From a virus (Duplodnaviria; Caudoviricetes), in IMG/VR virus record IMGVR_UViG_3300044846_001238, positions 1 to 55,311 of that record: a stretch of 55,311 bases of DNA; one strand, written 5' to 3'. Shown one piece after another: positions 1 to 55,311 of the stretch (the first letter of the stretch is position 1; each line of letters begins with the position of its first letter). A program made the translations under genes and the position numbers. The notes beneath the pieces are model-generated. The model had not been told where the DNA came from, ran no database searches, and saw only the letters and a program-made list of their open reading frames with translations.

Positions 1-3000
1 GGCAGTTTACCGTCAGGAAGCTTAGCTAAATAATCTTTAAGCGACACAGGTGTTCTTGGGACTATAACAAAAGTGCGTTTGAATATTTTATTACCAAGAG
101 AGTCGTACCCAATAGAACAGTCCACCCTATAATCAAAGCCATCAATAGTGTTTGAATATGTCTCCAATAGCTGAGCAACGTTAGTTAAATCACTTCCTCT
201 AATAATGCTATTTTGGTAAGTGTTGTTGCTGTAGTCAGTCTCAGAAAAATCTAGTCCACCTAAATCGGAGTTGTCGGGGAACTCACCAAAAGTTCTGCCG
301 ACAACAACAGGTCTTTTTTCTACCTGAGCCGAGTAAGAAACTCTACCATCAACAGCTGCGCCAGTAACGCTATTAGCATCAGCAACGCTATATAAAATAG
401 TATTTGCAGTTACACCAGTAATTTTAACTGGCTCGTTGTTGTTGTTATATCGAACGTTAGCTTTTTTGTAGATAAACACAACCACATAGTCCCCGACCTT
501 AAATGAATGATTTGGGATAGTTAGTATACACCCAGTTCCAGATTTTTCAGCATACGTAACTTCTTCTGCACTTCCGTGAGGTTGATAGTCAATATATGCT
601 GTACCAGCGGCTGCAATTGTAGAGTGTGCATTAGCATTCGCTCCGCCTGATGGAGTAGAGCCAGAAGCTATAGTACCACTAGTGGATGTTGTGTAAGTAA
701 AAGTCTTAGCTGTAGCATTTACGCCTGTAATAACATACTGACCATTTAACGACTTATGAACACCGGAAACATACACATACTCACCAATTGCATACCCATG
801 CGTGGTTAAGCTTGTAAGAGTTGCAGTGTTTCCTGATCTAGCTCTGGTAACTATAGTTACGTTACCAACGTCAGATCCAACGCTTGCATAGGTAAAATGA
901 TCGTCATCTAGTACTTCAGAAATTTTAAAAGTGTCTTCATTATTTTCAAAACTAGTTTGGCTAGTCATGTCTACAGTTATATTATCTCCAACAATAAAAT
1001 CATGGTTTGTAGATTTTACAGTAGCAGTGTTGTTTTTTCTGCCAACGCGAGAAATAGTTGCCTGCAATCGAGGATAGAAGCCAACTTTAGATTCAATCCT
1101 TGTAATACTTCCGCCAATTTCTTGGTACTTATAGTCTTTAGTTGGCAGGCTCTTATCATCTTCTGATATTTTATATGTAAATGAATCTTCTCTAGGAGTA
1201 GTTTGTACCGTAAATACTCCTTCATACACTTCATTTTTATCAGCATCGACATTTATTTTTACTCTATCTCCAACAGACAAACCGTGACGCTGAGCGGTAA
1301 ATATTGTAACAATCTTTCCTGTAACAGAGTAGGAACGCTTAGATAGAGCTATTATGTCGTCTGGCTCTTTTACAGTTCCATACTCTGGCATATCAAAAGC
1401 AATCCAACTATCGCCATACGTATTTGCTGTACCGTAATCTGATAGGGACCCCGCTTTTGTTACCACGTTGCCGGTACTTTTGTATCTAAAAAATGCAACT
1501 CCGTCTCCAGCATTAGCCGGGTCTGAAACGCTAGTAATTTTGTATGTGCCATTAAATGTAGCATCAGACATTCCAGTAATAACTGCCATATCTCCAACAT
1601 CATATCCATGATTGTCGGCTGTATATAAGGTAGTTCTACCGGTAGCATTTCTTTCTCTGTTACGAATCATAGAAGAGTCTACGTCAAGCTCTGTTATGGT
1701 CTTATACCCGTCATACAACGGTGTAGACCAAGTGTAGCCATCAACTCCGCCAACATAGATGTAATCGCCAATCTGATATGTGTGTGTATCAGCTGTTTTC
1801 AAAATTAGTTTTTTAACTTGAGTAGCCAACTTAGCTGTGTTCTTTTTGTTGGTTTTTAGTTCTACTCTTTCTCCATCTTTAGTTTTGATGTCTGCTGTAG
1901 CAGCGCTCTGGTCATCCTGATAGTAGCTAAATGACCTAGCGGTAACGCTAGTTATAACTACCGGAATCTGCGAATTATTTAAAGATGCGTATTTATCGTT
2001 TGTATCACTAGAAGTGACTTTTATAGATATATCGACTTTATCTGCTCGGTTAAACTTATGGTCTGTTTTAGTCCACATGGTCACTTTACCAGACTGTCTA
2101 ATTACGTGTGTAACTGTTTTTGGACCAGTGGATTGTATTTTTCTAGTATAAACTCTGAAGTTAGTTGGATTAAGGACAGACAGATTTTGCGAGACATCTG
2201 GAACAGAGACAGTTCCGCCAGCAGACGTCTTACTAACATTGCTACCAACATTTACATAGCTAAAACTATTGCTAGTTGTTTCAGTAATAGTTACCGTACC
2301 GTCAAATGAGCTATGAGCGCTGGTAGCTACCGTTATTTGGCCTCCAACAGGAATCTTTACTACATTAGTTCCGCCAGAAGTGTTTACATAAACAGTTGCA
2401 ACATTGCCGTCTCGTTTTACATTTGTAATGCTATACACAGGTATAGAGTATTTAAACTGGTTAGGTGTAGTGACAGCAGTTACCTTATACTTACCGTTTA
2501 GCTGGTTACTTAGATTTTTAACATCTACAACCTGACCAACCACATACCCATGGTTTTCAGAAGTAGTTATAGTTACTTCGTTGCTGGTACAAGATCTGTA
2601 TGTAATTGTGCTTTGCTGCTTGACTCCAGGAGTAATAATCTCACTTGCAAACTCAACGTCTGAAAAGTCTATGGCTATGTCTTTTAAAAGCTCTCTAATA
2701 TAGTCATAAGTATCTACTCTGGCAGAAATTGTCACGCTAGAGTAGACTCCAGCTGACCCAGGTAGTTCTGGAATATCTACATAAAACGTTGTTTGAGTAG
2801 GTTCTTGGCTGCTGTCATCTTGAACCATGTTGTAGTAGTTGCTGTATTTAATAAGAGATGCATCAGAAAAACTTACAAAAACCTTTGTTTTATTTCCAGA
2901 GCCATCTTGCACAACAAAAGGAGATCTAAGAGTTTTATTTTTTAGGGTTACCTTAACTCGGTCAGCTTTGTTTGTCTTAAGTAGCTCAGCTTCAAAAGAG

Positions 3001-3368
3001 TAAGTATATGTTTTCCAAATATGTCTACGGTTAAAGTAGCTAGTAAACTCGCCAGCACTTACGGTCAGGCTTCTCCCGGTCATGTCATAGCCACGGCTCC
3101 AAATAATGCCACCCCAAACGCAGACATCGTTTCTCATAACATACAAAGCAGTTTTTCCAGGCATAGTGCTGTTATATAGGTCTAGATCCTGGGTCTGCTC
3201 AGTTGTAGTTATTTTTCCAGTAAACTGTCCAGCCTGCTTGAGCGAACGTTCGTAGCTCACATCTTCAAAAGGAATCTGAGCTAGAGGCGTGTTTGTGACA
3301 ATATCAACCACATAGTATGAATACTTAGCTGCGGTTGCAGAGGTAGTCGGGGTTAGAATATCGGCCAT
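1..3368 (-). CDS. Minor tail / baseplate hub protein, 3'-truncated by the window edge, with about 9 inserted beta-rich repeats
   Basis: Not in the ORF track because it has no stop in the window. ATG at 3368 gives MADILTPTTSATAAKYSYYVVDIVTNTPLAQIPFEDVSYERSLKQAGQFTGKI...VWGGIIWSR. The same frame near the left edge reads VAQLLETYSNTIDGFDYRVDC...LPDGKL. It lies directly downstream of the distal tail gene and has repeated H[GSTK][YFL]xVG[DQE]xV-like units. Confidence 0.85.
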   Translation of the reverse strand, partial: MADILTPTTSATAAKYSYYVVDIVTNTPLAQIPFEDVSYERSLKQAGQFTGKITTTEQTQDLDLYNSTMPGKTALYVMRNDVCVWGGIIWSRGYDMTGRSLTVSAGEFTSYFNRRHIWKTYTYSFEAELLKTNKADRVKVTLKNKTLRSPFVVQDGSGNKTKVFVSFSDASLIKYSNYYNMVQDDSSQEPTQTTFYVDIPELPGSAGVYSSVTISARVDTYDYIRELLKDIAIDFSDVEFASEIITPGVKQQSTITYRSCTSNEVTITTSENHGYVVGQVVDVKNLSNQLNGKYKVTAVTTPNQFKYSIPVYSITNVKRDGNVATVYVNTSGGTNVVKIPVGGQITVATSAHSSFDGTVTITETTSNSFSYVNVGSNVSKTSAGGTVSVPDVSQNLSVLNPTNFRVYTRKIQSTGPKTVTHVIRQSGKVTMWTKTDHKFNRADKVDISIKVTSSDTNDKYASLNNSQIPVVITSVTARSFSYYQDDQSAATADIKTKDGERVELKTNKKNTAKLATQVKKLILKTADTHTYQIGDYIYVGGVDGYTWSTPLYDGYKTITELDVDSSMIRNRERNATGRTTLYTADNHGYDVGDMAVITGMSDATFNGTYKITSVSDPANAGDGVAFFRYKSTGNVVTKAGSLSDYGTANTYGDSWIAFDMPEYGTVKEPDDIIALSKRSYSVTGKIVTIFTAQRHGLSVGDRVKINVDADKNEVYEGVFTVQTTPREDSFTYKISEDDKSLPTKDYKYQEIGGSITRIESKVGFYPRLQATISRVGRKNNTATVKSTNHDFIVGDNITVDMTSQTSFENNEDTFKISEVLDDDHFTYASVGSDVGNVTIVTRARSGNTATLTSLTTHGYAIGEYVYVSGVHKSLNGQYVITGVNATAKTFTYTTSTSGTIASGSTPSGGANANAHSTIAAAGTAYIDYQPHGSAEEVTYAEKSGTGCILTIPNHSFKVGDYVVVFIYKKANVRYNNNNEPVKITGVTANTILYSVADANSVTGAAVDGRVSYSAQVEKRPVVVGRTFGEFPDNSDLGGLDFSETDYSNNTYQNSIIRGSDLTNVAQLLETYSNTIDGFDYRVDCSIGYDSLGNKIFKRTFVIVPRTPVSLKDYLAKLPDGKL

Positions 3369-3402
3369 TTATTTCTCGCGTCTGTCGTCTTTCATATAAA
3401 TT

Positions 3403-5268
3403 CTACCCTATCCAGCCGGACCTGTATTTTATAGTTGCGGAAGCTGGAGTACCGTCGGTTTTTTCTATACGAATGTTGTTAACTCCAGGTTGTAGTTTAA
3501 TCCAATCAATATCAACGTCAACAGTAGACCTAGCCGAGTCAGGCAAACCTCGATACAAAACCGTAGTATTGTAAGTATCTATTTGAAGAGTGTCCGAGTT
3601 ACTTAAAACCACAGTTCCAGGATCAGCTCCGCTAACTACGTCTAGGGAAGCATTGCCATCATATGCGGCAGGTGTGTCAGGTGCGGTTCTAAGGTATTGA
3701 AATGCACTGCTACTTGTTACGTTAGATACTAAATAAGTGCCGTCATACGGATATCCTAAATTAGATATGTACACAGAGTCACTCAAACTAAATCCATGTG
3801 ACGGTGCTACAACAGAAACAACGTTGCTAGTCAGCGTTGCACTGGTGATAGATGTGCCAGCGTCAACGTAACTAAAGGTATTATCAGTCACTGAAGAAAT
3901 AGTAAACGTTCCACTAAATGTGCTAGGAGCTACGTTTGCCACGGTAACAACATCTCCAACTAAAAAGCCGTGATTTGAAGAAGTTGTAATAGTAGAAACC
4001 TTAGAGGTTCTAGATCTACTTGCGGCTGTAGCTGAGTAAGTATTATCTCTTAAAGACTTTATAATCTTAATGCTTTGGTTACTAGTAACGTTTCTAATAT
4101 ACGCAGGAGCAGTCATTGGACCCGTAATAGAGAACACAGCGGTAACGTTGGTGTTTCCAGCATTGGTTACGGAGGTGCTAGTTGTATTGCCAATTGCTAC
4201 AGGGGTTAGGTTTGTTGTAGTAATGCCGTTTTCATCGTTTGGGTTCCAGCTATATTTAAGAGGGTCAACTGACCTAAGTGGTAGGCTAAAGTCTATGCGA
4301 CCACGAGCATTGACGTTCTCAATAGTAGGCTTTCCATACAATCTAACGTAGGCAGATTTCACAGTGCCATCGTCAACAAGAAGCCAACCACCTGTGTAGA
4401 CAAGGGCTAAGGCTTCAATCAGGGTTTGCCTAGCTACTACGCCATTAGCCGGTGTAGGAGGCAAAATAGAGCCTTTTAGGACCAAATCACGGGCCTTCCA
4501 GCGACCACGTACGTCATAGGAACCGTCATCAAGTCCACGAGGAATGTCTGGAATTTCTGGGTCAGGTAGGTTCCACCAGCCCTCAATGTCTGTGCAAACC
4601 CAAACAACGTCATCTTGATCAACGGTGTTTAGTACTAAGCCATTTATGCTGATATCAGCTAGAAGCTTTAGACCCGTTACATAGGGCTTAGTGACTATGT
4701 CTCCAGGAAGAAGACTTCTTAGTCCTTGGTTCGTGATGCTTGTTTCTAGAGTTTGCTCAAATGAATCAACAAACTGAGTGGCAATAGTAGAGTTTTCAAA
4801 CTGAACAGCGTCGACGTGATAAATGTCATTTGAAGTTGTAGAAGTGGTCTGCAAAACAGAAACTTTTGCGTAAGCTGAAGTTGCGGGGGCAATCTGAGTT
4901 CTTTGTAGTCTAACCCAGCCGTCTGCTGAGGTTATGGCTGCAGGTGTGGAAGCGTATGCTGACCCAATTAAACTGTTGCCGGAAGTGAAAAAAGAAATCG
5001 ATACCGAGAATGAGCCAGACTCGGCTCCGGTAGGAACTTTAATGTAGGCAGAAGCGGTGTAGCTACTACCAACAACAACCGACATACTTGTTACGTTTGT
5101 AGTAAGTCCTGTACCAGAGTTACCAGCGGTCTTATTTACTTGAACGCAGAAGGTGTTACTGTATCCACCATTTAGTAGAGCAGTCAGCGTTGTTCCAGTG
5201 CCAGCGGCTACCCAGTCGGTAGTTCCGCTAGTAAAGGATGGGTTAGGTACTAAGTTAGTGTATATCAT
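3403..5268 (-). CDS. Distal tail protein (Dit-like) with N-terminal carbohydrate-binding-like domain
   Basis: Follows the tape measure gene with a 1-nt overlap. N-terminus NLVPNPSFTSGTTDW...VDAVQFE resembles CBM4/9-type domains. The core has IEGWWNLPD...PRGLDDG...AR.LVLKG...DPLKY and a C-terminal WIKLQPGVN...YRSGW, typical of siphovirus Dit proteins. Confidence 0.8.
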   Translation of the reverse strand: MIYTNLVPNPSFTSGTTDWVAAGTGTTLTALLNGGYSNTFCVQVNKTAGNSGTGLTTNVTSMSVVVGSSYTASAYIKVPTGAESGSFSVSISFFTSGNSLIGSAYASTPAAITSADGWVRLQRTQIAPATSAYAKVSVLQTTSTTSNDIYHVDAVQFENSTIATQFVDSFEQTLETSITNQGLRSLLPGDIVTKPYVTGLKLLADISINGLVLNTVDQDDVVWVCTDIEGWWNLPDPEIPDIPRGLDDGSYDVRGRWKARDLVLKGSILPPTPANGVVARQTLIEALALVYTGGWLLVDDGTVKSAYVRLYGKPTIENVNARGRIDFSLPLRSVDPLKYSWNPNDENGITTTNLTPVAIGNTTSTSVTNAGNTNVTAVFSITGPMTAPAYIRNVTSNQSIKIIKSLRDNTYSATAASRSRTSKVSTITTSSNHGFLVGDVVTVANVAPSTFSGTFTISSVTDNTFSYVDAGTSITSATLTSNVVSVVAPSHGFSLSDSVYISNLGYPYDGTYLVSNVTSSSAFQYLRTAPDTPAAYDGNASLDVVSGADPGTVVLSNSDTLQIDTYNTTVLYRGLPDSARSTVDVDIDWIKLQPGVNNIRIEKTDGTPASATIKYRSGWIG

Positions 5269-8200
5269 TAGCCCACAACTCCATTGCTAACTTCATAAGT
5301 ACTTACAACTTTACCATCTTTATCTTTAAGCTCAATAGTTTGTTGTCTAGGGTTATTTAGTGCAGTTTTGATATCTCTTAAAAGACCGACTTGGATTCCA
5401 GCTTGAGTCATACTATTTTTATAAAAACTTGTGGTAGGTGTTGGAAGTGGGTCCGGTAACTTTTTAGGTTTACCAATACTAGCCATAGCCGCTCTAAACG
5501 CCGCATCGTCAGCTTTTTCTTTAGCCGTTACAGGTACTTTAACTTTATTTGCCTCTTGAATTGCAGCGGCTGGAGCTTTTATAATTTCCATAAGCTCAGC
5601 TTGTTTTTTATTAGTCAATGCTTCTAACTCGTTGTATCCGATATTTAGAAGTTCTTTAGTGCTAACGCCTATAAGTTTAGCATATTTATCTTGAGTCTCT
5701 TTACTAGCAAATGAAAGATCGCCCTGCTGAGCCATAGATAACCCAGAGAATAGAGTAACTGCGTCCATCTGAGCAGCTTTTGCAGCAGTTTGAAGTGTCT
5801 TTATTCCTTCGTTTTGTGCTTGTTTTGCTGCAGTAATGACGTTGCCTGACTCATCCACTCTAGAGTCTCCGACTCTGCCCTCAAACGCTTTAATTCCTGC
5901 AATACCCTTACCTTGACCATCTTCTCCAGTAAACGCAGCCTCTAAAGCACTCTGTAGTGCATCATAGTTAATAACGCTTTGTCCAGACGCATCGGTGATC
6001 GTGTAAATACCTGAAGCTGCACCTGCAGTAGCTGCTTTGATAATTGCGTTTCTGGTAGAAGTGCTAATAGTAGCATCAGCTAGGACATTAGAACTTAGTA
6101 GGCTAGAAACTAATTGATCTGAATTTACAGGCTCTACGTTTTTAATAGTGTTGAGAGATGTTTTAGCCGCATCAGTAATCTTGCTAAGAGTTTTATTTGC
6201 CCCCGCAACATCTTGACCTTTACCAACCAATGCTCCTAAAGCAGTTCGTTTTTCATTCAGCTTGTCTGCCTGCAGCTCAACAAGTTTTGCCTTAAGTTCA
6301 ATTCGCTTTTGTTCTTTTTCAGCTTCTTTTTCTTTATTAGCCTGCTCAAAACCGGAAACAATAGATCCAACAATAGATACCCCAATACCAGCCATCATAC
6401 CAACGCCAGGAAGGAAGGAAAGTCCAGCACCCACAGCCGAGATACCGGCTCCAAGACCTCCACCGCCAGTTTGAATTGCAGATGCCGCACCTCCTAGAGC
6501 CAAAGCTCCAGCACCAACCCTACCGCTTATTCTGCCAAACTTAGCAACTTTATCTTGAGTTGCAGCATATTTATCTAAACCAAAAGTGGCGGCAGCGGCA
6601 CTTTTTTGAACGTTAGCACTCCAATTTCTAGCTGATTGAGCGTTTTTATCAAGAGTGGCTGTTAAAGTTTTGTACGAAGCGTTTAGTGCGTCTATTTTTC
6701 TTTTTAATAAATCAGATTCTTTTTTACCCTCAACTGTTTTTAAGTTCAGTTGACTCATTCTCTGTTTAAGAGCCGCTATTTGCCTCTGCTTATCACCTTT
6801 AGCAATGTCTTTTAAAATTTCTACACGCTTGAGGCTAGCCGCTTCAGCTTTAAGCTCTCTCATGACTTGGATAACGCCGCCAATACGCTTTGTAAGAGGT
6901 TGGCCATCGTTGGCAGCTGCAACAATTTTTGCTCTAAAGTTTTGGAAAGCGGTAGTAGCAAAACCAGCAACTCGGAATAGTTTCATCATGATACCCATGA
7001 TGATTTGGATAGCCTTGCGAAGAACTATGCCTACTGTAGCTATAGCCAAGAATATACCATGGAAAGCACCCATTACGTGCAGTACAGGGGCAATCGCTCT
7101 AGCAAAGTTAGCCATAGCATTTACTAGCATTTGAAGAGTCGTGAAGAAAAACTCTAAAGCCGCTGAGTCAGAGAATTGAGCTATAAGCTCAGCAATTGAA
7201 ACTACAAGTCTTCCAAATGCAGGACCAGCTTTTTGACCATCCTCAAGAATCTTTTTAACAAACGGCACTGCATCCCGAATAATCATCCAGAATTCTTGGT
7301 TAGCTGGGTTAGCTGCTAGATCTATGAAAATCTTTAAGAAACTACCTAAAGTTTGTAGGGCAATCTTAGCATTTTCAGTTGCACCTTTTAGCCAACCAGA
7401 AAACTCGTTGGTTCCAGTAAATAACTTGAACCCAGCACCGATTTCTTTTAGCCACTGTAAAATAACTCCACCGGCACCGCTGTTTGCTCCGTTAGGGAAT
7501 GTAGCTTCAACTATGTTTTTAAACCCACCAAATACAAGTTTAAAAGCTTTACCGAGCTCAGACGCCACGTCACCAGCGAGTTTGAAGAACCTTCTTAAAT
7601 TATCTTGTCCAGCTCCCTTACCAAGTTGGTCAAATCTTTCTGAAACAGTAAAAATCCATCTAGCAAATCTGTCAGTAATTGGTTGGGCTGCTTTAAGAAT
7701 AGCTAAAATACCACCAAATGCGTTAGCGGCAGCTGCGCCTAGGATTCTTAGTGTAGGTTTAGAGTTTGTTAAAAAGTCTCGGAAAAGTTCAATATTTTCT
7801 TTATCTTTAAAGGCATCTGTAAAGTTTCTAGATGCTTGACCTAAAGCCTCACCAATATCGTTAAGACCTTCTTTTAATACAGGGAATACGTTTTTAACAA
7901 CTACGTCGATAGACTTTTGTAGCGGTGGTAAGAATGAGGAAGCAGCAGCTTCCTTAAGACCTTGAATTACTGGCTTAAGCGTTACTAAGTATTTTGCAAA
8001 AGCAACCTGAGACTTAGTCAAGTTGTTTAGAGGATCCTGAGATCTATCTACTCCAGCCCTAGGACCCTTCTTTAGCTGATCATTTGTGTCCTTGACTCTA
8101 GCTTTTGCACGTCTATAGTTTAGCTCTGCTCTTTGGAAATCCAGTTCTGCTTCTCTGCGTACTCGGCTGTCGGCCGGGAGATCTTGTACTCTGGCTAAGC

Positions 8201-9212
8201 TTTCTCTAGCTTTTTCAAGAGCAATAGCAGCTTCTTGCTCACTGAGGGCTGCATCTTCTGCTTCAAATCTTAAATCACGGAAAGCTTTTTTAGCATCACG
8301 TAGGGCTCTGTTGTACTGGTTTTGACCACTCCAAAGCTGCTGAACAGCTGCACCGACCCCAGAAAGAGCAAACTTGGCTGTCATCATACCAGCACCAAGG
8401 TTTGCCATCGCACCAGCAACTGCAATCAAAGATCCAGCGGCTGCGCCCGCAACACCGACTAGACCCATCATTCCGCCAACTAAATCACCAATGGTACCAG
8501 CAAGAACACCAAGTGCTGCTTGAGCAGCATAAGCTACTCTTTGGAAAACATAGAAAGCGTCAGCAAATCTTTCCGCTGGATGGCGTACTCTGTCAAAAGC
8601 TGTAGATGCAATACCTAAAGAACGCTCAAGTTTATATATAGCGTTTTCTTCAGAGTGGAATCGCTCGCTAATAGCGGTACCTTTTTCCATACCTCTACGG
8701 AGATTTTCTCTAAGGCTACGAGTTCTGTCACGCTTATCTAACCTATCCGCGTATCTACCGCTTTCCATGCTAGATCTTTTAACAAACTGAGCATAGTCTT
8801 CCTGCTCCGCATTTCTACGCTTAGCGTAGTCAAGGAGAATTTCTTCTCCCTTTTCTAGTTTTTTAAGTTCTTTGTTGGCTTCTCTAATCTCTTTAGCTCT
8901 GTCAAGATCTTTATTTTGTCTTATTATCTTTTCATGTATTTTTTGAAGCTTTTCAGCAAATTGAAATCTTTCTCTATTTGCTATAAGTTCAAGCTTTATT
9001 AGCTTGGTATTTATATCATACTGAGATGTTCTTTCTTTTTCTTTTTTTATAGCATCGTCTAGAAGTTTTTTTCTGTCCGTTAGTTTTTTTATTTCATCTT
9101 GTAAAGGCCCATTAATTGCCTCTTGAGTCGCTTTACGGACTTGTTCAAGTTGCTTTTTAGCTTCTCCAGTACGAGTTTGTACCTTAATAAAAATGTCTTC
9201 AACCATTGCCAT
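5268..9212 (-). CDS. Tape measure protein
   Basis: 1314 aa, largely helical/coiled-coil with Ala/Gly-rich hydrophobic segments. It sits between the tail chaperones and Dit. AGGAGG RBS upstream. Confidence 0.9.
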   Translation of the reverse strand: MAMVEDIFIKVQTRTGEAKKQLEQVRKATQEAINGPLQDEIKKLTDRKKLLDDAIKKEKERTSQYDINTKLIKLELIANRERFQFAEKLQKIHEKIIRQNKDLDRAKEIREANKELKKLEKGEEILLDYAKRRNAEQEDYAQFVKRSSMESGRYADRLDKRDRTRSLRENLRRGMEKGTAISERFHSEENAIYKLERSLGIASTAFDRVRHPAERFADAFYVFQRVAYAAQAALGVLAGTIGDLVGGMMGLVGVAGAAAGSLIAVAGAMANLGAGMMTAKFALSGVGAAVQQLWSGQNQYNRALRDAKKAFRDLRFEAEDAALSEQEAAIALEKARESLARVQDLPADSRVRREAELDFQRAELNYRRAKARVKDTNDQLKKGPRAGVDRSQDPLNNLTKSQVAFAKYLVTLKPVIQGLKEAAASSFLPPLQKSIDVVVKNVFPVLKEGLNDIGEALGQASRNFTDAFKDKENIELFRDFLTNSKPTLRILGAAAANAFGGILAILKAAQPITDRFARWIFTVSERFDQLGKGAGQDNLRRFFKLAGDVASELGKAFKLVFGGFKNIVEATFPNGANSGAGGVILQWLKEIGAGFKLFTGTNEFSGWLKGATENAKIALQTLGSFLKIFIDLAANPANQEFWMIIRDAVPFVKKILEDGQKAGPAFGRLVVSIAELIAQFSDSAALEFFFTTLQMLVNAMANFARAIAPVLHVMGAFHGIFLAIATVGIVLRKAIQIIMGIMMKLFRVAGFATTAFQNFRAKIVAAANDGQPLTKRIGGVIQVMRELKAEAASLKRVEILKDIAKGDKQRQIAALKQRMSQLNLKTVEGKKESDLLKRKIDALNASYKTLTATLDKNAQSARNWSANVQKSAAAATFGLDKYAATQDKVAKFGRISGRVGAGALALGGAASAIQTGGGGLGAGISAVGAGLSFLPGVGMMAGIGVSIVGSIVSGFEQANKEKEAEKEQKRIELKAKLVELQADKLNEKRTALGALVGKGQDVAGANKTLSKITDAAKTSLNTIKNVEPVNSDQLVSSLLSSNVLADATISTSTRNAIIKAATAGAASGIYTITDASGQSVINYDALQSALEAAFTGEDGQGKGIAGIKAFEGRVGDSRVDESGNVITAAKQAQNEGIKTLQTAAKAAQMDAVTLFSGLSMAQQGDLSFASKETQDKYAKLIGVSTKELLNIGYNELEALTNKKQAELMEIIKAPAAAIQEANKVKVPVTAKEKADDAAFRAAMASIGKPKKLPDPLPTPTTSFYKNSMTQAGIQVGLLRDIKTALNNPRQQTIELKDKDGKVVSTYEVSNGVVG

Positions 9213-9225
9213 GAGTAGTCACCTC

Positions 9226-9657
9226 CTAACCCATAGGTCCGTCTAGGACAGACCCAAAAGGCTTGGAACTGTCTTCGTCAAAATTGGTAGGCTCAATAAA
9301 CCTTTTAACACTCTTAGCTCGAGGGTTAAATGGTTCTATAACTTCTTTTTCGTTTTCTAAAGGAGCGTCTAGTTCTAACTCATTGTCCCTATAGTCAGGA
9401 GTGTCATCATTAGATTGACCAAAAGAATACTCAGAGTCATATAGGTTTTTAAAGATACTTGATCTAAATTGATCTTTAAATGACGCTTCGTCAAACGAAG
9501 CATACCGATGATCGTCTTCAAAATAGTAATGGATAACGTCTAACATGTCTGATGCCTCCATTTCTGCTAAACGTAATCCGTTACTTAATCCTTTGCCGTT
9601 AATGTACGGCCAGAGGCTTATTCCCCAGTCGAGGAGGCCTCTGACTGCGGCAAAGGG
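9226..9657 (-). CDS. Tail assembly chaperone, second (-1 frameshifted) segment
   Basis: The frame of ORF 9226..9561 stays open upstream to the slippery site, reading PFAAVRGLLDWGISLWPYINGKGLSNGLRLAEMEASDMLDV. It is the -1 frame relative to 9618..9965. Confidence 0.8.
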   Translation of the reverse strand, partial: PFAAVRGLLDWGISLWPYINGKGLSNGLRLAEMEASDMLDVIHYYFEDDHRYASFDEASFKDQFRSSIFKNLYDSEYSFGQSNDDTPDYRDNELELDAPLENEKEVIEPFNPRAKSVKRFIEPTNFDEDSSKPFGSVLDGPMG

Positions 9658-9965
9658 CGGTTAGTGTACTCCTCAATAAGCCAAGAAGAAATACTTGTAA
9701 TGGCTTCTAGGGTAACTACCTTTTCTTTGCTGTCCAGCAATGCTTTAAACCTCGTTAGACTTTCATCAGTCAAAACGTGGTCAAAAAATTTGAAAGTCAT
9801 TTCAGTTGACGCTACTGCATCATCTACTGATACAGATACAAGCTCTAGAAGGAGCTTTCCCTGTAGGTTTGATACACAGTGAAACTCTTCTCCGTGTAGC
9901 TTAAATACAACTGGCTCGTCGCTTGCAACGGCTCCGCCACTACCAAAATCTTTAAATCTGGCCAT
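9618..9965 (-). CDS. Tail assembly chaperone (first segment)
   Basis: 115 aa, located just before the tape measure gene. Ends WLIEEYTNRPL across a slippery heptamer. Confidence 0.85.
   Translation of the reverse strand: MARFKDFGSGGAVASDEPVVFKLHGEEFHCVSNLQGKLLLELVSVSVDDAVASTEMTFKFFDHVLTDESLTRFKALLDSKEKVVTLEAITSISSWLIEEYTNRPLPQSEASSTGE
9651..9657 (-). other. Programmed -1 ribosomal frameshift site C CCT TTG
   Basis: Minus strand CGC CCT TTG contains an in-phase X XXY YYZ heptamer. The -1 frame has a TAA just upstream and is open from here to 9226. Confidence 0.8.
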
Positions 9966-10002
9966 CTTTTATTCCTTAATGTTATTCGTAATTAGAAATG
10001 TC

Positions 10003-10428
10003 TTACTTAGACATATACATAAATTTTACATTATCTTTCAAAAACCTATTTGGCTTAGTTCCCCTGTGATGGACCTGTCTAGTGTAAATATACCCACCAG
10101 ACGCACCGATTACATTGCCGCTTTTGAACTTTAAAACTTGCTTACGTCTTGGGTAAATCATGTGAGGTTTTGTTCCGTCGTGGACGTATTTTGCATACGG
10201 AACAGACGTCCCTATTCTTAAAGTTTGACCCATGGCATTTCTGCTGTGGCCGTAGACCCTAATAGATCTTTTAAGTCTGCCAGTCTTTACCGGTACCTGA
10301 CGCTTAGCCGCGTCTCTAACTCGGTTAGCTCTTCTTTTAAGTTCTAAACCGATTTCTTTGTTTGGGCTATATAAAAATGCATCTAGTTTATTGCTATTTT
10401 TAGACCCCATCATGCCTATAGTTGGCAT
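10003..10428 (-). CDS. HK97 gp10-like neck/tail completion protein
   Basis: Motifs PVKTGRLKRSI, YAKYVHDGTKPH and HHRGTKPNRFL; position among head-tail genes. Confidence 0.8.
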   Translation of the reverse strand: MPTIGMMGSKNSNKLDAFLYSPNKEIGLELKRRANRVRDAAKRQVPVKTGRLKRSIRVYGHSRNAMGQTLRIGTSVPYAKYVHDGTKPHMIYPRRKQVLKFKSGNVIGASGGYIYTRQVHHRGTKPNRFLKDNVKFMYMSK

Positions 10429-10934
10429 TATGGCACCGCTAGAGTTAGGTCCATATTTACGATTTGAAATCCGCCCTCAGGCTCAGAAACATCAACTGTA
10501 GCAATGACGCCAAGACCATAGCTGCCATCGTCCCATTGATCAAATAGGTTTAGGGATTCCATAAGAACCCAAGCATCAATAGCAGATACCGAGGAAGCTA
10601 GTTCGATTTTTTCTGCAGATGGAGGTCTACCGTTTTGCCCTACAACAGGAACTGCACGAGCAATAGTGATAGTTACGGTGGCGGTTCTTGGCATGTTACA
10701 TCTTTGAGGGTCACCCACCTGTGAGCCTGGAGCACCTAGATACATGCTGTTGAATGAGACCACAACTTGGTCGCAGTCAATAGCTGGGGTACCTAGGGTC
10801 CAATAGCGTCTTGCTGGTAGCTGGACATTGTATGACTGAAAGACGGTACATACCTTTTCAAGTATGCCGTCCATCATATACTTTAGATTTAATGCATCCT
10901 CGGATACATCACTAATGTCCGTTGCTATACCCAC
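10428..10934 (-). CDS. Putative tail terminator / head-tail completion protein
   Basis: 168 aa with GTG start, between the adaptor and gp10-like genes. Contains PAIDCDQVVVS and PEGG motifs. Function assigned by synteny. Confidence 0.55.
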   Translation of the reverse strand: MGIATDISDVSEDALNLKYMMDGILEKVCTVFQSYNVQLPARRYWTLGTPAIDCDQVVVSFNSMYLGAPGSQVGDPQRCNMPRTATVTITIARAVPVVGQNGRPPSAEKIELASSVSAIDAWVLMESLNLFDQWDDGSYGLGVIATVDVSEPEGGFQIVNMDLTLAVP

Positions 10935-10937
10935 AGA

Positions 10938-11141
10938 TTACTCCTCGGTTGACTCTGGAGCGTCTTCTACAACAACCTCAGGCTCAACTACTGGCTCTTC
11001 AACCACTACTGGCTCTTCGACAACAGCCTCAACCTTTGGTGTAACTTTTTTAGCAGCAGGCTTAACAACCTCAACTACGGCTTCCACCTTAGCTGGGCCA
11101 CCTAGCATGTCTACTGCTCGGAAGTTTGTTTGAACTGACAT
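10938..11141 (-). CDS. Small acidic Val/Glu/Pro-rich hypothetical protein
   Basis: Fills the gap exactly; purine-rich leader before the ATG; VVEEP repeats. Confidence 0.7.
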   Translation of the reverse strand: MSVQTNFRAVDMLGGPAKVEAVVEVVKPAAKKVTPKVEAVVEEPVVVEEPVVEPEVVVEDAPESTEE

Positions 11142-11153
11142 ATTCTCTTCTTT

Positions 11154-12266
11154 CTAACTATATAGCTTGATCTGGAGGTTTCCAGTTTCAAGTTCTGATA
11201 CGGTCTGAACGCCACCAATTACTTTAGTAGCATACAGAGTCCATGACCCTGGGTCATACATACCCACGGTCTTGTAGGCGTCATCATAAGAAATACTAAA
11301 AGTAACTTTCTCATTTATAACGTCTACAACAATATTACTTGAATCGATGTCAAGTGACTTGCCTCCAGAGTTGTTTCTGATGGTCAAGAGAGGAGCCCAG
11401 CCAACTTCGTCAAAGAAAATTGTTACGTCAGAGCCAGCTGCCTCAGATGAATCCCAAGTCGCAGGTGTGTTTCTGACAACACTTATGTCGAACTCAGCGT
11501 TTGCTACAATCGGAGCGTCTTTAGGGTTTGTCCTACGTGCTCTAGGAATGTCAGGAGAAAACACCCTAGACTTGGCTCTAGCTTTGTCTGGGTTTACAGT
11601 CTTTAGGAATAAGTCAACCGCGTACAGTCCAGTACGCATTTCTTCAATAAAGTCTTGGCTATCTAGCAAAGTGTAAGAAACACCTTGACGAGAGATAGAC
11701 GTTACACGCTGAGGAAGGGCGCAGTCATCGTCACCGTTCCAAAGTTTGCAGAACTCCATGGCTAGAGTACGGGCAGCCATCTTTCCTACAGCTGGGACAG
11801 GAGAGCCGTAGGTGTATGTAATCTCTGTGTTACAAGGAGTCCAAGGAACTCCAGCCGCAGCTTGGATAACTGCGTGGTCTACCAAGTAGTAACTGCTTGG
11901 GTCTAGAATACGTCCATCGCGGGTACGTACAGTGTGGATTTTAGTGATTGGACGCCCACGTAGACGGATTCTAGACTCGGGAGAGAGACCGTCCGAAACC
12001 AACTCAGCGTATTCCTGAAAGTCGGTAATCGGAATGTTGTAAACTTCACCGGCAATAAGTGTGCCGTAATAGTTCTTGGAAGATGGCCCCATGCGGTAAG
12101 CACGCTTAGCACAGACGTAACGCTCGGTTACGGTGACTTCTCCAGTGTATTTACGTCCAGACATAGCCCACATAAGGTATGACGCAGTTTCAGCCGCCTC
12201 CTGAGCAAACTCAGTGTCGGCATACGCTCCCAGCTCTGCTGGCTGGATCCATAAAGAAGTTCCCAT
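11154..12266 (-). CDS. Head-to-tail adaptor
   Basis: A..ASYLMWAMSGRKY...ITYTYG..P..GK.AA..LA.E...CALPQRVTSISRQGVS...TGLYAVDLFL..VNP pattern, as in actinophage adaptors. Carries an extra C-terminal domain. Confidence 0.85.
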   Translation of the reverse strand: MGTSLWIQPAELGAYADTEFAQEAAETASYLMWAMSGRKYTGEVTVTERYVCAKRAYRMGPSSKNYYGTLIAGEVYNIPITDFQEYAELVSDGLSPESRIRLRGRPITKIHTVRTRDGRILDPSSYYLVDHAVIQAAAGVPWTPCNTEITYTYGSPVPAVGKMAARTLAMEFCKLWNGDDDCALPQRVTSISRQGVSYTLLDSQDFIEEMRTGLYAVDLFLKTVNPDKARAKSRVFSPDIPRARRTNPKDAPIVANAEFDISVVRNTPATWDSSEAAGSDVTIFFDEVGWAPLLTIRNNSGGKSLDIDSSNIVVDVINEKVTFSISYDDAYKTVGMYDPGSWTLYATKVIGGVQTVSELETGNLQIKLYS

Positions 12267-12288
12267 AATATCTTCCTAGATATGAGTT

Positions 12289-12331
12289 AGGCGGCGTACC
12301 GGCATGACTTGCATACCAAGGCACGCCGCCT
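12289..12331 (-). terminator. Long GC-rich hairpin downstream of the major tail gene (terminator or processing site)
   Basis: Minus-strand AGGCGGCGUGCC...GGUACGCCGCCU stem with an inner GGUAUG/CAUGCC stem; no U-tract. Confidence 0.6.
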
Positions 12332-12345
12332 TCATCAATCGTTTG

Positions 12346-13668
12346 TTACGCGGTTGGGTTCTCGTTCGAGTTAATAACTCGGTCAACGCTCAAGTCTGGG
12401 TTGAAGTCCTTGTTTCCAGGGACGTTGTATCCAGTAGTTGAGCTAGTTAGAGATCCAACAGAGGCTACAGCACCGTTAGGTGATGTAATTGTTGTGATGT
12501 TTGCTCTGTTAATTGCAACTGTAGCACGGTCGTTGAATGTGAATGTGTTAGAAGTTACACTATCAATTGTGGCTGTTGTGTTGAAGAAGTTGCGAACAGC
12601 TGCACCACTAGAAGTAGCTGATGTTACGTTTGCAGCAACCTTAGCGTAAGTGAATGTCTTAGCTCCAGTATCTACACCAGTAACAGTGTAAACACCGTTG
12701 AATGTAGCATCTACACCAGTAACAGTAACTGTGTCATCAACAGCAAGCTGGTTAGCAGTTAGGGCAGATACAGTCAATGTAGCAACGTTAGATGTTAGAG
12801 CCTTGTTAGTCACAACTAGAGCAGCTTCAGCACCACTAATAGTTACTGACTGGTTCACAGCAAAGCTGTGTGCAGCTGTTGTAGTAACAGTAGCAACGTT
12901 AGAAGTCAATGCAACAGATGCAATTTCAGCACTGATACCATCTAGGTTAGTTACATCGTTGTAGGTTCTGTCCTCAGCTGAGCCTTCGCCAACGTAGTTC
13001 CATGTGTAGAAACCAGCTAGACCAACAGGTGCCCAAGTAGTACGAGCATAGCTGTAAGGACGCTCAGCAGCAACTGGGAACTCCCAGTAGCCATCAGGAC
13101 CGCTACCGAACTGAGTGTTTCCTAGGCCGTAGCCTTCGAAAGTAGTCGCAAGCATACCGTTTTCAATAACACGGTCACCTGACTGACGTAGCTTAGCGTA
13201 TGGGAATACCCAGTGGAAGTAAGGAAGAGTAGTGCTCTTCTTTCCATCCTTGATTGCGTGTGACCATACTTCGATAGAGACACCAAAGCCTGAAGGGTCG
13301 TCACCAACAGCTGGTGATGCCCAACCGACAGACTTGTTGTCTGGGCTAGCGAAGGTTCCAAGGTTCTTGCGAAGTAGCAAACCACCTGAAATCAGGTTAG
13401 AGATTTCTGGGTCTGGCTCACAAATAGCGAGTTCCATGGTGATACGCTTTAGTACGTCTGGAGACTTGTAAGTCACACAAACGATACCGTTAGCGTTCTT
13501 TTCGGTGATTTCGTCACCTTCTTCGTATTCTGGAGTGAAAGATACACGCATGAAAGCTGACGTTACGTAGCTATCACCCGGACCGTTCAATAGGTTGCCA
13601 GCTGCGTCTAGGCGGGTGACACGGATCGACACACCTTGAATGCTGGCTGCATATTCTTGAGTAGCCAT
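12346..13668 (-). CDS. Major tail (tube) protein with C-terminal beta-rich accessory domains
   Basis: IRVTRLDAAG...VSFTPEYEEGDEITEKNANG.VCV...DPE...EVWS...YFHWVFP pattern typical of actinophage tail tubes. AAGGAG RBS. Confidence 0.88.
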   Translation of the reverse strand: MATQEYAASIQGVSIRVTRLDAAGNLLNGPGDSYVTSAFMRVSFTPEYEEGDEITEKNANGIVCVTYKSPDVLKRITMELAICEPDPEISNLISGGLLLRKNLGTFASPDNKSVGWASPAVGDDPSGFGVSIEVWSHAIKDGKKSTTLPYFHWVFPYAKLRQSGDRVIENGMLATTFEGYGLGNTQFGSGPDGYWEFPVAAERPYSYARTTWAPVGLAGFYTWNYVGEGSAEDRTYNDVTNLDGISAEIASVALTSNVATVTTTAAHSFAVNQSVTISGAEAALVVTNKALTSNVATLTVSALTANQLAVDDTVTVTGVDATFNGVYTVTGVDTGAKTFTYAKVAANVTSATSSGAAVRNFFNTTATIDSVTSNTFTFNDRATVAINRANITTITSPNGAVASVGSLTSSTTGYNVPGNKDFNPDLSVDRVINSNENPTA

Positions 13669-13689
13669 TTAGCTATTCTCCTTATTTGT

Positions 13690-14781
13690 TTAGGCTGTTA
13701 GATCGACTCTGACAGCTAGGTGGATTGACGTATCAAAATAAACCGCCGCTGGGCGAACTGCTTTGAGACGCATGTCATTTGCGTTGCCCGACACATCGTA
13801 AGCTTGTGCCAAGTTATCATTTACTACATCGATATCGCCCACGTAAGTGCGGACAGTACCAGTTGCGTAAATCCATTTTGCAGAGTTGGTTCCCAACTGC
13901 TGAATAAAACCAGTTACCGCTTCCTGAGAACGGTTAGTGGCGCTTGCAATAGTAATTGTTACTGTGTCAGCGTCGACTTTAGTGACGACTGCTGTAGAAG
14001 TAGAGGACTGATTGATGTTTGCTCCAACAACAGAGTAGCGAACAGTGTCACCTGCAAGTAGGTAGTGGTCGCCTGCTGTGTTGATAGTTAGCGTAGTGCT
14101 ACCGCTGATAGTTGCAGTAGCAACAGAAATACGAGGGCCGTTACCAGTGTAGCCACCACCAACAACGACAGGTGTTCCACCCATAGTTTGTAGGTGGTCT
14201 TTGTCAGTCTCGTGGAAAAGCATGTTTGAGTTGCTTGAAAGAAGAGCAACTACATCGCGAGTTGCGTGGATGATTCCTTGCTCGCCAGCATCTGATGCCA
14301 GACCAATACCATTTTCTAGCACTGCCAAAGCACGCTTTGATGCAAGCCCTGAACCATCTAGTACGGTAACACCAGAAGAAACTAGAGCACGGTTAGGGTG
14401 GTTTTCGCCAATTCGGATAGCTCCGTCCCAAAGCTCCTGCTCTATGCCATTCTGAGTAACTGCTTCAAGTTGACGCTTAATGCGCTCAATACGGTCTAGT
14501 CCTAGAAATCCAAAAGTAGAGCGGTACTCTTCCGCTTCAATAAAGAAAGGGTCAATTTTAGTAAAATAATTAGGAACACCTGGAGCTACAAGTACAGAGC
14601 TAGTGGTATCAGTGTCATCCCAGTTTGTAGCTGAGTAAAGTTCAGTTTCATACTCCTGTGAAAAACCACGAATCCACATGTCTTCGTCAGCTGAATTCTC
14701 AGGCTTTACTACAGCGAGTAGGCCAAAAGCGGAGGGCACAATCTTCGGTGCCTCTACAACGCCATTCTTTGGAAAAGCCAT
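13690..14781 (-). CDS. Second capsid protein (probable pentamer/vertex-type), with inserted beta domain
   Basis: Immediately follows the major capsid gene. It has capsid-like motifs EQELWDG, GIIHAT, TMGGTPVVVGGGY, WIYATG and ND..LKAVR, and recalls the hexamer/pentamer gene pairs of some mycobacteriophages (from memory, not searched). Confidence 0.6.
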   Translation of the reverse strand: MAFPKNGVVEAPKIVPSAFGLLAVVKPENSADEDMWIRGFSQEYETELYSATNWDDTDTTSSVLVAPGVPNYFTKIDPFFIEAEEYRSTFGFLGLDRIERIKRQLEAVTQNGIEQELWDGAIRIGENHPNRALVSSGVTVLDGSGLASKRALAVLENGIGLASDAGEQGIIHATRDVVALLSSNSNMLFHETDKDHLQTMGGTPVVVGGGYTGNGPRISVATATISGSTTLTINTAGDHYLLAGDTVRYSVVGANINQSSTSTAVVTKVDADTVTITIASATNRSQEAVTGFIQQLGTNSAKWIYATGTVRTYVGDIDVVNDNLAQAYDVSGNANDMRLKAVRPAAVYFDTSIHLAVRVDLTA

Positions 14782-14819
14782 CTTTCAAATCCTTAGTTTA
14801 AAGTATTAGTCCTATTGCG

Positions 14820-14845
14820 GGGGTGACCTCTGAAGAGGCCACCCC
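14820..14845 (-). terminator. Hairpin after the major capsid gene (partial terminator / mRNA stabiliser)
   Basis: Minus strand GGGGUGGCCUC-UUCA-GAGGUCACCCC, an 11-bp stem 20 nt after the stop codon; no U-tract. Confidence 0.65.
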
Positions 14846-14865
14846 AACAACTAGGGGTTTATCGA

Positions 14866-16884
14866 TTAAAGCTCGATAGTAGCTGCGGCAGTGTTGCCAG
14901 TGGTGTCGCGCAGAGCTGCTGCAACACCGTTGATGCTGATTGTTGAAGTGATAGCGAGAGACTCGATACCAACCTTCGCAATACCTTCGAAGGTTTCAAT
15001 GAACATCTTGTAGTCGTTTGTGCCAACAAGAGTGCTGTCACGAATGATTCCAAGGTCCAAAGTTCCACCATCTAGGAATAGGAAGGTACCTTCTGCAAAC
15101 AAGAACCACTTGAAGCTGTCTGGGAACTCAAGCAACGCAGCTGCACCCTGTGATCCGAATACGGATGAAGGTGAAGTGCTGTTTGTGTTGTCTAGAACAG
15201 GAGTAAGTGATACGTTTACGTGTGATAGGTAGCCATCGATCTCAGACTTGCTAAGAGCGATAGTTCCATCTCCAGGCATTGACAGGGTCAAGTCAGCTGC
15301 CATAGCGTCGTAAACCCAGATTGGGATTACAGCCTGTAGCTGAGTGTTTGGGTCAATGCGGTGACGTGAACGGTAAGCAACAGCAGCGCGACGGATCTGA
15401 ACTAGGAAGTCACGACCAAAACCGATTAGGTTTGTGGTTGTAACAGCAGTTGAACCTGCGTTGATCTTGCTAACTAGATACTCTTCAGCTTCGCGAGCGT
15501 GCTGTACTAGAGCAAGTTCGTTGTGACGAGCAATCAACTCTGGGTAAGCACGAGTCATCAAGTTACCGAACTGTAGCTGTAGTGTTACAGCGTCAGTCTG
15601 AGCGGTCTGCTCTGCTGCTGCGGTTACAGTTAGAGAGCTCTTGGCTGCTGGGCTAGGAGTTGTTGCTGAGTCGTTAGCTGAAGTCCACACGTCGACTGCA
15701 CCGGCGTAGCTGCCGTCTGCAAAGCTAGGTGGGGTTACGTAACGGACACCACCACGGTCAGCCTGGAACTTCGGAAGTGAATCGCGAAGTGGGCGGACTG
15801 TAGTAGAACCAACACCATAGATGTCATACTTAACTTCGAACGGCGCAGCGTGTCCACCAGAAGCAACAAGTGCCTCCTGGCCTACAACAGCGTTGATCTT
15901 AGCTTGGTTTTCTTCTGGGTTAGTTGAGAGGGTTCTTTCCTCTGGGTACTGAGTGGTTAGGGAAGCAACGATGTGCTGCTCTCCGTCTCCACCGTTGACA
16001 CGACGTAGAGAATGAATTCTCTTTTCCATAGCAGATGCTACTTCGTACATGTCTCTGATTTCGGTGCCAGCTGTGTAACCTGGGATGTCAGCACCAGCGG
16101 TAATTGCTACCTTAGCTGGCTCTGAAACCTGAATTACAGGCTGACGGTCAGCTGGAGCTTGGAAGCTCTCTTCTGCTGCTGCGGTCACTGGGGCCTGCTC
16201 TTTCTGCTCTTCTGGAGCGGTTTCGGTTTCTGTTTGGATTTCTTCAGTAGCAAATTCTGCTACGTCAGGGGTGGTTTCTACAACCTCGGTATCTACCACA
16301 ACTGCGGCTTCAACTTGGACATCGGCTACAACAGCCTCTGCCACTGGTACTTCGGATACTACTTCTTCAGTAGCAACTTCGGCTGGCACTTCGACATCGT
16401 TAGATGACTCTGAACCTTCTACCGCATCAACAGACGCAACGACAGACTCGGTGGTGGAATAGGACTTCATGTCTTTCTTCTTCTTTTCCTCGTCCTCTGT
16501 AGCAGATGCTGCTTCGTCCATGTCTTCAGGCATTTCCTCTTCAGGCATGTCTTCTTCAGGCATTTCTTCAACTGGGGCGGCAGGCTCTTCAGAAACATCT
16601 TCTGAAGGCATTTCGCCATCCATCTGCTCACCCTCGCCTTTGACACGCATGGCAGCTTCAGCAGCTCTCGCAGAGAGCTCTTGGAATTCTGCCTCACGGC
16701 GCTGGACTTCAGAACGTACTGTGTCCAACATGTCAGCAAGGGATGTCATAGCGTCAACTGTTTCAGCGGTAGGGTCTTGTGTCTCATACGACTCAAATTC
16801 GCCAACAATAGCTTCCTGTAGAGCTGCGACTTGTTCGTCGTTAAGCTCGGCAAGGCTATCTACTTGCGATCTAATCTGATCCAC
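14866..16884 (-). CDS. Major capsid protein with long acidic N-terminal (scaffold/delta-like) extension
   Basis: GTG start with AAGGAGG RBS. About 250 aa coiled-coil/acidic N-terminus, then ALVASGG..AP, DSLPKFQADRGGVRY, YPELIA, FLFAEGTF..LDGGTLDLGIIRDSTLVGTNDYKMF.E.FEG. Confidence 0.9.
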   Translation of the reverse strand: MDQIRSQVDSLAELNDEQVAALQEAIVGEFESYETQDPTAETVDAMTSLADMLDTVRSEVQRREAEFQELSARAAEAAMRVKGEGEQMDGEMPSEDVSEEPAAPVEEMPEEDMPEEEMPEDMDEAASATEDEEKKKKDMKSYSTTESVVASVDAVEGSESSNDVEVPAEVATEEVVSEVPVAEAVVADVQVEAAVVVDTEVVETTPDVAEFATEEIQTETETAPEEQKEQAPVTAAAEESFQAPADRQPVIQVSEPAKVAITAGADIPGYTAGTEIRDMYEVASAMEKRIHSLRRVNGGDGEQHIVASLTTQYPEERTLSTNPEENQAKINAVVGQEALVASGGHAAPFEVKYDIYGVGSTTVRPLRDSLPKFQADRGGVRYVTPPSFADGSYAGAVDVWTSANDSATTPSPAAKSSLTVTAAAEQTAQTDAVTLQLQFGNLMTRAYPELIARHNELALVQHAREAEEYLVSKINAGSTAVTTTNLIGFGRDFLVQIRRAAVAYRSRHRIDPNTQLQAVIPIWVYDAMAADLTLSMPGDGTIALSKSEIDGYLSHVNVSLTPVLDNTNSTSPSSVFGSQGAAALLEFPDSFKWFLFAEGTFLFLDGGTLDLGIIRDSTLVGTNDYKMFIETFEGIAKVGIESLAITSTISINGVAAALRDTTGNTAAATIEL

Positions 16885-16989
16885 TGATCCTCCTTAAGGA
16901 CAGTTGAATAGGTGGATTTCACCTATTGCTTTCGGTCAAGGTAAAGGGACTTCATGCATAAAAACATGGAGGCACTCCACCTAGGTACA

Positions 16990-16995
16990 ATTTTA
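16990..16995 (-). promoter_or_regulatory. Putative -10 element (TAAAAT) upstream of the capsid gene leader
   Basis: TAAAAT with an A-rich upstream tract in the 135-bp intergenic gap. Confidence 0.45.
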
Positions 16996-17019
16996 CATTG
17001 TTTTTTGTTTTTCTATTAT

Positions 17020-20000
17020 TTAAGTTAGAAGGCGCAACATTCTTGCCATTTGAGAAGAGATGTCCGACTGACTGTATAAGTCAGATCCAGACATAAAGCC
17101 CTTTAGCTCTCTAGTGGCAATATCTGCGTCTTTTTTACCTAATTTCTTCTCAACCCGCTCAACCATAGTTTCCATGAGGTTTCGTAGGGCTGGAGGAAGA
17201 TCTGAGAACCGCACCTTTTGAGCCTGATTGGTAAAAGGCAGCGGTAAGTTGGAGATAACTTTTCCAAGTTCTGCCGCTGTTTTGCGGACATTCTCCAATG
17301 AAACATTATTTAGTGAACCCTCGTCTAGACGGTTTAGAAGGCTTAGCAGGTCTTGACCAGCTTGGGCTGCTTCTTCGTAGTTTCCAAGGCCGGTAATGTT
17401 CTCAACCTTTTTAACTTCGTCAACAACATCCTGAAGACCAGCAACCCCTAAGTCATCCTTAAGTCTGGCTAGAACCTGACGGAAACGTCCTTGAACGTCG
17501 CGTGGTTGGTTTTTGCCAGGAATAAACTTTGCTCGATCTTCAGACTCGTCTTTTGGGGTATCGAGCTCCTCGATAACAACATCTTCTACTAGATTAGGAG
17601 CTTCTTCAATAATCTCTTTTACTTCGTCTTCGACAGCAAAAGTAGCTTCTTTAATAGCCTCTAGCTTAGATCTTAGTTTCTCAGCACTTGCTGTTACTGC
17701 GTCAGAAGAAGCTGTCTTAAAGCTGTCTGGAATGAGGTGGCGGAAGTTAAGCTGGTGAGCACGCTTCATAATGTGCTTGCGTACATCTGCGCGGTCTGAC
17801 TTCTTTGAACGTCCGTAGGCTTGAATAGCATTCTTCAGGTCATCAACGTTACGAATAGGGTAAGAACCGTCTGGAAGAGCATGACCCTTCTTAGCTAGCT
17901 TTTCACGGTCATCACGGGAAATATAAGCAAACTCGGTTTTAGCCTCGTCTACCTTAGATTTAAGAGATGCTACTCTTGCCTGTAGTTCTTCTTTAGGGGT
18001 AGCAAACTTTTCAAGCTTTTCAATACGAGCAGACATTTCTGCAATTGGGTCAGCCTTCATCTTAGCTAGTGTTGCTGCTCCCGCTGCAACCAGAGCCATA
18101 ACAGCACCAGAAGCGACACGAGCACGTGCAATCGGGAAGCCAGGAACGTTGACCTGACATACAGCAACAAGCTCAAGACCACCACGGATTGGACGCCAGT
18201 CACCTGAAGGAGCAGAAGCACGAAGTGCACGAATCTGCTCAGGTGATGCTGATGGACGTAGTGCTCCAGATACCCAGATGCCGTAGGCGTCTTCGCCTGC
18301 GTGAACATCTGCAATAGCAGAGCCAGTGTCGTCGTAGTGCTTGACTGCATCCATAGCAGAGGCCTCCAGAGAAGCGTGACCACCAGCAAGAGTCAACTGA
18401 CCAACTGGAACATCGGTTCCAGCGTCAGTACGAACAACGCCAGTGTGGAAGTAAGAATAGTTGCTGCGTGAGCGTGGCGGCTTAGTGCCATAAGACATAC
18501 CGATGTGGTCGACATTCCAAGCAGCAATGTGACCGTACACTCTACCCATATCATCAACGGTAAGTGGTGTAGCCTGCTTTAGCTTAGGGTTGTTGAACCA
18601 CTCGGCTGGTGGGGTTACTGGGATTGCGCCAGCGACAATGCCGCAAGCAACTAGGGCTTGGGCGTCGGCGACGTCTGCGTCGTCGACATAGATTCCATCT
18701 GGAATCACGGTATCCTCCTTGTATGGTAGCGGATTTTCGTCAATTAGGGAGATAAAGCACTCCTGAAAAGCAGGCTTTGGTACTATTGTAGCAGCCATTA
18801 CACGGGCCTTATTTATACTAATTTTGCTCTTTGAAATTTCTTTATCTTTTTTATTGCCTTTCTTTCCAGCTTCCATATTTTCTGAATCTGAAAAGTCTTC
18901 TTGTTCTTCGGTCGCTTCAAACTGATCCATGTCAGCAGAAATACCTCTAATAAAGCCGTTTTTGATAAGCCTTTCGACTTCTTGGGCATAAGGTCCACTA
19001 TCTAGCACACCGTAGGCATTTCCCAGCCCTCTGTCGGTACGCTCTAGACGTTCGATTTTTCCAACAACAACGGAGCCGTCATGACCATTAGCGGTCTTGA
19101 TTTGCCATAGCAAAGGAAGAGGTAGGTCTCTCATTTGGATAGAGCCTTTTTTGAACTTTCTACCGTCGCCCGACTCAACGTTTTCTGGAATAAGAAGAGG
19201 GATGTAGAACTTAGCTCCCATGCCATCATTTGCAGATGCAGTCATAGAAACTCTTTGTTTGGCGTCTTCGGTTCTAGCAGTCATAGTTGCTGCAATTAGG
19301 ACCTGTGAAGTTGATGTTATATACTCGGTGCTGAACAAGCTTGGCTTACCTTTTTTACGTCCGTAGAGTTGACGGTTGCGTTTGTCACCAGTCCAAACAC
19401 CAGTCATTTCTTTGTGACGAAGGGCACAGTAGCCCTTGGATCTAGGTCCCATATATTTAGTCAACTGTCGAACACATCTAGTCCAGTCTCCACCGGTACC
19501 CCAGCGGACCTTTGCTGCACCCTTACCAACAGTCCAGTAACGACGAAGCTTTTCCGCATTGCCTCTGTTTTTGTCTAAACCGCCAGCGGCAGCCATAGCG
19601 AAAACTGCTTTGAAATTCTCGTCAAAAGTCATATTTTTGTCTAGATTTTCAATAAACTCAGGGCTGTAGGTATCAATGATTTCCTGCTTTGGCCCCCACA
19701 AAACCATAAGCAATTGGTCAGCCGAGAACACCCCTGATGCAGTGGTGGTTGACTTGTCTACTTGAAGCAATACGTCGTTCAAAATTTCAGAGGTTAGAGG
19801 TATAACTGGAGGTGGAGTTGCTGATTTAAAATCTTTAAGTATAGAGTCATCTCTTGTCCACTTATTATTTTCGCGCTTGTATGTCATCGGCTCAGTGGAA
19901 GTTGAGCTGGCAGGAACAATCGCAACCAAGTCTAAAACAGCACGAGGGTCGTCTTCAGCAACAATAGCCATATACAAAGGTTGAACGTCAGAAGTTTCTG

Positions 20001-21639
20001 GAGTCATTTTGCGCTCAGGCTTGCTACCCTTTGCTGGGGCAGCTGGAGCAGCTACAACTGGACTAGCCCATTCAGAGCCAGGCTCTTGCTCGTTAGTGCT
20101 CTCAAGACCTTTTCTCCACTTACGCAATAGCGGGTGGTTGTAAGCTTCTTCTTCTTTTTTTGGCTCTTCTTTTGGCTCTTCTTTTACGTCTCCAGCACTT
20201 TGAAGCCCTTTATCTAGACCAGCTGCTCTTTGAGACTGTACCCACCCAGACCAGTTAAATAGGACATCGTGTAAATCATCCTTAGTCATGGATGGCAAAG
20301 TTTTAGGCATTTGCGCATGAGGCTGGTTAATAGGGGTTCTAGGCTCGCCTAAGATTCCAGAAACATCTAGTGGACGTTCAAAGTCGGTAGCCGGGAGCTT
20401 GTTTACGGTGTCTTCAGGTTGAGTGGACTTTGCTGGGACAACCGATACGTTGCCTTGATCATCAGTAACCTCTACTGTACCGTCGTTGTTGGCTTTGGTG
20501 ATAGTTCCAACTTTTGAAGCATTGCCGTCAATAGCAACTCTTTGACCAGTTTGAGCAAATCGACCTAAAGCATTTCTCATCTGGCTGGTGGCATTTTGCG
20601 AACGTTCTTCAGGACTATAGATATTGTCGTCTGGGTTAATACCAGCGGCGGTCATCGTGTAGTCAACAATGTCCCAATCCATTTCGGAAGCAGCTAGGGC
20701 AACTAGTGCAGCTTCTTCCTCGTCAATCTCCATTATCGAAATTCTCTTAAAAGGCTCTTGGTGGTGTTTAGCAGCGACCACAATAGCCGACTCAGGGTCA
20801 ATAGGGATGTGAGTTTTTTCTACGGTGTCGTAAGGGTCGTCTAGGGCCTTGTCATAAGTCCAGATGTCACCATCAGAGTGACCTAGGGAGTCCCAGCAGC
20901 CATCGTCCCAAACATATACGCTGCCATCTAAATCAATCTTGTATAGGCGGTCAATACCGGACCCATCTAGCCTAACGCGAACCATAAACTCTGGAGCATT
21001 CATCGGGTCTAGATACATAGCCTTATTGAAAGACTCTAGTTCTGGACCAGCAATACCGCTAGCAGTTTTAGCCTTCTTGTTTTCACGTTCTACAATAGCT
21101 GCGGCCCAACGCCAAGCGACGTCACCGCCCCACAAGGCCCACGCGATTCGTCCGTTGCTCGGGAAGTTGTCTTGACCTGGAGACCAACCTTTACCCTGTT
21201 TGTCAACTTCATGACGAGGGAAGTATTTGGCAATGTGGCGGACTTTTCTAATCCCAATTTGTCCACCGCGAGCAAGGGTACGAGCAGTGTTTAAACCTAC
21301 AGGGGTGCCACCACGCTTGTGTTCTTTACGCCATTCCAAAGCTTTTTTAGCTTCGGCTTGAGCTCCCTTAGGGATAGTGTACATTCTGTCTCCGCCAGCG
21401 GTTAAAACAGAGATATTTAGGTCTGTTAGGGCGGATTCAGCTAGCTCTATAGTTACTAGAGGGATGTCTTCTAGTAAGTCTGTGTTCCAATCAGCCATGG
21501 CATAGATATCTGAATATGTACCAGAATCAACCACCATATTGGTTTTAGTGTCAATGACCACGGCACTGTTGTCCAAGCTAAAAAGTGCCAAAGATTCAGA
21601 AGTCCCTACAATGGACAACATTTTTTCTGAATCGTTCAT
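17020..21639 (-). CDS. Multidomain prohead (capsid maturation) protease-like protein
   Basis: Directly upstream of the capsid gene. PENVESGDGRKF..RDLPLPLLWQ..GHDGSVVVGKI..RGISADMD fits an HK97/assemblin-type His/Ser protease. A second region reads GRVYGHIAAW..GGHA..SGDWR..VNVPGFP. Accessory domains include AWALWGGD, LRRYW..RWGTGGDWTRC and ALPDGSYPIRN. Confidence 0.75.
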   Translation of the reverse strand: MNDSEKMLSIVGTSESLALFSLDNSAVVIDTKTNMVVDSGTYSDIYAMADWNTDLLEDIPLVTIELAESALTDLNISVLTAGGDRMYTIPKGAQAEAKKALEWRKEHKRGGTPVGLNTARTLARGGQIGIRKVRHIAKYFPRHEVDKQGKGWSPGQDNFPSNGRIAWALWGGDVAWRWAAAIVERENKKAKTASGIAGPELESFNKAMYLDPMNAPEFMVRVRLDGSGIDRLYKIDLDGSVYVWDDGCWDSLGHSDGDIWTYDKALDDPYDTVEKTHIPIDPESAIVVAAKHHQEPFKRISIMEIDEEEAALVALAASEMDWDIVDYTMTAAGINPDDNIYSPEERSQNATSQMRNALGRFAQTGQRVAIDGNASKVGTITKANNDGTVEVTDDQGNVSVVPAKSTQPEDTVNKLPATDFERPLDVSGILGEPRTPINQPHAQMPKTLPSMTKDDLHDVLFNWSGWVQSQRAAGLDKGLQSAGDVKEEPKEEPKKEEEAYNHPLLRKWRKGLESTNEQEPGSEWASPVVAAPAAPAKGSKPERKMTPETSDVQPLYMAIVAEDDPRAVLDLVAIVPASSTSTEPMTYKRENNKWTRDDSILKDFKSATPPPVIPLTSEILNDVLLQVDKSTTTASGVFSADQLLMVLWGPKQEIIDTYSPEFIENLDKNMTFDENFKAVFAMAAAGGLDKNRGNAEKLRRYWTVGKGAAKVRWGTGGDWTRCVRQLTKYMGPRSKGYCALRHKEMTGVWTGDKRNRQLYGRKKGKPSLFSTEYITSTSQVLIAATMTARTEDAKQRVSMTASANDGMGAKFYIPLLIPENVESGDGRKFKKGSIQMRDLPLPLLWQIKTANGHDGSVVVGKIERLERTDRGLGNAYGVLDSGPYAQEVERLIKNGFIRGISADMDQFEATEEQEDFSDSENMEAGKKGNKKDKEISKSKISINKARVMAATIVPKPAFQECFISLIDENPLPYKEDTVIPDGIYVDDADVADAQALVACGIVAGAIPVTPPAEWFNNPKLKQATPLTVDDMGRVYGHIAAWNVDHIGMSYGTKPPRSRSNYSYFHTGVVRTDAGTDVPVGQLTLAGGHASLEASAMDAVKHYDDTGSAIADVHAGEDAYGIWVSGALRPSASPEQIRALRASAPSGDWRPIRGGLELVAVCQVNVPGFPIARARVASGAVMALVAAGAATLAKMKADPIAEMSARIEKLEKFATPKEELQARVASLKSKVDEAKTEFAYISRDDREKLAKKGHALPDGSYPIRNVDDLKNAIQAYGRSKKSDRADVRKHIMKRAHQLNFRHLIPDSFKTASSDAVTASAEKLRSKLEAIKEATFAVEDEVKEIIEEAPNLVEDVVIEELDTPKDESEDRAKFIPGKNQPRDVQGRFRQVLARLKDDLGVAGLQDVVDEVKKVENITGLGNYEEAAQAGQDLLSLLNRLDEGSLNNVSLENVRKTAAELGKVISNLPLPFTNQAQKVRFSDLPPALRNLMETMVERVEKKLGKKDADIATRELKGFMSGSDLYSQSDISSQMARMLRLLT
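18706..18720 (-). promoter_or_regulatory. Internal RBS plus in-frame GTG (possible nested 562-aa product)
   Basis: AAGGAGG-ATACC-GTG; the GTG at 18708 is codon 978 of the 1539-aa ORF. Confidence 0.5.
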
Positions 21640-21694
21640 CTTAGATTTTCCTCCGAGGGAATGCGAAAATATGGGTTATTATTTAACAACTTAG

Positions 21695-21901
21695 TTATAT
21701 TTTATCAGTATTGTCTTCAGGGCTATTTTGAGCAATACGAGCTCTTAGCTCATATAAAGCGGCTTTCTGACCAGAGCTGGCATACATAATCAGCTCATCT
21801 TCAGATAGGGTTTTTGGATCTAAAACAACCTCTTTAGACCCACCTTCATAATCTACGATATATCGTATTTTAGTTGGTATTTCTTTATTATTTAATATCA
21901 C
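21695..21901 (-). CDS. Small hypothetical protein, paralog family downstream of the giant genes
   Basis: AGGAG RBS. KTLSEDELIMYASSGQKAALYELRARI matches 39810..40064. Confidence 0.8.
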   Translation of the reverse strand: MILNNKEIPTKIRYIVDYEGGSKEVVLDPKTLSEDELIMYASSGQKAALYELRARIAQNSPEDNTDKI

Positions 21902-21912
21902 GATTTCTCCTA

Positions 21913-24900
21913 CTATTCCGAGTTTCTTACGTTTATTCTATTTTTTATTTCATCTACTAGGGCCTCGTCCATAAATACTCTATCGGAGTACCCTAGTTGG
22001 CTCAGTACAGGCTGTAAGACCAGCCCAGCGTATGATTCAGCAAAATACTCAGACAAGCTGGATAAAGCATAACCATCTAGCATTTCTTTAGCTCTGTTTT
22101 GCATACCAGACTTGATAAGATTTTCAAGAACTACAGAGAGTCTTTCTCCATTTTCAGAGAACGCGTTATCTAGTAAGTGGCCATACTCATGGGCAAGGAC
22201 ATAGGTGAGCTTGTCTTCTTCGCTAACTCTATCTCTTACATTTTTAAATGCCAATTTGTAAACCTGATTTATGTCTAAATCTATTTGATCTTGGTCAGGA
22301 GAGAACATGCCAGCAGCTTTTTTCATTATATAAGATAGATCTTTTAGGTGAATATCCATAGCACCGCCACCAATAAAGTACCCGCTATCTAAAATACGTT
22401 TGTGAGCGGCTGTAGCCCTTAAAATGTCCGCGTCTGAAGCATTTTTATTGGAGAAAAGACCATCCTCTAAATGACGCTTAATAGTGGTGCCAGTCTCAGC
22501 GTGCTCGTAAATGTCAGCTTTACCGTGAGCCACAATCAGTGAAACAAGAAGTTTCTGCTCTGAGTGCAGATTTTCAACTTTTTCAGACATAATAGCATTT
22601 AGATTTTGCTTAAAGCTTTCCTCTTCTCCGTAACCAAACTGAGAGAAGAAGTAGTCAGACAAGTCTCTAGTTCCCCAGTCTGAAGGTAAGTTAGGGATTG
22701 GCTTTGCTCTGTGCTCTAAGATTTTTTTAGCTGTTTTTACATCGGCTTTTGTAACATTTTTAAATAGAATTTTATCTGTGGAGCCGACTTTTTTGTCTAC
22801 AGTAGGGCCTTCAGGCGCTTTTGCAGCATCTGCCTCAGCTTTTAAGCTTTCCTGAGTAATTTTTACTAAGTTTTCATAGTATCGCTCGTTATCTTCATCC
22901 ACTAGGAAATCCTTGTAGTCGAGCTTTCTAGTTAAGAAAAGACCATTTTTAGAAGTTAGACGACTCAAAGCCACGTACAGTTGACCAGCAGCAAATGCCT
23001 TGCCATCGGTTCCATCAGCGTTTTGTAGATCTACAATAGCTCTTTCTATAGACAGACCCTGAGATTTGTGGATAGTCATTGCATACGCAGGCAGCATAGG
23101 TATTTGAGTATATTCAGCCAAAACTCCAATACCGCTCTTTTCTACAACCTTACCGGTAAGTTCGTCTATTTGTGTATAGCCTTCTGCGCCTTTAGCCGTA
23201 GACTTACCGTAACCAACCTTAACTCTATTTTTTGTACCGTCTTCTGAAACTATTTCAACAATCGGTAGACCATCGTCTTCGTCAAAATCAACTACAGTAC
23301 CTTGCGTACCATTAGTCCAGCGGTTTGTTTTTCCAGCAAAACCTGCTTCTCTTCTCAAATCTGCATTGTCATTAAGAACAAATATTACTTTTTCACCAAC
23401 GTAATAGGTAATTTTTTCAGGCACGTGTAGATTATCCTCTGTGAATGCAGACTTACCTTCTCCTGTAAATGTGCCTTCAAACTCTATCCCCAGAGCACCA
23501 GATTGCTGAAGTTTTCTAACTTCTACTTCATTAATTGATCGAGCTCTTTCGTTAGTTAGAACTAGACGAATAATTCCTCTATCCAAAATTTCTTTAGGAA
23601 CTTCAACATTTGATTCATTGAAGTACGCTAGTTCGCTCGCAGTTACTTGGGCTTTAGGAATTTTTTGAAGAGCTTCAGCATATGGTTTATCTTTTTCTTG
23701 ACGTCTGTTTTTTGTCAACATGTAGGCTAGAGGATTAGACACTCCAAGAACGTTAGATTTATACCATCTGTAGCCGCCATATTCTGACAGCATATAGTTG
23801 TGCTTATCTCTATCAAATTTAGAAGCCTTGATACGTGCTAACTTTTTATTTTCGGTCTCTTGTTGGTTTTTATCAGCAAAGCTAAGATCGTCTATTTCCT
23901 TCAAATCAGCTTCAAGTTTAGCCTGCTTATTTGGAGACCAAGCTTCCACCGGAGGCAGCTGATTGTCATCTCCAAATGCTACTACTTTTACTCCACCAAA
24001 AGGCTTTTGGTTGTTTCTAGCAACCCTAAGAGATAAATCTATAAGCTCCATAGTATTAGCGTCTACCATTGAAATTTCATCGATTGTAAGGATATCTGCG
24101 TCTCTAAAAAGTCTAAGTCTCTTTGTATCTCTTCTCAACTCTCTAATGAAAAAATCTAAGGTAGAAATTTGTTGGCCAGGATTTTCTGGATCTTCTTGAG
24201 TAAACCCCTCAGCCACAATTACGTTAGGATTTATTCGGAAAACTGAGTGAATAGTGGCACTTTTTCCCTCTCCAACATTGTGAGCAGCTACTCCTGTAGA
24301 TGCTACAGAAATAATATTTTTTCTAGGTTCTAGCTCAAATATCAATCTCCTAAGAACGGTTGACTTACCTGTACCAGCACCTCCAGTTATTAGCAGTAGA
24401 GATCCTGGAAGTAGTCCTGTATCTATAAAGCTAATTAAGTCTCTAGTTTCTTCATCGTCATCAATGATTTCAGTTTGTTCGCCGTACGGGCTACCGTCTA
24501 AGTTAGAATTAGGAGTGTAGTTTTCTAGTTTATCCTTAGTTTCTTGCTTCAGTCCCTGAGGCACATTAATTCCAGAAATTGGTTCATTGTTTTCTATACG
24601 CTTCTGAAGTCTTTTTGCCCTAAGAATTTCTAGATAGTCAGAAGCTGTTCCAGCTGTAGCCATTGCCAGTGAATTTAAAATTATGTCTCTTTCTTCATCT
24701 GAAATGTAAGAGTTGTTGTAGCCGCTAATCTCGCTCAAAATATCGATAATTTCACGTACTTCTTCTATTGAAGGTTTACTAATAGGGTTCTGGCTGTCTG
24801 GTATAGGAGTAGGCCCATTTACTTTTCTATCTACGCTAGGAACGCCATTTCGGTTTTTATTTTCCTCATACAACTGACGGAAAGACATCCTGCCCTTAAC

Positions 24901-27900
24901 TATTGGACGTTCAGCAGGAGGCGGAGTAGCCGGGGCGGCCGGAGTCGCAGGTCTAGCTGGAGTGACTGGAGTGGTGGTAGCTGGAGCAGAGTCGGTTGAT
25001 TCTGGAGCAGGACCTAGTTGCGCTCTTACATTCTTAGTTAGAACCATTTTTTTAAGTTTGCCAGAATCTTCTAATATACTTCTTCTTCTCTGGCTAAGTT
25101 TTAGTAGGCTCTTGTACATATCTTCAATACCAGAATTAGTTTGGAATTTACCATCAACAGCAGTAGACATTGAAGTATAGAATTCTGTACTCAAAAAACC
25201 TTTGCTATACAAAGAGTTTAGCAGGAGTGTTATTTTATCAACTGTACTAGGATTCGGCTTCATATCGTTTGAAAGGTAGGCTGGCTCTGAACCAATAGTT
25301 TCTCTTTGGTGTTGAATAGGCACTAAATCTGTTACAGGGACTTCGTAGAAGTCGTAGGATTTATTGCCATCCTTGTCAATATTGGTCAACACTGCAAGCT
25401 CTACTACACCAGGAGATATAAATTTACTGATACGCCCCTTTTTACCACCCTTAGTCCAAACAAAGAACATAGATTCTGCAACAATAAAGGACTGTCCTCC
25501 AGATTTAACAAAAGATTCAGTAACATCTTCTAGGTCCTCGATAGACCTTAGCTCGGCTTCATACTGTCTTAGATCGTTGTATGGATCCTCATCATTTATC
25601 GATATGCTACCGCTAGTTAGATATATTTTACCGGAGGCGTCAAAATTAAATCTTCCGTCAATAAGCTGCGTTTCTCTCACGGCGTCCATGTCTGGGTCGT
25701 CGGCTATGCCAGCAAAACGTACTACAATAACTTTTCCTGTAGGAGTTCCGTCTTTTTCTTGATACTCATCTAGCACTTGGTAAATCTGACCAGTAACACT
25801 GTCTTTAACCAGTCTACCCATAAGTTTAGAGATTTCATCCATGTCAGGAGAAAGTCCTTCAACGCCAGACTTTAGAACAACTCTATCGCGTAGAGGGTCT
25901 ACAATAGGGGCGTCTTCTAGTCTAGTAACCAAGTCATCATTGTTAAACACAAAATAAGGGTTGACGTGCATTGGCCACTCTTTAGAGCTGAATGGAACGT
26001 TTGACCGTGACCACTCCTTACCCACTACCTTTGGAGATAGGTATTCGCTTGATTCAAACTCACCAGTTATTACTCTGGTCGGGATGTGAGTCAACCCTAT
26101 ACGCTTCGCTGCTTCAACGTGGTGGTTGCCGTCGGCTACAACAGACTGTCCAGTTTTTGGATTATAGTAAACAACAACAGGATCAGAGAATCCCTTATTG
26201 GCGTTGATTTTTTCAATAAGTTCTTGAACTCTATCTTCGTTAACTTCATTACCAGCAATCGAGCTTAAAGTTTCAACTGATACAGCACCAACTACGCTAT
26301 TGTTTGGACCAAGACCTCCGCCAGTAGATGAAGAGTAGTCCTTTGATCCATTAAATACAGGGTTATTTAGGTACTCAGAGGCAACCTGAGCAATCAGGTC
26401 TTCTTCTATAGAGTCTCTGTTGTCAGGGTTAAAGTTTATTCTAGTTCGCTCTCCAAAACTTTGAGATGTCTGTCCAGCTAAAAGGGCGGGGTCTGCTATA
26501 GGGCTTACGTTAGACGGGTTTAAGCCGCTTTCAGAGTTAGTAAACGCAGGGAGCCCTAGGTGGTTTTTCGGGTTCTGATCTACTGAACGTGCCCATGCAT
26601 CTTCTTGAACAGTCTGCTCAGTACCAAAACGTAAATACTTAGTGCTATTCTGCTTAGCAAACGCCAGCATAGCTGTAGCAAGGCCTCTACGACGGTAAGC
26701 ACCGTCAACTTTAGTACCTTGGATTTCAAGTTCTCCGCGATCTAAAGTTCCACCCGCTATGTGGTTTCTAATCTTTAATTGACCAGCTGAATTCTTGATC
26801 AGGTCATTTAGAGTAGAGTCAAAGCCGACAAAGTCACCTAAAGTTTGGTTTGGCTTAGATACAAAGACATAAGCTGATTCTGAAACATCGTCAGCAGGAT
26901 TTGACGGCTCGCTAGAAACATATGCAATTTGGTAAGTATTTCCAGACGCATCCGTGTAGGAACCAACCACAAAATTGTTGTTAAACTTTGAATCACTAGA
27001 AGCGTATCTTAGTGGTACGAACGGCTTATCAGTCTGCCATCTACGGAAAGACCCTGGCTCGGTTGAGGTAACAATGCTGTCGAAAATAGTGTCTACAGTT
27101 TGACGAGGATTGTTTTTAGGGTAAGAGAAGAACTTAGCGTTGTATAGGTCATTTACAGTGGACGCGTAGGCAGCGTATCTGTAGAAGTTTTCTGATGAAG
27201 GGTTTTTAAGATACCTAGCTTTAGTTCCTTCAGCTAAGGTATAAGCCATGAATAGGACTTCATCGAAATCTGCATCTACTGGAAGTCCATAAGGATCTAA
27301 GCCATTAGAGTAGAATGCTGACCTACGACCATAAGTGTAAAGATCTGAATTAGCATCACGACTCTTCGCAGCCCTAGGGAATCTAGGAGAAGGAGATTCC
27401 ATCTTATCGACGCTAGCTAGGTCGCTTCCAGTCTTGTCGGTCTTAAGCATAGGGCTTAGTGTGGTGACTAGAGGGTCTAGGTATTGTAGGAATCTCTTGA
27501 TTTCTGGGTGGCCATCGGTTGTCTGACCATTGCGCATAAGTAGGTAGCCAGCTCTTACAAACTCAGCGAAACTCTCTTTAATGCTTTCATTACCGTACAC
27601 GCTAACAGGGTGTTTATCATCACTACTGTATAGAGGGAACTTGGACTCAAACTCTTTAAATCTCTCGTCATGCTTACCCTTGCCATTTATATCTTGACCC
27701 AAGAAAACCTTAGCTAGTCCGTGGCCCAAGTACTCGTGGATTAAAGTATTTAATATACCTTTTTCTGGAATAGGTTTTTTAAAGTTATTTCTAGGGTTTT
27801 CTTCGTGCTTAGCGGTAGTGTTTAAGACTATGTGCATTTGAGTCTTGCTTTGGTTTAGTACGTTAAAACCTTCATACTTGTCGTTTAAAAATTCACCAGC

Positions 27901-30900
27901 CATGGTAAAAGTGTTACTTTCAGCGAGAGTAACAATAACAGGCATACCACCCATGTCATTAAATCTATTTAGCTCTTTTAGCTCATTAACGATGCTTGAA
28001 AGAATTTCTGGCGTAACCGACCCATCTTTAGTTCTAATGTGGATGTTAGTTTCCGGTACTTCAAATACCCTGTATGTACGGCTATCTTTCCTTTGAGCCT
28101 CGATTATTGGATCAAGTCTGTTTCTAACTTGAGCCAGAACAAGAGCTTGCTGCTCTGAGCTAAGGTTTGCAAAGTCTTCCTCACTTACACCAGCAACAGA
28201 AGAATATCTTGCAGCCACTTTATCGTCAGATAGGTTTGGAAGATAGCCAGCAGATTCATCTGTTTCTCTTAACCAAGCGCCCCAAGTGCCGTTGTTTGCA
28301 TTAGTAGCATTTTCAAACTGCTTAAGCTCTTCTTCTGTTTTTTCAATCAAGTCTGGAATTTCTTGATTGCCAACCTTAGCAACGATTCTTCTAGGCTGTA
28401 TGCCACCTTCTCCAAAGAAAGGACCCTTTTTATCTAGTCTTAGCGGATCGATTCGTCCGTCTTCTTTGGCTTTTTCGATAAAGTTTTTAAAGTCTTGTGA
28501 CGCAGGTTTAGTATCAGTAAGAATGCTGTAGCCCAAGTCTGCCATATGCTCAGCAAAGTTTTCTGACATATTTTCTTCGGCATATAGTGTTAACTCAGAA
28601 TTTTTAAATTCTTCGATAAAGTCTTTTCTAGCTTGGCCGCCTAAAGCTACTTCGTCATACACGTGACCGTACTCGTGAGCAAGAGTAAATACAGCGTCAT
28701 CGATAGTGCCTTCAACACCTTGTCTAGGATCTTTCCCTGTTCTACCGATAGTTGATGAAGAAATACCTATGTGTGCTAGTTTATCTGTAACTACAGCGGC
28801 ACCAACAATAGTACCCTGATTCAAAAGTTCGAGTTGCTCTGGAGAGTAGATACTTACTCTAAGCTCTCTACCATCTAATGGAAGCTCTTTTTGTAGTTTC
28901 ACTGCAGCACGTAAAAGACCCGGAGCTTTTAGAGTCTCATCAGCTGAGTAAGTTAAACTAACGTTACCCTCTCTAATAGTTTTTGTTTTACCACGCTTTT
29001 TAAGACTCTGACTCCACGCGTAGTATAGGTCTCTTTCTCTACTACGAATTGCAGCTATCTTAGGGTCATTAGATAGTATGAACTCATAGCTTTCTTTAAC
29101 GCTTGGGATAAGTCCACGATCTACTAAATAGGTTCTAAATCCCCTATCTTTTTCGATGTCACTAAAACTCTTACGATTTCTTATGTGATCGTTGAAGTAC
29201 TCGTTTACTTTTTTTAGCTCTTCAAAGTAGTTCGGCTCGCCTTTTAACTTTTCTAGTTTATTAGACATGATTCTTGCTTTAGTCTTAGATACTCCATAAT
29301 GCACCATAAGGTCGTACATGTCGGTTTTAGAAGTTAGAATGTTGATTAAATCATCGGTGTCTTTTTCAGTAGTTACTGGGTTACCAGATTCTAAAATTTG
29401 AATTGGTTCGCCTGCTTCAGAAAGTTTTTGAAGCTCGTTGATGTTGTCAAGTAGCTCACGAATTCTAGCTCTTTCTTCTGGAAGATAGTCAGACAAATCA
29501 ACAGAAAGTCGGTCAGAAGGTAGCTGTTCTGGTACCACTGTAGTTGGAGGTGGCGTTGGGGTAGGGGTTACGGCCGGAGGCTGGTCTCCAGGTTCTTCGG
29601 CAGCTGGAGTAGCAGCTTGCCCTGGCTGCTCATCGGAGTCGTTTATTGCAACTTCTGAAGGTTTTTCTTCTTCGTAAACTGCAACTAGAGCATTTAGTTT
29701 TACAGTTAGGGTTTCAGAAGAGCCATCTTCATAATCTACAGAAAGTTTTACAAACCCTGCATTTTTTCTGTCTATAGATTTAATAATTCCATAAACGTCT
29801 GAGTCTTTAGCTCTGATTCTGTCGCCAATTGATAAGTCTTTAGCTCTCTTACTTACTTCAAACTCTCTAAGTCCGCCATTCTGAGGCTCCCCGTTTGGAA
29901 CGGTGTTTGAAGATCTAGCAGGTACAAACGTTGCCTTAGATTTTTCTAGAGCCTTTTTGATGTCAGGGTCTTTTCCAGAACGAGCATCGCTCAAAATACT
30001 TGCAATATACTCTTCAGCTTGACCTCTAGTCATGTTTTGGACTGGAGCAATGATTTCTTTAATTTTTTCTTCTGGAACTTCAAGTTTTCTTAGGTCAGGA
30101 GCGAAACCTTCAGGCTTGTATCCAGGGTTAGTTTTAGGGTTTAAGCTCTTTTGCTTGTCTGTAGCAGGAGTGGCAGATCCGATTGCCTTGAGATAAGAAA
30201 TTAGGTCTTTATCTGCTTGCTGCGCAATCTTATCAAAATCTAGGAACCTGTGCCCAAGAGCATTTGTAGATTCTTTTTCTGGGTTTTTGATTAGCCAATC
30301 TAGAATATTGTTTAGAATTCTAGATGCATCGTAAGCATCTGCGTCAGCTCGGTGCCAACCAGTCGGCTCTAGGCCAAAGAATTTCAAAACATCTTCTAGT
30401 TTTGCGCTAGCTCTAAAGTGAGCAGGGTTGTTAGGGTCAACATCTTCGGACTTCATTCCGTCTTTTTGACGCTTAGGTGCGTCTAACTCTACTGGCTTGC
30501 CCTTACTATCGTCTGCATTATATTTAGGTAGGGCGGTGTTGACAAAGTCTAGAGTGTCAATAGCACCAAGAACATCTAGAGATAGGCCGTTACGGTCTAA
30601 GGCTTCTTCAAGAACGCTAATGTCAAAGTTTGCATTGTGGGCAAGAAGAATGGCATCCGCGCCTATAAATTTAATAAACTCTTCTAGAACTTCTTTTTCG
30701 CTCTTTTGCTGGTCAAGCCACTCTTTGTCAATCTTTACAAACTCGCCGGTAGGGTTGCCGTTTTCGTCTAATACTGGACGCTCTAGATTCTTTGCTGACC
30801 ACTCACTCATCACCACGCCATCTTCTTGACGAATAAACTGATTAAAGAATATTTGCTCCCCGTTAGCGCCTTTCTTAGATGCACCAAGCTGGACAATTCT

Positions 30901-33900
30901 GTTTCCAGGTTTAAGTTGCCCGTCATAGCTTGACATACCAGTAGATTCAATATCGAAAGGAGTAACGTTAGAGTTGTCTAAAAAGTCTTGAATACCCTGA
31001 ACCCCACCGGTTTTATATGCCTGAGCGATGCGAGCTTGAAGAGCTGCGCCTCTAAATGCACCGCCCTTAGGGGCATAGGCAGGTCTACCGTCAGCGTTAA
31101 AGTTGTCCATGGTCTGAGGTAGAGACGGGGTGCCGGTTTGTGCGCCTAGGTTGCTAGGCTTAGGGGCGGCTGCAGGCTTTTCCTTTGTAACCTCTTCAGT
31201 TGTAGGCTTTTCTGCGGCTGGCTTTTCTTCTGTAGTAGCTGGAGTAGCTTGCTGCTTCCCTCCAAATCTTCTAATAAACTCATTAAGTATAGAGTCTATT
31301 TCGGATTTGTAGATAAACGGAAGCCAGTCTCCTCCTCTATCGTTTGCATGGCTATCTGCTAACTTAGCAATACGGTCAAACATATTTTTTAGAATTTCGG
31401 CAGTAAGTAAATTATTCTCTGTTACTTTTTTCATATAGTCAAATAAAATAACGTCAATATCTTCTTTAGAGTATTCTTCTCTAGGATTGTTTTTTAAAGC
31501 ATAGTCAATAAGGCCATACAAGTTACCAAAAATAGTCATTGCATCCTGCTCTGCAGGTTTTTCTTCTTCTTCTACAACTGGCTCGGCGGCTGGCTTTTCT
31601 GGCGTAGGCTCGGCGGCTGGCTTTTTGTCTTCGGCTGCAGGCTGCTGAGGTAGAGGGTTGCCGTTGATGTCTTTAGTTGGCTTGTAGGTCTTGATTCTTT
31701 GGACAACCTGAATCGGGGTTACGCCTAGGTCAATGATAGGCGGGGTCATATTAACTCCACGGCTATCGTCTAGGGTCCAACCGTTGTTGATGCGCCAAAT
31801 AGTTTCAGCTAAGTCTAGAGTCCTAACGATTCTTTCGATTTCATCTTTAGTTAGGTCAGGCTTTTCTAGAATGGCAACTAGTGCGTTACGCTGCTCCTGA
31901 GTAACTACCCCTGAAGAGAACTGACGGTTAATGTAGTTTCTTTGGTTTTGCGTTAGGTTAGCTTTAGCTACAGCAGGAGTCGCTGCTTCAATTTTCTTTT
32001 TAAGACTCTCTACAGCCTGCTGAATTGTTTCTTTTTTATTAGTAGAGGTTTTTATGTCGTAATCTATTTCAAGCTTGTAGTCGGCACTAATTACCTTAGC
32101 GGCTACGGCTTTTTGGATAACGTCGTCAAGCTCTGCTTGAAGTTTTGGAAGTTCGTATTCTTCAAAAAGAGTTTCGATTATGTCATTAGCTTGCTCTTTT
32201 GTAGTGTTGTTATTAAAAGCTTTTAAGAAGTATGCAATCGAGGTTTCATCCATGTCGGGTTTGTATTTACCCATAAGACGGGCATACTCTTTGAATTGAT
32301 CGTCAGTAGCCAGATTCTCTTCTGGAATACGAGCATCTCTTCTTTCTTTGATAAGATTTTTTAGACTGTCAGTGCCTTGGCTCTTATCTTCAAAAAGCTC
32401 GCCTGGGTCTTTAAAGCCTTGAGGAATAGTTACGGTAGAGATTTCGTAGTTATATCCAGAATCTTTTAGAGTCTCGTACACGCCTTTAGTGGCTTTTTTA
32501 CCTGGCTCATCGGAGTCAAGGCTAAGAATGATTTCCTTTAAATCGCCGCCAAAAGTATCTTGAAGTAGTTCAATTTGCTTAGGAGAAATACTAACACCGC
32601 TGATTGCAACAACGTTGTTTATTCCTGCCTCTCTATAGGCAAGGACGTCGGCTTGGCCCTCAACAAGAATAAGTTGACCGGTCTCTTTTACAGAATCAAG
32701 AGTGTTCTCTAGGTTGTATAAAACTTCGCTTTTATTAAATACAGATTTATTTGTCTCGTTAGGCCCAGCCGTAAGTATGTATTTAATAGCCCCGCTTTTG
32801 CCACTAATGTCTCTTCCGTTAAACCCTACAACTCTACCCTTCGAGTCCTTAAACGGGAATAGAACTCGATTACTAAAGCTATCTAATAGCCTGTCTTCAA
32901 ATCTGTTTACAAGACCTGTAGCAAGTATTTCGTCTACAGTAAATCCTAGGGAAGTTAGGTGCGCAGATAAAGATAATTTAGAATCTCCAGCAAAAACAAT
33001 GCCGAGCTCTTCTACTGACTTACGGCTATAGCCCCTACCTTCTAGGTATTTAATTCCTTTATTATCCTTAGACGCCATCTGCTTGGCATAGAACTCAAAG
33101 GCTGCTTGCATGATGTCATAGGTTTTTTGTCTGTCTTCTTCGACAACCTCTTCTTCAACTTCTTCTTCAACTTCTTCTTCAACTTCTTCTTCAGCGCTAT
33201 CACCGGCGACATACTTCTTAATAGCAGCTAGTACTTCACTTCTAAGAACATTTATGTCTTGGCCAGACTGAGCAAAAACCTCAATTTCTCCTGAGTCAGG
33301 ATCTAGAATTACATTTTCTTCAGGATAGATATCAAAAAGGTGGTCTGCAAGGTCTTCATAGCCCTCAGGGATGTTTCCAACTATAGAAATCTTTCCATTG
33401 TTTTGGACAGAGTAAGTGACTCTAGGAGAGTCTGATAAAATTCCAGTGGTGTTTACCTCGCCAGTGATAGGTTCATCTTTAGAAGTCTGAGCCGTCTGTA
33501 CCGCAGGTGCTTCGTCAAATTCTTTTTGTATAGCGTTAATTAAGTTCTCTACTAGAACCTGTACTGACTCTGACTCTCCTGGATTAAGCTCTATTACCCA
33601 GTTTTTTCTTTTCTCGTCTTCGCTAAGGAAGTCTTGTCTACCTTGGCCATCCGCTGATTTTTTAGTTCCGTCACCGTTGTAAAAGAAAGGAGGGGTAAAC
33701 TTACCAAGTGTGCTTGGCATTTTAGCTACTGCATTTTGTAGAGTTATGTGGGTAGGTGAGTTGGTGGCTATACTCGGGAATCCGAAAATCATCAGTACCC
33801 TACCGTTACCTAGAACTTCATAAGATACGCGGCGTTTTCCGCCTTTTGTTTTTATAAAAGTACCCTTAGAGCCCGGAAGACCCTTAGCACCAGGAACTGC

Positions 33901-36900
33901 AACAGTTGGCTCCGCTGCGGCTTTGGCCTTAGACTTGCTTCCCATTTTTGCAGCTGTTTTTACAACGTCTTCGTACTTATAGTCGACTTCTGGTATAAAT
34001 TCTTTACCCTTAGAGTCTTTTAGTACTAGTTGAACAGTGCCGTCTTCGTTTTCGTCGGCAGCAACAAATCTATAGGTTTTGCCCTCAATAACAACAATGT
34101 CATTGACTTTTAGGTCTTCAACAGCTTTTTGACCGTCTGTGGTAGTAGTAGCTGGCTCTTCTTCATCTTCTTCAGACTCACCTTGATTAGGTTTGCCCTC
34201 TACATTAGGTTTTCTGTAAACATTTTCTAATTTGTAAGGATCTTTTTCATTAGCTTTTTTAGATTTTTGTACTAAAACTCGATATAGCTCGTCTGGATTT
34301 AAATTTAAAGCTACTACTTTTCCGTCAGGGGCTTGAAAAGTTGCACGTAGGACACGTTTGTTGTTCTTATCTCTATCCGCCTTAGTAGCCACCGAGATAA
34401 CTATAAATTCTGCACCATCGTCTCTTCTAACTACGTCACCGTATTTTAGAGATACCGGGCTACGCTTAGCTCCGTTAGCTAAAGCATCTTCGTATTTTTG
34501 TTTTTCTAAATCTGTTTTTGTTGGTTTAGGGGCGACACCCGCTGTGTCTTCAGTACCTGTAGATATAAAATTAACTTTTTCTTCGGCAGTAAACTCTAGT
34601 GGGTCTTCGTCTTCTTTAGTAGTGACTCGAGTTATCGGCAAATAAGTTTCTACTGTTATAAGACCATAATCTTCGTCTTCAAATTGAAGATCACCGTCTT
34701 CATTCTCGTCAAGAGAGTTTTTTAAGTCTTCATCATACTCATAGAATATCTCTACTTCTTTACCAAGTTCAGTAGTTGCCCAGACTTTTAAAGTTTTTTC
34801 TACTTCAGTTACATTTTTTGTCTCTCCATCGACAATAATCTGGTCTCCGGGGGTAAGTTCCGAGGCAAGCTTAGTCTTTGGCTTTGCTGCCTTTGATGGC
34901 TTTGCATCAGCTTGCTTTTCTTCTATTCTGTATCCAATAATGTCAGCAACTTTTCTAACCGCGTCTGTAAAAGATACGTTTTCAATGTCACGGATAAATT
35001 GGAATACATCTCCACCTTTACCGTCAACAAAACATTTGTAAAGACCATTTTTAGAATCTATAGTTAGAGAAGGAGATGTGTCATCGTGGAATGGACAGAT
35101 TGCTTTAAACTTACCGTTACCGGCTGGCGTAACTTTTGTATATCTTCCGATTACCTCAGCAATATCCGCTCTGGCTTTAATAGCGGCAACATCTTCTTTA
35201 GAGATGCCTTTTTCTTTTTTAGCGTCAACAATAGGACCAGAATCTTCTTGCTGCTGACCGCGAGGTACAAAGAATGTTTTGCCCATAAGCTCTTGCATAA
35301 CAGAGAGAACTTTGATGGCTCTATCGTATTCGTCACCGGCTTTTGGATTATTAAAGTATTTATCTACCCCTCCGCCTATTGTGTGTAACCACTGAGCCTG
35401 AAGACCCCACTTAATTTTTCCATCTTTATCTTTAAATTCTTTAAAGAGTGGTTCGTAATTATGAGAACGTGGTGTTTCTCTGCCCCAGTCTCTTTCCCAA
35501 GCTCCCTCGCCAAAGAGTTCGTCATATTTGCCAGGTATAGCACCCTCTTGAAGACCGTTGGCTTCGTAAAATGCTGCCCAATTATTTCCTTCACCAAACG
35601 GTGAGCTATCTAATGGATAGTAGTCAAATTGACCTAGTGGCTTATTTTGTCTAAACGGGCTTGCTCCTGTACTTCTATCATACTTACCGTCCGCTGATTT
35701 TAAGTTTGCTAAATCAAACCACGAGGCATTGTCTGGGTTTGGAATCTCTAAATCACCGAGTCTTTTAACTCTTCCAGGGATAGCAGTGACTTTATCACTA
35801 ATTACAACGCCAATTTCATCAGCAATTCGACTGAATCCAAGTAGACCAGTTACTTCATCTGGACGTGCTTTAATTTCATATCTTCCAATATTAGGGCCGC
35901 CATCTTCGATTCCTCGACCAACGTTGTAGTCAAAAGCCATGTATCTATCTAGACTTGCGTATCCAGCTGCTGCCTTGGCTTCATCATTTGTTCTTCTAAT
36001 ATTGTTTCTATAGAACGATATAAGCCCGCCGGGCTTTACCCCAAGGAATTTTTCAGCATAAAGAGTATTTACTCTTTTTATTAAATTCTCTATTTTTTCT
36101 GGGTCGTTCCATTGGGTGCCTATGTCAGTTGCATACCCCCTGATATGGTCCCAAAACTGTTCTGGAGTTTCTATATCTTGCCTCGGTTTAAAATTACCGT
36201 TTTCGTCTGTATAATAGTAGACGCCTTTTAGTAGTTCAGGATTTTCTCTTTTTATTTGCTCAAAGAAACTCTTGTATTGTTTGCTAACGGTATCTTCAAT
36301 ATCTTTAGCACTTCTAATTATAGGGAATCTACCCTGAGCCTCAAGATCTTTTGCAATAGCAGAGCGGATAGTTTGAAGTGCTTCATCACCGCTGATTTCG
36401 TCTTTAAGCTCCTGAGCAGGTTCAGCGGCTGGCTCTTCCTGTACTGCCTCGGAGGTAGGGGCGGCTTCTTCTTGACTTTCGGTTGGAGTTGCGGCCTGAG
36501 AGTCTCCGGCCTTAAAACTTTCAAGTGCCTCTTTACGCTGAGCGGCGTTTTCTTCTGGGGTTAGTCTGTTGTCTTGAGCATAAGCTCTGGATACAATACC
36601 ATCAATGCCCTCATTGGTGACGTCAGGCCCCTCAGGGCGATTTGAGTCGACAGGGGTGTTCCAGCCGTCGTCTTCGACTGGTTCAGCTGTTTTATAGTAC
36701 TCTTCTAATACGGCTTGGTACTGCCTTTGAGCCTCTTCAATTTGTTTGTACGCACTGGAGTTTTCAATTGCCTTTAAGACTTCTTCTTTAGTGCCTCCGC
36801 TAAGAATAAGGTCTTTTATAGAGCCGTCTTCATCGTATACCGAAATGGAGTCTAAAACTCCTGAAAGCCTGTCGGATATAGGTTGATGGCCAGGGTTTTC

Positions 36901-39471
36901 GTATCGATCGTAGCCGGCTTCTAATTCTGAAACTATTTCTTCGCGGAGTGCTAAATCTTCTTCCATATAGGAAGCTGCTTCCAAATCACCCTCTGATTTT
37001 AGCTGCTCAATATACTTTTTAGTACTCTCTACACCAGATTTAGCGTCTTCTATTTGCTGTCTACGATACTCGGCTGCCTTGTTTTCAACTTCTTTGTCTG
37101 CAGCAATTTTTCGCTTGGTGGCTTCAGAAATTATTTCAAGTTGTTTCTCTCTATCAAGGGTAATACCTAGACCCCTATTGCTTGCAAAATAGCCAGCACT
37201 ACGAGCTGGGTACGAGGTGTCCCTAGTTAAAAGGTCATTTATGCGATTTTGATTTTCATCAAACTCTTTTTGTTCTTGTTCGGTGAGCTTTAAATTTTCA
37301 GGAATCTCTACACTAGGAATAAGAGAATACATCTCTACTTCTTCGGCAGTTAGATTGACAGTGCTTTGATCAACTGGGGCAAATAGAGTTTTAGCTTCTA
37401 GGTTAACGGCTTCTTTACTACGGTTGTAGTTGTTTACAACTAGAACATTACCAGTTGCTCTTTGAAATTCATTAATAAATCTAAGAGTCTGGTCGCTCAG
37501 GCCACTTGATTTAAGTGTTATAGTAGAGTCTGGATTAACTTCAAAATTTTCTTCACTTATGCGTCTATTTCTATCAACCTCTGGTTTAAACCTTTTAATC
37601 TCATCCAACACGCTGGCTTCAACGGGGAGTACCTGCCAGTTTACAGACTTAATATTGCCATAAAATCTAAGCCAGTTGTCTCCTGAAGTTCCGCTGACTA
37701 TTCTTTTAACATTTCCTGGCCCTTCTGGTTTAACTATATCTCTTTGTATACCATTAAATTGTAGATTTTGTAGAGTACCACCGGTTGCCTCGTTTGGACT
37801 GATAGAAAGCGGCATTTCGTCTGGGGTTATGCCGAGCTCTCCGCCACCTTCGCTAACTCCAATAAGTCCAATAACGTCATTAACTGCAATTTCTGCAGAA
37901 AGCCGCCCTTCAAAGTTTTTTAATGTGGTGCTTGAGTTAGTATTAAAAGAGTATGCAAAATCCCTATCAAAACTCCAGTACCCAGCCGCAGCGTGCTCTA
38001 TGTTTTTGTAGCTATATATTAAAGAGTTAGCGTTTCTATAGATTTTAATTTTACCATCCGGGTTAAGCTTGAGAATAAGCTCAGCGAATCGTCTGTTGAT
38101 GCGTTTTTGTAGGGCTCTTTGCTCTTCAGTGAACTCCCTGCTCCAGTCGCTCGGTGCCGTACCCTCTCTATCTACCACCAGACCAGTTCCGACAAACATT
38201 TTGTCATTGATTGCTAGTTTATTTAGTAGATTAGAGCGGTCGTTAAAAGTTGGGTAAGCTTTTTTAAATTCAGGGTCTTCGGCTGCTAATGACTCTAAGA
38301 CTTTTTCATATAAATCTCTTATAACTTTTTTTGCACTTGCAGAATCTGACTGTTCTTTAGTGTAGTTGTAGGGTAGGTTTACCTGCCTTTCAGCAAATAT
38401 TGCCATCATCAAGTGCTTGATATCATTGCCATCAACAGCGTCTACAAGCTCGGCATTGTCATCAAAGTAGCGAGCCAAGAATCCGCTTCTAACGTCGTCT
38501 AGGTTAGGAGTAATCTCTGGTCCGGCTGCCTCTCCAGCAACTAGTATTTCAGCATTTTTTAAATCTTCTTCGCGAGTTTGGTTATATTCCTCCGCAATAT
38601 TTACTATTGGATACGGCAGATTCTTTTCTTTTTGAGCACGAACAATGGCCGCCTCCCGCTCTCCCTGCTTATCTGTTATAGGAGCAGGAGCGGCGGTTGG
38701 CTCTTCTTGAGTTGTTGTAGTAGCAGGGGCGGCTTCTTGCTTGCCTTCAGACCACACCTTGATTTCTTGGTCGGCAGGTAGGTTGGTTAGTTCCTGAACT
38801 TGGTTGTTGCTCCAGCGGACAATTGCGTCTACGTTTCCGCTACCGTCTGGGCTAGGTCCAACAGCTTCAACAGAACCATATCTTTTAAGGGCCTCGTCGT
38901 AAACAATGTCGCCCTCTTTAAGCTGAGAAGCAGTTTTTGCACCCTCGGTGCGAGACTTTAGCTCCTCGTCAAGATTGCGAGGAGGTGGCATTCTGTTTTC
39001 AGTCTTTATCTCGTTGGCTTCTTCCTCCGTTAGTTGGCTAGGAGTTAGAGCGGAAAAGTCGATTACAGGAAGTTTAGATGGTACACCGAGGTCGTCTAGG
39101 TTACGGCCAATAGACTTGTAGTAGTTCTCTAGGTAGTCGCCAACCTTAGTGCCTTCGGCAAAGTAGAACTTAACTGGATCAACCGACCCTGCGTCTAGGT
39201 CGTAAACACCTTCTTGGACGCCATCAACGCCCTTAACGTAGAATCTACCGTGGTTAGGCTTGTCAGAAAAACCTACATATACAGCGTCGCCAGTTCCGAT
39301 AGAGCCGTCTGCTTTTTGGTAACGGAAGCGCGAGCTGCGCCCCATCTCAATCCACTCACCAGCGTCGTCTCCGTTTTGGTCACGAAGTTGGCGTTTTGCC
39401 CAGTTACCCCAGTCGGCTCGGCTATGACCGCCGCCCGCAGCAGTAAGGGGTACGTATTCTTCGAAATCCAC
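21913..39471 (-). CDS. Giant 5852-aa polyvalent protein: 2x ART-like, DnaG zinc finger + TOPRIM primase, DEDDh exonuclease, 3x zincin peptidase, GNAT, ParB, Pif1-like helicase
   Basis: Motifs in order: IYRN..GYWSFDRDFA..DE (~37800-38060); FYRN..GYASLDRYMA..DE (~35790-36030); CPFHDD..CFVD (35023-35097); NRVLFP..GFNGR..KY..EGQAD..DSD..KDP (~32390-33120); FDIESTG..HNANFD..HRADAD (~30330-30960); HEYGH (28663-28677); HEYLGH (27721-27738); RRRGLA (~26680); DGNHH (~26125); GGAGTGKS..DEISM..GDDNQLPPV..TIHKSQG..YVALSR (~22960-24385); HEYGH (22177-22191). Confidence 0.9.
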   Translation of the reverse strand: MDFEEYVPLTAAGGGHSRADWGNWAKRQLRDQNGDDAGEWIEMGRSSRFRYQKADGSIGTGDAVYVGFSDKPNHGRFYVKGVDGVQEGVYDLDAGSVDPVKFYFAEGTKVGDYLENYYKSIGRNLDDLGVPSKLPVIDFSALTPSQLTEEEANEIKTENRMPPPRNLDEELKSRTEGAKTASQLKEGDIVYDEALKRYGSVEAVGPSPDGSGNVDAIVRWSNNQVQELTNLPADQEIKVWSEGKQEAAPATTTTQEEPTAAPAPITDKQGEREAAIVRAQKEKNLPYPIVNIAEEYNQTREEDLKNAEILVAGEAAGPEITPNLDDVRSGFLARYFDDNAELVDAVDGNDIKHLMMAIFAERQVNLPYNYTKEQSDSASAKKVIRDLYEKVLESLAAEDPEFKKAYPTFNDRSNLLNKLAINDKMFVGTGLVVDREGTAPSDWSREFTEEQRALQKRINRRFAELILKLNPDGKIKIYRNANSLIYSYKNIEHAAAGYWSFDRDFAYSFNTNSSTTLKNFEGRLSAEIAVNDVIGLIGVSEGGGELGITPDEMPLSISPNEATGGTLQNLQFNGIQRDIVKPEGPGNVKRIVSGTSGDNWLRFYGNIKSVNWQVLPVEASVLDEIKRFKPEVDRNRRISEENFEVNPDSTITLKSSGLSDQTLRFINEFQRATGNVLVVNNYNRSKEAVNLEAKTLFAPVDQSTVNLTAEEVEMYSLIPSVEIPENLKLTEQEQKEFDENQNRINDLLTRDTSYPARSAGYFASNRGLGITLDREKQLEIISEATKRKIAADKEVENKAAEYRRQQIEDAKSGVESTKKYIEQLKSEGDLEAASYMEEDLALREEIVSELEAGYDRYENPGHQPISDRLSGVLDSISVYDEDGSIKDLILSGGTKEEVLKAIENSSAYKQIEEAQRQYQAVLEEYYKTAEPVEDDGWNTPVDSNRPEGPDVTNEGIDGIVSRAYAQDNRLTPEENAAQRKEALESFKAGDSQAATPTESQEEAAPTSEAVQEEPAAEPAQELKDEISGDEALQTIRSAIAKDLEAQGRFPIIRSAKDIEDTVSKQYKSFFEQIKRENPELLKGVYYYTDENGNFKPRQDIETPEQFWDHIRGYATDIGTQWNDPEKIENLIKRVNTLYAEKFLGVKPGGLISFYRNNIRRTNDEAKAAAGYASLDRYMAFDYNVGRGIEDGGPNIGRYEIKARPDEVTGLLGFSRIADEIGVVISDKVTAIPGRVKRLGDLEIPNPDNASWFDLANLKSADGKYDRSTGASPFRQNKPLGQFDYYPLDSSPFGEGNNWAAFYEANGLQEGAIPGKYDELFGEGAWERDWGRETPRSHNYEPLFKEFKDKDGKIKWGLQAQWLHTIGGGVDKYFNNPKAGDEYDRAIKVLSVMQELMGKTFFVPRGQQQEDSGPIVDAKKEKGISKEDVAAIKARADIAEVIGRYTKVTPAGNGKFKAICPFHDDTSPSLTIDSKNGLYKCFVDGKGGDVFQFIRDIENVSFTDAVRKVADIIGYRIEEKQADAKPSKAAKPKTKLASELTPGDQIIVDGETKNVTEVEKTLKVWATTELGKEVEIFYEYDEDLKNSLDENEDGDLQFEDEDYGLITVETYLPITRVTTKEDEDPLEFTAEEKVNFISTGTEDTAGVAPKPTKTDLEKQKYEDALANGAKRSPVSLKYGDVVRRDDGAEFIVISVATKADRDKNNKRVLRATFQAPDGKVVALNLNPDELYRVLVQKSKKANEKDPYKLENVYRKPNVEGKPNQGESEEDEEEPATTTTDGQKAVEDLKVNDIVVIEGKTYRFVAADENEDGTVQLVLKDSKGKEFIPEVDYKYEDVVKTAAKMGSKSKAKAAAEPTVAVPGAKGLPGSKGTFIKTKGGKRRVSYEVLGNGRVLMIFGFPSIATNSPTHITLQNAVAKMPSTLGKFTPPFFYNGDGTKKSADGQGRQDFLSEDEKRKNWVIELNPGESESVQVLVENLINAIQKEFDEAPAVQTAQTSKDEPITGEVNTTGILSDSPRVTYSVQNNGKISIVGNIPEGYEDLADHLFDIYPEENVILDPDSGEIEVFAQSGQDINVLRSEVLAAIKKYVAGDSAEEEVEEEVEEEVEEEVVEEDRQKTYDIMQAAFEFYAKQMASKDNKGIKYLEGRGYSRKSVEELGIVFAGDSKLSLSAHLTSLGFTVDEILATGLVNRFEDRLLDSFSNRVLFPFKDSKGRVVGFNGRDISGKSGAIKYILTAGPNETNKSVFNKSEVLYNLENTLDSVKETGQLILVEGQADVLAYREAGINNVVAISGVSISPKQIELLQDTFGGDLKEIILSLDSDEPGKKATKGVYETLKDSGYNYEISTVTIPQGFKDPGELFEDKSQGTDSLKNLIKERRDARIPEENLATDDQFKEYARLMGKYKPDMDETSIAYFLKAFNNNTTKEQANDIIETLFEEYELPKLQAELDDVIQKAVAAKVISADYKLEIDYDIKTSTNKKETIQQAVESLKKKIEAATPAVAKANLTQNQRNYINRQFSSGVVTQEQRNALVAILEKPDLTKDEIERIVRTLDLAETIWRINNGWTLDDSRGVNMTPPIIDLGVTPIQVVQRIKTYKPTKDINGNPLPQQPAAEDKKPAAEPTPEKPAAEPVVEEEEKPAEQDAMTIFGNLYGLIDYALKNNPREEYSKEDIDVILFDYMKKVTENNLLTAEILKNMFDRIAKLADSHANDRGGDWLPFIYKSEIDSILNEFIRRFGGKQQATPATTEEKPAAEKPTTEEVTKEKPAAAPKPSNLGAQTGTPSLPQTMDNFNADGRPAYAPKGGAFRGAALQARIAQAYKTGGVQGIQDFLDNSNVTPFDIESTGMSSYDGQLKPGNRIVQLGASKKGANGEQIFFNQFIRQEDGVVMSEWSAKNLERPVLDENGNPTGEFVKIDKEWLDQQKSEKEVLEEFIKFIGADAILLAHNANFDISVLEEALDRNGLSLDVLGAIDTLDFVNTALPKYNADDSKGKPVELDAPKRQKDGMKSEDVDPNNPAHFRASAKLEDVLKFFGLEPTGWHRADADAYDASRILNNILDWLIKNPEKESTNALGHRFLDFDKIAQQADKDLISYLKAIGSATPATDKQKSLNPKTNPGYKPEGFAPDLRKLEVPEEKIKEIIAPVQNMTRGQAEEYIASILSDARSGKDPDIKKALEKSKATFVPARSSNTVPNGEPQNGGLREFEVSKRAKDLSIGDRIRAKDSDVYGIIKSIDRKNAGFVKLSVDYEDGSSETLTVKLNALVAVYEEEKPSEVAINDSDEQPGQAATPAAEEPGDQPPAVTPTPTPPPTTVVPEQLPSDRLSVDLSDYLPEERARIRELLDNINELQKLSEAGEPIQILESGNPVTTEKDTDDLINILTSKTDMYDLMVHYGVSKTKARIMSNKLEKLKGEPNYFEELKKVNEYFNDHIRNRKSFSDIEKDRGFRTYLVDRGLIPSVKESYEFILSNDPKIAAIRSRERDLYYAWSQSLKKRGKTKTIREGNVSLTYSADETLKAPGLLRAAVKLQKELPLDGRELRVSIYSPEQLELLNQGTIVGAAVVTDKLAHIGISSSTIGRTGKDPRQGVEGTIDDAVFTLAHEYGHVYDEVALGGQARKDFIEEFKNSELTLYAEENMSENFAEHMADLGYSILTDTKPASQDFKNFIEKAKEDGRIDPLRLDKKGPFFGEGGIQPRRIVAKVGNQEIPDLIEKTEEELKQFENATNANNGTWGAWLRETDESAGYLPNLSDDKVAARYSSVAGVSEEDFANLSSEQQALVLAQVRNRLDPIIEAQRKDSRTYRVFEVPETNIHIRTKDGSVTPEILSSIVNELKELNRFNDMGGMPVIVTLAESNTFTMAGEFLNDKYEGFNVLNQSKTQMHIVLNTTAKHEENPRNNFKKPIPEKGILNTLIHEYLGHGLAKVFLGQDINGKGKHDERFKEFESKFPLYSSDDKHPVSVYGNESIKESFAEFVRAGYLLMRNGQTTDGHPEIKRFLQYLDPLVTTLSPMLKTDKTGSDLASVDKMESPSPRFPRAAKSRDANSDLYTYGRRSAFYSNGLDPYGLPVDADFDEVLFMAYTLAEGTKARYLKNPSSENFYRYAAYASTVNDLYNAKFFSYPKNNPRQTVDTIFDSIVTSTEPGSFRRWQTDKPFVPLRYASSDSKFNNNFVVGSYTDASGNTYQIAYVSSEPSNPADDVSESAYVFVSKPNQTLGDFVGFDSTLNDLIKNSAGQLKIRNHIAGGTLDRGELEIQGTKVDGAYRRRGLATAMLAFAKQNSTKYLRFGTEQTVQEDAWARSVDQNPKNHLGLPAFTNSESGLNPSNVSPIADPALLAGQTSQSFGERTRINFNPDNRDSIEEDLIAQVASEYLNNPVFNGSKDYSSSTGGGLGPNNSVVGAVSVETLSSIAGNEVNEDRVQELIEKINANKGFSDPVVVYYNPKTGQSVVADGNHHVEAAKRIGLTHIPTRVITGEFESSEYLSPKVVGKEWSRSNVPFSSKEWPMHVNPYFVFNNDDLVTRLEDAPIVDPLRDRVVLKSGVEGLSPDMDEISKLMGRLVKDSVTGQIYQVLDEYQEKDGTPTGKVIVVRFAGIADDPDMDAVRETQLIDGRFNFDASGKIYLTSGSISINDEDPYNDLRQYEAELRSIEDLEDVTESFVKSGGQSFIVAESMFFVWTKGGKKGRISKFISPGVVELAVLTNIDKDGNKSYDFYEVPVTDLVPIQHQRETIGSEPAYLSNDMKPNPSTVDKITLLLNSLYSKGFLSTEFYTSMSTAVDGKFQTNSGIEDMYKSLLKLSQRRRSILEDSGKLKKMVLTKNVRAQLGPAPESTDSAPATTTPVTPARPATPAAPATPPPAERPIVKGRMSFRQLYEENKNRNGVPSVDRKVNGPTPIPDSQNPISKPSIEEVREIIDILSEISGYNNSYISDEERDIILNSLAMATAGTASDYLEILRAKRLQKRIENNEPISGINVPQGLKQETKDKLENYTPNSNLDGSPYGEQTEIIDDDEETRDLISFIDTGLLPGSLLLITGGAGTGKSTVLRRLIFELEPRKNIISVASTGVAAHNVGEGKSATIHSVFRINPNVIVAEGFTQEDPENPGQQISTLDFFIRELRRDTKRLRLFRDADILTIDEISMVDANTMELIDLSLRVARNNQKPFGGVKVVAFGDDNQLPPVEAWSPNKQAKLEADLKEIDDLSFADKNQQETENKKLARIKASKFDRDKHNYMLSEYGGYRWYKSNVLGVSNPLAYMLTKNRRQEKDKPYAEALQKIPKAQVTASELAYFNESNVEVPKEILDRGIIRLVLTNERARSINEVEVRKLQQSGALGIEFEGTFTGEGKSAFTEDNLHVPEKITYYVGEKVIFVLNDNADLRREAGFAGKTNRWTNGTQGTVVDFDEDDGLPIVEIVSEDGTKNRVKVGYGKSTAKGAEGYTQIDELTGKVVEKSGIGVLAEYTQIPMLPAYAMTIHKSQGLSIERAIVDLQNADGTDGKAFAAGQLYVALSRLTSKNGLFLTRKLDYKDFLVDEDNERYYENLVKITQESLKAEADAAKAPEGPTVDKKVGSTDKILFKNVTKADVKTAKKILEHRAKPIPNLPSDWGTRDLSDYFFSQFGYGEEESFKQNLNAIMSEKVENLHSEQKLLVSLIVAHGKADIYEHAETGTTIKRHLEDGLFSNKNASDADILRATAAHKRILDSGYFIGGGAMDIHLKDLSYIMKKAAGMFSPDQDQIDLDINQVYKLAFKNVRDRVSEEDKLTYVLAHEYGHLLDNAFSENGERLSVVLENLIKSGMQNRAKEMLDGYALSSLSEYFAESYAGLVLQPVLSQLGYSDRVFMDEALVDEIKNRINVRNSE
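33145..33192 (-). repeat. In-frame 12-bp repeat encoding (EEEV)n linker
   Basis: TTCTTCAACTTC-type units encode EEEVEEEVEEEVEEEV just before the primase catalytic domain. Confidence 0.85.
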
Positions 39472-39506
39472 AGATAAGTCTTTCTTTGGTGGTAAGGCCT
39501 ATAGCA

Positions 39507-39512
39507 ATTTTA
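39507..39512 (-). promoter_or_regulatory. Putative -10 element (TAAAAT) upstream of the 5852-aa gene
   Basis: TAAAATTG, the same octamer as upstream of the capsid leader, about 35 nt before the GTG. Confidence 0.4.
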
Positions 39513-39514
39513 GT

Positions 39515-39817
39515 CTAGTTTTGTTGGTTTGATTCTTTGGCGTGTTTGATTCTAGCTTCCAACCAGTATTCAGGAATCTCTGTGCCTTTGTTTCTTTTTT
39601 GCCACTCGTAGCTCCAGTCGTTCTCTTCAAAAGTTGGAGGACGCTTGTACCAAACTGGATCCCAACCTTCTCGCTCTCTGTACTCTAGGCGAGCATCTTC
39701 AAAGCCAAGCTCCATATAAAACTGAAGCAACTGCTCCGAGGTCATTTCAGACCAGACAACTTCTTTTGTAATATCGCCGTCTTTTGTTCTAATGTTGATA
39801 ATTACTTTTTCACTCAT
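39515..39817 (-). CDS. Small hypothetical protein (100 aa), paralog family
   Basis: Start re-assigned to ATG 39817 (MSEKVIINIRTKDG), which overlaps the upstream stop as ATGAGTGA. SEMTSEQLLQFYMELGFEDARLEYRER resembles the family motif. Confidence 0.75.
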   Translation of the reverse strand: MSEKVIINIRTKDGDITKEVVWSEMTSEQLLQFYMELGFEDARLEYREREGWDPVWYKRPPTFEENDWSYEWQKRNKGTEIPEYWLEARIKHAKESNQQN

Positions 39818-40064
39818 TGCTGTTGTCTTCCTTCTTTTTCTTTTTCTTTTGAGATTTCTTCCACTTAGCATACCTCTCGACGTCTTTATCAGACATCTCT
39901 TCTAAAGGTTTGTACGGGTTAAATCCTATACGAGATTTTAGCTCATCAATAGCTTCTTCTGCGCCCATAGATGCGTAGACGTCTAGTTGCTCTTCAGACA
40001 GGGTTTTGACATCAATATCAACTACCTTGCTAGTGCCGTCAGCTAGAGTGAAGTGAACCTTCAT
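39810..40064 (-). CDS. Small hypothetical protein (84 aa), paralog family
   Basis: AAGGA RBS. KTLSEEQLDVYASMGAEEAIDELKSRI; Lys-rich tail. Confidence 0.8.
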   Translation of the reverse strand: MKVHFTLADGTSKVVDIDVKTLSEEQLDVYASMGAEEAIDELKSRIGFNPYKPLEEMSDKDVERYAKWKKSQKKKKKKEDNSNE

Positions 40065-40089
40065 TTTCGTCCTTACTATTGATTAATCT

Positions 40090-40098
40090 AGTATAGCA
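40090..40098 (-). promoter_or_regulatory. Extended -10 promoter TGCTATACT for the two small genes
   Basis: TGnTAnnnT consensus in the 43-bp gap after the 3075-aa gene. Confidence 0.55.
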
Positions 40099-40107
40099 AA
40101 AAATAGA

Positions 40108-43100
40108 CTACTCAATACCAAGTCGGTTGTCAAGTTCAGCTAAAGCTAGCCTAATCTTAGGGGTAGGATCGGGGTCTAAAGCTCCAGAAGAACCTAGGCT
40201 ACTCATGCCTAAGTAGGCAAATAGTCTGTTTCTATCTTCAGGAGATAGCTCGGTTAGTCCTGTTCCAGACTCTAGCATAGCTAAGATTTGTAGAAGACCT
40301 AATCTGCTAGTTTCGTCCCTTTGACGCTTAGCGTTAGGGTTAGCTTGCAAATCAGCAATTTCTCTATTAGTCATCTCGATTTCGCCGTTAACATCAGCAT
40401 CAGTAGCAAACCTAAACGGAACGATTCTCTGCATGTAAGGAGTTTTTAAAGACAGCTTAAGTGACTTTATGTAAGAAAGCTTTCTTTCCATAAGATCTCT
40501 ATTGAACTTAGAATAGTAGTCTTCTCCAGATGGGCTGACTTTTTTGTCTACAACAGGACCATCGGCGTCCTGTTCATTAGACTTATTAAAGTCTTCGGCA
40601 GTGAGACCCATCTTTAATCCCATTTCTATTAGCTCTTCTTCTGTGGCGTCAGGATTTTCGTCTCTTAGAATAAGCATAGATGCATTTTTTAGAGCTTCTG
40701 GCGTTATGTAATTAGCTAGTCCGCCAAAGTCTATTCTACGCTTGGCTCTGGTTCCGGAAACGTACCAGCCGTTAACCTCCTGCCTATTTATGGCCTTGTT
40801 AATCTTTTCTTGCTTTTCTTTTGCAAGACGTTCTTCTTGTTGTTCGTCGGTTTCACCTTCTAGCTTTTCTGGCTTAGCTTTAGCAACACCCTCTTCTTCT
40901 GGTTCGTATGTAGGATCCCAGTCTTTCCAAAGTCTAACGTTCTCTTGCTCTAGACCCTTAGCTGTGTGTGAAGTAAGGAACTGAACTGCAGCGTCTGATC
41001 CGCTAAGGGCGTTGTATACCGCAAGTATTTCATTCTTTAGGGATACCTCATCGGTTGAGTCAATAGCTTTAATCCACTCAGCCGCACGGTACATTTTACC
41101 AGTTTCCTGTCTGTCTGGAACCATTTCGGTGCTTCTTTCAAAACCTAGGCTTTCTAGAAGAGGAGCGTTTTCAAACAAAGGAGACTTTTTGCCTTCTCTT
41201 CTGTAAGATCCAGGTTTCTTAGCTCCACCCGGCAGGATTACCAAATTACCGTCTCTAACAGAATAAGCAATTTCATTACCAAAGAATCCGTTTAGACCTA
41301 CTTCTTCTGGCATCTTATAGTCATTGTTTACAATCCTATAATCATTTATTCTTCTAGATAGTTCGATAAGAGCAGGTCCAGGAAGTAACCTTCTACCTTT
41401 AGTTCCTTTTTCTGGGTCGGCCGGTCCTCTTAGTTTACTCATCAAACTAAAAATAACCCTAGTGTCTTCGTCAGCAGTGCCAGCTTTAATTGCTGCTTCG
41501 ATGCTTCCCCATGTAGCTCCAATCAAATCCGCTGGCCTTACAACAGGTGGTTTTGCATTTTCAATTCTAGACCTAGTAGCTTCAACTTCACCCGCTAATT
41601 TCATATAATCTTCAATCTGCGTAAGAGTTAGACTTCTGTCTTCTCTCTTAGATAGAGATTCAATTGCATTTTTAAGCTCTAACTTAGCTTCTCTAATTTC
41701 ACTAGCTGTAGTCATAGGAGTGTAGATTGGAGCTCTTGGATTTGTTCTGTCAACTCTAACTAAAATAGGCTCTTTAGTTGTTGGGTCTATACCTCTATAG
41801 GCAACTTTAAGTTCTTCATATGCGGCTTTTAGTTTAGGAGCTTCTACAAGAAGAGCAGCTGCAGCTTCATTGAGTTTTCGTAACTTAGCGTTGTTTAGGT
41901 CGTCATAGTATAGATATTTCATAGTGTCTACGTGAGCAGACACTCTTTGCTTAAGTCCTGCAGTGATAGCAAAATACTTACCGTCATAAAAACTTTCGGT
42001 TTCTAGATCAAGAGTCGCGTCTAAGATACCAGCGTTAGTTCTAGTAATTAAGAACATGTCATCTAGCAGCATGGTGTTAGGCTCAAAAATCTCTCCAGAC
42101 TCGTTAACCGCGCTTTGAAGGAATATTAGTGAACCTAGTGCTTTTAGTATGTCATTAGCTGGCCCTAAAATTTCTGGTGAAGACCTTCTGTTGACTGTCA
42201 ATGGGAACTCAGCGTCAGCTACTAACTCATTAAGAGCGTTAGCGGTACCACTAAATCCAAAAATACTTTGATTCGTATCTCCTACAGTAATAAATTGGAT
42301 ACCGTTACCTTTTTGACGCTTCATAATGTCAATAAACACAGGGTTTAGGTCCTGAGCCTCATCCAACATAATAACGTTAGGTATTTTAGGTAGACCTAGT
42401 TCACTGGTGACGCCGCCTCTCGGGCCAACTGTAGCTGAAGATAGGTCTATATTACCTAGAGACCAGTTCTTTACCATGTGTTGCTCTCTAACAACTAACT
42501 GACGTTTGTTTGGGTCGTGCGGAGATAGAATGTCTTGCCAAAAATCTTGTGCAATTAGTGCAAGTTGCTCTATAAATACTCCTTCATTTCTAGAAGCATC
42601 TTCTGGAATGTCAACTATATATTCCTCACTGTAACTGAAATCATCGCCTTCAATTTCTACAGGAGTAGTTCCCTCGTTAAAAATCTCGACTATTCTTCCG
42701 TCGACATCTTTTCTTACATAGCGCTTTCCGATAAATACTCCGTCTTCGCCAACAAGCTCGCCTACTTTAAGAGAGAGTGGGTCAAGATCATTTATGTCCT
42801 TATCCTTGCCGACAGTTAAGAACTTACGCGCTCCTGGCGACCAGCTTGGGTTAAGAGAAAGCATATTTAAAAAGTCTTTAAAATGCTTTCTAGAAATTTC
42901 TGTATCTGCAGAGTTAACCCAGTTTTCTAGACCATCATATGCGAGTCTTGCTAAATCTACACCGCGCAGGTAAACACCGTATTGCTCTTGTATAGCGTCG
43001 CCATACTGATCTTCGAGGAAGAAGCTTTCCGCAATGTCATACGCTGAGTAGCGTATGGTCATACCTTCACTATCGCCAAGCTGTTTAGGAATAGCATCGT

Positions 43101-46100
43101 ATTTTCTTCTCAGTTCTTGGTTTGGCTTAACTCCCATAGCAACAGAGTGTAGAGTTCTAGCTGCAATGTTTTTAACGCCATCTAGTCTAGCTTCAGCTTC
43201 TTCTTGGTTTTCCTTACCGAAAACCATGTACAGTAGGTTCTTGTCTGGGTTCATCGCCGCATAGACATATGCTAGAACCTCTAGCATGGTAGTTTTACCT
43301 GTACCCGCAAGCGCGTTTACAATTAAATCCGGTCTATTGTCAGATAAAGCTGCCTTAAGAATATTTTCAAGCTCACTGGTTAGTTGAACTTTAGGCATAT
43401 ACCTATTAACTAGAGATAAATTAAGAACAGTTTTGTCATATTTTTCAGTTACTAGTTTAGGAGTTTTTTTCTTAGCATCTACAATAGGGCCTGCAGAGCT
43501 AGAAGCACTCTGCTCAGCGGTAGGTAGAGCCTCAGGAGTGTCTTTGTTAGCCTTTACTATGTTTTGCTGTTCTCTAGAGTTAACAAGCATTGAAATCAGG
43601 TTGTTTAGGGCAACACGAGGATATGAGTCACTTTTAATGCTGCTTTTTACGGCATTAGCAAAATCCCTAGACAAAGCCTTAGAAGCCAACAACTCGTCTA
43701 CCAAATCTAAAGCGGTGTCTTTGTTTTCTTTTTCAGAAACCGGCACTCCCGCATACGGAAGAACGGAAATTTCATTTACTGGAACCTTGTAAATCTTTTC
43801 GCCATTTTTAATAATGCCTACTCCGATACCATTAAACCCAGAGAAAGTTCCTGCCTCGTTGTCGCCTAGAGAAGAGTGAGTTACAGTCATTCCCAAATCT
43901 AAAGCCATACCGTTTTTAGAGACAATAGCTTCGGTAGCGTTGTATAGGATTGAAGGCTTAACTTTTTGAAGAGTAGTTCTACCAGAAGATAGATACTCAG
44001 CCGCAGGGAACTCAACTAGAACTAAACCTTCTCCAGTAGATCCGTATGATCTACCAATCTGATTTGTTAAAACGTTTAGAACGTAGCTACCTGCCCCGAG
44101 CTCAGAAACTACTCTGCTGGCTGGCATTGTTGAAGTTCTGTCTTCAGGTCTTTCAACCACTCTTCTGCTAGCTATTTCTTCTAGTGAACTGAGAATTTGA
44201 TTAGACGCTTCAGCAGAGTTTGAGTCTGCAGATTGTCTATTTTTATCCAAGATGTTGTTGACAAACATAGCATAGTCAAATAGTTTTCTACCAAGCAGGT
44301 AGTCAGCAACTTGATTCTTATATTCTTCGCTTGCTGTTGCGTACTCAGAGTCTGACCAGCCATTCTTAGAACCCTCAAAGTCAAAAGTTCTGCCCTTATC
44401 GGATTTTCCTTCAGCAGCAAAATCAAGTATTTTACCTAGGATTTCCAAAGTAGATACAACGTCAGCATCCGCTTCGTGACGTCCGTTGTTAGATAGACCG
44501 AAGTATGTCACCAAAGCTTCTAGGCTGTCTGACGGTACTTGGACACCATATTTACCTTGGCTAGGGAAATCGCTCAACCTAAATGGTGCGTTAGGGGTGC
44601 TTGCTGACCATCTAGGCATGACGTACTTAGATAGACCGAAAGTGTCAATAAAGCCACCAAACTTGTACTGAGGCAGTCCTGACTCTAGTAGGGTTCTGTT
44701 TAGTACTTCCATATCAAACATAAATCCATTGTGACCAACTAGCACGGCACCCTCAGGAACCATGTCTAAAAAGTCTTGCATAGCATTTAGTTTGCTCTTT
44801 TGATCCTGCAAAAACTCTTTAGTTACTTTTTTGCCAGTGCCGTCACCAATAGTGTTCATAGTGAACTGGCTAAGCTGGGATTCTGGATTTATGTATGAGT
44901 TGTATTGCTCTTGAATTGCAAAGTTGAATGCTTTTGCGATAGCAAGCTGAATAGGGTCATTTTTGATTTCAGGGGCGTCAACGTCGAAAATACCTGTTGT
45001 TTCAAAGTCAAAAACGTATAGAACTAGCTTAGAGATAAAATCTCTAACCTGCTCCCAATCAGACATGTTTCTAAGTGGCTCCAGTGCTTCACCTGCGAAA
45101 GCCGGTGGAGTAAATCTTTTCATGTTTGGCTTAGGAGAGTTGATGTCAATTTTTCTATCAACAATCGGACTGTCTTCCATGTCCTGGCCAGCAGTATATG
45201 CCCCGACCAAGTCAGAGACTACAATAGAAGCCGCGTCTTCTAGGTTACGTAGAGTTTTTTCTTTAGGGTTTCTTATTTTACCGTAGCTGTAACTAGCTGT
45301 TGGTATGTTAGCTAAGGCAGTACCAATAAGTTTTACTCTGCGATCAAACTCAGCTGGAGACTGTTGCATAATATTTTTACGTCTACCATCTAGAGCACCT
45401 CTAAGTGATGAAAGTTCCTCAATCGCTTGTTGAACAAAGCGCTTACCATCAGAGTTTAGTTCCCTATTAGATTTCTTTAACATCTCTCTTAGCTGCTTTA
45501 CAACAGCATCGATGTCTATTCTAGTAGCTTTAGCAGCCTCTTGTCTGGCTAACTTAGCTCTTAGTGCAGCCTGCTGCTCTTCATTAGTTCCTAGGTTGTC
45601 ATCTAAGTTTTCCGCAGCACTAGATAGTGCCTCAATAATAGGTGTCCACCAAGGATCTAGTCCGTGTCTTTCAACCAACGTCGGTAGGAACTTGTTACTG
45701 GATTTATTTCTAAGTTTTTGAAGATCTTCTGCAGGGAAGTCGGCTCCAACGTTAGCATCTAGCGGAGCATAGGAGTCAGGTACAATAAAGTTACTCGGTC
45801 TTTTTAAATCAGTAAGATCTAATCCATTACGCATCGCGTACTCAAAAACTAATAGATCGAAATCTTCTTCGTATCTTCTAGTTACATCTATGAGTTTTGC
45901 AAACCACCTTTTATCTTTTGTTTTGTAGTTTTGCAGTAGGAAGTCGGAAAGAGCTTTTGGAAATGCTCCCTTAGCTAAGCTACGCTCAACGGATGCTAAC
46001 TGCTTAGCTGAAGGTCCGCCTTCTTTTTCTGGAATAGCCTGAGTAAATACTTTTGGAACAAACTTTTCTAGTTTTTCTTGTCCCCAAAGTGCATTAAAGT

Positions 46101-49100
46101 CATACCACTCATTAATTGGCATTTTTCGGTGGTTTTTCATAAAATATCTAAGTGCGGCTGGACTTATATCATAGTTATCAATAACTTGCTTAGCCTTTAC
46201 CATTATTGATTTAGTAGGTGCTTTAGTACCGACTAAGTCTGTACCAAGAGGGGCATATTCAGACTCAGGAATGTCATCTAGCCCTCTTCCTTCAGCAATT
46301 TCAATAGCGGTAATGTCAATAGTCTCGGTAATGTCAGTAGTCTCAGCACCGTCGACAGCTTTTGGCTTTGCTCTGTATAGCTTATACTGAGCAATCTTTT
46401 CATTCATCTTGCTCTGAGAATATTTGTGCATTCCTGCTAAGTCGTTTAGACTTTCTTGTATTTTGTCTTCAGGGACGTTTCGGTCTCTAATTAGAGTTTT
46501 TAAAAACTTTCTTTGATCCGGGCTTCCTGTTACACCTTCTTCAGCAGTACGCTGGATAGCAATTGCTGACGCACGATTAAGTGTGTCTTGCACTTCCTTA
46601 AAACCATAGTTGTCTAGGTTATTAGCTATTTCATATAGTCTGTCAACAAGGAATGCGTCGTCAACAATAGCGTAAAAAGCTAGAAATTTTAATCTGTTCT
46701 TAATTTTATCAGAAAGAGGGTTGGAAACATCCTTAGGGTCTTTCTTACCTTCTGTTATTTTAGGGTCTGGACCGTCTCCGGTAAGAATAGGGGTTTCGGT
46801 TGCAGGTGTCTCTGAAACACTGGCCTTACCACTCTTTAGTTCTGCGTCTCGTCTTAGATTTTCTTCAGTCGGCAGAACGCCTGAACCGCGATATACAGAA
46901 ACAGGCTCGTCTTTCTTGACTCGTATAAACCCACCTGCTACACCCTCGCTATCACCCTTGAAGTAGATACCTAGGCTGTCTGGTTTATCAGGGTTTTCTT
47001 CTATTCTTAAGATTTCCTGAGGGACTCCGTTTTCACCAACTATAGCGTCAGAGACGATTACTTCACTACCTAGAACCTTTTTTACGTCTTTAAAAGTTAG
47101 TCCGCGTTTTACGTTACTTCCTCGGTAGTTGTTAAGGACAGCATTGATTTGCGCTAAAAATGAACTTCCTTCATATGTAGGAGCAAACCTAAACTGATCT
47201 ATTTTAGCTTGTAAGTTTGCGTATTCCGCTGGCGGTACCTTATAGTTCGATAGATTCGCAATTGCTCTACGAATTTTTTCTCTCTGCTGAGGGTAAATTA
47301 GAGATCCCTTTGGGTTCACATCTGCAAGACCACCGTGATATAGGTTGTAGTACAGAGTTGCTAAATCTTTTACAGTAAACTCTTGAGGATAGTCATGCAT
47401 CTCATCCCATAGATCGACTGCCTCGGGCAAGCCTTTTCTTCTTAGTAAGTCTTTATCAAGTGACATGTAAAATCCAGAGTTTTGTATTTCAGATAGGATT
47501 ACACCCTCTCCTACACCCTCTACACCAAGCTTAGCCTCGTATCCTCCAGCATTGAGAACATTTTTAGTTTGGGCGGCCTTTTCAATCTTTGCAGCGATAT
47601 CTTCGTTCAAAGGCTCCAAAAACTTTTTGCGTTCAGGTAGCAGGGAATCCTTGTCTACAGGTGCTTTATCAGCAACATCGCCGGCTGCCATTCTGTCAAC
47701 GATAGGTAGGTCTTCATCTTCTTCGTAGCTACGAGTAAATCTTTCAACACTATCCCAACTAAAGACTGAAGCAATGTAGTGTCCAGTTCTGTTGGAGTAG
47801 ATGTTCATTGTTCCAGGAGTAATTAGCGGGGCATCTCCAACATATCTTTCACCAGTTTCAATATCCAGTGTGTCAACAGATTCTGTTCCAACAGATAGGT
47901 CACCATACTCGGCTACATATAGGCCGTCGACTGAGAGGAACGTGTTAGGCTGCTCTGTCTGTCTCCAAGTTCTAGGTAGAGATTGGATAGGGTTAAATCC
48001 AGGCAGTTCTGTGTCGTCTTCTGTTTCGTCTTCTTCTAGCACTTCTTCTTGCACTTCAGGAAGTTCGGCAACTACCTGTGGTTGAGCAACTTCTTCAATT
48101 GGCTCGTTTTCAGCGTCTGGATAGTTAGTGTCTTCTGCAGTAGTCATCTGCTGAACTCCGGACCAGTCCTGAGCGTATCCAACTACTTCTTCTTGACCAC
48201 GCTTTGTAGAAATAAGCTCATAAACAGGCTTATCTCCCTCTAGAGTGTCAGTACCCTTAGTGTTTAGTACTGTTGCTCCAAATTTATCCCGAGCCTCGGC
48301 TACGCGGTTTTCTAGAGCTTCAGTTACTCCGTTATACATAGCCAAACGGTAACCGTCTCCAGTTGCATAGTTTTGTGCTGGCTTTACGTTAGTGCTTAGC
48401 AGAGCTGCTCCAGCGGCTGATTCGGTTGTGTACCAGCTTGTAGGGAGGTCCTTACGAATCATGTCTGCAATGTCAATAAAGTTTACGCCTAGTCCAGGCC
48501 CTACTGGAGAAGACTTTTCGATAGCTTCGGCTGGAAGAATGGCCTTGAAGAACTTAGTCATGTCTGACGGAACGGTATAGATGCCAGGAGTGATTCCAGG
48601 AACATCGGTGATTTCTAAATCGATACCCTTAGGGTCGTTCTCAGGAATACCAGCAATCTTACCAACCACAGAGATAATGTTTCCCATAGGCATTTTGACG
48701 TATAGACGAGCTCCGCCACCCATCTCGGCGAACTGACCTTCTTCGTCACGACGCTGCCCTTCGGCACGCATCTTTCTGTGCCAGAAGCTGTTCTTACCGG
48801 CGTACGGATCACCAAAAGCAAGAATTGGTCTAATACGTAGGTCGCTAGGGATTTGGTCTCTTACAGAGCTTAGACGGATCATGTTGTAGTGGAAATCTAG
48901 GCTGTTAGGGTTGCTACCATAAACAGCAGCAACAATAGCTCTGGCGTTCTCGTCTGTGATTCTAGGGTCTGAGGCAATCCATTCAGCCCGTAGCTGACGT
49001 AGCTCTAGTGAGGAGAACTCGTGGGCTGCAGTTGAGTTAGGGTGGTTTACAGGAAGTAGGTCTGTGTGCTTAGCCACTGTTTCTGAGATATTTCCCTCAG

Positions 49101-49335
49101 AGGCAAAAGTAACAAAGTTGGTAACTTCACGAATAACATTAAAGTGCTGAACGTCAGTAGCAAGTGCAGCACTGGCAGTTAGAGCGCGCTCTGCAACGCT
49201 AAAGACAGCGTCGTCTGAAACTTTACGAGCTTCTGGGACATCTACGTTCCTAGTCTCAATGATGTCGATAATAGAGTCTCTTAGACCTATTCCGCCATCG
49301 TAGTTTTCATCGAACTGATCAATTAAGTTACTCAA
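40108..49335 (-). CDS. Giant 3075-aa polyvalent protein: DEDDh exonuclease + UvrD/Rep-like SF1 helicase
   Basis: TTG start 4 nt after the upstream stop. FDFETTG..GHNGFMFD..HEADAD (~44460-45012). ALAGTGKTT (43288-43314), RTLHS, DEAQD (42349-42363), VGDTNQSIFGF, RRS, TRTN, TSHTAKGLE, YVSGTRAK (40741-40764). Confidence 0.9.
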   Translation of the reverse strand: MSNLIDQFDENYDGGIGLRDSIIDIIETRNVDVPEARKVSDDAVFSVAERALTASAALATDVQHFNVIREVTNFVTFASEGNISETVAKHTDLLPVNHPNSTAAHEFSSLELRQLRAEWIASDPRITDENARAIVAAVYGSNPNSLDFHYNMIRLSSVRDQIPSDLRIRPILAFGDPYAGKNSFWHRKMRAEGQRRDEEGQFAEMGGGARLYVKMPMGNIISVVGKIAGIPENDPKGIDLEITDVPGITPGIYTVPSDMTKFFKAILPAEAIEKSSPVGPGLGVNFIDIADMIRKDLPTSWYTTESAAGAALLSTNVKPAQNYATGDGYRLAMYNGVTEALENRVAEARDKFGATVLNTKGTDTLEGDKPVYELISTKRGQEEVVGYAQDWSGVQQMTTAEDTNYPDAENEPIEEVAQPQVVAELPEVQEEVLEEDETEDDTELPGFNPIQSLPRTWRQTEQPNTFLSVDGLYVAEYGDLSVGTESVDTLDIETGERYVGDAPLITPGTMNIYSNRTGHYIASVFSWDSVERFTRSYEEDEDLPIVDRMAAGDVADKAPVDKDSLLPERKKFLEPLNEDIAAKIEKAAQTKNVLNAGGYEAKLGVEGVGEGVILSEIQNSGFYMSLDKDLLRRKGLPEAVDLWDEMHDYPQEFTVKDLATLYYNLYHGGLADVNPKGSLIYPQQREKIRRAIANLSNYKVPPAEYANLQAKIDQFRFAPTYEGSSFLAQINAVLNNYRGSNVKRGLTFKDVKKVLGSEVIVSDAIVGENGVPQEILRIEENPDKPDSLGIYFKGDSEGVAGGFIRVKKDEPVSVYRGSGVLPTEENLRRDAELKSGKASVSETPATETPILTGDGPDPKITEGKKDPKDVSNPLSDKIKNRLKFLAFYAIVDDAFLVDRLYEIANNLDNYGFKEVQDTLNRASAIAIQRTAEEGVTGSPDQRKFLKTLIRDRNVPEDKIQESLNDLAGMHKYSQSKMNEKIAQYKLYRAKPKAVDGAETTDITETIDITAIEIAEGRGLDDIPESEYAPLGTDLVGTKAPTKSIMVKAKQVIDNYDISPAALRYFMKNHRKMPINEWYDFNALWGQEKLEKFVPKVFTQAIPEKEGGPSAKQLASVERSLAKGAFPKALSDFLLQNYKTKDKRWFAKLIDVTRRYEEDFDLLVFEYAMRNGLDLTDLKRPSNFIVPDSYAPLDANVGADFPAEDLQKLRNKSSNKFLPTLVERHGLDPWWTPIIEALSSAAENLDDNLGTNEEQQAALRAKLARQEAAKATRIDIDAVVKQLREMLKKSNRELNSDGKRFVQQAIEELSSLRGALDGRRKNIMQQSPAEFDRRVKLIGTALANIPTASYSYGKIRNPKEKTLRNLEDAASIVVSDLVGAYTAGQDMEDSPIVDRKIDINSPKPNMKRFTPPAFAGEALEPLRNMSDWEQVRDFISKLVLYVFDFETTGIFDVDAPEIKNDPIQLAIAKAFNFAIQEQYNSYINPESQLSQFTMNTIGDGTGKKVTKEFLQDQKSKLNAMQDFLDMVPEGAVLVGHNGFMFDMEVLNRTLLESGLPQYKFGGFIDTFGLSKYVMPRWSASTPNAPFRLSDFPSQGKYGVQVPSDSLEALVTYFGLSNNGRHEADADVVSTLEILGKILDFAAEGKSDKGRTFDFEGSKNGWSDSEYATASEEYKNQVADYLLGRKLFDYAMFVNNILDKNRQSADSNSAEASNQILSSLEEIASRRVVERPEDRTSTMPASRVVSELGAGSYVLNVLTNQIGRSYGSTGEGLVLVEFPAAEYLSSGRTTLQKVKPSILYNATEAIVSKNGMALDLGMTVTHSSLGDNEAGTFSGFNGIGVGIIKNGEKIYKVPVNEISVLPYAGVPVSEKENKDTALDLVDELLASKALSRDFANAVKSSIKSDSYPRVALNNLISMLVNSREQQNIVKANKDTPEALPTAEQSASSSAGPIVDAKKKTPKLVTEKYDKTVLNLSLVNRYMPKVQLTSELENILKAALSDNRPDLIVNALAGTGKTTMLEVLAYVYAAMNPDKNLLYMVFGKENQEEAEARLDGVKNIAARTLHSVAMGVKPNQELRRKYDAIPKQLGDSEGMTIRYSAYDIAESFFLEDQYGDAIQEQYGVYLRGVDLARLAYDGLENWVNSADTEISRKHFKDFLNMLSLNPSWSPGARKFLTVGKDKDINDLDPLSLKVGELVGEDGVFIGKRYVRKDVDGRIVEIFNEGTTPVEIEGDDFSYSEEYIVDIPEDASRNEGVFIEQLALIAQDFWQDILSPHDPNKRQLVVREQHMVKNWSLGNIDLSSATVGPRGGVTSELGLPKIPNVIMLDEAQDLNPVFIDIMKRQKGNGIQFITVGDTNQSIFGFSGTANALNELVADAEFPLTVNRRSSPEILGPANDILKALGSLIFLQSAVNESGEIFEPNTMLLDDMFLITRTNAGILDATLDLETESFYDGKYFAITAGLKQRVSAHVDTMKYLYYDDLNNAKLRKLNEAAAALLVEAPKLKAAYEELKVAYRGIDPTTKEPILVRVDRTNPRAPIYTPMTTASEIREAKLELKNAIESLSKREDRSLTLTQIEDYMKLAGEVEATRSRIENAKPPVVRPADLIGATWGSIEAAIKAGTADEDTRVIFSLMSKLRGPADPEKGTKGRRLLPGPALIELSRRINDYRIVNNDYKMPEEVGLNGFFGNEIAYSVRDGNLVILPGGAKKPGSYRREGKKSPLFENAPLLESLGFERSTEMVPDRQETGKMYRAAEWIKAIDSTDEVSLKNEILAVYNALSGSDAAVQFLTSHTAKGLEQENVRLWKDWDPTYEPEEEGVAKAKPEKLEGETDEQQEERLAKEKQEKINKAINRQEVNGWYVSGTRAKRRIDFGGLANYITPEALKNASMLILRDENPDATEEELIEMGLKMGLTAEDFNKSNEQDADGPVVDKKVSPSGEDYYSKFNRDLMERKLSYIKSLKLSLKTPYMQRIVPFRFATDADVNGEIEMTNREIADLQANPNAKRQRDETSRLGLLQILAMLESGTGLTELSPEDRNRLFAYLGMSSLGSSGALDPDPTPKIRLALAELDNRLGIE

Positions 49336-49339
49336 TTTA

Positions 49340-51559
49340 TTAGTCTTCCTCTGGTTTTGGTAAAAGGTCAGCGTCTTCGCTGTCGTATAAATCTATAGCA
49401 AGGCTAGCAGCTCTATCGAACGGTGATTCAGATGCAGCAACGCCACGTCTCCATGCAGCCCTAAAGATTGGAATGCTTTCTAGACCTAAGCCAGAAAACT
49501 CTGCAAAAGCGTAGATAGCCTCTTCTGGATCAGCGTACTCAGATTCATCTTTAAGTTCGATATACAAATCGCGATCTGCAAGTGCAGAAGCTGTGATGCC
49601 AGCGTCAGCCTTGATTGAGCTCTTTGGGTGGCCCTTAGGTAATAGGTCATTGTCCTGAACATACTTAGGGTTTGAAGGCTTGCCTGACTTAACTAGTTGT
49701 AGAAAAGCATTTACGCGAGCCATAGCCCATGAGTTTCTGTTCTGGTCAGGGCGGTGTGAGGTAGAGAATGCTCCAGCTCCGCGACGGTAAACTGCTTTAA
49801 GTTGAGACATAGTAACCTTGCGACTTGCGCTCTCTACGCTCTTGTTGTGGCTCTCAACTTTATCCTTTAGAGAGTCTTCGGTCTTCTTGGAGAAAGTTAC
49901 TTTACGTCCGCCAGCTGCAGAACCTTTAGGGTTCTTTTTTGAGCCCTTGATTTGGTCTTTCTTAGGGGCTGGCTTTGAACCTGCAGTTGCAGTTACAGAT
50001 GCTTCGTTGTCTGGGACGCAGTTAGGAACCATCTTGCCGTTTTTTTCCTTCATACCAACTTGCTTATAGCCGTCCCAGCAAGGGCCGTCTGCTGAAAATT
50101 CCATGTCTTCTTCGTCAATAGCGACTGGCTCAAAACCAGTTGCGTTGATAACAGATAGCTCAGTATCTTCTGTTACAGGTCCACCAGCGGCCCATGCGTT
50201 ACATGTGCGCTTTGATGCACACTTAAAGTCTAAAGCGTTGCAGTAGCCAAGCTCGCCGGCTTCAATTGAGCCTTCTGCTTCTTGGTTACCTAGTCCGATA
50301 CCTTCTTCTAGGCATTCAAGCATCTTCGGGCTGCGAACAAAGAAGATGCAGTTTCCACAAACAGCTGACTTGGCTTCTTCAACGTCGGTATTCCAACGGT
50401 CAGCTTTGTCTTGCCAGAACTCTTCGTTCGGCTCCGCTGGGTTTAGTGGTCCATAACCAACGTTGTCAATAGCTTTTTGTCTGTTTTCAAGGTTTAGCTG
50501 GATGTCCTGAGTTGCAGGAGGGCACTTGCCTCCGTAGCCGCCGACGTCAGCAGTTAGAGTAATAACCTTTGGCTTCTTAACCTTGCTCATGTCTAGGACT
50601 TCTGCAGGGGCTCCTGCGCCGCCAGCAAACTCTCCAGGCATATACTCGTGGTCGTGCTTGTATTGCTTGTCCTTAGGTGCCTTGGCTGGGTCAACAGTGC
50701 CGTCAGGTAGGACTGCAAAACGGCAGTAACCCTCCGGGTCAACCTTGAATGCAACAACTGCACATTCTCCGCCTCCGCGGAATAGTACACAGTTGCCACA
50801 CTTGACGCCCATCTCAGCGAGAGGGTTGTCTTCTGGCTCGTGGTAGTCTGCCCAAATGCCAGTTTGGTCTTCATCAAACTTGCCGTACTTGTCGGCAATT
50901 TCAATCAGAGCCTCTGCTAAATCTCTTTCTTCTGGTACTAGTCGTCCAGCAGCAAGAAGTGCTGCACGAATTGATTCAGGTGTAGGCTGAAGTTCCGCAA
51001 TTGTAACGTTGTTATCGTTATCAACTGCTAGTAGAGGAACTCCAGCCTTAGATTTTCCCATATCAATATCAAGAGTGTGGATGGTAGTTGCGTCAGCACC
51101 AATAGTTGTGCCTAGCTGCCAAACCCAAGTCTCAACTGCACTGATACGTCCAGCTAGGAAGTCTGCAACACCCTGAGCATTAATCGCGTTAGCAATGTTG
51201 AAGGCATCGCATAGGCGGTTAAGTGTACACAAAGAGCCTTCGTAAAGTACGGCAGACATCTGGATAGGGTCTCCGCTGACAATGCGGGCCTCAACTGCGG
51301 TTAGTTCGCTGAAGTGGTGTAGTAGAAACGGTGCGTCATAGCCAAGCTTACGGATACTTTCCGCGTTCTCGTCTTCTGAGTTAGCAAAATCTTCATAGAT
51401 TTTACCAAAGAACTTGTGAAACTGAGAGAACTCAGGTCCCTTGACGTTCCAGTGGTAACCCTGTGCAAGATAGTGCAAAGTAACGGCGTCTGAAAGAATC
51501 TCTGCGAGAGCCTTAGCAAGACCTTCCTTACTTAGATCATATGGATGTTCGTGTTCCAT
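49340..51559 (-). CDS. Dps/ferritin-like domain fused to a HiPIP-like Cys4 domain, a second Cys-rich domain and head-associated domains
   Basis: HWNVKGPEFSQFHKFF..IY..DENAESIRKLG is the Dps signature. Also CGNCVLF..C..VDPEGYC; CPPATQD..CGNC..GYC..FKC..RTC; CWDGY..MVPNCVP; LKAVYRRG.GAF.TSHRP..WAMARVNAF (DUF5824-like from memory). Confidence 0.85.
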   Translation of the reverse strand: MEHEHPYDLSKEGLAKALAEILSDAVTLHYLAQGYHWNVKGPEFSQFHKFFGKIYEDFANSEDENAESIRKLGYDAPFLLHHFSELTAVEARIVSGDPIQMSAVLYEGSLCTLNRLCDAFNIANAINAQGVADFLAGRISAVETWVWQLGTTIGADATTIHTLDIDMGKSKAGVPLLAVDNDNNVTIAELQPTPESIRAALLAAGRLVPEERDLAEALIEIADKYGKFDEDQTGIWADYHEPEDNPLAEMGVKCGNCVLFRGGGECAVVAFKVDPEGYCRFAVLPDGTVDPAKAPKDKQYKHDHEYMPGEFAGGAGAPAEVLDMSKVKKPKVITLTADVGGYGGKCPPATQDIQLNLENRQKAIDNVGYGPLNPAEPNEEFWQDKADRWNTDVEEAKSAVCGNCIFFVRSPKMLECLEEGIGLGNQEAEGSIEAGELGYCNALDFKCASKRTCNAWAAGGPVTEDTELSVINATGFEPVAIDEEDMEFSADGPCWDGYKQVGMKEKNGKMVPNCVPDNEASVTATAGSKPAPKKDQIKGSKKNPKGSAAGGRKVTFSKKTEDSLKDKVESHNKSVESASRKVTMSQLKAVYRRGAGAFSTSHRPDQNRNSWAMARVNAFLQLVKSGKPSNPKYVQDNDLLPKGHPKSSIKADAGITASALADRDLYIELKDESEYADPEEAIYAFAEFSGLGLESIPIFRAAWRRGVAASESPFDRAASLAIDLYDSEDADLLPKPEED

Positions 51560-51576
51560 TATTCTTTTCCTTATTG

Positions 51577-53373
51577 TTATTGAACTTCACTTTGGGAAGT
51601 GGTAGGTTCAGCTAATTGGGTAGGTGGTAGTTCCTCGGCTTGTTGCTCTGGAGGTAGCGGGGCTGCGGTTGGAGCCGGAGCCGGAGCCGGAGCCTCCGGA
51701 GCTGGTGCGCCTGGAGCCGGAGCTCCTGGCTGGCCTTGAAGCATTTGTTGAAGCTGGTCTGGCATCGGTCCAACGCTTGAAGCCTGTTGAGCCTGTCTTG
51801 CAGCGTCAATAATCTCTGGAGCAACCGCGGCAAGCATCGCTTCAGAAAGTTCTGGGGTGATCATACCCTTTTGGAGTAGGATTCGTAGTCCAAGTTCTGT
51901 TGGGCTAGGTGCATCGGACTCTGAGAAGCCGTGACTACGTCTCCAAGTCTCGAATGAGACGGCCATACGGTCAAAACCGTTGTCTGAATCGGCTGCACGG
52001 TCATTTCTGGTCGCTACAGCTGATGGGTCGTACCAAATTACCAGTCTGTCAACGTCAACGTCGGCATATCCGTTAGCTTTTAGGTACGGACGTAGGTAAA
52101 CAACGGTAAAAGCGTCAACAATGAGCAACATAAGAGGCTCAATGTGAGTTTTGTAGAGAGTTTCGTCGATTTGTAGAGCATTTGAGTACTTTACGTTCGC
52201 AAGACCGGTAACAATGTCCTTAGGGACGTCGAGACCCTGCAAAATACGCTCCAAAACGCGGTCAGAACGCTCCGCCAAGGCTGGATCGAAGCTACGTTCG
52301 AACTTGAACTGCTTAATCTTGTCTCCGAGCTCTGCTGGGCCTCTAATAATCAGTGGAACAACGGCTGAAGCTGAATCTTCGTCGCGAATCGGGGTTGTCA
52401 TCGCGTCGATTAGCTGATCTTCGAACTCATCGGCCAATTCTTCAGGAGTTGGCTCTGAATAAATGCCATCTGCATCGTCATATGGGTAGTTTGGGTCCGG
52501 AGTTGCAGCTACGGACAAGCCATCAGGCAAATAGAGCGCACCAGCGTTCAGTCTGGAACGCGCAGTTGCACGGAATGTGCGGTTTAGGAGCAAAAGTTCG
52601 GCACAAAGGTCAAGCATACCCTTTAGGCTGGAGTCAGCTTCGTCAGAAAAACGTGGGTGAGCTCGCCAAATGCGGCCAACGAACGCTGTGCTAGGAAGTT
52701 TTGTAAGTCCACGCTGCGCCGGGTTGGTAGTTGAGTTACCAGCTTGGTATTCTCGACGTGCAGCAATAACGTAGTTGCCCTTTGAGTCGATGCTTAGCTC
52801 GTCAACTGAGCGGATATCCCAAGATTCTGGAACTCCGTGGCCAGCTAGTTGTGGAGATTGAACAAGGTAGCACTCTCCAGTAACAGAAAGGTTGAGGGCA
52901 GCGTCACGAAGAAGACCTGCTTGGCCTCCGTAAGCTGAATCTAGACGTGCAAGGGCACGTTCGGCTGCTGTAGCCAAATCTAGAGGGATAGTTGCGCTCA
53001 TGCGAACTGGTTTTGGGGCTTCTGACGGGTCTTCTACAATCGCAGCGTAAAGACGGATGCGAGAGATGACGGAAGCAACAAGGTTGAAAGCATATTTTAC
53101 TTCGCCGATGGCGTCGTAGTATTCCCAAGCTTCGGTTTGCCAGCCTGAAGACTGCGCTGTGCGACGGTTACGGAATTTTTCAGCTTCGCCTTTATCGTTT
53201 AGACGTACCTGAGTAGCCGCGGCAGTAAGTGAGCGGATAGCTGTGTAAGCCGCTGCTTGATATCTGCCATCTTGGCTGAGAAAGACTGAATTTGGAGGCA
53301 ACTGACTAGCTGCTGAATATGCAGCACTACCTCTGAGTGGCTCGTTAGCCGGGGTGCGATTGAAAACGCCCAA
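51577..53373 (-). CDS. Portal protein
   Basis: TTG start with AGGAG RBS. WQTEAWEYYDAIGEVKY..SRIRLY, NLSVTGECYL, RIWRAHPR..EADSS, RSRLNAG and SASAVVPLII fit actinophage-type portals. Pro/Ala-rich tail; first gene of the head module. Confidence 0.88.
   Translation of the reverse strand: MGVFNRTPANEPLRGSAAYSAASQLPPNSVFLSQDGRYQAAAYTAIRSLTAAATQVRLNDKGEAEKFRNRRTAQSSGWQTEAWEYYDAIGEVKYAFNLVASVISRIRLYAAIVEDPSEAPKPVRMSATIPLDLATAAERALARLDSAYGGQAGLLRDAALNLSVTGECYLVQSPQLAGHGVPESWDIRSVDELSIDSKGNYVIAARREYQAGNSTTNPAQRGLTKLPSTAFVGRIWRAHPRFSDEADSSLKGMLDLCAELLLLNRTFRATARSRLNAGALYLPDGLSVAATPDPNYPYDDADGIYSEPTPEELADEFEDQLIDAMTTPIRDEDSASAVVPLIIRGPAELGDKIKQFKFERSFDPALAERSDRVLERILQGLDVPKDIVTGLANVKYSNALQIDETLYKTHIEPLMLLIVDAFTVVYLRPYLKANGYADVDVDRLVIWYDPSAVATRNDRAADSDNGFDRMAVSFETWRRSHGFSESDAPSPTELGLRILLQKGMITPELSEAMLAAVAPEIIDAARQAQQASSVGPMPDQLQQMLQGQPGAPAPGAPAPEAPAPAPAPTAAPLPPEQQAEELPPTQLAEPTTSQSEVQ
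51670..51725 (-). repeat. In-frame GGAGCC repeats encoding the Pro-Ala tail of the portal
   Basis: PGAPAPGAPAPEAPAPAPAP. Confidence 0.75.
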
Positions 53374-53408
53374 AATAAGCTCCTGTCATTTAAAACGGAA
53401 CGGAGTTA

Positions 53409-53705
53409 CTAATCAACCCGCGCGGTTATTATTCCAGCAACTGCCGAAAGGGCAAGCGGTATAGAAAAAATCACCACTGTTGCTGAGTCTATTGTATACC
53501 AAATTGTCAGAAGTGATCCGAACCAAATTGACATACACCACACGCATGTAAATAGATACCCCGTTAGGGTTTCTGGGCCTTTACGCTTCCAAATGCGTTC
53601 ACGTAAGGGCTCAAAGATAACGTCTATGGTCAGTAGACGGGCTAGCCTGTAAGTTGCTAAGGCTAAAATAATGAATTGAAAAAGGGTAGGTTCCTGTAAT
53701 TCCAT
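53409..53705 (-). CDS. DUF1360-like small membrane protein (98 aa)
   Basis: Start re-assigned to ATG 53705, 1 nt after the upstream stop. ALATYRLARLLTIDVIFEPLR..LFTCVWCMSIW plus hydrophobic helices. Confidence 0.75.
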   Translation of the reverse strand: MELQEPTLFQFIILALATYRLARLLTIDVIFEPLRERIWKRKGPETLTGYLFTCVWCMSIWFGSLLTIWYTIDSATVVIFSIPLALSAVAGIITARVD

Positions 53706-53706
53706 G

Positions 53707-54075
53707 CTACTCTTTCGGGTCTCGGACTGAGTTGAGGGTTTTGTAAGGATTCCAAGAACGTAGACGTGAGCCACAACCGCAGTTGGTGTCCTTACGGAAG
53801 GCAACAAACTTTCCGGACTCTGTAATTATATATGAAGTCTCTGCTTCTTTGGCTCCCTTTTCGAAAAAAGAGTAACGTTCGTTAAAAACTATTTGAGCAC
53901 CGTTTGGGGCATCTTGGGCAACGGTGATGTGAGTGTCGGTAACTATAACCCGAGTGGTTTGAACACGGGCTCCCTGAGGCGGAGGGCTGATTGGACTAAG
54001 ATCGTGGACGTCGGTGAGGATGTTGGGAGGGGCAACGGTCAAGTTGGCTGGGAAAACGTCTTGAAGTATTTTCAT
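53707..54075 (-). CDS. Hypothetical protein with C-terminal CGCGSRLRSWNP motif
   Basis: AGGA RBS; tightly packed with neighbours. Confidence 0.75.
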   Translation of the reverse strand: MKILQDVFPANLTVAPPNILTDVHDLSPISPPPQGARVQTTRVIVTDTHITVAQDAPNGAQIVFNERYSFFEKGAKEAETSYIITESGKFVAFRKDTNCGCGSRLRSWNPYKTLNSVRDPKE

Positions 54076-54084
54076 GTATCTATC

Positions 54085-54594
54085 CTACTTGGAAAGTCGA
54101 CGGGCTATTGCACGGTGGGTGACTCCGGCTGCTCGGGCGATGTCGGCAATGGAGACGTCGTTAGCTCGGAGGGAGTGGACTATTTGATCCATCTCTTCGT
54201 TGGCTTGGTATTCCTTGGTAACTGAGGACATTCGGGCTCGGTAGTTTTTGGCTATGGGAGCTATCTCCTTAAGGACGTCGGCTATTTCGGGTGGGACTCC
54301 AGGGGAAACTGGGGTCTTGCGTTGGTAGCCGCCGTCGGGAGTTCGTAGACGTGGGATAGGGACGTCGGAGCTGACGTCTAGTAGGAGTAGGTCGCGTTGG
54401 GAGTAGCGGTCAACCCAAGACTTTATGGTTGAGCGACCTTTGGGTGGGGTGAGAGCTTCGCCGATAGATTGGAGAGTCCAGCCAGCGTGGAAGAGTTGGG
54501 CGACGCGCTTATGGAGATTGGGGCCTGAAAGGGAGTTTAGGAACTCGGCTTCCTTTTTGGGGATTGATTGTAGACGGGCTGATCTTCTGGACAT
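54085..54594 (-). CDS. Double helix-turn-helix DNA-binding protein
   Basis: GWTLQSIGEAL..GRSTIKSW and VSIADIARAAGVTHRAIARRL. Confidence 0.8.
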   Translation of the reverse strand: MSRRSARLQSIPKKEAEFLNSLSGPNLHKRVAQLFHAGWTLQSIGEALTPPKGRSTIKSWVDRYSQRDLLLLDVSSDVPIPRLRTPDGGYQRKTPVSPGVPPEIADVLKEIAPIAKNYRARMSSVTKEYQANEEMDQIVHSLRANDVSIADIARAAGVTHRAIARRLSK

Positions 54595-54600
54595 GGGACT

Positions 54601-54609
54601 ATTGTATCA
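54601..54609 (-). promoter_or_regulatory. Extended -10 promoter TGATACAAT, probably giving a leaderless transcript
   Basis: TG-A-TACAAT is followed by 6 nt and then the ATG at 54594; no SD sequence. Confidence 0.6.
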
Positions 54610-54778
54610 TGAATGGGGCTATTGTTTATGTACTGTATTTAATAATGATACCTTAACGTTTTTTGGTTTTGGCCTGCGAGAAGGCAGCACTATGTTTCTG
54701 GTGTCGTCAAATTCGTTTCCAAAATTCAATACCCCCCCTATGAAATTGTTATTAATTTGTGATAATTTAATTTTCACT

Positions 54779-55311
54779 TGACCTGCCTAACCTGCCTAAA
54801 TTTACCTGCCTAGACCCTGCCCTGCCCCCCTGACCTGCCCTGCCTAAATTACCCTGCCCCCCTGACCTGCCCTAACCTGCCCGGACCTGCCTATACCCCC
54901 CCCCTGCCTAACCTGCCTAACCTGCCTAACCTGCCTAACCTGCCTAATTTGCCTAATCTCACCTGCCTAAGACCTAACCTGACCTACCTAGACCCTGCCC
55001 TGCCCTGCCTAGACCCTGCCTAGACCCCCCTGACCCCCTGACCTGACCTGACCTACCTAGACCCTGCCCTGCCCTGCCTAGACCCTGCCAAAGCCCTAAT
55101 TTAGCCTAAGCCGCATAGACCCTGCCCTACCCTAACCTAAGCCCTGACCTGACCTGCCTAGACCTGACCTGCCCTAACCTGCCCTAACCTGCCTAGACCC
55201 TGCCTAGACCCTAATTAGCCCTTATCCGTATAGCCCTGACCTGACCTGCCTAGACCTGACCTGCCTAACCCCCTGACCTAACCTGACCTGACCCCCCCCC
55301 CCTGCCTGACC
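54779..55311. repeat. Degenerate tandem repeat tract built from CCTG/CCTA units; continues past the window edge
   Basis: (CCTGCCTAA)x5 at 54903-54947. Identical 44-mers at 54977-55020 and 55046-55089; identical 34-mers at 55140-55173 and 55232-55265. Extreme C-over-G skew; no ORF called in the track. Confidence 0.95.

Follow-up and report, generated by a model that had tools for sequence, protein, structure and literature searches.

Large enzymes that are loaded into the phage head, ejected from it and active ahead of gene expression are exemplified by P1 DarB and T4 Alt. The N4 virion RNA polymerase and P1 DdrB are described as packaged, injected phage enzymes in a survey of polyvalent proteins which, in the portions drawn on here, places the genes of phage polyvalent proteins among the late virion genes and predicts that the proteins are delivered together with DNA (Iyer, Burroughs, Anand, de Souza, Aravind 2017, J Bacteriol; PMC5512222). 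In those same portions, a set comprising the DnaG/Toprim primase, ArdC-N and UvrD is assigned to conjugative elements only and "never by phages" (PMC5512222). A further close description is that of gp27 from the Microbacterium phage Burro (cluster EK, with 13-kb genes), a protein of >4400 aa whose gene adjoins the portal gene; as far as the cited part of that description goes, a virion band of ~250 kDa suggests a processed, virion-associated gp27 product (Jacobs-Sera et al. 2020, PMC7302621).

Organization of the Locus

The window, i.e., the whole stretch of 55,311 nucleotides that was analyzed, derives from a single metagenomic contig of an uncultured, actinobacterial-type phage and amounts to an estimated ~32% of the genome, so that the phage's own replication genes are not in view. 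As the original prediction had it, two ORFs of 3075 and 5852 aa lie between the portal/Dps genes and the protease gene. Both are intact and on the minus strand. They are part of a tight co-directional block, in which the gene identities were assigned from PHROG and Pfam and the order is portal, Dps fusion, A, s84, s118, B, s68, protease-scaffold, and MCP:

51577-53373, minus strand, portal gene (598 aa), context, upstream of the giants
49340-51559, minus strand, Dps-fusion gene (739 aa), context, upstream of the giants
40108-49335, minus strand, giant A, ORF of 3075 aa without internal stop
39810-40064, minus strand, s84, small paralog after A
39515-39871, minus strand, s118, second small paralog
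21913-39471, minus strand, giant B, ORF of 5852 aa without internal stop
21695-21901, minus strand, s68, small paralog after B
17020-21639, minus strand, protease-scaffold fusion (1539 aa), context; phrog_18402 head maturation protease, 8.7e-57
14866-16884, MCP gene, in the same block as the giants

The portal/Dps-fusion pair matches phrog_776 (5e-104) and Pfam Ferritin (3.8e-14) plus DUF5824. Both giants are produced from the late head operon. Each is followed by members of one small family, as had been claimed, since s68 resembles s84 (blastp E 7.8e-9) and s118 is joined to s84 by jackhmmer (7.6e-25); the true start of s118 is probably the internal MSEKV.... This family comprises 26 ORFs in the jackhmmer search, all adjoining giants, with tandem pairs at L005, L009, L010, L013, L015, L017, and L018, and a homolog at the position of s68 only at L005. 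As a guess, s84, s118 and s68 would be helpers, such as chaperones or adaptors.

Domain Architecture of the Giants

Giant A has 74 homologous clusters, in which its start (MSNLID...) is kept, and consists of an N-module, an unknown region, a DEDDh exonuclease, a second unknown region, a UvrD-type SF1A helicase and a C-terminal tail:

48100-49335, minus strand, N-module of A (aa 1-412), candidate head-loading module
48712-48819, minus strand, invariant peptide AFGDPYAGKN...QRRDxxGQFAEMGGG (A aa 173-208)
44437-45015, minus strand, DEDDh 3'-5' exonuclease (aa 1441-1633), Pfam RNase_T 1.2e-12
40726-43410, minus strand, UvrD/Rep-type helicase (~aa 1976-2870), Pfam UvrD-helicase 8e-12 plus AAA_19

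The exonuclease also gives NCBIfam matches to PolC/DnaQ-type exonucleases, and its catalytic residues D1443, E1445, D1541, H1620, and D1625 are invariant across 25 homologs. In the helicase, the UvrD/AAA_19 Pfam matches exceed the cut-offs at ~aa 1990-2365, phrog_1967 is matched at 8.6e-39, and the UvrD_C match is weak; neither the Walker A GxGKT nor the DE box varies among homologs.

Giant B has 15 homologous clusters (4220-6002 aa), and second giants of 4305-4716 aa are present in five more lineages. It contains an N-module, two ART-like domains, a DnaG Zn-ribbon, an insert, the DnaG core/Toprim, and a DEDDh domain, followed by zincin 1, zincin 2, GNAT-like and ParB-like domains, an unknown region, Pif1, and zincin 3:

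38737-39471, minus strand, N-module of B (aa 1-245), including an RDxxG..W.EMG peptide
37561-38184, minus strand, ART-like copy 1 (aa 430-637), HMM built from both copies
35482-36144, minus strand, ART-like copy 2 (aa 1110-1330), AF2 pLDDT 58.5, core 70-90
34915-35202, minus strand, DnaG CHC2-type Zn-ribbon (aa 1424-1519), Pfam Zn_ribbon_DnaG 2.4e-24
32395-33093, minus strand, DnaG catalytic core and Toprim (aa 2127-2359), Pfam DNAG_N 1.5e-23, Toprim_2 2e-15
30202-30957, minus strand, DEDDh exonuclease (~aa 2839-3090), Pfam RNase_T 1.1e-9
28402-28854, minus strand, zincin 1, HEYGH ... ENFAEH, lethal-factor catalytic domain E 1.4e-6 (profile vs PDB)
27472-27924, minus strand, zincin 2, HEYLGH (HExxxH in this clade), hhalign to zincin 1
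26572-26994, minus strand, GNAT-like region, RRRGLATAML, Pfam Acetyltransf_1 E 0.11, PDB profile E 0.99
26047-26304, minus strand, ParB/Srx-like domain, DGNHH, phrog_26754 ParB-like nuclease 2.5e-5
22828-24444, minus strand, Pif1/Dda/RecD-type SF1B helicase (~aa 5010-5548), Pfam PIF1 1.2e-22
21916-22374, minus strand, zincin 3, HEYGH ... EYFAES, hhalign to zincin 1 96.3%, E 1.8e-9

The DnaG core, which Pfam splits into DNAG_N (aa 2127-2256) and Toprim (aa 2266-2359), matches phrog_6444 at 6.2e-73, with E2271, D2319, and D2321 invariant, and an aligned counterpart of the Zn-ribbon is missing in 14 of 14 B-type homologs. By its profile matches this primase belongs to the DnaG family, yet it falls below the cut-off of the cellular dnaG equivalog TIGR01391 of NCBIfam (179.5 vs 283.6 bits), so its earlier designation as a cellular-type DnaG stands only as regards the family. 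The DEDDh domain of B (38% invariant columns) is a paralog of that of A (blastp 29% over 237 aa, E 1e-16). Zincin 2 aligns with zincin 1 (hhalign 97.9%, E 6e-13), its H3912, E3913, and H3917 being invariant, while zincin 3 shows weak Pfam DUF2268/M48 matches. Further matches were obtained for the ParB-like domain (NCBIfam SerK 4.7e-6; PDB profiles of SbnI, 5e-3, and ParB, 0.047) and for the Pif1-type helicase (Pfam PIF1 from aa 5023; phrog_325 Dda-like 6e-64), and a PIF1 match recurs in each of six other B-type giants.

The GNAT assignment is tentative and weak at the sequence level, and the homolog P0080 bears a precomputed PF00583. The duplicated domain may have an ADP-ribosyltransferase-type fold, a tentative assignment given the low Z: in copy 1, YRN, GYxSxD, and DE are invariant, and for the model of copy 2 the best VIA match is the Rhs ART toxin TreX (Z 5.4, rmsd 3.0, 84 aligned), nearly all of the top-50 list being ADP-ribosyltransferase-fold entries; Foldseek returned nothing for copy 2 at E≤1e-3. 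Thus, out of the at least 12 enzyme or enzyme-like domains first proposed, ~9 are solid, with Pfam matches above cut-offs (two DEDDh, UvrD, DnaG, Pif1) or profile support (three zincins, ParB-like), and three are tentative (GNAT and the two ART-like copies).

A Constant N-Terminal Module with Variable Loads

Both giants open with a conserved module, and the rest consists of enzyme modules shuffled between lineages and between giants. The N-module of A has 24% invariant columns compared with 1-4% in most other A regions, and that of B, with 50%, ranks top among B regions. A search of 1.84 billion proteins retrieved 516 clusters of N-module homologs at E≤1e-3, 368 at 1e-10, and 233 at 1e-30; among the matches listed, the module is N-terminal in 150 of 150, and 123 of these 150 are at least 1900 aa long. 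The recurrence of this synteny in viral metagenomes, which had been put forward as a check, was found at all 77 IMG/VR loci retrieved by the N-module alone: the gene comes immediately after portal or Dps on the same strand (77/77), a portal gene lies upstream in 74 loci and a Dps-like one in 76, and a protease homolog lies downstream of the giants in the 23 loci reaching that far. A MuF-type link, in turn, was not borne out, as the N-module of A (AF2 pLDDT 76.7) has no MuF or other head-targeting similarity in Pfam at E≤5, and fold searches gave nothing at E≤1e-3 with Foldseek against PDB and BFVD and a best Z of 5.5 with VIA.

The loads of the 74 A-homologous clusters include RNase_T (55), ArdcN+MPTase-PolyVal (19), and DnaG-type domains (16), more rarely GNAT (5), ART-type (2), and NUDIX (2), and nine have none. 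One relative, P0012, has the order RNase_T-UvrD-ArdcN-MPTase-PolyVal-DNAG_N-Toprim-DnaB_bind, a cassette characteristic of transferred proteins, and two out of six B-type giants bear ADPrib_exo_Tox; ArdC-N and PF18818 were not found at the Pfam level in the window's own giants. The same portal-protease slot is occupied in the Actinomycetia phage DSL-LC01 by a protein of 3289 aa and in the Microbacterium phage Pumpernickel by gp82 (2235 aa), both annotated merely as hypothetical proteins. The N-module of the former is homologous to that of A (25-390 with A 16-384, 30%, E 2e-32), while gp82 matches A 169-301 with its residues 8-144 and resembles the N-module of B at aa 3-88. Unlike the giants, neither has a Pfam-detectable DnaG, Pif1, UvrD or exonuclease, or the P[IVT]VD motif. 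DnaG/Toprim was found neither in the complete DSL-LC01 record nor in relatives that are 88-94% complete, and in genome G001 it is located only within giant 1. Moreover, the family owns a separate Prim-Pol/helicase gene (Pfam 5.1e-34; homologs in G001, G003, and G006), which argues against the giants being the main replisome, and PolA, RecA-like, and RuvC genes also lie elsewhere in family genomes.

The N-module peptide of A is invariant in 37 sequences and predicted to be disordered (AF2 pLDDT <50); the QRRDxxGxFAEMGGG-type peptide is thus probably unstructured according to the model. The proposal that the giants share N-terminal motifs with head proteins is confirmed by this peptide, which recurs in the N-terminus of B and among other slot proteins, and for which the protease-scaffold protein has two copies (~aa 355-375 and ~1380-1400). 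It is common to slot and protease-scaffold proteins in the window, DSL-LC01, Pumpernickel, and eight more loci.

The Interdomain Motif

The repeated linker motif that had been noticed in the giants was recovered as P[IVT]VD, with 7 occurrences, in the giants only, vs 0.79 expected in 17,933 aa. In its refined form, it has nine sites (four in A, five in B) at Pfam domain borders:

47689-47706, minus strand, A544 PIVDRM
45151-45168, minus strand, A1390 PIVDRK, 51 aa upstream of the exonuclease
43471-43488, minus strand, A1950 PIVDAK, directly ahead of the helicase
40540-40557, minus strand, A2927 PVVDKK, past the helicase
35218-35235, minus strand, B1413 PIVDAK, 11 aa ahead of the Zn-ribbon
27400-27417, minus strand, B4019 ASVDKM, zincin 2/GNAT-like border
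25891-25908, minus strand, B4522 PIVDPL, past the ParB-like domain
24823-24840, minus strand, B4878 PSVDRK, ahead of Pif1
22789-22806, minus strand, B5556 PTVDKK, Pif1/zincin 3 border

The sites are conserved in position and their wording is lineage-specific, changing in both giants together, a co-variation that fits processing. Counted in giant 1 and giant 2, there are 4+5 sites in the window, 6+3 in G001, 7+9 in G005, and 4+3 in G004; the motif is not well defined in G003 (2+0). In 4 of 4 lineages tested, neither the MCP nor the protease-scaffold protein carries the lineage motif, and the conserved "VDAM" of the MCP does not co-vary with it. Therefore, the motif gives no link to head maturation itself, and its absence from these proteins speaks against processing by the prohead protease and for the giants' own zincins in that role.

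Comparison with Described Systems

Like phage polyvalent proteins, as treated in the portions of the survey used here (PMC5512222), the giants join many unrelated enzyme domains, including zincin-type peptidases, as well as ART, GNAT, ParB-like and helicase modules, and they occupy a late virion gene position. Unlike the proteins described there, they are without MuF and have instead an N-module matching no known fold, they contain DnaG/Toprim and UvrD (with ArdC-N in relatives), and they form tandem giants with small paralogs between them and an interdomain motif that co-varies by lineage (PMC5512222). The impression that this domain mix is unfamiliar was thus justified by the survey's own statement on phages. 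On the conjugative side, relatives such as P0012 share an ArdC-N, MPTase, Toprim-primase cassette with the conjugatively transferred primases RP4 TraC1 and ColIb/R64 Sog and with ArdC, and the giants would, like TraC1 and Sog, travel with DNA and prime on arrival; unlike in those systems, as the survey presents them, the gene for the cassette belongs to a tailed phage that has portal, MCP, and tail genes (PMC5512222). Relaxase or T4SS genes were found neither among the window ORFs (~32% of the genome) nor in the examined flanks of related loci.

The giants also resemble Burro gp27, a likeness drawn from part of its published description, in being huge genes near the portal gene of an actinobacteriophage, whereas Burro and cluster EK are podoviruses with few recognizable domains (PMC7302621). 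To the giants of the window, in contrast, many enzyme domains can be assigned. P1 DarB/DdrB, T4 Alt, and the N4 virion RNA polymerase provide a parallel as large head-loaded enzymes, some of which are processed and some of which have MPTase domains. Nevertheless, they act on transcription or against restriction, unlike the giants, none of them combines a primase, two helicases and proofreading-type exonucleases, and no sequence relationship to the giants was found.

Function of the Giants

As judged from their sequences, giants A and B are on balance probably processed, capsid-loaded phage-type polyvalent proteins, i.e., internal head cargo. The original prediction of such a cargo is supported in part: it is favored by the conserved slot, the constant N-module with variable load, the shared peptide, the co-variation of the motif, the polyvalent hallmark domains in relatives, and the separate Prim-Pol gene, whereas the N-module is not detectably MuF-like and neither the MCP nor the protease contains the motif. 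The N-module would load the giants into the prohead, and the interdomain motif would provide cleavage sites, for which the lethal-factor-like zincins of the giants themselves are likelier enzymes than the prohead protease. The cleaved pieces would leave the head together with the DNA and act in the cell ahead of phage gene expression, DnaG, Pif1, UvrD, the two DEDDh domains and the ParB-like domain on entering or host DNA, and the ART-like, GNAT-like and zincin domains on host proteins. The passage of ~1 MDa (8927 aa in both giants) via a long non-contractile tail counts against this proposal.

A rather unlikely alternative is that the giants remain unpackaged and serve as polyproteins in late replication, repair or DNA maturation, being made together with the head proteins because their primase, helicases and nucleases are required late, for instance in recombination-dependent replication, concatemer processing or packaging clearance, and being tethered by the N-module to the portal/procapsid as a packaging-site factory without loading inside. 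Their domain content is of the replication/repair type, and late replication or repair equally needs a primase, helicases and proofreading-type exonucleases, which weakens the case for cargo; moreover, the DEDDh domains rank among the most conserved parts, the giants are co-directional and closely spaced with the portal gene, and DnaG primases had not been seen in phage polyvalent proteins in the portions of the survey concerned, so the giants could be something else (PMC5512222). However, the family encodes a Prim-Pol/helicase of its own as well as PolA, RecA-like, and RuvC proteins at other places, giants can do without DnaG, which also moves between them, the ART, GNAT, NUDIX, and ArdC-N/MPTase loads of homologs play no part in DNA maturation, and in the architecture an N-module that stays constant is joined to loads that vary.

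It is less probable still that the giants are mainly structural and build an internal body or a conduit across the envelope, comparable to T7-type core/pre-ejectosome proteins, with enzyme-like modules that are accessory or partly inactive. Their very large size, the extended regions lacking any assignment (A 548-1393; B 1530-2100, 2360-2830, 3091-3539, and 4526-4881), the HExxxH form of zincin 2 in this clade, and the presence of a cyanophage pre-ejectosome chain (9k3a_B, ART-fold region) in the VIA list at Z 3.5 agree with an internal core or ejectosome. Nevertheless, TM-like segments were looked for in both giants and none were found, the catalytic residues of the exonuclease, Toprim, Walker, and two HExxH motifs are invariant across 15-25 homologs, and module shuffling typifies effectors rather than structural cores. 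Finally, the chance that misassembled or decayed sequence merely reads open is negligible: the source is a lone, incomplete contig, but intact homologous giants exist on many independent contigs (74 + 15 clusters, 77 IMG/VR loci, and 41 metagenome loci) with conserved domains and start sites, and these independent homologs in effect refute an artefact.

If the giants are indeed capsid-loaded cargo, a type of primase so far reported only for proteins transferred by conjugative plasmids would here be delivered by a phage.

Organization of the Giant Gene Block

The window, an IMG/VR virus record of 55,311 bp, is estimated to represent about 32% of a genome, and all of its long ORFs lie on the minus strand. 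Within the giant block, genes are separated by gaps of only 4 to 55 nt or overlap slightly. In transcription order, the block comprises the following features:

Start of the block, minus strand: HTH/terminase_5 protein, followed by a DUF1360 membrane protein
Next, minus strand: portal, 598 aa (phrog_776, 5e-104)
49340-51559, minus strand: Dps/ferritin fusion, 739 aa
40108-49335, minus strand: giant A, 3075 aa, followed by the small ORFs s84 and s118
21913-39471, minus strand: giant B, 5852 aa, followed by the small ORF s68
17020-21639, minus strand: protease-scaffold fusion, 1539 aa (phrog_18402, 8.7e-57)
14866-16884, minus strand: major head protein, MCP (phrog_777, 8.9e-82), with tail genes next

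By MCP, the nearest deposited relatives are the Actinomycetia phage DSL-LC01 (69%) and Microbacterium and Arthrobacter phages of about 190 kb. The MCP begins with an acidic, Glu/Met/Pro-rich extension of about 240 aa, more distant relatives aligning only from about aa 235, and carries at aa 42 an E[ST]VDAMT stretch kept in six of six MCPs. The DUF1360 gene (53409-53807, minus strand), whose product has TM-like segments, is flanked by the terminase-region genes on one side and by the portal gene on the other, a position kept in most related loci. The protease-scaffold fusion corresponds to three successive ORFs of DSL-LC01 (603, 851, and 183 aa) and to a single 1534-aa ORF in the Microbacterium phage Pumpernickel; in locus L002, the corresponding stretch is 14960-19879. 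Among the tail proteins, a repeated domain is found in the 440-aa major tail protein and in proteins of 621 and 1122 aa (3-3368, 3403-5268, and 12346-13668, minus strand; blastp E down to 4e-8), and probably constitutes a putative Ig-like decoration.

Besides a Dps/ferritin domain (aa 16-154) and DUF5824, the Dps fusion has stretches rich in Cys, among them PCWDGYK...VPNCV. Its residues 188-297 are matched within the protease ORF of DSL-LC01, while the remaining parts are separate genes in that phage. Since these pieces are placed differently in DSL-LC01, modules shuffle among the proteins encoded in this slot.

Enzyme Domains of the Two Giants

Each giant combines unrelated activities in one polypeptide: an exonuclease and a helicase in A, and a primase, an exonuclease, a helicase, zincins, a ParB-like domain, and others in B. 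Both proteins are strongly acidic and no TM-like segments were found in either of them. Alignments of 25 A-type and 15 B-type homologs show no variation in the catalytic residues of the exonucleases, the Toprim domain, the two helicases, and the HExxH sites.

Both giants contain a DEDDh exonuclease of the RNase_T family, located at residues 1441-1633 of A (49.1 bits against a Pfam cut-off of 24) and from residue 2839 of B (39.5 bits, same cut-off). The DxE, D, H, and D residues are invariant in homolog alignments of both, and the two domains are paralogs (29% identity over 237 aa, E 1e-16). The helicase of A is a UvrD/AAA_19 protein by Pfam (approximately residues 1990-2365; PHROG DNA helicase, 8.6e-39). 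Its UvrD-helicase score of 45.8 bits against 23 comes from a match limited to profile positions 214-259, AAA_19 scores 32.3 bits, and NCBIfam equivalog scores fall far under their cut-offs. The helicase of B is of the Pif1 type (from residue 5023; 81 bits against 25.9 by Pfam; phrog_325 Dda-like helicase, 6e-64), with invariant Walker A GxGKS/T and DE motifs.

The primase of B consists of a CHC2 Zn-ribbon (1424-1519), DNAG_N (2127-2256), and Toprim (2266-2359), scoring 85.4, 83.7, and 57.4 bits against Pfam cut-offs of 24.9, 26, and 22.1, respectively, and the Toprim acidic residues are invariant in homologs. The best PHROG match is a phage DNA primase family (6.2e-73), while the score against the cellular dnaG equivalog TIGR01391 is 179.5 bits, under the cut-off of 283.6. 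By these profile scores, the B primase is classified as a member of the DnaG family and not as a cellular orthologue. Some 600 aa separate the Zn-ribbon from the catalytic core (33094-35202, minus strand; B aa 1424-2126), and none of 14 B-type homologs has a segment aligned with the ribbon. It reads CPFH...CFVDG, and by eye an Asp apparently occupies what we take to be the position of the last Cys of the CHC2 pattern.

Giant B also contains three zincins. A profile of the first, built from seven lineages, matches the lethal-factor catalytic domain (E 1.4e-6), and the second and third are homologous to it (hhalign 97.9% and 96.3%). Zincin 2 (27472-27924, minus strand; B aa ~3912) reads HEYLGH, i.e., HExxxH, which is invariant in 15 close homologs, with HEYGH in distant lineages; it may be inactivated or altered. 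The peptidase domain MPTase-PolyVal (PF18818) gave no Pfam match in the giants of the window. The ParB-like domain of B is assigned with moderate confidence from a PHROG ParB-like nuclease match (2.5e-5), a PDB profile match to SbnI (5e-3), and an invariant DGNHH motif; NCBIfam SerK matches at 4.7e-6, far under its cut-off. A weak GNAT assignment is suggested by matches at E 0.11 (Pfam) and E 0.99 (PDB profile), with an invariant RRxGxA-like stretch. In ten unassigned segments of the giants, Pfam searches at E<=5 returned noise only, besides weak GNAT and zincin hints.

A domain occurring twice in B (430-637 and 1110-1330) corresponds to the ADP-ribosyltransferase (ART) domain of the original prediction. 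It has no Pfam match. The AF2 model is low-confidence overall (pLDDT 58.5, core 70-90) and gave no significant Foldseek match (best E 0.45), and copy 2 yielded no usable match in the ESM Atlas. In the structural search VIA, which does not depend on Foldseek, this low-confidence model matched 91 of 48,161 chains at Z of at least 2 (best Z 5.4, rmsd 3.0, 84 aligned residues), and the best 50 were almost wholly entries of ART fold by title. R46, S64, and E110, a putative R-S-E catalytic triad, are invariant in seven sequences. An ART fold is thus probable but not proven for the duplicated domain. In the related locus L024, the ART-like domain is encoded by a smaller gene of its own (6874-7497, plus strand), flanked by the Dps-like gene and the A-type giant.

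A Constant N-Terminal Module with a Variable Load

The N-terminal part of both giants, hereafter the N-module (A aa 1-412, B aa 1-245), is their most conserved part, with 24% (A) and 50% (B) invariant columns versus 1-4% in most of A. An AF2 model of the A module (37 sequences, pLDDT 76.7) combines a helical and a beta-rich part with a disordered stretch (173-206). The disordered stretch coincides with the invariant peptide ...QRRDxxGxFAEMGGG. This type of peptide, led by ERSxxA, is also present at the start of B-type giants, in the 466-aa and 3289-aa slot proteins of DSL-LC01, and in Pumpernickel gp82. Moreover, it occurs twice in the protease-scaffold protein of the window and ten relatives, around aa 355 and aa 1380, which bears out the earlier claim that the giants share N-terminal motifs with head proteins. 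No MuF match was obtained at Pfam E<=5 in residues 1-700 of either giant. Foldseek searches of the module against PDB and BFVD returned nothing at E<=1e-3, and a wide VIA search peaked at Z 5.5, the matches being small pieces of helical or SH3-like structure, so that no fold was assigned. A complex prediction for the portal and A residues 160-300 scored 0.00, which gives no verdict either way on binding.

Residues 1-560 of A retrieve 74 protein clusters of 1.7-5.4 thousand residues that have the N-terminal part in common and differ in their loads. On rescan, one of them (P0012) shows the order RNase_T, UvrD, ArdcN, MPTase-PolyVal, DNAG_N, Toprim, and DnaB_bind.

Loads of the 74 clusters related to giant A
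Load: clusters
RNase_T: 55/74
ArdcN + MPTase-PolyVal (PF18818 by Pfam): 19/74
DnaG-type domains: 16/74
None by Pfam: 9/74
GNAT: 5/74
ART-type: 2/74
NUDIX: 2/74

Among 1.84 billion representatives, an N-module profile matched 516, 368, and 233 proteins at E<=1e-3, 1e-10, and 1e-30, respectively. Each of the 150 matches listed begins at or before residue 45, and 123 of these 150 proteins have at least 1900 aa. A search for shorter homologs gave three proteins, some of which may be cut at a contig end, because their contigs measure only 3.8-13 kb. Among 50,697 deposited phage records, three contain the module; these represent two phages, DSL-LC01 and Pumpernickel, the latter deposited twice.

A locus search by single protein found one relative only, and the alignment-based search, which used the N-module alone, retrieved 77 IMG/VR loci. 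The slot gene lies on the same strand downstream of a Dps-like gene in 76 and of a portal gene in 74 of them, the loci without one of these genes being cut by contig ends. Of these loci, 23 extend far enough downstream, and all 23 continue into the protease homolog; no other gene context was found for slot proteins among the 77 loci. The original prediction had proposed searching viral metagenomes for the same synteny, and the portal/Dps slot was recovered in 77 of 77 loci.

Besides the window, L005/L006 and five further lineages have tandem giants, and the second giants of those five measure 4305-4716 aa. The six other B-type giants contain PIF1 (6/6), RNase_T (5/6), ADPrib_exo_Tox (2/6), and DnaG (1/6), and in lineage G001 the sole Toprim match is inside giant 1. 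Since DnaG is found in either giant depending on the lineage, modules move between the two. In a clade with single giants (L036, L047, L074), HExxH is absent in three of four giants checked, and PEGF/PEGY/PDGF 4-mers recur in a cluster at aa ~300-880.

Small Paralogs and an Interdomain Motif

The small ORFs s68 and s84 share 51% identity over 41 aa (E 7.8e-9). Iterated HMM searches join s118 to this pair and find 26 ORFs of the family in the loci. Each of the 26 is found immediately downstream of a giant, most often in a tandem pair that separates giants 1 and 2; only the window and L005 have one after giant 2. The same searches found none in single-giant lineages, and profile searches assigned neither a family nor a function to these proteins.

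The sequence P[IVT]VD occurs seven times in the window, only in the giants, versus 0.79 expected in its 17,933 residues. Homolog alignments refine it to [P/S]-h-V-D-[RKAP]-[KML], a pattern seen at four sites of A and at five of B. Every site falls between assigned domains, e.g., 11 aa before the Zn-ribbon, 51 aa before the A exonuclease, just before UvrD, and on either side of Pif1. While the positions of the sites are conserved, their wording is lineage-specific and altered jointly in both giants (variants include SAVD[RK]M, VVD[RK]R, VIDE[KM], [VI]EE[MS], [EI]QEM, [ILV]D[KR]M(AP), and IIKKM). In lineage G003, the motif is ill-defined (2+0 sites).

Motif counts in four lineages
Lineage: giant 1; giant 2; protease protein; MCP
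Window: 4; 5; 0; 0
G001: 6; 3; 0; 0
G005: 7; 9; 0; 0
G004: 4; 3; 0; 0

A joint change at many sites in two proteins argues for one reader of the motif. The motif is a putative cleavage site, for which the zincins of the giants are a better candidate reader than the prohead protease, because the MCP and the scaffold lack it; alternatively, it may have a non-proteolytic docking role. The MCP stretch E[ST]VDAM was rejected as a co-varying cleavage site, since it is identical in six of six MCPs whatever the lineage motif, and the lineage motif itself gave 0 matches in the MCP and protease protein of four lineages.

Relation to the Replication Genes

The complete 129-kb genome of DSL-LC01 encodes PolA, a helicase, a RecA-like protein, and RuvC. 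The N-terminus of its "primase/helicase" is a Prim-Pol (5.1e-34), and no DnaG or Toprim_2 match was found in this phage. Homologs of the Prim-Pol are present in G001, G003, and G006 (59-63% identity, frames of 875-891 aa), including G001, which has DnaG in its giant, and Toprim_2 gave no match in G006-G008, estimated to be 88-94% complete. Thus, with Prim-Pol encoded elsewhere in the family and Toprim variable, the DNA enzymes of the giants appear to be an extra, variable set beside the normal replication module, a conclusion drawn from relatives, the window being too incomplete for its own replication genes.

Interpretation

A constant N-module with a scaffold-shared peptide, a shuffled load, cassettes of transferred proteins, and a slot between portal and protease form together the pattern of head-loaded cargo. 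On sequence grounds, it is therefore this reading, already advanced in the original prediction, that we favor with some reserve: A and B would be processed and packaged, with packaging, cleavage, and injection as the steps that we infer. That the giants are instead late DNA-maturation or repair proteins that are not packaged is an unlikely alternative, yet one that keeps some weight beside this pattern, and a mainly structural core is distinctly less probable. An artefact is hardly conceivable.

Published systems offer partial parallels. Phage polyvalent proteins are expected to travel inside the capsid and to enter the host together with the DNA (Iyer et al. 2017, PMC5512222), and A and B are likewise multi-activity proteins encoded among late virion genes of a portal-terminase phage. 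In that concept, an MPTase domain serves for processing; B contains three zincin-like domains related to lethal factor (HExxH/HExxxH), and PF18818 was detected in A-type relatives. In the place of the MuF fusion or neighborhood described there, A and B, which gave no MuF match, have a different conserved N-module. The set of DnaG, ArdC-N, and UvrD in the A/B family is one that Iyer et al. (PMC5512222) give to conjugative elements only. Burro gp27, a giant protein of another actinobacteriophage, is described as virion-associated (PMC7302621), and is a precedent of kind and not a homolog. The literature searched gave no account of the slot proteins or of a virion-borne phage DnaG primase, although supplements, including the FTP files of Iyer et al., may contain exceptions.

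Within the head-loaded cargo reading, a rather doubtful but specific possibility is a conjugation-like entry, in which a head-borne priming and processing kit would act on the incoming genome before phage gene expression. This kit would consist of a TraC1/Sog-style primase, Pif1 and UvrD helicases, and two proofreading-type exonucleases, the primase being accompanied in relatives by the ArdC-N/MPTase cassette, and would set off synthesis of strands, repair of ends or gaps, or recombination on the entering genome. If so, the genome would enter partly single-stranded, gapped, or otherwise needing priming, and the zincins of the giants would cut the polyproteins at a lineage-specific code.

If the giants are packaged, the actinobacterial-type phages of this large clade (516 protein clusters), nearly all of them uncultured, would deliver along with their DNA a primase, a pair of helicases, and a pair of exonucleases. 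This would overturn the published rule that transferred primases and ArdC-type modules are conjugative and that injection by phages is limited to tools for transcription and anti-defence. The family also provides several handles, namely a new candidate head-loading module with an invariant docking-type peptide, an interdomain code, particular to each lineage, from which a zincin or substrate specificity might be defined, and, if packaged, a natural means of filling capsids with very large heterologous cargo. Tandem enzyme arrays of 3-6 thousand residues tied to a portal gene represent unexplored phage biology even without packaging.
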